Shown here: piece after piece, positions 1 to 30,773 of the stretch
How the letters are laid out: each line of letters starts with the position of its first letter
How positions within the stretch are numbered: position 1 is the first letter of the stretch
From: a virus
Lineage: Duplodnaviria > Caudoviricetes
Virus record (IMG/VR): IMGVR_UViG_3300037423_000302
Location: 1 to 30,773 of that record
DNA length: 30,773 bases
Strand: one strand, 5' to 3'
Translations under genes and position numbers: made by a program
The notes under the pieces: model-generated
The model's input: only the letters and a program-made list of their open reading frames with translations
Databases searched by the model: none
What the model was told of the DNA's origin: nothing

Positions 1-213
1 TAGCATTTGACTCCAAGCATATTCCCGGACATAACGGGATAGAACTGGGGAACTAGCGGATAATACGGCGAAATCATTGATGTTTAATCCTTCTTTCATC
101 CAAGAGCGGCACACTCCACGAATAGCCTTTAAAGCGGCGGCATCAGTGGTAGCAATCCATGTAGACGTTTCGATAACTTCACCCGTTTGCAAATTAGCGA
201 TTTGAATTTTCAT
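1..213 (-). CDS. Small early hypothetical protein, runs off the window edge (MKIQIANLQTGEVIETSTW...)
   Basis: Not in ORF track. GGAGGT SD 8 nt before ATG at 213; frame open for 71 codons to position 1. Confidence 0.7.
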   Translation of the reverse strand, partial: MKIQIANLQTGEVIETSTWIATTDAAALKAIRGVCRSWMKEGLNINDFAVLSASSPVLSRYVREYAWSQML

Positions 214-264
214 TAGTTCATACCTCCGATTTTTAATTTTTGAAATTTGATTTGTGAAACAATC

Positions 265-294
265 ACAGCCCACATACACAGGTATTTGGGCTGT
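265..294. other. Intergenic stem-loop, possible terminator or processing site
   Basis: ACAGCCCA/TGGGCTGT arms plus ATAC/GTAT inner pairs, between two leftward genes; no clear U-tract. Confidence 0.45.
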
Positions 295-316
295 ACATTT
301 ATCCACAAATTGTGAA

Positions 317-940
317 TTAGTTGTTGATAAACTCAATGCGGCAAATAGGCATTCCGTCTTTTCGTTGGTGGAATTCAAATCCAAATTCACCCATATTGTC
401 AATATCCACTTGATTAATTCTAGCTGTTTTCTTGAAAAAGCCAGTATCTTTCAGCAATTGAAAGGCGTCTTTAGAACTAGCGGATTCATGCAATTGCAAT
501 AGTTCATCATCTAAAGTTTCTTCCACACACATGTTATTGATTTCCCAGCCATCCTTTTTATTGCCCCAAACATCGAAATAATTGATAACCTTGATTTGTT
601 TGATACCTTTTGACCACTCAATATGAGCATGAGCGGCGTCCACTAGGTAAGCTGTACCTCTATCTACATTATCCACTTCAATTGTATGCTCCTCTTGGAA
701 TGACTTTGAGTATTGTTTGTTCAATTCACGTATGAATTGTGATTGAATTTTGCTAGTTGTATTGGAGTAACTGGTGCGATTGATGATTAATCCAAGTTCA
801 GAACGTTCAGCCAGACAAGTTGCATAGTTCATTAAACGCTTGCCATCGTTGCTAATCCATAGGTTGCCAGTGTGGGATTCGATATTGGTATTTCCTTGAA
901 AAAACATTTTGATAACCGTTTCATTATTATATTTTGCCAT
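317..940 (-). CDS. Early phage protein, probably two small domains (207 aa)
   Basis: Start moved from 1000 to ATG 940 (GGAGGT SD, 7 nt spacer). YSNTTSKIQ and YFDVWGNKKDGWEINN resemble motifs of uncharacterised phage early proteins. Confidence 0.75.
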   Translation of the reverse strand: MAKYNNETVIKMFFQGNTNIESHTGNLWISNDGKRLMNYATCLAERSELGLIINRTSYSNTTSKIQSQFIRELNKQYSKSFQEEHTIEVDNVDRGTAYLVDAAHAHIEWSKGIKQIKVINYFDVWGNKKDGWEINNMCVEETLDDELLQLHESASSKDAFQLLKDTGFFKKTARINQVDIDNMGEFGFEFHQRKDGMPICRIEFINN

Positions 941-1111
941 TTGTATTACCTCCAGATTTTTATTTGTAGAAACGTGTGATACTACATTTATTGTATCCAT
1001 ATCACATTAAACTTATTCCTACTACAATGTGATAATTTTACGGTAGTAGGTGCGTGACAATATCACATTGAAACTCATTTTGAAAAATCACTTGAGAGAG
1101 TGTTTAAGTTC

Positions 1112-1179
1112 ATGAATTTATTTACTATTGGCTACTACAAATCAGGTAAATATATCATTTCTGTAGTAAATAAATTCAT
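1112..1179. repeat. Perfect 16-bp inverted repeat ATGAATTTATTTACTA / TAGTAAATAAATTCAT, 36-bp spacer
   Basis: Arms read directly at 1112-1127 and 1164-1179. Confidence 0.85.
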
Positions 1180-1311
1180 CAATTAACAAGTTGCTGTACC
1201 AGTGTTTTTCAGATGACTCGGAAATAGTGAGAATATCAAAAATGGCTACTACATTTATTTTTTGTATGCAGTAAGAATATCACAAAAATGACATTGTGAT
1301 GAAAACATGTA

Positions 1312-1339
1312 GAAAAGGCATGTATTTGTAATACATGCC
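1312..1339 (-). terminator. Intrinsic terminator for the leftward small gene
   Basis: GGCATGTATT-ACA-AATACATGCC 10-bp stem followed by TTTTC on the minus strand, 12 nt after the stop at 1352. Confidence 0.7.
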
Positions 1340-1351
1340 ATTGTATAAATA

Positions 1352-1576
1352 TTACTTTGTAATTTTTGTGGCTTTTTTGTATTCACGCTTAATTTTTTGA
1401 AGTTGTAGAATTAAGTCTTGTAGTTGCTCCTCATTAGCAAAAAGTGTGACATCAACCTCAGTAGAATGTAGATTAATAACGTTATAAACGTCATCTGGCG
1501 TACTTGGATTGCTTGTTACATAGCCATCTACTTTTAAAATGTCACGTCTTGCATGGATTGAAAGGGATACACTCAT
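1352..1576 (-). CDS. Small hypothetical protein (~74 aa)
   Basis: ORF track 1352..1585; ATG at 1576 with weak SD; followed by a terminator; C-terminal amphipathic/basic helix. Confidence 0.55.
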   Translation of the reverse strand: MSVSLSIHARRDILKVDGYVTSNPSTPDDVYNVINLHSTEVDVTLFANEEQLQDLILQLQKIKREYKKATKITK

Positions 1577-1604
1577 TAGTTTCACTCACTTTTTAGTTGT
1601 AGTC

Positions 1605-1940
1605 ACACACAATGCACTTGTGTATGCCATTCAGCTAAAAAGCTGAGAGGGCATTTCACCCAGACTGCATACCCTACACGCTCTTTTATCCGGGCTTACC
1701 AGATAACTGCCTGTGCATTGTCGCAAATTGTTCCCCGGCGGTTTAAACCGAGAATTCCCTTTTATAGCGGGGAAGCTGGTGCCTACACCATAGCGGGGGC
1801 TATTTCTACAAATCACCCAAAAATTGTACTCGGTATGAACGGAGTGTCCGGGAGGCAGTCAAGCCGCTCCCCTCTATTTCTCCTTAGTTCCCATCCAAGC
1901 CGCCCCAGCGGGCAACCAAGCAAGGCGGGAACTATTAACT
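1605..1940 (-). ncRNA. Candidate multi-stem structured RNA (~335 nt) or long structured leader
   Basis: GC-rich island with at least 8 nested helices, several closing only with G-U pairs on the minus strand; promoter immediately upstream. Confidence 0.6.
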
Positions 1941-1946
1941 GTGATT

Positions 1947-1976
1947 AGCTTACCATACATTGTATGCACCCGTCAA
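1947..1976 (-). promoter_or_regulatory. sigmaA-type promoter, leftward
   Basis: TTGACG - 18 bp - TAAGCT with extended -10 TG. Confidence 0.6.
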
Positions 1977-2009
1977 GCAGGATATTCATACAATTTTTAA
2001 AAATTTTGT

Positions 2010-2187
2010 GTGTGGGTTTTCAGCCCACTTGACGCTTAACGTTCAACGGCTGGCGGTCTACACTGCCTGACAGACTGTAACCTACTCACCCGCTTCTACT
2101 GCCTGCACCATGGTACCCGTCAGGTATGCCGCTGGGATTTGTTCTTGTAGTACGTTGTCTGAAACTGATGTATTCGCTTGCCTTGAC
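2010..2187 (-). ncRNA. Second candidate structured RNA (~175 nt)
   Basis: GC-rich; helices 2066-2073/2117-2124, 2053-2056/2129-2132, 2012-2016/2024-2028, 2021-2025/2048-2052; weak promoter TTTAAA-17-TAGTAT at 2191-2219. Confidence 0.4.
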
Positions 2188-2429
2188 TTAATACTACTAC
2201 GGGCGTCACAACCTTTAAACCGTCATATTCAGCCGTTTTGGGCAGTTTTTACGGTAAAACCTTCGATTATCTCCGTTTATCTCACTGTATCGCAGTTTTT
2301 CATCTTTTTGTAGTAGATTATGCGATTGTTTCACACTACATTGTTTCACATGTGTGAAATGCTTCACAAACTACATGCGTGTATTTAATAGAAGAAAGTC
2401 GTTTCGGCGGTTTCTGGCGGCGTCTTTAA

Positions 2430-2446
2430 TGCAAGAATCGTGCCAA
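2430..2446 (-). promoter_or_regulatory. sigma54 (sigmaL)-type -24/-12 element
   Basis: Minus strand reads TTGGCACGATTCTTGCA, an exact match to TGGCAC-N5-TTGCA. Confidence 0.55.
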
Positions 2447-2784
2447 CTTTTGTGGTGAATGTGGACGTTATTATTGTACTATAATGTGTATGCTATTTTA
2501 ATATAGTGATTTAAGCACAAATAGTGTAATTTTACACCTACAATTCAAAAAGGCGTATGTATGCCAGAATGACGTATTTGGCGTATGCAGGCTTTTAATT
2601 TTTCAGATACTACGATACCCGGCGGCAATGGTGTACAATGGCGGGCAAATGTGGGCTTCTGGTGATTTTGGCATTCTGGCGGCTGATGGTGTATATTTAC
2701 ACTTTTTGTGTCATTCCCTAGTTCCCAACAAGGCAGGGTGTAACCAGACTGGTGACATGTATTGTAACTGATTACATTACAGGT

Positions 2785-2816
2785 GGGAGCAGGGTGGGTG
2801 GGTATAGGGGTAGGGG
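2785..2816 (+). other. Six G-tracts upstream of the packaging genes (G-quadruplex-capable; candidate pac/terminus region)
   Basis: GGGAGCAGGGTGGGTGGGTATAGGGGTAGGGG, ~190 bp before the putative terS. Confidence 0.5.
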
Positions 2817-2920
2817 TATGCCCCGGTCTGGCTCAAAACTTGAGTCCCTAATCGTACTACGGGCGGGAACTGTGCGGGGGAAACCTTAAAACCCCCTTGG
2901 TGTTGTCCCCTAAAAAACAC

Positions 2921-2950
2921 TTTACTACACCCATGCACATGAAGTATAAT
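2921..2950 (+). promoter_or_regulatory. Probable promoter of the packaging operon
   Basis: TTTACT - 18 bp - TATAAT ahead of an AAGGAGGT SD and ATG 3003. Confidence 0.5.
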
Positions 2951-3002
2951 ACAGATATATAAAAATAAAAAACTACAAATAATTGCAAAGGAGGTATACT
3001 CC

Positions 3003-3401
3003 ATGCTTACCAGTATGCTTGAACAATCGAATGCCCTAGCAGACTACTCACTACCCCAAAAAACAATCCTTATGACACTGGCTGGTAGGTTCCAGTCCCA
3101 GACAGATTACTTATTTCTAAACCCGGAGGAACTACAACAAGAAACTTCCCTAGGTTCCATTGAACAGTGGTATGCTCTACTAAACTTGCAGGAAACTAAG
3201 AACTACATTAAAGGGCAGATGGCGTTCTTGAGTCAAATCGCACAGCGTAAAACGTTTAAGGAACTAGTGGAAATGGCGTTGGATGGTAACCATCAAGCCG
3301 CAAAACAAGTACAGGAGTTAAGTGGCGTCCTTAACCAGCAGGATTCCAATAGAGTCGTAGTGTTGCATAGAATCCCAAGACCAGAACAGGGGGTACAATG
3401 A
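3003..3401 (+). CDS. Probable terminase small subunit
   Basis: Strong SD, 132 aa helical protein, first gene of the packaging operon. Function assigned by position only. Confidence 0.5.
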   Translation: MLTSMLEQSNALADYSLPQKTILMTLAGRFQSQTDYLFLNPEELQQETSLGSIEQWYALLNLQETKNYIKGQMAFLSQIAQRKTFKELVEMALDGNHQAAKQVQELSGVLNQQDSNRVVVLHRIPRPEQGVQ

Positions 3402-3571
3402 TGTGGATTAGTAAAAAGAAATTTAAATATTTACAAGCGTTGATTTTGGCTAATTCAGCTATGCTTACTGCATTGACACAACAACTTGATAATGAAGGTA
3501 AGTTGAATGGTGATAAAGTAATGAAGTTATATGAAGAAGGAATGAATGAATTAAAAGAAATGATTAAATAG
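3401..3571 (+). CDS. Small hypothetical protein (56 aa, MWISKKKFKYLQALILANS...)
   Basis: Not in ORF track. AGGGGG SD, start overlaps upstream TGA, fills the gap; AT-rich. Confidence 0.7.
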   Translation: MWISKKKFKYLQALILANSAMLTALTQQLDNEGKLNGDKVMKLYEEGMNELKEMIK

Positions 3572-3584
3572 GAGGTAAATTAAA

Positions 3585-4262
3585 ATGAATCCAGAAGAAT
3601 TACAACAAATGACACAAGGGGCACCAGAAATGACCCCGGAACAAATGCAATTACAGGAACAGCAAGACCAGCAATTAGCACAGGCAGGGGTAGACCCAGA
3701 GCAAAATCCAGAAGCGGCTAATCAAGCCATGCAAGGTCAACAAGGACAACCAACTGTTATGAGTCCAGACCAATTCGCAGGACAAGGTTTTGAAATGGGT
3801 GGTGAACCACAAGAACCTCAGGAACCAGACGCACAATCCATGTTAAATGAAGTCATCTTGCAGTACATGGATTTCGCCATTGGAATTAAGAATGATAAGG
3901 AACTAGACCAACAAGTTAAGAGTAAAATCATGGCTGAACAGGCTGGTGCCATATCTTCCCTAGTTCAGTTGTTGAATAACAGTGGCGAAATGGAAATGGC
4001 GAAAATGCGTCATGAAATGGATTTGAAATATCAAGAACATGAAATGGATATGCAAATTAAACAGCAGGAATTGGAAATGAAGAAACAGGAAGCAGAATTG
4101 AAACTTCATTTGCAAGCACAACAAGGGCAACAAAAAATACAACAACAAGAGCAACAACATCAGACTAAATTAGTCCAAGGGCAAGAAAGCCATGAAACCA
4201 AGTTACAGCAACAGAAACAAGCCGCACAATCAAAACAGAGTAGTAACCCTAGTAGCAACTAA
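3585..4262 (+). CDS. Gln-rich coiled-coil protein of the head/packaging module
   Basis: AGGAGGT SD; Q/E/M-rich; N-terminus MNPEEL shared with the portal. Confidence 0.8.
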   Translation: MNPEELQQMTQGAPEMTPEQMQLQEQQDQQLAQAGVDPEQNPEAANQAMQGQQGQPTVMSPDQFAGQGFEMGGEPQEPQEPDAQSMLNEVILQYMDFAIGIKNDKELDQQVKSKIMAEQAGAISSLVQLLNNSGEMEMAKMRHEMDLKYQEHEMDMQIKQQELEMKKQEAELKLHLQAQQGQQKIQQQEQQHQTKLVQGQESHETKLQQQKQAAQSKQSSNPSSN

Positions 4263-4264
4263 AC

Positions 4265-5776
4265 ATGTCTACTTGCTATAACTGCAAAGTTGGTGAAATG
4301 GTATCTCCTCCAGACCAACATCCTGCATACCTACAATGCAATTCCTGTATGGCGATTGAGTTAACATACAACCCACAGGATTACCAAGAGGAAATGCACA
4401 CAGTTAAGACAGGACAAGAGGATGATACTGACATTATAGCTGTATTCGGTGGATACGGTTCTGGTAAATCTAAAGCAACCTTAGAGGAATTTCTTCTAAG
4501 GGCTTTAGAGAATCCAAGAGGTAGCGGTCTGTTTGCGGCACAGACTTTGGGACAGTTGAAAAAGACAACTTTAAAGACATGGTTTGAAGAAGTATGTCCT
4601 CCTCCCCTCATTGAAAGCTATAATAAAACTGACGGAATTATCAAACTAGTCAATGGGTTTACTATCTTTATTGTAGCAACGGACGAAGAACAAAAAATAC
4701 GTTCCTTAAACTTAGGATTGGCACACGTGGAGGAGATTTCTGGTATCAAGAAATCCATCTACACACAGATTCAATCCCGTATGCGTGACCCATTCACACG
4801 TAACAAGGCAATCATTGTTTGTTCTAACCCGGCTAACACATGGATTAAGGATGTGTTCGTTGACAATGAAGCACGTAAAGACCCAAAACATCCACAGCAC
4901 AGCGAATATAACCGCTTCATGCGTACATTTGTCTGGAGAACTGAACTGAATAAGTACTTACCAGCCAACTTTATTGAAATGAACACCATTGGTAAGCCAG
5001 AATGGTACAGAAAGAAATACTTTGAAGGTTCTTTTGAATACAATAGCGGTATGGTATATCCAGAAATAGCAGATACATTTATTGACCCATACCCAGTTAC
5101 AAAAGATACTGACGAATATGGTATACCTAAAGACTGGGAACGTATGGTAGCCATGGACTATGGTTTACGTAACCCTACAGCTGTTCCATTTGGTGCCATC
5201 AATCCTAAAACTGGTGAAGTAGTTATTTTCAATGAGTATTATGTAGCTGAAAAAACACTACCTTATCACGCTAATAAACTAAAACCTTTGATTGATAAGA
5301 TTCCCTCAGGTCTTCTCAGGTTTTTAGTGGCTGACCCTGCCATCAAGAACAGGATGAATGACGTTATCTCCGGGAAAAACATACAATCTCACTTTATGGA
5401 GTACGGCATATTCTGGGCACTTGGTAATAACAACTTAGAATACGGACTGGCTAAAGTAAACTCCTACATCGAAGCTGGCAAACTGAAAATCTACAAGACC
5501 TGTGTAAACCTAATCAAAGAACTCTTGCAGTACACATATCCAGAAGTGGACATAGACAATGCAGACGAAAATCTGGATGAAAAACCAGAGAAGAAAAATG
5601 ACCACTTGTGTGACGCATTGAGATACATGATTGCGAGATTACCAGATGACCCAGAACATTTAAAATTGTCATCTTATAATCCACCAAAATCGTATGCAGG
5701 ATATGGAAACTATGATACAATTGAGTATGACGATGAACTTCCAGAGAAATTTGAGGATTATCTAGCCTATTATTAG
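4265..5776 (+). CDS. terL: Terminase large subunit
   Basis: Walker A GGYGSGKS, Walker B AHVEE, coupling motif CSNP, nuclease motifs MDYG and NDHLCDALRY; N-terminal CxxC...CxxC. Confidence 0.95.
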   Translation: MSTCYNCKVGEMVSPPDQHPAYLQCNSCMAIELTYNPQDYQEEMHTVKTGQEDDTDIIAVFGGYGSGKSKATLEEFLLRALENPRGSGLFAAQTLGQLKKTTLKTWFEEVCPPPLIESYNKTDGIIKLVNGFTIFIVATDEEQKIRSLNLGLAHVEEISGIKKSIYTQIQSRMRDPFTRNKAIIVCSNPANTWIKDVFVDNEARKDPKHPQHSEYNRFMRTFVWRTELNKYLPANFIEMNTIGKPEWYRKKYFEGSFEYNSGMVYPEIADTFIDPYPVTKDTDEYGIPKDWERMVAMDYGLRNPTAVPFGAINPKTGEVVIFNEYYVAEKTLPYHANKLKPLIDKIPSGLLRFLVADPAIKNRMNDVISGKNIQSHFMEYGIFWALGNNNLEYGLAKVNSYIEAGKLKIYKTCVNLIKELLQYTYPEVDIDNADENLDEKPEKKNDHLCDALRYMIARLPDDPEHLKLSSYNPPKSYAGYGNYDTIEYDDELPEKFEDYLAYY

Positions 5777-5795
5777 GAGAAAAGGGGAGATTTTA

Positions 5796-6065
5796 ATGAG
5801 TAATGTGAGAATTACACAAGACCAGATTAACGATATCTTAGCCAATTCAGAGAAAAAAGTTTTTAAATTTTTTGACAAGACTACATTAGTTGTAGTTAAA
5901 CTGCCTAATGGATTTGTAATCTCTGAATCTTCCAGCTGTGTAGACCCGGCTAACTTTGATGAAGTCATTGGATATGAAATCTGTATGGACAGAATCGAAA
6001 ATAAAATCTGGGAATTAGAAGGGTACGCCTTACAAAAGAAGGTGCATGAGAATGGCAGTCGCTAA
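5796..6065 (+). CDS. N4 gp49/Sf6 gp66 family protein (possible Acb4-type nucleotide sponge)
   Basis: Family-like sequence LPNGFVISESSSCVDPANFDEVIG...KIWELEGY; 89 aa. Confidence 0.8.
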   Translation: MSNVRITQDQINDILANSEKKVFKFFDKTTLVVVKLPNGFVISESSSCVDPANFDEVIGYEICMDRIENKIWELEGYALQKKVHENGSR

Positions 6066-6378
6066 GAAATACAATTACCGTATTCAGTACATCGACAATA
6101 CCTATCAAATCGTAGATTGGACAAAGGCTGAATTAAAATCAGTCAGTATTGCCATGGCGAATGAAGTCCCTGCTATATTGGTGGGTGAGGACGTATTCCG
6201 CACTACAGATATCCGGGCTATTGTATATCTTCCTCCAGTTCCAGTACCTACCGAAGCTGAAATAAAGGCAGAACAGGAGAAACAAGCAAAAGAAGAATGG
6301 GATTTTGTGGACGCTCAAACAAAGAAATGGCTGAAAGAGCAAGGTATTTTACCAACAACGGGAGGTGCTAACGAATGA
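6052..6378 (+). CDS. Hypothetical protein
   Basis: AAGGTG SD 7 nt before ATG 6052; overlaps both neighbours. Confidence 0.75.
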   Translation: MAVAKKYNYRIQYIDNTYQIVDWTKAELKSVSIAMANEVPAILVGEDVFRTTDIRAIVYLPPVPVPTEAEIKAEQEKQAKEEWDFVDAQTKKWLKEQGILPTTGGANE

Positions 6379-8408
6379 ATCCAGAAGAATTAGCCACTTT
6401 AATGCAACAGGGTGGAGGAGAAAAACCGCCATTGGGTAATGAAGGTGGGGAAATGCCAAATACCGAAACCGAGCAGGAAGAAGAACGTGAGGACATTAAC
6501 CAGCCTGACAAAATGAGTGCAGAAGACCAGCGTAAGTTAATTAATAAAGCTGAACGCCGTTACTACAATGCGTCACAAGGAATGTCTGAACATCATAAAA
6601 TGTGGGCAATGATTGACATGTTTGACAGAGGACGCCAATGGGATAGCGTACAGTTACCTGTATGGTTACCAAAGCCAGTCACCAACTTAATTCGGTACGT
6701 TCGTACAACTAAGCGGGCAAACTTAGCACAGAACGTACCGCAAGCTGACTTCATTCCAATGACACCAATTGATGCTCCATTAGTTCGTGCCATCCAAAAA
6801 GCATATGACCATGTATGGGATGAACAAAAAGTTCCTATGATGGTACGCCGTTGCATGGATAGGGCTTTACTGCATGGTACTTCTATAGCATATGTGTATG
6901 CAGAGGAAAACATTCGTGGTAAATACTTCGGTGAGAAAAATCCAAACAACATGATGTATCGCTATGACATAAAAGTAAAGCGGTTAAACAATGCACGATT
7001 TTACATTGACCCAACTGCTTATTGTTTGAATGAAGCAAAATACATGACGATTACTGAACCGCTAAGTTTCAGTGATGTTAAAAATAACCCAATGTTCCGG
7101 GAGTATGCAGGAGAAAAATTGACCAAGCTGGAGTGGGCTGACCTACAAAGAGATAGCGAAGCGAACGGTGATATATTTGACCGTCCTACTACAAAGTCAG
7201 ACATGTCTTTACAGGAGGAACTAGGGGATGAAATGGTTACAGTTCATATTCACTGGGAAAGATACCGTAATAAAGACGGTGCATGGCAAGTGGATGTCTC
7301 TTATTTCATGTGGAACACTGATTTCTTGTTATATCGTATTGAGGATTTTAAACCATCAATCTATCCATTTGCTGTCCTCTATGATGAAGAAGAAGATTTG
7401 TCTTTCTGGGGAACATCAACAGCAATGGACATGTTGGAAAACCAGAAGATTATCAATAAAACTGCACAAGCGGCTAGTATTATTGGAACCCTACATCAAA
7501 ATCCGCAACGAGTCGTTTTACGTGAAAGTGGAATCAATGCGGCAGAAATGTCACGTACAGGAACGCTTGCTGGGAAAGTATGGACTTCAAACGTACCTAA
7601 TGCTGTCGAGACATTACAACCACCAGACATTCCAAAAGGATTGTTTGACATCGAAGACAGAATGAAACTGGACATCAAAGACATGGCTGGTATCACTGAA
7701 TCCTACACCGGGGAATCTGTAGGAAGTTTGACAACCTCAACTGGGGTTGATTCATTGATTGAACGTTCTACAATTCGTGACCGAGATAAAGCACTACAGA
7801 TTGACCAGTTTGTAGAAGACTTGTCGAATATCATTGTACAGTTCATTCTTGTATACTGGCAGGAAGAACGTCCATTGATGACACGTGCCCAGAATGGTTC
7901 AGCCAGCTTTGAGACTTGGAAACCAGTGAACAAGGAAGCTATTGAAAACTTAGAATGGCGTGTTCGTTCTGATGTGTACGCAAAGGCTCCTATTACTGCG
8001 GCAAGTAAATCCCAGCAAGCTGATAACCTCATGCAAATGCAAGGGCAATTCCAGTTTGACCCTCCATGTATTACAGTGGAAGAATGGATTGAAATGAAAG
8101 ACTTCCCTAATAAGGAAGACATTCTGGCACGTATGCAACAAGACCGGGCTAATAAGAAGCAACAGGACGCTCAAGCGTTACAAGGTCAGGTCATGGCTAT
8201 TGTTGGTCAAGCAAGTCAGCTAAGAAAGCAGGGGGCTACAGAGGAGCAAGTACAACAGCAAATCAGCCCAATGATTCAGCAGATGATTCAAGCTACATTT
8301 ACTTCTGGTCAGAATCAAGGTTCTGCTGGGCAGATGTTGAACCAAGGTGCTTTGGCTCCACAAGGAACTACATCACCAACTGCAATGGGAAACATGACAA
8401 GAGGATAA
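6375..8408 (+). CDS. Portal protein, P22-like podovirus type with Gln-rich C-terminal barrel
   Basis: 677 aa after terL; segments GRQW...KPVTNLI, YPFAVL, LENQKIINK, DMAGITE; Q-rich tail. Confidence 0.9.
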   Translation: MNPEELATLMQQGGGEKPPLGNEGGEMPNTETEQEEEREDINQPDKMSAEDQRKLINKAERRYYNASQGMSEHHKMWAMIDMFDRGRQWDSVQLPVWLPKPVTNLIRYVRTTKRANLAQNVPQADFIPMTPIDAPLVRAIQKAYDHVWDEQKVPMMVRRCMDRALLHGTSIAYVYAEENIRGKYFGEKNPNNMMYRYDIKVKRLNNARFYIDPTAYCLNEAKYMTITEPLSFSDVKNNPMFREYAGEKLTKLEWADLQRDSEANGDIFDRPTTKSDMSLQEELGDEMVTVHIHWERYRNKDGAWQVDVSYFMWNTDFLLYRIEDFKPSIYPFAVLYDEEEDLSFWGTSTAMDMLENQKIINKTAQAASIIGTLHQNPQRVVLRESGINAAEMSRTGTLAGKVWTSNVPNAVETLQPPDIPKGLFDIEDRMKLDIKDMAGITESYTGESVGSLTTSTGVDSLIERSTIRDRDKALQIDQFVEDLSNIIVQFILVYWQEERPLMTRAQNGSASFETWKPVNKEAIENLEWRVRSDVYAKAPITAASKSQQADNLMQMQGQFQFDPPCITVEEWIEMKDFPNKEDILARMQQDRANKKQQDAQALQGQVMAIVGQASQLRKQGATEEQVQQQISPMIQQMIQATFTSGQNQGSAGQMLNQGALAPQGTTSPTAMGNMTRG

Positions 8409-8422
8409 TTGTATGTTATAAT
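8394..8422 (+). promoter_or_regulatory. Strong sigmaA-like promoter overlapping the portal stop
   Basis: ATGACA - 17 bp - TATAAT with extended -10 TG. Confidence 0.6.
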
Positions 8423-8462
8423 GAAAACGTGCAGAATTCAGATGTTGGAGGATATCTCCCCC

Positions 8463-8494
8463 AAAGAGCCTACTTAACGGTAGGCTCTCTTTTT
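8463..8494 (+). terminator. Intrinsic terminator overlapping the 3' end of the convergent hydrolase gene
   Basis: AGAGCCTAC-TTAACG-GTAGGCTCT followed by CTTTTT. Confidence 0.8.
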
Positions 8495-8839
8495 ATGTCC
8501 AAACATCCACTTAATTCCCATTGGTGTACTTGAATCCATGGCAAGATGTAGTAGGTATCCTCCAGCAAAGAGAATACACCATTTCCATGAATACCAAATA
8601 CCTATTGGGGCTGAAAATAATAACAAACCGCAAATACTGTGAGTGAAACCACGATGACGAAAAACCAGCCAAAGAGGAATGAACTTTCCAATAGTGGACT
8701 GGCGTATATCGCAATCTGGAAAGACAGAACCAATAATAAAAGGAATAGGGTTAAGAAAAACATCTTCAACACCAACTTGTATAAGAATCCACACAATTAA
8801 AGCAAACCCCCAATGTATTCGTCCAGAGAAAGCACACAC
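8474..8839 (-). CDS. Membrane-bound metal-dependent hydrolase (YdjM/DUF457-like); start uncertain
   Basis: Motifs GRIH, GSVFPDCD, HRGFTHS, GYLLHLAMDSST-MGI and hydrophobic helices; inverted within the late operon. Confidence 0.85.
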   Translation of the reverse strand: MCAFSGRIHWGFALIVWILIQVGVEDVFLNPIPFIIGSVFPDCDIRQSTIGKFIPLWLVFRHRGFTHSICGLLLFSAPIGIWYSWKWCILFAGGYLLHLAMDSSTPMGIKWMFGHKKRAYR

Positions 8840-8862
8840 CCCCTTTAAATTTTCCCTAGTTC

Positions 8863-8891
8863 TATTATCCCCTAGTTCCACTACAAAATAC
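8863..8891 (-). promoter_or_regulatory. sigmaF/sigmaG-like (forespore) promoter candidate
   Basis: GTATT - 15 bp - GGGATAATA, close to the B. subtilis sigmaF consensus GYATA-15-GGnAwAmTr, just upstream of the hydrolase SD. Confidence 0.45.
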
Positions 8892-8925
8892 ATGATAAAA
8901 AACATACATATTTAGTAATTATATG

Positions 8926-8955
8926 TAGACAAGTGGACGAACGTTCTGTTATATT
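8926..8955 (+). promoter_or_regulatory. Promoter for the scaffold/capsid operon
   Basis: TAGACA - 18 bp - TATATT with extended -10 TG. Confidence 0.6.
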
Positions 8956-9051
8956 AAATATAGAAACTTTCGCCATTCTGGAGCGGAAACCAGAAACTTA
9001 CAATCTATAATTTCGCAGACCCATGCGTAAAAAGGGAAAGGGGTAGTAACC

Positions 9052-9966
9052 ATGCCAGAAGAAAATTTAGATAACCTAGAACAAAACCTTGATGACGATT
9101 TGACAGGTTCAGAGGGAGAAAATGAACTTATTGCCGCAATCAAAGCGTTAAACGAACAGAAAGATTCAGAGGATGATATTGTCAAAGAAGACGATGACAT
9201 TGAGGAAGAAGTCGATGAAGATGAAGACCTTGATGAAGCCGATGATGAAGAACTTGAGGATGACGCTGACGATGACAATGAGGAAGTTGAAACTCCTCCA
9301 GCCACAGACAAAAAGAAGCAGTCAAAAGAGGAAAACGCTAAGTTTGCTAAAGAACGTAGAGAGCGTGAATTTAACGAGCGTCTACAAAAAGAGATTGCTA
9401 AATTAAGAGAACAATCTCCAGAGTTCCAGCTTGCTAAACGTTTAGCTGACATGACTGGCAAACCTATTGAGCAAATCCAGAGGGAAATGGATGAAGCCGC
9501 TTTACAGGAAGAATCCAAGAAGACTGGTAACTCAGTAGAAGTTCTGAGGGCACAACGAGAGTTAAAACAACAGAATCAAGACCTTGAACGTCAAATCAAT
9601 CAAATTCGTTTTGAGCAATGGAATTCTAAAATCAAATCTGATGGGGAAGCACTCCAGAAAGAATACAATTTCTTGACTCAAGAGGACTTGGACGCCGCTA
9701 AATCTTACATCCTTAATGTTGCTAAGAACGTGGAAATGCCGCTTGAGGACGCTGTGTATGCAATACATGGCAAGAAAATCATTCAAAATCTAGCTAAAGC
9801 CAAAGTCCAAGATGACCTAGCTACTCAAAGTGGACGTAAGAAAAAGACTCCACTTGCTCCGAATAATGGAAAACCTTCTAAGTCAGCCGTTACTCTGACC
9901 GCTGACGAAAAGGCGATTGCCAGAGCATTTGGTATGACGGACGAAGAATATAATAAATTCAAATAA
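9052..9966 (+). CDS. Capsid scaffolding protein
   Basis: Acidic N-terminus, central coiled coil, C-terminal LTADEKAIARAFGMTDEEY helix pair; upstream of capsid genes. Confidence 0.85.
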   Translation: MPEENLDNLEQNLDDDLTGSEGENELIAAIKALNEQKDSEDDIVKEDDDIEEEVDEDEDLDEADDEELEDDADDDNEEVETPPATDKKKQSKEENAKFAKERREREFNERLQKEIAKLREQSPEFQLAKRLADMTGKPIEQIQREMDEAALQEESKKTGNSVEVLRAQRELKQQNQDLERQINQIRFEQWNSKIKSDGEALQKEYNFLTQEDLDAAKSYILNVAKNVEMPLEDAVYAIHGKKIIQNLAKAKVQDDLATQSGRKKKTPLAPNNGKPSKSAVTLTADEKAIARAFGMTDEEYNKFK

Positions 9967-9982
9967 TTAGGAGGGACAAATT

Positions 9983-10489
9983 ATGGCATTTCAATACGCT
10001 TACTCTTTAGCTGGTGACAGCACTAGCGTAATCAAGGATTACCCACTTGATACTACCGCTAACTACGGTACTGGTGGTGCTAAAAAAGGTGACCTAGTAT
10101 TCTTATCCGGGGGCAAATTGCGTAGAGTATTAGCCGCAACTGCTACTGGTACTTCATTAGGTCTTTTGGAAGGACAAGAGTTTACTGGTTTAGTAGCACA
10201 GGGTCAACCTTATGCCGCCGCTAACGCTTCTTTCGTAGCTAACGCTGTTGACGCTACTAAAAACCCTAACGGTGTAGGTAAAGTTCGTTCTGACAAAGCA
10301 ATGGGAGTTTATAAGGTTCCTGTTAAAGCTGGTCAAACTGCCGCTCCTGCAAACATCGGTGTTTCTTACAACATCTTTGTTGACGCCAACAATGACCAAC
10401 AAGCTGACCTTTCACTTACAACTGTTCCACACGTTAAAGTTATTGACTACACACCAGACGGAAAGTTCGTATTCGTTACTTTAGTGTAA
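9983..10489 (+). CDS. Probable capsid decoration/cement protein
   Basis: Small G/A/V-rich beta protein (KKGDLVFL) between scaffold and MCP; strong SD. Confidence 0.65.
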   Translation: MAFQYAYSLAGDSTSVIKDYPLDTTANYGTGGAKKGDLVFLSGGKLRRVLAATATGTSLGLLEGQEFTGLVAQGQPYAAANASFVANAVDATKNPNGVGKVRSDKAMGVYKVPVKAGQTAAPANIGVSYNIFVDANNDQQADLSLTTVPHVKVIDYTPDGKFVFVTLV

Positions 10490-10521
10490 CCAACTACAAC
10501 TAATTAAGGAGGGAAACTACG

Positions 10522-11448
10522 ATGTTACAATCTCAACCATTTGGTCGTTTACTTGAACCAGGACTCCGTAAGATTTTCCAAGAAACTTACAAAGAAGTTC
10601 CAGAGCAGTATTCTGCTGTATTTAATGTACAAGACTCAAAGAAAGCTATCGAAACTGACCTTCGTATGGGCGGCTTCGGTATGTGGGATAAGAAGGATTC
10701 TGCTGGTTCCATCCAGTATGAAGACCCAACTGATACTCTACCATTGCAGTACATTCACGAAGAATTCTCCAAAGGATTCACAGTTGAACGTAAGTTCATT
10801 GACGATGAAATGTACGGAACAATCGGTAAGTGGACAAAATCCCTTGCACGTGGAGCAAGAGCAACAATCGAAACGAATGCGGCGGCTATTTTCAATAACG
10901 CATTCACTACAAACGGATTTGATGGTCAACCATTAATCTCTGCAACACACAAGCGTTTAGACGGTGGTACAATGTCTAACCGTTTGGCTAACACTGACGG
11001 TGCTGGTGCGGCTGACGGTGCGTTATCTGACCGTAACCTAAAAGCGGCTCTTATCCAGACTCGCCGCCAAGTGGATGACAAAGGCATTCTTATCCAAGTT
11101 CAACCTAAAATCTTGGTTGTTCCTCCAGCCCTTCAATTCATTGCACAAACAATCGTTCAATCCACTAACGTATCTGCACAAGGTACTGGCTCTGGTATCA
11201 CGAACGATAAAAATACAATCCCTAACCTACGTGTAGTAGTTATGGATTACTTCACTTCTAACACAGCTTGGTTCTTGATTGACCCAACTGTAGCAGAATT
11301 GAACTTCTTCTGGCGTAGACGCTTAGAGTTCAAGAACACAGAAGACTTTGACACTATGCAAGCGAAATATCGTGGTTATATGCGTTTCTCTTGTGGTTAC
11401 AGTGACTATCGTGGAGTGTTCGGTTCTCTTGGTACAGGTGCCGCATAA
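10522..11448 (+). CDS. Major capsid protein (Mu gpT-like family)
   Basis: LLEPGLRKIF, FSKGFTVERKFIDD, DGQPLISATH, PKILVVPPAL, AWFL motifs; followed by a terminator. Confidence 0.92.
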   Translation: MLQSQPFGRLLEPGLRKIFQETYKEVPEQYSAVFNVQDSKKAIETDLRMGGFGMWDKKDSAGSIQYEDPTDTLPLQYIHEEFSKGFTVERKFIDDEMYGTIGKWTKSLARGARATIETNAAAIFNNAFTTNGFDGQPLISATHKRLDGGTMSNRLANTDGAGAADGALSDRNLKAALIQTRRQVDDKGILIQVQPKILVVPPALQFIAQTIVQSTNVSAQGTGSGITNDKNTIPNLRVVVMDYFTSNTAWFLIDPTVAELNFFWRRRLEFKNTEDFDTMQAKYRGYMRFSCGYSDYRGVFGSLGTGAA

Positions 11449-11460
11449 TAACTAACCTTA

Positions 11461-11489
11461 AAGGGGTGGGCTACTGCCCATCCCTTTTT
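11461..11489 (+). terminator. Intrinsic terminator after MCP
   Basis: AAGGGGTGGGC-TACT-GCCCATCCC followed by TTTTT. Confidence 0.85.
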
Positions 11490-11508
11490 AATATGAGGAG
11501 GGAAAACA

Positions 11509-12003
11509 ATGACGTTACGTGATAATGCAGGAAACGCAATAGGTAACCATAACCCACTAGCGGGTAAAATGTACATTGAAGGTAGAACAGCGAATACAAC
11601 TGCTGTATCAAACGGTTCAAACGTACCAGCGGCGGCTACTACAGTAGGTGTTCAAGTAGTGAAGCAATTCTCTATTCCAGAACTTGACTGGTCTTATGTT
11701 GCACTTGCTGGTGGTATTATTGATACGGCTGATAAAGTAGCAAAAGCGGCGGCTGGTTCTGGTATCAGAAACTATGTAGCCAATATTCAATTAATCAACG
11801 CTGGAACGGTGGCAACAGAATTCGTTATTAAGGATGGTGTTACTATTATCTGGAGAACATTCTTGCCAGCTAATATGACTGCTCCAGTAGACATTACATT
11901 CTTCAATCCACTTAAATCTACAGCGAACGCCGCCATTAATATAGCCTGTATTACGACTGGTGCGGCTGTATATGCGAACGTCCAAGGATATGCGGCACCA
12001 TAA
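11509..12003 (+). CDS. Probable structural protein (head fibre/decoration-like)
   Basis: A/T/N/G-rich beta-type protein between two terminators in the head module; strong SD. Confidence 0.6.
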   Translation: MTLRDNAGNAIGNHNPLAGKMYIEGRTANTTAVSNGSNVPAAATTVGVQVVKQFSIPELDWSYVALAGGIIDTADKVAKAAAGSGIRNYVANIQLINAGTVATEFVIKDGVTIIWRTFLPANMTAPVDITFFNPLKSTANAAINIACITTGAAVYANVQGYAAP

Positions 12004-12004
12004 T

Positions 12005-12031
12005 GCTCCCTAGTTTATAGGGGGCTTTTTT
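12005..12031 (+). terminator. Intrinsic terminator
   Basis: GCTCCCTA-GTTTA-TAGGGGGC followed by TTTTTT; left arm is also a copy of the CCCTAGTT motif. Confidence 0.75.
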
Positions 12032-12050
12032 AAAATAAGGAGGGAGAAAC

Positions 12051-12641
12051 ATGCAATTATCAGAACTAAGAGCATATGTGAAAGACTTGGCTGAACAGGA
12101 TTTAAGTATCCAAGACTCACAGATTGACCGCTGGCTGGACTCTGCTATTGACCGTATCAATACAGCATTGGAGACTAACTTTCCAAGAGTGAGCGGTAAA
12201 CCAACTACGTATATACCAGAATTCGATGACAGATATCATGAAGCACTTGTTATCTTTGCCAATGCAAAATACAGGGAATCAGACGCAGATTTTCAATCGT
12301 CTACGTACTTCATGAATACATTCAATGACATGCTCATGGATATGCAAAGGGATATGGTCAAGCCGCCAAGTTACCGCAAAGATAAAAATACCCAGCAAAT
12401 CGTAGTGACAAATGTAACTACAATGGTGTACAATTTAAGTATGCCAAATGGTGCTTATTTCAACTACATCACTGTGTATAAAAATGATGTTGAAGTTGAC
12501 CCAAGCAACTACACACTGAACGGACGTTTGAAATCAATTACATTTAAAGGATTGACGTTAACTGTAAACGATAAAATTACAGTTATCTTTGAAGATAGCG
12601 GGGACTTAAATCAACCACCTTACTCTTGGTGGAACTGGTAG
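12051..12641 (+). CDS. Head-tail adaptor protein
   Basis: LSELRAYVK...IDRWLDSAIDRIN and PEFDDRYHEALVIFA patterns typical of podovirus adaptors; position before nozzle. Confidence 0.75.
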   Translation: MQLSELRAYVKDLAEQDLSIQDSQIDRWLDSAIDRINTALETNFPRVSGKPTTYIPEFDDRYHEALVIFANAKYRESDADFQSSTYFMNTFNDMLMDMQRDMVKPPSYRKDKNTQQIVVTNVTTMVYNLSMPNGAYFNYITVYKNDVEVDPSNYTLNGRLKSITFKGLTLTVNDKITVIFEDSGDLNQPPYSWWNW

Positions 12642-12651
12642 GTGATGATAA

Positions 12652-14517
12652 ATGGCACGACAGCCTTATTTCGTAAATACTACACAAAAGAAAATTGAAG
12701 TATTTGGCTCATTCGGTGGTGGTATGGTGCCGCAAGCCCATCCAGAAAAACTAAAGGATGACCAATCTATACTAATTGAAAATGCAAACATCAAAGCTGG
12801 TGGTGTATTAGAAGCAAGGGGTGGGTACAAGGAAACGAATGCTCCTAACCCTACTCTTACTGGTAACACTCAGGGTAGATTTAAATACAATAACCTAGCT
12901 GGCGGACAGGACATAGTTGCTGTGAATGGTAAATTGTATACAGTCCAAGGAACTTTATACACGAACATTCCAATTACAGACATGGCTACTGGTTTTCAGA
13001 ATGTTCGTCCAATTGAAGCGGTTCAAGTTGGGAGCATAATGTATTTTGCTACAGGCTCCGGGTTAGTCAAATACGATGGAGTAACTGCTTCCCTAGTTCA
13101 AGCATATGCTCCTAATGGATTGGAAGCATTGTACATTGGACGTAATGGGTATGCCGCTAACCCGGACGCTTACCTGTCTGATACTACGGGTGCTGGGGAT
13201 GTCATTCTTGGTGTAGTTCCAGACCAACGTTACGGTGTAGTTAATCAAAATGTTACATTTACTGCATACATTCAAACTACAAATACAGCAGTACTTGAAT
13301 ACAGATGGGAACTGAAGACAGTTTCAGCATTGGATTATACAGAGTTCCTTGGATGGACAGATGACAAAGAAGCTGTAGCTAACTTTGCATCAAAAGGCGA
13401 TTACATGATACGGGTAAGTCTGCGGAAGCAAGGGACTACTAATGTATTGAGCCAATATGTTCTCCCTAGGTTTAAGGTTAATTCGGTGCCAGATGAAAAC
13501 CCGGAGCCAGTAATAGACTTTGAAGATATGAAACTATGCAATCGTATTTTCTATCATTACGAGCGGTTATTCTTGTATGGTGATACTGGGAACCCAGACC
13601 ATTTGTATATATCCCATCTGAATGTATTTAACTATTTCCCTAGGTCAAATATAATCAGAGTTTCAGATAATACACGTGGCGGCTTACAGGCAGTAGAGCA
13701 GTACAAGAATTTTCTAATATGCTTTACTGACGGTTCGATTCAAGCCATACTTGGTGACAATCCAACTAACTTTACGAAACAACCTGTTCATATGTCGTTA
13801 GGCACTAAGTATCCGTATAGTGTACAGGTGATGAAAAACTACATTTCATTCATCGGAAATGACAACGCTGTGTATGTATTGAAGTCATTCAATTATTCAC
13901 AGGATGACAAAATGAATGTAGAACGGATTGATGAAAAAATCATGGATATGTTGACAGCAGACTTAGCGGCAAGCACAAGGGTATTGTCTGCAATCTATGA
14001 CAATCAATTGTATATCTACATTGAGGGTACACAGAATCGTATTTACCGATACTACTATGAACTTGGTATATGGGTGAGGGATACCACTTCCCTTAGTTTC
14101 ATAACAATGTTTAATCACAATAATAAGTTATTGCTTGCCAGCACAACAGGTGGTAAACTACATGAATTGAAGGATGATGTATTCGTTGATGGAGTTAGTA
14201 CAACATACACAATGTCAGTTACATCAAAGGACTTCAACTTCAATATGCCGCACCACAGAAAGAAACTAAAGCAATTTCAATTGTTGGCGGCTCTTACTGC
14301 GTTATCCACAGTTACAGTTAAGTTGTACACAGATAATACCTTGTTATCCACAACTCCTTTAGTTTATGACCCGCTACAAAATAGTGATGCTCAGAAACTA
14401 AAAATCATGGCTTCTGGTAGATTCAGATATACCAAGTTTGAGATTACAAGTGTGGTCAAAGAACGGATTCAATTAACTGGATGGGGTATTGTTTTTAAAG
14501 AAAATACACCTAAATAG
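12652..14517 (+). CDS. Tail nozzle / DNA stabilisation protein (P22 gp10- / T7 gp12-like)
   Basis: N-terminal FGGG...ENANI...RGG, beta-propeller-like repeats, C-terminal SKDFNF...KKLK; 621 aa after the adaptor. Confidence 0.8.
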   Translation: MARQPYFVNTTQKKIEVFGSFGGGMVPQAHPEKLKDDQSILIENANIKAGGVLEARGGYKETNAPNPTLTGNTQGRFKYNNLAGGQDIVAVNGKLYTVQGTLYTNIPITDMATGFQNVRPIEAVQVGSIMYFATGSGLVKYDGVTASLVQAYAPNGLEALYIGRNGYAANPDAYLSDTTGAGDVILGVVPDQRYGVVNQNVTFTAYIQTTNTAVLEYRWELKTVSALDYTEFLGWTDDKEAVANFASKGDYMIRVSLRKQGTTNVLSQYVLPRFKVNSVPDENPEPVIDFEDMKLCNRIFYHYERLFLYGDTGNPDHLYISHLNVFNYFPRSNIIRVSDNTRGGLQAVEQYKNFLICFTDGSIQAILGDNPTNFTKQPVHMSLGTKYPYSVQVMKNYISFIGNDNAVYVLKSFNYSQDDKMNVERIDEKIMDMLTADLAASTRVLSAIYDNQLYIYIEGTQNRIYRYYYELGIWVRDTTSLSFITMFNHNNKLLLASTTGGKLHELKDDVFVDGVSTTYTMSVTSKDFNFNMPHHRKKLKQFQLLAALTALSTVTVKLYTDNTLLSTTPLVYDPLQNSDAQKLKIMASGRFRYTKFEITSVVKERIQLTGWGIVFKENTPK

Positions 14518-14529
14518 GAGGGTAGAATC

Positions 14530-15708
14530 ATGGCTGATATGTATGACCAAAATTTCAATTCATCCAGTACCTATGGACAAAGTGATATGGAAGGTGGAGG
14601 AGAGCAGATTGATTCTGCCCTCTATCTTAATGAATCAGCGGCACAGGCTGTCAATGAGAGGCTTGAGCAAAAGCAAAATTCTATTAAACTACAACCTACT
14701 ACACCACCATCCAATCCAAAGAAGGATGACATGTGGATTGACAACAGTGTATTTCCGAATATCATCTACACTTGGAATGGAACACAATGGGTTAAAGTAA
14801 CAGCTACATCTGCAAGTGAATATGGAGCATACACTACTGCACAGGTTGATGACGCTATCACCATAGCAAAAGCTGATATGACTCAAGCGATTAAGGATGC
14901 AATAACTGACGCTGAACTAGATAAGTATATGACACTAGCGGACTTTCAGATTGAGAAAGACAACATCATGTTAGCATTTGCTAAAGGTAATGGTCTAAAC
15001 ATGCTGAAAAACTCAGTAGGTTACGGATACAACACTGATGGAACTTTCCCATATTGGCAAGTAACAGCGGGTACTGCTGAAACCATTCAAGGTTCTGATA
15101 TGGTGGAAGCTGGCTCTGGATTTTTCATCAAGGATGGAGTCATTAAACAAGCTGTTACTGGTACGGTAGGTGAAGAATACACCCTAAGTGTAAAGGTCAA
15201 CAAAGGTACTGCTGGTAGTGCTTATATTAAACTATCAGACGGACAAACATTCCAGCAAATCGACTTCCCGGTGAGTGCCGCATACTCCTACCAATTAGCA
15301 CAGATAAAAGGATTCATTCCCCAGACTGGTGCTGTAATCGTTGAATTCGGAGCCACAGGTGCTACTGGTGGTGCAACATTTACAGCGGCTATGTTGAATT
15401 TGGGAGTAATTGGACTTCAGTGGAGTTTCGCCATGGGGGAAATGTACAACGGTAACGTCAAAGCTGACATTAACGGACTTGAAGTTAAGTCCAGTGTGTA
15501 TGATGGATATACCAGAATGGCTCCACAGGAATTTGCCGGGTATGCTCGTAACAACCAAGGGACAATGGAAAAAGTATTTACTTTGAATAAAGATACAACT
15601 GAAATGAAACAGGCACAGCTTGATGAATTCTTAGCCATTGGAGGAATCAAAGCGGTTCGTGTCGATGGTGGCGGTAAAAAAGGATTAGCCTTTATTCCAA
15701 ATAGTTAG
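14530..15708 (+). CDS. Tail fibre-associated protein
   Basis: PSNPKKDDMWIDNS...YTWNGTQW motif common in Firmicutes phage tail proteins; CBM-like segment (NMLKNS...GEEYTLS). Confidence 0.7.
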   Translation: MADMYDQNFNSSSTYGQSDMEGGGEQIDSALYLNESAAQAVNERLEQKQNSIKLQPTTPPSNPKKDDMWIDNSVFPNIIYTWNGTQWVKVTATSASEYGAYTTAQVDDAITIAKADMTQAIKDAITDAELDKYMTLADFQIEKDNIMLAFAKGNGLNMLKNSVGYGYNTDGTFPYWQVTAGTAETIQGSDMVEAGSGFFIKDGVIKQAVTGTVGEEYTLSVKVNKGTAGSAYIKLSDGQTFQQIDFPVSAAYSYQLAQIKGFIPQTGAVIVEFGATGATGGATFTAAMLNLGVIGLQWSFAMGEMYNGNVKADINGLEVKSSVYDGYTRMAPQEFAGYARNNQGTMEKVFTLNKDTTEMKQAQLDEFLAIGGIKAVRVDGGGKKGLAFIPNS

Positions 15709-15720
15709 GAGTGAGAAACC

Positions 15721-18249
15721 ATGGCAAGTGGTTCATTTAATGTCGGTACGTCCAATAAATATGTACTTGGTACGTTAAGTTGGTCTGAATCGAATCCAAA
15801 TATAGCCGCCAATACATCTGATGTTTACTTTGAATTACGGTTCAGCCGTACAAATACTGGATTTACAACTAATGGTAGTGGTGATTTCACTGTGTGGATT
15901 AATGGCACACCTGTATCTGTTACAGGTAAAGCCTTTACTTACACATACAATTCAAATACTTTAGTTTTATCTGGGACGGTAACTGTACCTCATACAGATA
16001 ATGGTTCTAAACAAATAGAGATAGCTGTTGACGGTAATACAAACGTTCATGATGTTTACTATACAACATCATATCCTTGGTTGGATACAATTCCAAGGGC
16101 ATCTACCTACACTGGAACTATTGATTGGACTGCTGGTACTGACAATCTTTGGATGACAATTGACCGTAAAAGTACAGACTTTCATCACAGTGTTCAGATG
16201 TTCGTACAACATACGTATGATGGTAACTGGGATTTTATCGGACAGCGTGATTGGGTATATGATAGCGGCTGGTGGAATCCTAGTGTACCAGAAATAACTC
16301 AAATTTACAGCACAATGAGTATGTATGAAAACAGACCATGTTTAATGCGTGTTTTCACATATGACAGTGCTGGTAGACAGATTGGTGACCCTCAAGATAA
16401 AATTGGTACAGTTCGTGCATATAAAGCTGGTATTGCGGCATTCAATGATTTTAATATCGGAACTACATCTGTACCAGCAACTATTCAAAACTATCGTCCA
16501 GAATTCAATTATGATGTAACATTGGTATTCGGTAGCTGGACTAAAAATATCGGACGGGTATCTTCCTCTAGTTTCAATATCACATTTGATGATACTGAAA
16601 TTGACCGTATGTATCAAGAATGTACTGATGCTAATTCCAAACAAGGATATGTGCAAGTCCGTACTTCATATAATGGTATTTACATTGAGGATGGTTACCC
16701 AGACCCGCATGATAAATATTTCATAGCATATGTGGTCAATCAAAATCCTGTTTTTACTACAATCGAATACCATGATACAAACACAACGATTACAGCAGTT
16801 ACAGAAAATGACCAGTACATTGTGCAAAATAAATCCACAGTACAGGCTAAGATATTAAATTCTAACAAAGCGGTGGGTCAAAAGTGGGCAACCATTACGA
16901 AATATGTTGCTACATTGAATGGTGCTAGTGTAACAGTTAATAGCCCGTTCTCTACTGATATTGTATTCGACTTTGGTGTAGTTAATACTACATTGAATAT
17001 CAACTTAGAGATTACAGTTTATGACTCAAGGGGAAATACAACTAAGGTAACGAAGCTGGTTAACATGGTTGCCTATTCCAACCCGGTAGTTCAGACACAG
17101 GCATTGAGGGAAAACGGATTTGGTGAAGAAGTTACCTTGACACTCGCCGGGTCAATATCTCCATTGAACGTAAATGGAGTAAATAAGAATTCCCTAGTTT
17201 CAAGTGGTGTGAACTACAAATGGAGAGAACTTCCGTCTGGTGCTTGGAGTGCAAACATCCAATTCTTAAATCAAGTACTCACTATGCCAAATTACGATAC
17301 AGATGACGTACTTCTAACAATGGCTACTACATCTGCGTTTGAAATTGTAGTACAAGTTACAGATAAACTAGGGAATACAACTATCACTTTACAAGTGGCT
17401 GTAGGTACTCCAATCATGATGATTGATGAAATTCTTAAAATGGTTGGTTTCGGTAAGTTCCCAGATGGTGATGCATTAGTAGATGTAGCTGGTGACATAA
17501 AAGCACAAGGTGATTTAATTGCTAATGCTTTGACATTATTTAACGGAACTACTTTATTACCAATTGAATCTAATGGTTCCGCACTTTTAAAGAGCGGAGT
17601 AGATTTTAATACGATAAAGGAAACTGGTTTTCATAGGGTAGCGTCAAGTATTAATGCACCACCTAAATCAAGTGTAAATCCTGATACATGGTTTCATCTT
17701 ATAGTAATTAAACATCTTGGTATCAATGAAACCATACCATGGATAATTCAAGTAGCTTGGGATTTTAGGGATGGTGTATATCACAGAAGATGCTGGCTCA
17801 ATAACGGAGTTGAGACTTGGGATAAATGGCGTAGATTCACTGACGACAAAAGACAGTTACTACAAGCTGGCGGTGGCGGTCAAGGAATGTATTACGATAC
17901 TTGGTATAGGGCTATATGGAATACGCCAAATGTAGATGAAGGAATTATATGGAACAGTGGTGGTAACTCCAACATGTTCGGTGTATCAGAGGAAGGTTGG
18001 TATGAAATTAATTACAGTGTCTATATTAATATGTCTGTAAATAAAGGTTTCTATTGTGAACTATGGGGTGATACAGAACACCCATCTATTCTTTCAACTT
18101 GGACACCTTCTAATGGTTGGAACTATATGTTCGGTTCTAATGTTATGTATTTATACCCAAACAAAAATTATGAACTTGTTATTAGACATACTGATGATGG
18201 GTACACGAGAACCATAGGTGAGCATAGAACTACTATTAAACGACTTTAA
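15721..18249 (+). CDS. Tail fibre / receptor-binding protein (DUF859-like N-terminus)
   Basis: MASGSF...TVPHTDNGSK...LDTIPRAS; VYDSRG, VTDKLG; knob-like DFNTIKETGFH...WDKW; followed by a chaperone gene. Confidence 0.8.
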   Translation: MASGSFNVGTSNKYVLGTLSWSESNPNIAANTSDVYFELRFSRTNTGFTTNGSGDFTVWINGTPVSVTGKAFTYTYNSNTLVLSGTVTVPHTDNGSKQIEIAVDGNTNVHDVYYTTSYPWLDTIPRASTYTGTIDWTAGTDNLWMTIDRKSTDFHHSVQMFVQHTYDGNWDFIGQRDWVYDSGWWNPSVPEITQIYSTMSMYENRPCLMRVFTYDSAGRQIGDPQDKIGTVRAYKAGIAAFNDFNIGTTSVPATIQNYRPEFNYDVTLVFGSWTKNIGRVSSSSFNITFDDTEIDRMYQECTDANSKQGYVQVRTSYNGIYIEDGYPDPHDKYFIAYVVNQNPVFTTIEYHDTNTTITAVTENDQYIVQNKSTVQAKILNSNKAVGQKWATITKYVATLNGASVTVNSPFSTDIVFDFGVVNTTLNINLEITVYDSRGNTTKVTKLVNMVAYSNPVVQTQALRENGFGEEVTLTLAGSISPLNVNGVNKNSLVSSGVNYKWRELPSGAWSANIQFLNQVLTMPNYDTDDVLLTMATTSAFEIVVQVTDKLGNTTITLQVAVGTPIMMIDEILKMVGFGKFPDGDALVDVAGDIKAQGDLIANALTLFNGTTLLPIESNGSALLKSGVDFNTIKETGFHRVASSINAPPKSSVNPDTWFHLIVIKHLGINETIPWIIQVAWDFRDGVYHRRCWLNNGVETWDKWRRFTDDKRQLLQAGGGGQGMYYDTWYRAIWNTPNVDEGIIWNSGGNSNMFGVSEEGWYEINYSVYINMSVNKGFYCELWGDTEHPSILSTWTPSNGWNYMFGSNVMYLYPNKNYELVIRHTDDGYTRTIGEHRTTIKRL

Positions 18250-18261
18250 GGAGGGATTGTA

Positions 18262-18594
18262 ATGGACGTATATCAAGCTATTAAACATTTACATCCAGAT
18301 TTAGATGATGATAAGTTCGTAGTGTACGATGACGGAACAGGGGCAGTTATCCGTAAATGGAATGCTGATGTACCTAAACCTACTGACGATGAATTAAAAG
18401 CGGCATGGGTGGAAGTAGAACCAATTATCACAAAACAAACATCTGACCGAGAAGAAATTGAGAAACTAAAAGAATACCTTAGTTCCACTGATTTTTATTA
18501 CATTCGTCAGATGGAAACTCAAAAATCCATCCCGGTAGATGTAAGACAAAAACGTGTAGCGGCAAGAAATCGTTTAAATGAATTAGGATTATGA
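18262..18594 (+). CDS. XkdW-like tail fibre chaperone
   Basis: AIKHLHPD...FVVYDDGTGAVIRKWN..PKPT..EL resembles XkdW; C-terminal YLSSTD...KRVAAR helix. Confidence 0.75.
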   Translation: MDVYQAIKHLHPDLDDDKFVVYDDGTGAVIRKWNADVPKPTDDELKAAWVEVEPIITKQTSDREEIEKLKEYLSSTDFYYIRQMETQKSIPVDVRQKRVAARNRLNELGL

Positions 18595-18621
18595 GGAAAC
18601 TTCTGTAGTTTCCTCTTTTTT
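18593..18621 (+). terminator. Intrinsic terminator
   Basis: GAGGAAACT-TCTGT-AGTTTCCTC followed by TTTTTT. Confidence 0.85.
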
Positions 18622-18636
18622 CTTAATGTAGTAGTA

Positions 18637-18645
18637 TGCTATAAT
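18637..18645 (+). promoter_or_regulatory. Extended -10 promoter for the ejection-protein module
   Basis: TGCTATAAT directly after a terminator, 40 nt before ATG 18686; no good -35. Confidence 0.55.
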
Positions 18646-18685
18646 AGTTGTAGTTATTACGTGAAAATAATGAGGAGGTACAATA

Positions 18686-20164
18686 ATGAAGCTAAATACG
18701 AATACTTCCGTAGTTGACTGGCTCAAAGCTAATGGGGCAGACTCCAGTTTTCAGAATCGTGCAAAATTAGCCCAGCAATACGGTATTGCTAACAATAACT
18801 ATACAGGTTCCGCTCAACAGAACGTTGCTCTATTAAACTACTTCAAACAGAATGGTCTAAATGCTCCTGCTCCGGCGGCTCCGGCGGCACCCTCTCCGGC
18901 ACCAGTAGCACCCGCTCCTCCACCAAAGCCAACTTTGACGGAAGACCAATTAAGAGATTACTCTTTACGGGCGTTGAATGGTGACCAATCAGCCATCGAC
19001 TTTTTGAAAAACAATGGATTCAGTGCCATGACCGGGCAGAATCTATGGAAAGGCTATGACCCAACTAAGGGATTCGGTTCCCACCAAGCACAGGCTACTT
19101 ACTTGAATGACATGGCAGAAGGTGACTTTGCTAAAAATTTTGATAACGAATGGTATCAGAAATACAATGACATGATTACAGGTAACAAACCAATGGATGA
19201 TTGGGAAGTCAGCTTATATCAAGATATGGTCAGACGTAGAAACTTGGATGACTTTAACAATCCATTTGTCCAGCAGGAAGCACAACTACAAAAAGATAAG
19301 CAAGCGGCATTGGACGCACAGGATGTGGCTCTCAATACTGGTATGGCACGTATGGATGCAAACAGCTTCCAACAGTTCCAACAGTTACAGCAGAACATGG
19401 CTGGACGTGGAATGACCGATTCTGGTATTGCGGCAGACGCATACATGCAAGCACAAATGGCTAACAACCAGAACTATCAGCAAGCATTTGCGGAAGGTGC
19501 CACAGCTAAGAGTGACATTCAAAGTAAATACAACCAAGCAATTGCTGATTCTAAACTTAAAGACTACGCCATGAAAGTTGACATGGATAAAACTAATGCT
19601 GAAAACCAAATTAAACTACAAGAATTGCAGAATGACCAAGACAAATTCCTTACTGAATCCACTGGCAACGTATACCTTAATGGTCAACGTTTAATGATGG
19701 ATGGTAAGCCGCTTACTACCCTAGAATGGGAAAAGCTGTCTGAGGAAAAACGTAGTAACTTGGCAAATGAAGCAATCCAGCAACAGAAAAACGCTTGGGA
19801 TTATCAGCTTGGTCAAGAGAAAAACCAAATTGGCTGGGATTCTAACGCCATCCGTAGACAGCAGATTGCTGTTGATTTGCAAATCCAAACATCCAAAATG
19901 CAACTTGATTATGCAAGACTGGATTACAACTATGCCAAACTGGAATCTGACAATGCGATTGCACAGGACAAGATTCGTGTCATGTCTGACAATGCTCAAA
20001 CATCTGCCGATAAAGCTAAAATTTCCGCTCTGGGGCAACAATTGGATTCCCTTAGTTCCCAGATTACAGCGGCTCAAAAAGCTGGTAAGAAACCATCTGC
20101 TGATATTGTGGCGAAATACAATGATGTGCTTGGACAACTACAAGCATTGTCTGGAAATTTTTAA
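18686..20164 (+). CDS. Internal virion (ejection) protein with N-terminal DUF3597-like domain
   Basis: SVVDWLK..G.DSSF.NRAKLA...YTGSAQQN.AL domain, Pro/Ala linker, then long Q/A-rich helices; ends at slippery A AAT TTT TAA. Confidence 0.75.
   Translation: MKLNTNTSVVDWLKANGADSSFQNRAKLAQQYGIANNNYTGSAQQNVALLNYFKQNGLNAPAPAAPAAPSPAPVAPAPPPKPTLTEDQLRDYSLRALNGDQSAIDFLKNNGFSAMTGQNLWKGYDPTKGFGSHQAQATYLNDMAEGDFAKNFDNEWYQKYNDMITGNKPMDDWEVSLYQDMVRRRNLDDFNNPFVQQEAQLQKDKQAALDAQDVALNTGMARMDANSFQQFQQLQQNMAGRGMTDSGIAADAYMQAQMANNQNYQQAFAEGATAKSDIQSKYNQAIADSKLKDYAMKVDMDKTNAENQIKLQELQNDQDKFLTESTGNVYLNGQRLMMDGKPLTTLEWEKLSEEKRSNLANEAIQQQKNAWDYQLGQEKNQIGWDSNAIRRQQIAVDLQIQTSKMQLDYARLDYNYAKLESDNAIAQDKIRVMSDNAQTSADKAKISALGQQLDSLSSQITAAQKAGKKPSADIVAKYNDVLGQLQALSGNF
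20155..20161 (+). other. -1 programmed frameshift slippery heptamer A AAT TTT
   Basis: In-phase X XXY YYZ immediately before TAA; the -1 frame is open into ORF 20209..20952. Confidence 0.7.
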
Positions 20165-20952
20165 ATAGTGGTGGAGGGAGTGGTGCAAGTGCCGCTATCC
20201 AAGCTGGGATGAAATATATCGGTAAATCCACTTACGTATGGGGTGGGGGACGGACGGCGGCGGACATAGCCGCTGGACGTTTCGATTGTTCTGGATTCGT
20301 AAACTACGCATTCAAACAAGCTGGTATTAACTTGGGTAACGGTAATACGGATACAATTGCGAAGATGGGACAAAAAGTTACTGGCGGATTGCAAGTCGGT
20401 GACATTGTGTTCTTTGATACGTATAAGAAAAATGGTCACGTGGGTATCTACATTGGTAACGGTAAGTTCATAGGTTCTCAGTCATCAACTGGTGTAGCCA
20501 TAGCTGATATGAATAGCGGCTACTGGAAAGACCACTACAAAGGGTACGCTGTTCGTGTAGGCGGTGGTACAGGTGGCGGTACATCTAACCTAGGGAATTT
20601 ACCTAACAGTGGTGGATACACGAACTATACAAAATACGGTAAACAACCATCCAGCTTTAATACACAAATGCAACAGGCAATCAGCCGGGGTGTTCCATTT
20701 GCTGAAGCTAAAGGACTTACTGAACTTATTGGACGAGAATCAAGCTGGAACCCATCAGCTAAGAATCCAAAATCCACAGCCTATGGATACGGACAATTCC
20801 TTAGTTCCACTAGGTCAAGTTATGAGAAGAAAATGAAAATGAGTTATTCTGACCCGGTAAACCAGATTCTTATGACTTATCAGTATGTAAAGGACAGGTA
20901 CGGTTCAGTAGCGGCGGCATTAAAGTTCTGGGATAAAAATAAATGGTACTAG
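20161..20952 (+). CDS. NlpC/P60 peptidase plus lysozyme-fold (SLT-like) domain, probably made as a frameshift extension
   Basis: YVWGG, FDCSGFV, GDIVFF, HVGIYIG (NlpC/P60); RESSWNP, AYGYGQFL, YVKDRYG (transglycosylase-like). No well-spaced SD before ATG 20209. Confidence 0.85.
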   Translation, partial: LNSGGGSGASAAIQAGMKYIGKSTYVWGGGRTAADIAAGRFDCSGFVNYAFKQAGINLGNGNTDTIAKMGQKVTGGLQVGDIVFFDTYKKNGHVGIYIGNGKFIGSQSSTGVAIADMNSGYWKDHYKGYAVRVGGGTGGGTSNLGNLPNSGGYTNYTKYGKQPSSFNTQMQQAISRGVPFAEAKGLTELIGRESSWNPSAKNPKSTAYGYGQFLSSTRSSYEKKMKMSYSDPVNQILMTYQYVKDRYGSVAAALKFWDKNKWY

Positions 20953-20964
20953 GGGTGAATATAC

Positions 20965-23900
20965 ATGGCGGCTTCAAAAGAAATCCAAGCGGCTACTAAT
21001 TCAGCAAATGCTCAAATTGAGGCATTAATGAAGCAACTAGGGGGAATGAGTTATTCACGCCCTAGTTCCTATTCTGGATACCAGTCTGGATATACTCCTG
21101 TAGATAGGAGTTTACCAGATTGGAAACCAGCGGATTTAGATGTCGGTGATTTTATTTCACTGGCAAAGGAAAAGAAAGATGGTAAGAGTAAGGTTAATTT
21201 ATGGGATGTTCTATCTGGAACATTGGGTCAACCATCTGGTCTAGCTACATCTTCTATTTATAACACTGTCAAGACACTTACCGATAAAGATACTCCACTT
21301 TGGAAAAAACTTTTCACTGCCGCAAATCCACTAAATGATGCCATTGGTCAAGCATTGAAAAACGGTGGTAAAGAACAATGGAAAGACTGGAAAGATGGGA
21401 AACTATCTTGGGGTGATGTTCCGGGAGTGGGATTCCTTCATGGTATGGACAAAGGATATAAGCGTGGCGGCGATATCATGAGAGATATTGCTGGCGTTGA
21501 AAACAAATGGGGAGTAATGGGTGGAGGTTTAGCTATTGATATTGCGGCTGACCCGCTTACCTATCTCACCTTAGGTGCGTCTGCGGCAAGTAAAGTCAGT
21601 AAAGCGGCAGAAGCGGCTGAAATGGCTAACCAAGCTAGAAAGCTAGGTCTTAATTCAACTAAGTTCAAAAATGCGGCAGAATTCCAAGCGGCGGCAGAAG
21701 CGAAACTAGCGGAAAGATACGCTAAATATCCTAATCTATCACAGTCAATGGCTAAAGCAAAAGCTGGTACAATGCGTAATGAAATTGCAGAGAAATCAGC
21801 AGAAGCGGCAAGGGCACTGACTCAACGATTGGCAACTAAGAAAACGGATGAAGCCATGCAAGCTATCAATGCGGCGAGAGCAAAAGCATTTAACTCAAAT
21901 GTCAACTCCTTTGGTTTTAGTGTACCGTTCACAAACAAGGTTGGTATTGCTGGACAGTATGGAGAAAAGATGATGGGTGGATTACTCAAGAATCCTCTTT
22001 ATCGGTCAGAAGCTACAGTAGGTAATGATTTAGTAGAGAATTTATTGAAAACGGCAACTGGCGGGGATTCTGCACTAGCTAAACAATTTGAAGACATAGC
22101 TAAAACCAGATTGGGAATCAGTGATATTTCACAGATGACAAAAACTCAATTCGATGAACTACATGAATTCCTACAACCACTAATACAGCAATTGAGTAAG
22201 GGCGGTTTACCAGATGTAGAAGTAGTGTCGAAAATTGTAGAAAATGTCATGCCGCAAGCTGACTTTGACAGGTTAATGACTGAATTCGTAAACCAGAACA
22301 TTCCTTGGAAAGATGTACAAAAACAACTAAATGGATTTATGTCTGTCATAGGTAAAGACCCGGTTTTGCGGGAAACTGCCGGGAAAGTAATGGCTCAAAA
22401 AATAGCTGACTTCTGGGCTAAGAAAGCAATCAGAGCAAGAAAGCCAGCTAATGTATTGGAAAATGCCGCAAAATCAGATTCAATGGGATGGGCTAGTCGT
22501 TTCCTAGGTGGGTCTGGAAAATACCAAACGGTTGAAAATACAGTTAAGGCTGTACATCCAAAAGGCAATCCAACATCTATTGTAGAAGCAAGCGGTCAAA
22601 TTCAGAAACTTGGTCAAGTTCAAAAAGATGGTAGAGCAATCGGCAAAGCCATGGATGACTTAGAAAATACACCTTATGCTAGATTAAGTGACACCAAGAC
22701 TACATTCGAACATTTTCTTGACAGGAATAATCCATTCGATTCCCGGACATTGAACACCAGCGATAAGTTCCTTAACACGATGGGTGACCATATCTCTGAT
22801 GCTCATTCCCAGCGTGTCGGTGAAACTGCTATGTACAGCAAGGATTTATCTCAAATTCAGAAATTTGTTAAAGATGGCGGATATACTGATAAGGAAATGC
22901 AGGAAGCCATTTACGCTTTGGAAAATCATTTCCCTAGTTCCTATGGTAAAAACTACACTCCTACTACAAGAGTACAGGAACTAGCGGATACACTTAAACC
23001 AATCATCCAGCGTATCGGTGACAATGAAACTGCTGGTGGGGTGTTAAGTAAACTAAGAGCAAATTACTTCCCACACGTTCGTAATTTTGAAGGTGACAGC
23101 ATGGAAGCAATTGCCGACTACATGGCACGTAACCGTTCTCTCCTAGGTCTGAAAAGCAACAACGCATTCAACAACGCACGTAAAGGATTCCAGACTTTAG
23201 CTGAAAGAGATAACTACATCGAAAAAGTAAGAAAAGCTATACAAAAGGAGACTGACCCTGCTACAATAGAATCATTAGAGAAACATCTTGAGTCTGTAGC
23301 AAAAATGTTCGATACAAATGTAGTAACCGCTCTTACCCGTCGTGTACGTGAAGGTGTTCGTGCCAAAGCTATGAAAGCCATGCAAGGGGAATTGAGTAAG
23401 TTCGGCATGATGAAAACCATCAAGAAAGGGTCAGGTGAAGCCCCTCCATCTGGATTTAAGAGATTAGAACCAGATGAAGTAAAGAAACTTGGACTACCAG
23501 AAGGTACTCATTATATGCACCCGGAAGTTTTCAAAGCCTTACAGCGAACAGATGAAATCTTCACTAATGAAGGTATGAACAAAGCGGCACGTTTCGTATC
23601 CGCCATTGGTGACATCTGGAGACCACTGGTTACCTACTACAAACCAGCCCACTATATCAACAACATGATTGGTAACACAATCAACAACATGGCGGCTGGA
23701 GTAAAGGTAAGGGATGTTAAAAACGCTAGTAAACTACTGATGAAGTATCGTAAAGGTACACTGAATGATGAAGAAATGAAAATCATCAAAGCGGCATACA
23801 AACACAATGTAATCTCCGGGGGATTTTTATTTGACTCACGACCTACTTTTGAATTCGATAAGCCTTGGGCTATTGAAAAGTTTGCAGAAAAAGTAGGAGA

Positions 23901-24549
23901 TAACAAAGTGGTCAAGAAAATCCGTCATGGCGGGGAAGTCATTGATGATGTATCCCGTTTAGCAAACTTCTTAAATGGCGTTGATAAATTCGGCAGTACA
24001 GCGAAAGCCGCACAGCAAGTACGGAAATACCTGTTCAACTACAACGAATTAACTAACGCAGATAGAGGAATGCGTGTCTTAGTTCCGTTTTGGAACTGGA
24101 TGAAACGTAACATCCCGCTTCAGTTAAAACTACTGCAAGAGACACCGGGATTCGCTTTAAATGTTGAGAGATTCAAAGATTACTGGAATGATGGGGAAAA
24201 AGGTGCAGATTGGCAGAAGGAATCCGGGCTTAAATTTGGTGACTACTACACGACTTTACCTTCTCCTACGAATGATTTAAGTACCGTCTTAAATCCAATG
24301 GATTCCCTAGGTTCGCTTACACCAGCTATTAAAATGCCTATAGAAATGAAAACAAACAAAAGCCTGTTCACAGGTAACCCAATTAGTTACGGTTCAAATG
24401 AACTACAGAATGAGGATATGTTATCCTACATCATGTCTAACTTGGGTATCGGAAACAACGTTTATCAAGGTGTAACTGGTGACAAATCCGCTTTTGAAAA
24501 AATCATGAGTGTGATTAAACCAGTATCCAGAGTGAATCCAAATCAATAG
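20965..24549 (+). CDS. Large internal virion / DNA-ejection protein (1194 aa)
   Basis: Largest, helical, last gene before lysis; DIAADPLTYLTLG, NYFPH and LVPFWNWMKRN segments seen in podovirus ejection proteins. Confidence 0.7.
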   Translation: MAASKEIQAATNSANAQIEALMKQLGGMSYSRPSSYSGYQSGYTPVDRSLPDWKPADLDVGDFISLAKEKKDGKSKVNLWDVLSGTLGQPSGLATSSIYNTVKTLTDKDTPLWKKLFTAANPLNDAIGQALKNGGKEQWKDWKDGKLSWGDVPGVGFLHGMDKGYKRGGDIMRDIAGVENKWGVMGGGLAIDIAADPLTYLTLGASAASKVSKAAEAAEMANQARKLGLNSTKFKNAAEFQAAAEAKLAERYAKYPNLSQSMAKAKAGTMRNEIAEKSAEAARALTQRLATKKTDEAMQAINAARAKAFNSNVNSFGFSVPFTNKVGIAGQYGEKMMGGLLKNPLYRSEATVGNDLVENLLKTATGGDSALAKQFEDIAKTRLGISDISQMTKTQFDELHEFLQPLIQQLSKGGLPDVEVVSKIVENVMPQADFDRLMTEFVNQNIPWKDVQKQLNGFMSVIGKDPVLRETAGKVMAQKIADFWAKKAIRARKPANVLENAAKSDSMGWASRFLGGSGKYQTVENTVKAVHPKGNPTSIVEASGQIQKLGQVQKDGRAIGKAMDDLENTPYARLSDTKTTFEHFLDRNNPFDSRTLNTSDKFLNTMGDHISDAHSQRVGETAMYSKDLSQIQKFVKDGGYTDKEMQEAIYALENHFPSSYGKNYTPTTRVQELADTLKPIIQRIGDNETAGGVLSKLRANYFPHVRNFEGDSMEAIADYMARNRSLLGLKSNNAFNNARKGFQTLAERDNYIEKVRKAIQKETDPATIESLEKHLESVAKMFDTNVVTALTRRVREGVRAKAMKAMQGELSKFGMMKTIKKGSGEAPPSGFKRLEPDEVKKLGLPEGTHYMHPEVFKALQRTDEIFTNEGMNKAARFVSAIGDIWRPLVTYYKPAHYINNMIGNTINNMAAGVKVRDVKNASKLLMKYRKGTLNDEEMKIIKAAYKHNVISGGFLFDSRPTFEFDKPWAIEKFAEKVGDNKVVKKIRHGGEVIDDVSRLANFLNGVDKFGSTAKAAQQVRKYLFNYNELTNADRGMRVLVPFWNWMKRNIPLQLKLLQETPGFALNVERFKDYWNDGEKGADWQKESGLKFGDYYTTLPSPTNDLSTVLNPMDSLGSLTPAIKMPIEMKTNKSLFTGNPISYGSNELQNEDMLSYIMSNLGIGNNVYQGVTGDKSAFEKIMSVIKPVSRVNPNQ

Positions 24550-24561
24550 GAGGAGAAGGGG

Positions 24562-24801
24562 ATGACACATGTGCCTTATAAATGCGAATGTGAGGGGAGG
24601 GTTACCTCCTTGGAAATTCGTATGGCTGTTGCTGAAAGTGATATCAAAAACGTCAGAGAAGACATTTCATCAATCAAGGATGATACAAAATGGCTACGTA
24701 GAGCGATTACAAATGCTCTTATAGTAGGCGGCATTACACTAGCTGTTGGTGTAGTGTCCGCTGTAATAATCTTTATTATGAAGGGAGGAACTATTTCATG
24801 A
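24562..24801 (+). CDS. XhlA-like lysis membrane protein
   Basis: Coiled coil then IKDDTKWLRR and one C-terminal TM helix; first lysis gene. Confidence 0.8.
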   Translation: MTHVPYKCECEGRVTSLEIRMAVAESDIKNVREDISSIKDDTKWLRRAITNALIVGGITLAVGVVSAVIIFIMKGGTIS

Positions 24802-24977
24802 CCAAAACAATGATTGCTCCTATCGTTGCTGTAGTTGCTTTATTCGTCAAAGCTGTATTCAATGTTGAAATCCCAGAAACAGTACAGGCTGATATTGCTA
24901 CGTATATTGTTGGTGGTGTTGCCTTAGTTACAACCGTCATCGGCATTTGGAAGAACCATAGAAAGGGTGAAAAGTAA
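24798..24977 (+). CDS. Holin (59 aa, two TM helices)
   Basis: Not in ORF track. MTKTMIAPIVAVVALFVKAVF...VIGIWKNHRKGEK; GGGAGG SD; ATGA and TAATG overlaps. Confidence 0.85.
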   Translation: MTKTMIAPIVAVVALFVKAVFNVEIPETVQADIATYIVGGVALVTTVIGIWKNHRKGEK

Positions 24978-25819
24978 TGGGCTATGATATAGTATTATCC
25001 TACGGACATGGTGAAGAAACGTATCGTGTAAAACACTCAAAGGGTGTAACTGTAAACGGGGTTCAATATGCAGAGCATACACATAACTACCAAGTTGGTA
25101 CACGTGTAAAGGCTATTGTTGAAAGACATGGGGTGAGTGTTCTTGAGGTACAACCACCTAACGGAGTAGACATACCGCTCAGAATGAGAACAGACAAAGC
25201 GAATGCCGCTAACGTCAAACTCTATTACTCTATTCACTCAAACTCTGGTGCTTCTACTGCACGTGGCTGGTGTGGATTCTACTGGTCTACTTCTGCCGCT
25301 GGCAAACGGATTGCTGAAATTTATGCCCGGAATATGGCGGCTATTGGTCTTCCACTCTATCATGGTGGTACATGGGGGTCTGTGAAAGGAACGTGGAATG
25401 ATTTCCATGAACTAAGGGAGACTCACATGGTTGCCTTACTCACAGAGAACGGATTCATGACTAACCCAGAGGATTTCCAATATATCTTTTTAAACAAGGA
25501 CGGATACTGGGATAGAATGGCTGAAGCACACGCTAAAACCATTCTTGAATACTTGGGTAAGGCTTACATTGAAAAAGCCCCAGAACAGGCTCCTGTGGCT
25601 CCTACGCCTGTGGCTCCATCTGATACATTCAGAATCAAGGTTATCACACAAGACCTATGGTATTATGACCGTCCAGACTGGAACGCTAAAAAGGCTCTTG
25701 TACACGCCGGGGATGTGTTCACTGTAGTTGAGACTCTTGTAGTGAATGGCTCCAAGATGTATAAGCTGAAATCTGGCACATACATCACAGCCAGCCCTAA
25801 ATATGTACAGGTAATGTAA
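24977..25819 (+). CDS. Endolysin, N-acetylmuramoyl-L-alanine amidase (Amidase_3) with C-terminal cell-wall binding domain
   Basis: GHG, EHTHN, SIHSN, LTENGFMTN motifs; Pro/Ala linker; SH3-like tail MYKLKSGTYITA. Confidence 0.92.
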   Translation: MGYDIVLSYGHGEETYRVKHSKGVTVNGVQYAEHTHNYQVGTRVKAIVERHGVSVLEVQPPNGVDIPLRMRTDKANAANVKLYYSIHSNSGASTARGWCGFYWSTSAAGKRIAEIYARNMAAIGLPLYHGGTWGSVKGTWNDFHELRETHMVALLTENGFMTNPEDFQYIFLNKDGYWDRMAEAHAKTILEYLGKAYIEKAPEQAPVAPTPVAPSDTFRIKVITQDLWYYDRPDWNAKKALVHAGDVFTVVETLVVNGSKMYKLKSGTYITASPKYVQVM

Positions 25820-25822
25820 AAC

Positions 25823-25849
25823 AAAAACCCACTCTTATGAGTGGGTTTT
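25823..25849. terminator. Bidirectional terminator between convergent modules
   Basis: AAAACCCACTC-TTAT-GAGTGGGTTTT. Confidence 0.85.
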
Positions 25850-26230
25850 GTCGTACCAGTCAAGGGCACGTTTGGCATAGTCAACCATTTTAACATAGTC
25901 TTCTCTACCATTCTTGTAATTTGCCCTTTGTGCATATTTTATAATGTGACCTAGGGCAAATCCCATGAATACTTCTTTTGGGAATCCCTCTTGTAAAAAT
26001 TTAATGGTGTCAATGTTATGCTGGTGATAATGTTGCGGCTCATTGTATTCTGGATGTGTTGGTGTTGGTGTTGGTGTTTTTGCTAATCCTTTTTTCAAGT
26101 CTTCCCCTAGTTCATAACATGGAATACAAAGTGTTTTACCGTCTGGTAGTAATGCTCTTTTATCCATTAAAGATAGACTACGCTGACATACATAACAAAA
26201 TTTTATTTCTTCACTGAATTGTTTCAGCAT
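25835..26230 (-). CDS. DUF3310 (SaV-like) protein with N-terminal zinc finger
   Basis: PQHY...IDTI...GHIIKY..RA.YKNG.ED..K..Y; N-terminal CYVC...CIPC. Confidence 0.8.
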   Translation of the reverse strand: MLKQFSEEIKFCYVCQRSLSLMDKRALLPDGKTLCIPCYELGEDLKKGLAKTPTPTPTHPEYNEPQHYHQHNIDTIKFLQEGFPKEVFMGFALGHIIKYAQRANYKNGREDYVKMVDYAKRALDWYDKTHS

Positions 26231-26924
26231 GGGCTGAAATCACTCCTCTAAAATTTTTAGATAATGTACAAATTTGTGCGAATGATTGACCATCATAGTG
26301 CATAAGATAAGGCATAAAGCCAGATTTGCGTGGGTCTGGTAAATCACATTGTTCTGGGTCACCAATGAGGATAACATGACAGCTATCATGTATGCGGGTA
26401 AGTATTTTCCTTAGTTCCCGTTTTGTAAGATTTTGTCCTTCATCAATTACTACAACGCAATCCTTTAGGTTACTACCACGCATGTAGTTATGCGAATACG
26501 CATGTACCCAAGGGGCACCTTCTTTGATTGGTTTTGGATTCTTAACCTTGTACTTATTTTTCTTATTCCTTGGTTCCACTTGCTCCTCTTGGTCTTCCTT
26601 TTGATTCAAAGGATTAAAGATAGCTTTGAATGGAATCTCATTAATTTCAGTAAGAGCGTCATACAATGGCTGGAGATATTTAGATTCTTTCGCTTTGATA
26701 TCACCTGTAGAAAATCCCAATGCCTTTTCTTCTACAGTAGGGAAGATGTAATGTAGTTCTTTACCAAGTAGTTTTGCTACACCTACAGCAACCGTTGTTT
26801 TACCACTACCAGATACCGCATGACATCCTGTAAACAAATTATCATGGCATGAATCGGCATAAAACTTTTGTTCATCTGTCAATCGTAAACCAAAGAATAA
26901 TTCTGCGGATTTAGGTAGCGGCAT
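26211..26924 (-). CDS. phoH: PhoH-family ATPase
   Basis: AVSGSGKT, LGFSTGD, YLQPLYDAL, YMRG, IDEGQN, ILTRI, GDPEQCD. Confidence 0.92.
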   Translation of the reverse strand: MPLPKSAELFFGLRLTDEQKFYADSCHDNLFTGCHAVSGSGKTTVAVGVAKLLGKELHYIFPTVEEKALGFSTGDIKAKESKYLQPLYDALTEINEIPFKAIFNPLNQKEDQEEQVEPRNKKNKYKVKNPKPIKEGAPWVHAYSHNYMRGSNLKDCVVVIDEGQNLTKRELRKILTRIHDSCHVILIGDPEQCDLPDPRKSGFMPYLMHYDGQSFAQICTLSKNFRGVISAHAETIQ

Positions 26925-27139
26925 TAATCTTCATCCTCCTCAAAGTCTTCCTCAATAACCATCATTTCTACTTCTCCACCCATCATTAGGTGAAAGTGTA
27001 AAATCAAATCCATTACAATGTCAGTAATATCAAGAATTTCATCTTCTGCTGGAGCGTAACCCATTTCAACCAATGATTCAAACAAATGCTGTGCTACTTC
27101 ATCATACGTAAAGATAACATCTTTGGGTTGCTCTGACAT
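26924..27139 (-). CDS. YozD-like small acidic protein
   Basis: EVAQHLFESLVEMGYAPAEDEILDITDI matches my recollection of the Bacillus YozD pattern (EIA.FF..EL..RGY.P.E.E...IADI). Confidence 0.65.
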   Translation of the reverse strand: MSEQPKDVIFTYDEVAQHLFESLVEMGYAPAEDEILDITDIVMDLILHFHLMMGGEVEMMVIEEDFEEDED

Positions 27140-27151
27140 TGGTAACTCCCC

Positions 27152-27976
27152 CTACCACATAGTTTTAATTTCACCATACCTTTTAATCAAGTAATCTACT
27201 AGCGGCTCATTTGGGTTTTGCTCACTGTCTGGATTAAGTGCCAATGCGTGTAATTCGTTTAGGAACTGATGAACTGTTATTCCCTTAGTTTTCAGTTTAC
27301 GATTTACTTCTTTCCATTGAAGCACTGGGGTACCACAACATTCGTAGAAAGCATCCCATAGTTCCTTATCTACATGATAACACAATTGAAACATACCTTC
27401 TATAACTTTTACTGTATTACCTTGTGCCCCTTTGTCCCATATACGCTGTGGGAAAATAGACTGACCTAGGGTAAGAAAATTGAATTGATAACAGAATGTA
27501 TTCATCTTTGCATTCACTGGCATAGCGGCTCTTGCAACCTGTGGAGTTTCTCCTATTTTTAATAATTTTTTGTAATTATCCATTGATTCTGAAATATAAC
27601 TATCCACTAGTTCTGGATATTTTACTTTATCAGATGGAGTTACATAATCATTTGAAGTCAAAGCACGATTGCCACCAGCTACCCGCATGTCACGTGTGGT
27701 GTAAGTGATGATGTGGTCATAAACTTCTTTAGACACATCAATGAATTCAAATTCCACATGCTCTCCTCTGAATATCTCAGGTACATGTCCTTTACGAAGG
27801 ATGGACAAAGGACGCCTAATGTTGTATCTATCTTCTTTTCCTAGGTAGATTGCCGCATTTTTAGCAAGCCGCTTACGGTCTGGGTCTGTGTATAATGACA
27901 TCCTAATTGAAAACGTGTCACCGATATACACCCAACATTCTGTACTTTCTTCAAACATAATTCTTGCTCCACTCAT
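27152..27976 (-). CDS. Divergent ThyX-like (flavin-dependent thymidylate synthase fold) protein
   Basis: GH...FEFIDVSKEV, YKKLL..G...QVARAAMP, NF..L...R....AQ follow the ThyX layout, but the RHRx7SxR motif is replaced. Confidence 0.65.
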   Translation of the reverse strand: MSGARIMFEESTECWVYIGDTFSIRMSLYTDPDRKRLAKNAAIYLGKEDRYNIRRPLSILRKGHVPEIFRGEHVEFEFIDVSKEVYDHIITYTTRDMRVAGGNRALTSNDYVTPSDKVKYPELVDSYISESMDNYKKLLKIGETPQVARAAMPVNAKMNTFCYQFNFLTLGQSIFPQRIWDKGAQGNTVKVIEGMFQLCYHVDKELWDAFYECCGTPVLQWKEVNRKLKTKGITVHQFLNELHALALNPDSEQNPNEPLVDYLIKRYGEIKTMW

Positions 27977-28467
27977 TTGAACACCTTCCCTTTATTAAAT
28001 TTATTAAAGTACAAGTCGTGCCTTAATGCGTCCCGTTTGTGCATGTTGGTTTCTTCACCCTTGTAGTAATACTTTTGTCCTTTACGTACTACAATTCCTG
28101 CACGAATGAGTATTGCGTCTGCATGACGTTGTTTTGTACTTGGGTCTTGTAAAAATGTAGGTATGTTCATTTCATAACAGACCATTTCCAGATAACCAAT
28201 TAATTGCGGTGTTTCTAGTGAACTACCAGTCTGCTCTTTTGATTTATGTCCAAACAATCTATAAGACTCAATAACTACTACATCCGGGAATGTGGTCTCA
28301 ATCAATTCCTTATGGGCAAACCAATACGCATTGCGGCTTTTGTAACTTTCTGCTTTAATATCCCCTAGTTTAGATGGCAAGTGACCATCTAAACTAATGG
28401 AATATCCTGTAGTTCCAAACCCTTCTGTGTAGTTGCCGCTGGGGTCAAATGCCAAGACCTTTACCAT
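27973..28467 (-). CDS. RuvC-like Holliday junction resolvase
   Basis: Start moved to ATG 28467 (GGAGGT SD, 8 nt). VLAFDPSG...TTG, PDVVVIE, HKRDA acidic catalytic pattern. Confidence 0.8.
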   Translation of the reverse strand: MVKVLAFDPSGNYTEGFGTTGYSISLDGHLPSKLGDIKAESYKSRNAYWFAHKELIETTFPDVVVIESYRLFGHKSKEQTGSSLETPQLIGYLEMVCYEMNIPTFLQDPSTKQRHADAILIRAGIVVRKGQKYYYKGEETNMHKRDALRHDLYFNKFNKGKVFK

Positions 28468-28720
28468 AAATCCATACCTCCGATACCGTTTGATGATTGG
28501 AAAATCTATGTTTGAGGAAATTAATATCATCTGTTGCCATAAGACTGTTTTCATCCCATCCCTCAAACCATAATACTTTTGTTTTTTCTTTATCTAATCC
28601 GTAACATTCATGTGGATAACCAGCCCTATAATAAGCATATTCAGTACGATTAAATCCTCGGTTCCTTAAATACGTAGCATACTGACTAAAGTTAGCGGCA
28701 ACTACGATGGCTTTAATCAT
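28445..28720 (-). CDS. Hypothetical protein
   Basis: AAAGGAG SD; overlaps the downstream start. Confidence 0.7.
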   Translation of the reverse strand: MIKAIVVAANFSQYATYLRNRGFNRTEYAYYRAGYPHECYGLDKEKTKVLWFEGWDENSLMATDDINFLKHRFSNHQTVSEVWIYGKGLGI

Positions 28721-28721
28721 C

Positions 28722-28844
28722 TTAATACTCCTTTTCTATCTCAATTACTAAAAATCCTAAAAAAATACCAAATGATTTGTAAGATTTATCATAAATGACT
28801 CCAACTAAGAAATGTTCCCAGTTCCATCCGAATCTGGCTACCAT
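28722..28844 (-). CDS. Small hypothetical protein (40 aa, MVARFGWNWEHFLVGVIYDK...)
   Basis: Not in ORF track. GGGGTGA SD, first gene after a promoter, stop 1 nt before the next ATG. Confidence 0.6.
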   Translation of the reverse strand: MVARFGWNWEHFLVGVIYDKSYKSFGIFLGFLVIEIEKEY

Positions 28845-28873
28845 TCACTCACCCCATTTACCTATTTGAAAGT

Positions 28874-28902
28874 AGTATAACATACAACATATGACATAGC
28901 AA
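28874..28902 (-). promoter_or_regulatory. sigmaA promoter for the leftward DNA-metabolism block
   Basis: TTGCTA - 17 bp - TATACT with extended -10 TG. Confidence 0.7.
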
Positions 28903-28925
28903 TAAAATTCATGCCACATACAGGA

Positions 28926-28953
28926 AACTTTTTGGATGGTAGTGCATATAGTT
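28926..28953 (+). promoter_or_regulatory. sigmaK/sigmaE-like (mother-cell) promoter candidate
   Basis: AC (28927-8) - 16 bp - CATATAGT fits AC...CATAnnnT; directly before the SD of the cassette; I saw no sigmaA match on this strand. Confidence 0.45.
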
Positions 28954-28973
28954 TAGTAAAGGGGGTTGCTACC

Positions 28974-29126
28974 ATGGTAGTAAAGATAAACGGCAAACCG
29001 ATTCAAGTCAAAGAGGATGAAGCAAAGGACATTGATTGGATTCTGCTTGCTCTGACCGTCATTGGCTATGGACTAATTTTCTGGATTGTTCGCTTGGCAT
29101 TTGTAACTTTTGTGGGGGTGCTGTAA
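28974..29126 (+). CDS. Small membrane protein (50 aa)
   Basis: Start moved to ATG 28974 (AAAGGGGG SD); hydrophobic C-terminal half; TAATG coupling to the ATPase. Confidence 0.75.
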   Translation: MVVKINGKPIQVKEDEAKDIDWILLALTVIGYGLIFWIVRLAFVTFVGVL

Positions 29127-30349
29127 TGTGGTGGAAAAAGAAACATCCTTTAGTTCGGAGAATGCTTAACGTATTGCTGGAGAAAAAATTTGATGGCGGC
29201 TGGATTAACAAAGTGTACAGAGAAGGGGATGTCCTATATGCAAACGTTTATCTACCAGAACAAAAAGAACTTTCGGACTTGGAGAAAATATTACCGAATT
29301 TGCAACAGGAAGTTGGAGCCACAGCGGTCAAACTGGGGAAAATAAGCGGCAAGCGTGTGGAGATTAAATTTGGAATGCGGGAACTAACGGAGATTAAATT
29401 CAATGAATCCTCCCTAGTTCCCAACAGCCTTAAATTAAAATTCCCATCTGCCTACGGGGAAGCGGTATTAGATTTTGAGGACGGAGCAAGCTGTCACATG
29501 CTCAATGGCGGGGTCACACGTATGGGAAAGACCTGTTTCCTACTGTTCCTAGCCACAAGCATTTACATTCAAAATGAGGGCAATGTAGGGCTTTATATCA
29601 GTAGTGCCAAACTAAAAGATTATTACCCGTTTGAGGGATTGCCGGGAGTGGAAATGACACGTGATGTTGAGTCCATGGAACGTATGTTAGAAGAAATCAT
29701 AACTGAATACAAATTTAGAGACTCAATGTTATACTCTAGTTTCCTCAACAAAGCTACAGACGCAAAGAGTGTTCGTAAACTATACCCACAATATTATCAC
29801 CTATTCAAACCAATCTTTTTAATCATTGACGAATATGCCCGTTTTGCTGAATCCAAAAATGTACAGCAGATGGTCACTGAAATTGTAGAAACGGCTGGAT
29901 TTGTTAATATCCACGTCATACTAGCCAGCCAAAGACCTGACGCTTCTACCGTATTAAGACCACGAATTAGGGCAAACATGCTATGTAGAATGGCATTCAC
30001 AACCGCAGACAGGAAGAACAGTGAAGTCATACTTGACCGGGAAGGAGCAGAGAAACTAGGGAAAATAGCAGGGAGGGGAATGCTACTTGATTCAGATTTA
30101 CATGTCATACAGGTTCCTTATTTAGATGTAGTAGACTGTGACAAATTATTGGAGGTCTATAGGAATGAACAAAGTAGAACGGGACAATGTAGTATTGGAA
30201 ATGGTGACGAAATTCAAAGTATGCTCAAGGAACCAACTGGCATGGATGGTATGCCGCCAGAACAGCAACCCAATCAACGTGGTGAACAGGGTATTGAAAC
30301 GTATGACGTTGAATGGCTGTTTAACCCAGATTCAGAGGGAAAGGGATAA
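29126..30349 (+). CDS. FtsK/SpoIIIE-family (coupling-protein-like) ATPase, 407 aa
   Basis: Start moved to ATG 29126 (GGGGGTG SD). Walker A GGVTRMGKT, Walker B LIIDE, ASQRPD, GAEKL...GRG; no TM segment or gamma domain. Confidence 0.9.
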   Translation: MWWKKKHPLVRRMLNVLLEKKFDGGWINKVYREGDVLYANVYLPEQKELSDLEKILPNLQQEVGATAVKLGKISGKRVEIKFGMRELTEIKFNESSLVPNSLKLKFPSAYGEAVLDFEDGASCHMLNGGVTRMGKTCFLLFLATSIYIQNEGNVGLYISSAKLKDYYPFEGLPGVEMTRDVESMERMLEEIITEYKFRDSMLYSSFLNKATDAKSVRKLYPQYYHLFKPIFLIIDEYARFAESKNVQQMVTEIVETAGFVNIHVILASQRPDASTVLRPRIRANMLCRMAFTTADRKNSEVILDREGAEKLGKIAGRGMLLDSDLHVIQVPYLDVVDCDKLLEVYRNEQSRTGQCSIGNGDEIQSMLKEPTGMDGMPPEQQPNQRGEQGIETYDVEWLFNPDSEGKG

Positions 30350-30725
30350 ACCATACCTTTACATGCCCAATCCTACCCTAATCCATCCCAGAACGGTAAA
30401 AATTGACCACTATCTTAAAATCGTAGACTGTTACATTCACTTTGGTTGCCCGGATGTATTTGAGGTAGAACCCGCATACAAAACTTATAACCCAGATGTA
30501 TATATGAAAGACAGGAAGGGGAATGCTATCTGTGTGGAGGTACAGATTACTCCAATCAGCACCAAGAAAATGCAGACTAAGATTGACCAGTTTGTAAGCA
30601 CATACGGTAAGGGGCATGACGCAAAAATCATGCTCCTAATCTCTAATCAAGAATACCATAAGGTAGTCATGCCGCCATCCTTTAAGTTGGTTAGAATCCC
30701 AATACCCAAAGAACCGTATGTATAA
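30165..30725 (+). CDS. Replication-relaxation (Replic_Relax) family protein, wHTH plus PD-(D/E)xK-like domain
   Basis: Start moved to ATG 30165 (GGAGGT SD). RD..VL...SRNQL...NRVLKRM, DHYL, PDVY, VEVQ, KI..F motifs; typical neighbour of this ATPase. Confidence 0.8.
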   Translation: MNKVERDNVVLEMVTKFKVCSRNQLAWMVCRQNSNPINVVNRVLKRMTLNGCLTQIQRERDKPYLYMPNPTLIHPRTVKIDHYLKIVDCYIHFGCPDVFEVEPAYKTYNPDVYMKDRKGNAICVEVQITPISTKKMQTKIDQFVSTYGKGHDAKIMLLISNQEYHKVVMPPSFKLVRIPIPKEPYV

Positions 30726-30760
30726 AAAAGTGACCGTACCACATGGATACGGTCAATTTT
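30724..30760. terminator. Bidirectional terminator closing the cassette
   Basis: AAAAAAG-TGACCGTA-N9-TACGGTCA-ATTTT. Confidence 0.7.
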
Positions 30761-30773
30761 AATGGGGTTTTCA

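Follow-up and report, generated by a model that had tools for sequence, protein, structure and literature searches.

The window, that is, the whole 30,773-nucleotide stretch of viral DNA analyzed here, is part of an API480-like phage, probably a phage of Bacillales. A longer contig (G001) is identical to it over 29,175 bp, and the replication arm lies just past the window end. The closest named phage found was Paenibacillus phage API480 (MK533143.1), which has the same two-arm gene order (terminase 35%, primase 30%) and differs in having no FtsK cassette, zero copies of CCCTAGTT and only weak enriched words, its YAG word included. The GC content of the window was 40.2%, not about 38% as given in the initial annotation. 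Positions 1-3100 showed no cluster of origin-like repeats, and a capsid search of genome contigs gave no match.

Sixteen exact CCCTAGTT cores were counted in the window (12 on the + strand and 4 on the - strand) against 0.6 expected, which bears out the initial annotation's figure of less than one by chance. The excess persisted against an order-3 Markov null (0.81 expected), a synonymous-codon shuffle (maximum 5 in 1000 shuffles) and a shuffle of codons and intergenic sequence together (mean 0.63, at most 4 in 500). Since the enrichment survives codon-preserving shuffles, a control that the initial annotation had named, its statement that codon usage is not the cause holds. It had also listed four variants, and every copy was found at its position: five of CCTTAGTTCC, four of CCCTAGGTT (3 on + and 1 on -), four of CCGCTAGTT (all on -), and two of CCACTAGTTC, one per strand. 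These copies are real, but they are not separate variants; all represent one gapped site, TNCNNTAGKT, with seven specified bases over ten. As a regular expression it matched 67 times in the window (41 on + and 26 on -) against 11.8 expected, about 6-fold enriched, and the enrichment depends on each specified base. Once the variants were merged, the density was about 2 per kb over both strands, instead of the one per kb first estimated. Because the signal is joint, logos built position by position around TAG/CAG were weak. The PWM site threshold was 10 bits; sites of at least 15 bits, together with all exact cores, are given below in window coordinates.

48..30064, both strands: dispersed array of 63 PWM sites (43 on +, 20 on -), consensus tT(t/c)CnnTAG(T/g)T(C/t)
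48..61, -: site, upstream non-coding, 15.6 bits
1879..1892, +: site, non-coding, 16.0 bits
2713..2726, +: exact-core site, non-coding, before the packaging genes, 19.2 bits
3145..3158, +: TAGGT-variant site, 15.4 bits
3259..3272, -: site, 17.4 bits
3955..3968, +: exact-core site, 18.0 bits
7216..7229, -: exact-core site, portal gene, 19.9 bits
8851..8880, +: tandem pair, both exact cores, leftward YdjM-like gene, 16.6 and 19.5 bits
12005..12018, +: exact-core site, intergenic, 12.2 bits
13088..13101, +: exact-core site, 17.8 bits
13635..13648, +: TAGGT-variant site, 16.6 bits
14088..14101, +: site, 16.8 bits
16563..16576, +: site, 16.2 bits
17189..17202, +: exact-core site, 17.5 bits
17363..17376, -: exact-core site, 17.0 bits
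20047..20060, +: site, 18.5 bits
20796..20809, +: site, overlapping a second site at 20805-20818, 17.7 bits
21032..21045, -: exact-core site, 15.1 bits
21057..21070, +: exact-core site, 15.9 bits
22929..22942, +: exact-core site, 19.8 bits
22976..22989, -: site, 15.8 bits
24302..24315, +: TAGGT-variant site, 15.7 bits
25407..25420, -: site, endolysin gene, 17.2 bits
25946..25959, -: TAGGT-variant site, 15.3 bits
26102..26115, +: exact-core site, leftward gene, 19.3 bits
26406..26419, +: site, leftward PhoH gene, 18.2 bits
27353..27366, +: site, leftward ThyX-like gene, 15.7 bits
28360..28373, +: exact-core site, first of three in 60 bp, 17.1 bits
29409..29422, +: exact-core site, FtsK gene, not conserved in G002, 16.7 bits
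30051..30064, -: exact-core site, FtsK gene, 18.2 bits
29126-30349, +: FtsK-like ATPase gene, context (rejected as reader)
about 30165-30725, +: replication-relaxation-type gene, context (rejected as reader)

Codon, codon-pair or restriction-avoidance bias, or the host background, might yield such words as a by-product, and 16 short words are indeed wholly absent from the genome, an absence that accounts for most of the GCGGC excess. However, a shuffle respecting these absent words gave 0.5 coding copies of CCCTAGTT (maximum 3 in 60) against the 14 observed; under an avoidance-respecting null TNCNNTAGKT stood at 63 against 10.5, and its enrichment held in four of the five permitted frames. The host chromosome as source is contradicted by TCCCTAGTTC, which has 6 copies in the 30.8 kb of the window and, in 121 genomes from the same phylum as a Thermoclostridium genome, no more than 2.8 per Mb. 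We find a by-product of this kind scarcely credible, and the results support the motif as a real phage-specific, genome-wide DNA signal, as first proposed.

The + bias of the sites proved moderate only. For exact cores it was not significant, either in the window (12/16, p=0.077) or in G001 (16/27, p=0.44), whereas the PWM set was biased in both (43/63, p=0.005, and 64/94, i.e. 64 versus 30, p=0.0006), and G001-G005 have a common 2:1 tilt towards the structural-gene coding strand. The + excess described inside leftward genes was recovered in G001 (31 versus 14), but the shuffled expectation was tilted too (4.4 versus 0.9). Site orientation was not tied to transcription, in agreement with the initial annotation. 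Positional conservation of the sites in relatives, to which it had looked, was not seen: comparison of G001 and G002 (50 and 45 sites) found 12 shared, density being kept while positions turn over.

The 2:1 tilt in all five genomes would suit nicks programmed into one strand of the virion DNA, of the kind known from T5, phiKMV-like phages and tf, where a short asymmetric consensus is likewise dispersed in the genome; a superficial resemblance to the phiKMV nick consensus CCTA/CTCCGG (PMC3517423) points the same way. According to that paper, however, such nicks are confined to one strand and related phages have them at similar positions, as described for the 14 sites of tf and for LUZ24-like phages. 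Here about one-third of the 94 G001 sites lie on the other strand, 12 of 50 are in common with G002, and the word tracks the primase whether the morphogenesis module is of podovirus or siphovirus type. Nicking, suggested in the initial annotation, appears improbable.

Binding by a phage repressor, a regulator of the stoperator type or a protein that coats the genome also has little probability. An asymmetric 10-11-bp site mostly within genes fits such a protein, and G001 carries a 59-aa HTH gene. Stoperators have an orientation tied to transcription and a common cognate repressor. The sites here are neither transcription-tied nor positionally conserved, and no candidate repressor is common to the motif-bearing lineages: of 74 primase loci, 2 have the 59-aa HTH, and G002, which shares the word, gave no match to it. 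A search for methyltransferase families among 45 non-structural G002 proteins found none, which also argues against a repressor or coating protein.

The lead idea of the initial annotation was that the sites load or orient the phage FtsK-relaxase pair. Cassette and word are both present in all of G001-G005, and the moderate strand bias agrees with this suggestion, but their distribution contradicts it in both directions. Five FtsK/relaxase phages without primase-MCM (Bfsp1, whose FtsK is the closest at 48%, Page, Wbeta, PT9.1 and BhaS-171) are all without the word, and BSP7 and Youna2 have sister words and no FtsK gene. The FtsK alignment stops soon after the motor domain and shows no conserved DNA-reading domain at the C-terminus, and a bias of only 2:1 differs from the strong strand polarity of FtsK/SpoIIIE sites (KOPS/SRS). 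The 16-bp identity between 2715 and 29411, once taken to link the two regions, is real but chance-level (p=0.22), and its FtsK copy is not conserved in G002. We consider this reading very unlikely.

Outside the window, G001 encodes a 949-aa protein (L036:8035-10884) composed of a CHC2 zinc finger, a TOPRIM domain whose acidic residues are conserved, and MCM (Pfam Zn_ribbon_DnaG, Toprim_2 and MCM). Its best solved relative was Aquifex DnaG (2au3, E=3e-16), with MCM chains next, and C26, C52, C55, E192, D194, D233, D235, D271 and D274 were invariant across six homologs. By domain search and invariant residues, the gene for the zinc-binding-domain plus TOPRIM primase is intact; a single-sequence AlphaFold model of the protein (pLDDT 37) was unusable.

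YAG-core sister words track primase-MCM across unrelated virion types (podo- and siphovirus modules). The lineage words are TAGTTCC in G002 and G003, CCTTAG in G004 and TTCTTCAGTTC in G005; the siphoviruses BSP7, Youna2, Wollypog and Manatee have CCGCAG/TCGCAG words, and a further clade with primase-MCM has TTGTAG/TAGTAG words. No YAG word was found in Krampus. In a held-out test YNYAG ranked first of 64 same-form patterns against controls, being positive in 22 of 28 primase-MCM clusters and in 10 of 36 controls (p=1e-6). Across the family the effect has a small size (median log2 0.07), and 6 of the 28 held-out clusters were not positive. BboS-125, in which codon-pair bias swamps the signal, was removed from the controls. 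The control set is confounded by lifestyle, since poly-A avoidance also sets primase-MCM phages apart from it. As to whether site specificity follows the zinc-binding domain, zinc-finger residue 19 was top of 885 columns for TAG versus CAG, but not significantly so (15% of null labelings do as well), and the held-out split was weak (7/14 versus 6/23); this analysis omitted L129, whose word resembles a local one-strand repeat, and L124 and L134, for which no whole protein was readable.

Even one-strand spacing of 1.2-1.9 kb was found in BSP7 (CV 0.38), Youna2 (0.53) and G005 (0.53), each with p<0.001; in BSP7 and Youna2, which have primase-MCM without FtsK, CCGCAG words lie 1.5-1.9 kb apart. 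It was absent in G001-G004 (G001 + strand, CV 0.84, p=0.09). Among 22 genomes tested, only 5 had a strand with p<0.05, and 3 survived correction; fragment L064 gave a pass that was not repeated in G010, the whole contig to which it belongs.

Only two G001 genes span the motif-bearing lineages, primase-MCM (74/74, by construction) and SNF2 (63/74), and the latter number leaves room for another replication-recombination part as reader, through MCM loading or restart, or through a Chi-like signal of the SNF2 helicase or PD-(D/E)XK nuclease. A gapped site in both orientations fits a duplex reader too. MCM and SNF2 motors are, to our knowledge, not known to read sequence. In 46 SNF2-only loci there was no YNYAG excess (21 positive, median -0.01, p=6e-4 versus primase clusters), a separation made by distant homologs only, all close SNF2 homologs co-occurring with primase. 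In loci of the TTGTAG/TAGTAG clade, covered for about 10 kb to either side, no homolog of the nuclease, AAA_24 or DUF669 was detected. The MCM half can be judged from BcMCM of prophage phBC6A51 (PMC3273815), also a Bacillus phage primase-MCM fusion, with an MCM half about 25% identical. The primase part there is of the AEP type and gave no alignment with the G001 N-terminus, so that only the MCM half is in common; it has no strong motif, yet its top word, YAG-containing, is in weak excess (TACAGC, 57 versus 27). Against an MCM or SNF2 reader, the motif core equals known DnaG triplets. We regard such a reader as rather unlikely.

Characterized DnaG sites span 3-5 nt, and seven specified bases would be unusual. 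The initiation triplets are CTA/TTA in Firmicutes and CTG/CTA in Proteobacteria, and bacterial Okazaki fragments measure 1-2 kb, according to Larson et al. 2010 (PMC2978363); the rule given in PMC2532735 is a central pyrimidine, a cryptic third base and primers that begin with a purine. Either strand of the phage site offers a rule-fitting triplet (CTA/CTG, or NYA), and the invariant core of the phage words complements CTA or CTG. The phage enzyme shares the CHC2 zinc finger and TOPRIM with bacterial DnaG but is joined to an MCM (SF6) helicase in one polypeptide rather than partnered with DnaB, and its proposed site differs in having seven bases over ten, lineage-specific flanks and strong genome-wide enrichment. 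T7 gp4 is likewise a phage primase-helicase fusion, for which 5'-(G/T)2GTC-3' sites and a gapped 3'-flank element are reported (PMC12839067), comparable to the short contiguous core plus distal gapped element here; its core is different and its helicase DnaB-type (SF4). As positive controls, (G/T)(G/T)GTC was enriched on the T7 + strand (187 versus 137, z 5.3), so that T7 also has genome-enriched primase sites with a strand tilt, though about 1.4-fold against about 6-fold here, and GCA was enriched in SP6 (z 4.2 and 6.3). GCA in T7 and the T4 GTT primase site were not enriched. We found no literature on enriched or evenly spaced primase sites, only general primase papers.

The best reading of the motif, and a likely one, is a recognition site of the phage's MCM-fused DnaG-type primase, built around a CTA/CTG triplet. 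Counting against it are the lack of even spacing in this phage, the weak signal of many relatives and the co-inheritance of SNF2. Primase-MCM would begin an RNA primer wherever a copy occurs as the lagging strand is made; an enzyme reading seven bases rather than three would find usable sites rare by chance, so selection would write them into synonymous and intergenic positions. The template strand may be 5'-A(A/C)CTA-NNGNA-3', by a slight preference; the site would then have a cryptic A and a gapped 3' element, and the primer would be pppAG(U/G)U, which resembles bacterial CTA/CTG priming. Alternatively, the opposite strand might serve as template, in which case the triplet would be 5'-(C/T)TA and the cryptic flank AGTT. 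A favored direction of the fork may underlie the 2:1 bias; four-fold-site skew gave no decision on that direction.

It is an evenly balanced proposition that an uncharacterized, widespread DnaG-MCM family reads long, gapped, lineage-specific sites, and that its phages hard-code Okazaki starts in coding DNA, some as a regular 1.2-1.9-kb one-strand ladder. How a primase chooses few starts among many triplets is an open question, and a primase requiring a gapped ten-base site, of which dozens of lineages carry natural variants, would make this choice testable, BSP7 on Bacillus subtilis being a culturable example. The finding also suggests that a primase of bacterial type works on a 3'-5' helicase of the archaeal/eukaryotic type, a combination for which we found no study. 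If true, primase specificity would be readable straight from genome sequence, each genome would predict the specificity of its own enzyme, and the sites would be a hidden constraint on the recoding of such phage genomes.

Every copy of the motif listed in the initial annotation was present in the window. The exact core CCCTAGTT occurred 16 times against 0.81 expected under an order-3 Markov model of the window, and the proposed excess held when synonymous codons were shuffled with intergenic DNA fixed (maximum 5 in 1000 shuffles); with coding and intergenic DNA both shuffled, the mean was 0.63. Because the genome lacks 16 short words entirely, we ran an extra shuffle that kept them absent, and found 14 coding copies of CCCTAGTT against 0.5. 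The listed variants proved genuine but are not separate words: all represent one gapped site, T-N-C-N-N-T-A-G-(T/G)-T, found 67 times in the window where 11.8 copies are expected (maximum 23 in 500 shuffles). In G001, a longer contig of the same phage DNA, changing any specified base brought the count to or near background, the largest residues being C for T in TAG (17 against 8.8) and C at the first position (9 against 3.1); the three N positions tolerated most bases. Of the five frames in which the site creates no stop, four showed enrichment. The plus-strand tilt described earlier exists, but it is moderate, about 2:1, and both strands are used; the 16-bp identity said to link 2715 with 29411 was at chance level. 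The 10-mer stood at background in 121 genomes from the phylum of a Thermoclostridium genome, a set that may not match the phage's host. The motif is a real feature of the phage genome.

The 16 words wholly absent from positions 1-30773 include GATC, GGCC, GCGC, CGCG, GCAGC/GCTGC, GGACC and AGCTC, together with nine more 5-6-mers. This absence, largely common to the relatives G002 and G003, is extreme restriction-site avoidance. Under a null respecting it, AGCGG, the Bacillus Chi site, was found 76 times in the window against 54, and AAGCGG was likewise the top word of phage Page; CCCGG (35 against 14), GGTCA (85 against 60) and GCGGC (92 against 74, mostly a by-product) were also in excess. 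Two inverted repeats (18 nt with a 10-nt loop and 19 nt with a 36-nt spacer) lie at 1025-1182, in non-coding DNA upstream of the leftward gene 317-1000.

The window encodes terminase, portal, capsid, tail, lysis, PhoH, ThyX-like, FtsK-like and replication-relaxation-type proteins. The nearest named phage found was Paenibacillus API480 (terminase 35%), a podovirus according to PMC6937236. Gene neighbours and word avoidance point to a lytic phage of Bacillales. G001 (42.7 kb), identical to the window across 29,175 bp, adds a replication arm. This arm encodes a PolB-like polymerase, DUF669, AAA_24, PD-(D/E)XK and SNF2, as well as a protein of 949 aa that combines a CHC2 zinc finger with TOPRIM and MCM domains:

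L036 (G001), 8035-10884: DnaG-type primase fused to MCM helicase

The best solved relative of this protein was Aquifex DnaG (E=3e-16), with MCM chains next, and its zinc cysteines and acidic TOPRIM residues were invariant in six homologs. The fusion was found in 74 loci, in phages of varied GC content. Our literature search returned no biochemical study of it; a survey of viral replication proteins mentions, in the portion available, pairings of divergent SF6 helicases with primases of AEP or DnaG type and does not mention sites there (PMC4889955), and its supplements may list the fusion.

The word is common to G001, G002 and G003, while G004 carries CCTTAG and G005 carries TTCTTCAGTTC; in all five genomes the total tilts toward the structural-gene coding strand. 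Orthologous genes contain 50 sites in G001 and 45 in G002, 12 of them shared; for G001 and G003 the counts are 56 and 47, with 11 shared. Site density is thus conserved between relatives, but individual positions are not. The G004 and G005 terminases appear as two frames in ORF calls, possibly through an intron or insertion (L039-L049 cover G002, G004 and G005). The siphoviruses BSP7, Youna2 and Wollypog carry CCGCAG, and Manatee carries TCGCAG; they share the primase-MCM with these phages but not the virion module. Krampus, a siphovirus with primase-MCM, showed no such word. In G009 (L300-L302), TAGTAG was in very strong excess without strand bias (197 against 62), and a second word, CGCCGC, reached 61 against 9.7.

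The core YYNYAG was fixed in writing before further loci were examined, and loci below 10 kb or 12 kb were excluded. YNYAG was positive in 22 of 28 held-out primase clusters, in 21 of 46 SNF2-only loci, and in 10 of 36 controls made up of random viral loci, FtsK phages and DnaG-only loci; across the held-out clusters it ranked first of 64 same-form patterns, with a small median effect. YAG lay in the top 6-mer of 18 of 24 longer genomes (23% expected) and 2 of 8 controls, the former count being biased upward because 13 of these genomes were retrieved once their loci had already been seen. Among G001 genes, only primase-MCM and SNF2 span the motif-bearing lineages.

The motif did not track the FtsK cassette, earlier proposed to read it: the word was absent from five phages with the cassette and without primase-MCM, and the complete annotations of BSP7 and Youna2, which carry sister words, list no FtsK gene. 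We therefore rejected FtsK sites. The cassette itself (28911-30725; a small membrane protein, FtsK-like and replication-relaxation-type genes) is transcribed opposite to the surrounding arm, and the reading frame of its FtsK extends about 185 nt into the next gene. Its closest named FtsK sits in the phi29-like Cytobacillus phage Bfsp1 (48%), indicating that the cassette moves between unrelated phages. Nick sites, also suggested, occupy one strand and conserved positions (PMC3517423), whereas the phage motif does neither.

The motif would work like DnaG and T7 priming sites, and both enzyme and triplet are present. As a positive control, the T7 primase pentamer (G/T)(G/T)GTC (PMC12839067) was enriched under the same shuffle (z 5.3 on plus, 2.3 on minus). 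GGGTC, TGGTC and GTGTC were enriched on at least one strand and TTGTC on neither. TTGTC has a lesser role among T7 primase sites. GCA, the SP6 primase triplet, was enriched in SP6 (z 4.2 and 6.3); of the T4 triplets GCT and GTT, GCT was enriched and GTT was not in the 50 of 169 kb tested. The top T7 (L217) 7-mers under codon shuffling were CTCTAAG (24 against 4.7), CTCAAAG (20 against 5.1) and CGCTAAG (25 against 7.4). Even spacing on one strand was found in BSP7 (26 sites, 1.9 kb, CV 0.38), Youna2 (33 sites, 1.5 kb, CV 0.53) and G005 (31 sites, 1.25 kb, CV 0.53), each with p<0.001. G001-G004 showed no even spacing, and a strand reached p<0.05 in 5 of 22 genomes. The literature searched, with subscription journals largely outside it, yielded general papers on primases and no report of phage primase sites that are enriched or regularly spaced.

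A strict gapped site on both strands, its turnover and its co-distribution with the DnaG-MCM fusion make it fairly probable that the motif copies are primase recognition sites. DnaG primases use the zinc-binding domain to read a starting triplet whose third base is cryptic (PMC6163395, PMC2532735). These triplets are CTA/TTA or CTG, and two residues of that domain switch them (PMC2978363). Besides its core, T7 primase recognises a gapped element on the 3' side (PMC12839067). The template could be 5'-A(A/C)CTA-NNGNA with primer pppAG(U/G)U, which would preserve the bacterial pppAG start and place the gapped bases on the cryptic side; alternatively, the YAG strand could be the template, and BSP7 forks would then be co-directional with genes. 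Four-fold-site skew favoured neither template strand, and a residue of the zinc-binding domain predicted TAG or CAG better than any other, though not significantly. For primase recognition sites, the helicase would expose single-stranded template and the primase would begin a primer at the site, to be extended by the phage polymerase. The seven-base requirement would make natural sites scarce, so that selection would write sites into the genome.

Follow-up and report, generated by a model that had tools for sequence, protein, structure and literature searches.

What is the roughly 335-nt structured stretch at positions 1605-1940 of this phage genome: an RNA in its own right, or part of a messenger? 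The first-pass annotation had read it as an unrecognised multi-domain RNA, either a novel non-coding RNA (decoy, packaging or guide-like) or a switchable leader for the gene at 1352-1576. The window, by which we mean the whole analysed stretch of 30,773 nt, belongs to a phage record that is 64% complete. Genes for terminase, portal, capsid, tail and lysis lie in its rightward block; helicase, primase and DNA polymerase come from a second record of this phage, which overlaps the first. The closest named matches of its terminase are the Paenibacillus phages API480 and SV21 (35%), while the XkdW, YozD and XhlA-type holin families among the ORFs hint at Bacillota; several families thus point to an uncultured phage of Bacillota type. 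The early genes read leftward from a promoter cluster adjoining a putative small terminase gene (3003-3401), which was assigned by position and had no relative among the prokaryote genomes searched. Since the small leftward genes start at the non-coding control region, the segment sits at the head of the early operon.

Several other features were observed in this genome and its relatives, the latter being syntenic phages obtained from terminase searches. A GC-rich block (2780-2930) immediately upstream of the putative small terminase gene is kept in L107, L109, L008 and L010 and is a possible packaging or genome-end signal. On the 3′ side of the first early gene, 1000-1310 is AT-rich and contains inverted repeats as well as repeated ACTACA/TGTAG and GTGATA words, possibly an origin or operator cluster; its counterparts lie at L008 6250-6720 and L010 80-700, and these two are 67% identical over 500 nt. 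A rightward island at 28911-30725 (an FtsK/SpoIIIE-like ATPase and a replication-initiation-like protein) lies within the leftward block, and the phage bearing it also encodes its own DNA polymerase. Unusually strong folding was predicted for two coding stretches, 23781-24116 and 24453-24788 (z -5.6 and -4.3, 14 shuffles). In L013 (1400-3185) the match to the terminase large subunit is split across two ORFs about 190 nt apart, possibly by an intron or insertion.

The segment belongs to no known family, in agreement with the first description. Rfam, whose families include riboswitches, GOLLD, ROOL, 6S, SRP, RNase P and CRISPR repeats, returned 0 matches at the gathering score in the window and 0 at E <= 10 in 1590-1950, the four matches in 1000-3050 being at chance level and outside that interval, and tRNA and tmRNA were excluded by ARAGORN (0 genes). 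The hairpin at 1686-1706 has what we take to be a likeness to a twister arm; RF03160 gave 0 matches at E <= 10, and the twister ribozyme was discarded. Likenesses to a CRISPR repeat and to boxA/boxB were also considered. A CRISPR-repeat mimic was rejected, with no match to the CRISPR-repeat Rfam families, and the window has a single boxA-like word, which falls on the strand that is not transcribed. Phi29 prohead RNA has a stable three-way junction and serves a packaging motor that lacks a PBSX/T4-type terminase large subunit; here terminase large subunit and portal are both present, the junction helix has a probability of 0.00, and this candidate was also set aside. The presence of these two proteins makes a packaging RNA in general unlikely. 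In blastn against phages, 1300-2300 had no match at E <= 1 and 1580-2000 had two chance matches of 20-25 nt, and the plasmid search for leader homologues gave nothing. A pattern taken from 1649-1663 hit 68 viral loci, one of them in an identical phage (L096); the only other blast match among these loci, L103, was dismissed because it lies in coding sequence of a GC-rich virus that is unrelated. No paper on the leader of this phage group was found in the literature covered, mostly open-access texts.

A guide-like RNA was among the first proposals, and the first helix of the segment had been described as made of a dispersed motif. The 8-mer occurs in 8 copies against 0.8 expected, four of them within genes, and its 6-base core in 53 copies, which occupy either strand and every frame of late genes. 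With a word so common genome-wide the idea of motif targeting fails, and a guide would have no partner, as no reverse transcriptase or RNA-guided nuclease family was recognised among the ORFs scanned. Restriction-type words are purged from the window and from G003 and G005: GATC is found 0 times against about 281-300 expected, and GGCC, GCGC, CGCG, GCWGC, GGWCC and GAGCT are absent or nearly so. In the window GCGGC is enriched six-fold. Of the GA-N-CTA words, 76 copies carry A and 18 carry C at the variable base, and neither G nor T occurs there; the excess of the motif is therefore probably a residue left by restriction-site avoidance.

The reading that we develop here is built on the following features.

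1947..1976, minus strand: putative host sigma-A-type early promoter found by pattern search, with -35 TTGACG, 18 nt and a TG-extended -10 TAAGCT
1885..1934, minus strand: 5′-terminal stem of about 18 bp in total, its basal 8 bp with P 0.96-0.98
1899..1921, minus strand: conserved bulged tip hairpin of 23 nt (3 bp, 5-nt bulge, 4 bp, 4-nt loop)
1725..1880, minus strand: middle region of weak, interchangeable hairpins, holding a duplicated 9-mer (z -0.9)
1686..1706, minus strand: stable 8-bp hairpin with a 5-nt loop (P 0.97-0.98 on the minus strand, 0.24 on the plus)
1585..1647, minus strand: 26-bp imperfect rod, most pairs with P 0.77-1.0, a predicted RNase III-type site
1352..1576, minus strand: first early gene, 74 aa, of unassigned function, homologous to one in the L008 early region
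1317..1339, minus strand: intrinsic terminator-like hairpin after the first gene, the sole terminator-like site in 1-3100
250..310, minus strand: second long rod of the same type, about 25 bp in length, lying between the early genes that come next (z -5.4, 0/200 shuffles)

The leftward promoter at 1976-1947 had already been proposed. Its consensus is weak, 8/12 bases, which is below the cut-off of the promoter scan, so that it is unlisted there; but it has the TG extension and is conserved in L008 7650-7708 (71% over 59 nt, E 2e-5). When viral contigs were scanned with the promoter pattern, the matches were L008 and an identical copy of this phage only. Transcription is predicted to start near 1940. 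The scan of 1-3100 found no terminator-like site between this promoter and the 74-aa gene, and the hairpin at 1317-1339 is likely the 3′ end of a predicted transcript of about 630 nt; shuffles of the same region yield 2.3 sites, so that a single site is weak evidence alone. The 74-aa gene is taken as real because it has a homologue in the L008 early region (29% identity at the protein level, E 6e-5). Neither Pfam nor PHROG gave a match for its product, and a comparison with proteins of similar length returned only itself. The unit is thus better read as a 364-nt leader in a predicted transcript, running from the promoter to the ATG at 1576. Of the original proposal of a leader for the 1352-1576 gene, the link to the gene stands, but the RNA segment is unbounded by a terminator, and its 3′ limit at 1605 was wrongly placed: the strongest element, the rod, runs past it. 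By eye, a 10-codon ORF at about 310-345 of L108 (minus strand) resembles the start of the 74-aa gene and follows a short leader; it is possibly a truncated orthologous position without the long leader.

We then considered the folding of the segment as a whole. On the minus strand, every position is complementary in all nine arm pairs named in the first-pass annotation; in two of the nine a C-A mismatch on the plus strand becomes a G-U pair on the minus. Calculated for 1605-1940 on the minus strand, mean pair probabilities were high for 1885-1892/1927-1934 (0.96), 1686-1693/1699-1706 (0.97), 1631-1636/1641-1646 (0.93) and 1777-1781/1786-1790 (0.76), low for 1850-1854/1867-1871 (0.10) and 1731-1737/1768-1774 (0.12), and near zero in the 3′ domain for its closing helix 1609-1617/1713-1721 (0.02), for 1622-1627/1667-1672 (0.00) and for 1649-1652/1658-1661 (0.06). 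When the transcript was extended into the gene, the hairpin 1631-1646 dropped to 0.09 and 1649-1661 climbed to 0.92. With the closing helix and the three-way junction at near-zero probability and a penalty of 9-14 kcal/mol against the free fold when the whole model is forced, the multi-domain architecture of about 335 nt finds no support. The folding z of 1605-1940 was -2.36 on the minus strand and -1.94 on the plus; in a run with 14 shuffles it was -1.49, and 7/45 genome windows of equal size were at -2.3 or lower. The segment is then more stable than the shuffle mean (z -1.5 to -2.4), as had been expected of it, but does not stand out from the genome background. The number of perfect helices of 6-9 bp did not surpass that in shuffles, 17-62 of the 150 shuffles matching the observed count. 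The whole leader, 1578-1940, had a z of -2.8, and 0/100 shuffles were equally stable.

At the 5′ end of this leader, the stem 1885-1934, whose base is the first helix of the earlier description, has a z of -2.7, with 5/300 shuffles equally stable, and is likely a 5′ stabiliser. Its tip hairpin is shared with L008 7603-7632 and L010 1137-1166, where it stands on a basal stem of differing sequence. In both it follows an upstream promoter, a second promoter lying between hairpin and long leader. Over the three phages 21/21 cells are paired, with one two-sided and one one-sided change; there is then one compensatory pair, but the covariation is not significant (three sequences; 173/500 shuffles reach it). 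The other full copy of the leader (G002) is 100% identical to the window and so gives no covariation information. A pattern for the hairpin matched 13 viral loci, three of them true (L138, L144 and L146) and the other 10 judged unrelated by eye, and 0 loci in genome contigs. This 23-nt hairpin is uncatalogued, and offers a small target for probing antitermination or stability.

Taking into account that the promoter and this hairpin are the only sequence-conserved parts of the leader region, the hairpin being 20-35 nt past the early promoter in three phages, it could be a cis antitermination signal of the put or nut kind, by which polymerase would read through 1339-1317 into the early operon. 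The terminator-like site after the first gene and the lack of a strong consensus promoter ahead of the 940 gene fit such a role, and in HK022 the put RNAs are situated downstream of early promoters (PMC9378689). We nevertheless hold it to be unlikely: put consists of two stems over about 70 nt and here one stem is conserved and the second is not, the early strand of L008 has no terminator-like site after its first gene, a model of the hairpin found no further copy in 23 sources searched, more distant relatives among them, and no antiterminator protein family was recognised among the ORFs.

At the other end of the leader, the rod 1585-1647 came into view once the fold was extended to the start codon, and is the most significant element of all (z -4.0 and -4.7; 0/200 and 0/300 shuffles as stable). 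The base of the rod is formed by pairing with the A-rich stretch ahead of the SD and with an SD-like GUGAG. With 26 predicted bp it has the length of an RNase III substrate, the idealised form of which measures 22 bp (PMC3867540); the rods of the window and its relatives showed no clear common sequence determinants. The energy for opening the ribosome-binding site was no higher than with shuffled leaders, 5.1 against 5.0 +/- 1.2 kcal/mol in the window and, among the relatives, 7.1 against 7.4 in L037, the other three being within about one s.d. (the L010 start was entered as 729, for 727). Relief of a masked ribosome-binding site is thus unsupported by this test.

The same region could instead form a two-state translational switch, in which the domain closed by 1609-1617/1713-1721 is ON and the rod over the SD is OFF, toggled by folding kinetics or a protein. 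The two helices are mutually exclusive, both using the strand 1609-1617; the first is a perfect 9-bp helix, and in isolation the domain 1605-1725 is nearly isoenergetic with the optimum (-41.0 vs -41.8, a difference of 0.8 kcal/mol). But it is 6.5 kcal/mol worse when the SD region is included, with P <= 0.13 at the nine transcript lengths tested, its 9-bp helix arises in 17/150 shuffles, the downstream gene differs in each relative and masking of the ribosome-binding site is not above control. The switch first proposed also invoked the duplicated 9-mer. Its copies at 1764 and 1790 are indeed there, each with 8/9 pairs to 1869-1877, but these alternative pairings have a probability of 0.03 or less each. 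The exclusive helices leave the switchable leader, in our view, a low probability.

Between the two ends, the middle (1725-1880) folds like shuffles, 56/300 being equally stable, and had no significant alignment with the leaders of L008, L037 or L121. It opens with a purine tract (1864-1886) bearing SD-like words without a well-placed start codon. The hairpin 1686-1706, used as a pattern, hit 10 loci, 9 of them unrelated, and no homologue.

The arrangement was compared in the relatives. In L008, L010 and L037 a TTGACA-type promoter is followed by 347-369 gene-free nt with a z of -4.2, -4.8 and -3.7, and by rods of 22-32 bp adjacent to the ribosome-binding site (z -5.5, -8.0 and -8.5), the L010 start being again 729 in the leader runs. 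The ORFs downstream of the four leaders, of 74, 149, 21 and 101 codons, are unrelated. Aligning the four leaders, or their 3′ rods, with MAFFT gave no useful information, and the middles could not be aligned. Among nine relatives that have the region and a promoter-like site, a long, well-folded leader is present in 3; the leader of L121 is long (258 nt) and folds like shuffles, those of L108, L113, L115 and L117 are short, and that of L107 was left out of the folding. The long leader is therefore optional, not universal. Similar rods stand ahead of further early genes, at 250-310 in the window and at 5215-5285 and 4610-4690 in L008. In a gap-matched set of gene starts from related phages, from which the L010 early start is absent (ORF < 50 codons), a z of -3 or lower was found at 10/27 early against 4/27 late starts (Fisher p 0.12, not significant; Mann-Whitney p 0.027); for unmatched, hand-picked starts, with L010 entered as above, the counts were 10/34 and 0/19. 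L037 also shows three tandem promoters, at 2057, 2211 and 2345, and a 12-nt perfect inverted repeat (2002-2085) flanking the proximal early promoter.

These comparisons bear on two further explanations. One is that the leader yields a stable trans-acting RNA of about 300 nt, freed by cleavage of the rod, which would act as a decoy for a protein of host defence or one that binds RNA; host conflict would then account for how fast its sequence changes. In its favour, a length of about 350 nt and strong folding persist in three relatives whose sequences cannot be aligned, the RNA would rank among the first made, and in Kayvirus early promoters give rise to abundant lncRNAs (PMC7698491). On the other hand, the middle has no common fold or motif and in the window folds like shuffles, there is no CRISPR-repeat, tRNA or other Rfam match, and several relatives lack the long leader; to this whole account, host conflict included, we give little credence. 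Nor is a discrete, stand-alone RNA of about 335 nt, as first described, retained, since it has no 3′ terminator, its junction is disfavoured, and its middle cannot be aligned and is differently folded in relatives.

The other explanation is that the features act as DNA, as operators or cruciforms near a genome end or origin, or are mostly chance products of a decayed, GC-rich stretch. Relative to its shuffles the plus strand is almost as well folded, the z of the segment is within the genome background, the AT-rich inverted-repeat region is 300 nt away, and a piece of the L037 leader resembles the L121 promoter. Against these points, several helices have G-U pairs that work on the minus strand only, rods with z of -4 to -8.5 occupy the same position next to the ribosome-binding site in four phages, and bulged rods would make poor DNA cruciforms; we judge the DNA or chance origin a poor prospect. 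The claim of a minus-strand, structured, non-coding segment is upheld, with positional conservation in its support: it is a real but modest structured leader, whose 3′ fold and boundary had been misassigned.

Some relatives carry ribozymes between their early genes.

L115 4262-4330, 3943-4009 and 2657-2722, minus strand: type II hammerheads between early genes, from descriptor and folds
L116 1819-1887, 1497-1563 and 327-392, minus strand: type II hammerheads between early genes, from the descriptor
L037 462-516, minus strand: type II hammerhead between early genes

In L115 and L037 together, 3/4 hammerheads end about 25 nt ahead of a gene start, and the three copies of L115 keep the core and differ in the stems. 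The descriptor that recovers those of L037, L115 and L116 finds none in the window, and a hammerhead there was discounted; RF02276 gave 0 in G000, a blank that is weak because at E <= 0.1 those of L115 also escaped this model. In this family, either rods or hammerheads appear to punctuate the early transcript.

Putting these observations together, we propose that the segment is a 364-nt untranslated leader of the first early mRNA, stabilised at its 5′ end and with a predicted RNase III cut in the rod, a reading that we put at somewhat better than even. Host RNA polymerase would start near 1940 from the promoter 1976-1947; the 5′ stem-loop would shield the transcript end from RNase J-type decay; host RNase III would cut the 26-bp rod just ahead of the ribosome-binding site, leaving the first gene with a trimmed message to which ribosomes may have better access. 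The middle would be a spacer, variable in sequence and loosely folded, and the hammerheads of the relatives would serve the same purpose as the rods. The support observed consists of the conservation of the promoter, the absence of a terminator before the gene, the computed folded ends and the layout shared with three relatives. Processing fails to explain why about 350 nt are retained. A more daring idea, which we think rather unlikely, is that in Bacillota phages the conserved bulged 5′ hairpin is an RNA that brings about antitermination or binds polymerase without the help of a protein, and that the RNase III-freed leader of about 300 nt persists as a folded early RNA, which retains its length and stability while its sequence is replaced wholesale from one close relative to another; if true, put RNA would have a Gram-positive counterpart, or the arms race between host and phage would involve an RNA decoy.

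Cleavage at R0.3 raises the translation of gene 0.3. What the phages studied here share with the early region of T7 and T3 is a cluster of host-polymerase promoters at the operon end, numbering two or three in relatives; an untranslated leader follows, and immediately ahead of the first ribosome-binding site stands a long imperfect hairpin, with more of them between later early genes. Five RNase III signals are present in the polycistronic early precursor of T7 (PMC3867540), and R0.3 of T3/T7 lies after promoters A1-A3 (PMC3276506). The differences are the Gram-positive host, the lack of sequence similarity, the conserved bulged 5′ hairpin, the cleavage, which here is predicted, and the hammerheads that some relatives place at such positions. 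A second comparison is with SP82 and the cryIIIA STAB-SD, where a Firmicute phage early transcript also has RNase III-type stem-loops (PMC4838370 and PMC7509114); the former cites sites for B. subtilis RNase III in the early mRNA of SP82. The SP82 polypurine stabiliser and STAB-SD have a parallel in the purine tract 1864-1886, with its SD-like words and no good start codon; this tract differs in following the 5′ stem and not a mapped cut, and it is unconserved in relatives. With HK022 put the leader has in common a structured nascent RNA just 3′ of an early promoter (PMC9378689), while one stem and not two is conserved here, there is no sequence likeness and the activity is putative only. GOLLD, ROOL and the Kayvirus lncRNA1/2 are likewise phage-borne, hundreds of nt long and without a protein product; the leader differs from them in having no Rfam match, no neighbouring tRNA genes, no conserved fold and no terminator of its own. 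With the intergenic type II hammerheads (RF02276) the likeness is one of place, L037, L115 and L116 carrying them between early genes near ribosome-binding sites, whereas the window itself has none. Phage hammerheads that flank genes have been proposed to act in transcript processing (PMC3088659), where the role of phage ribozymes is an open point. By analogy, the mechanism would be one already known from T7 and SP82, membership of the present leader depending on the predicted cleavage. If our main reading holds, RNase III-type rods and hammerheads occupy equivalent early-operon positions within one phage family, and would provide a natural comparison for the role of these ribozymes.
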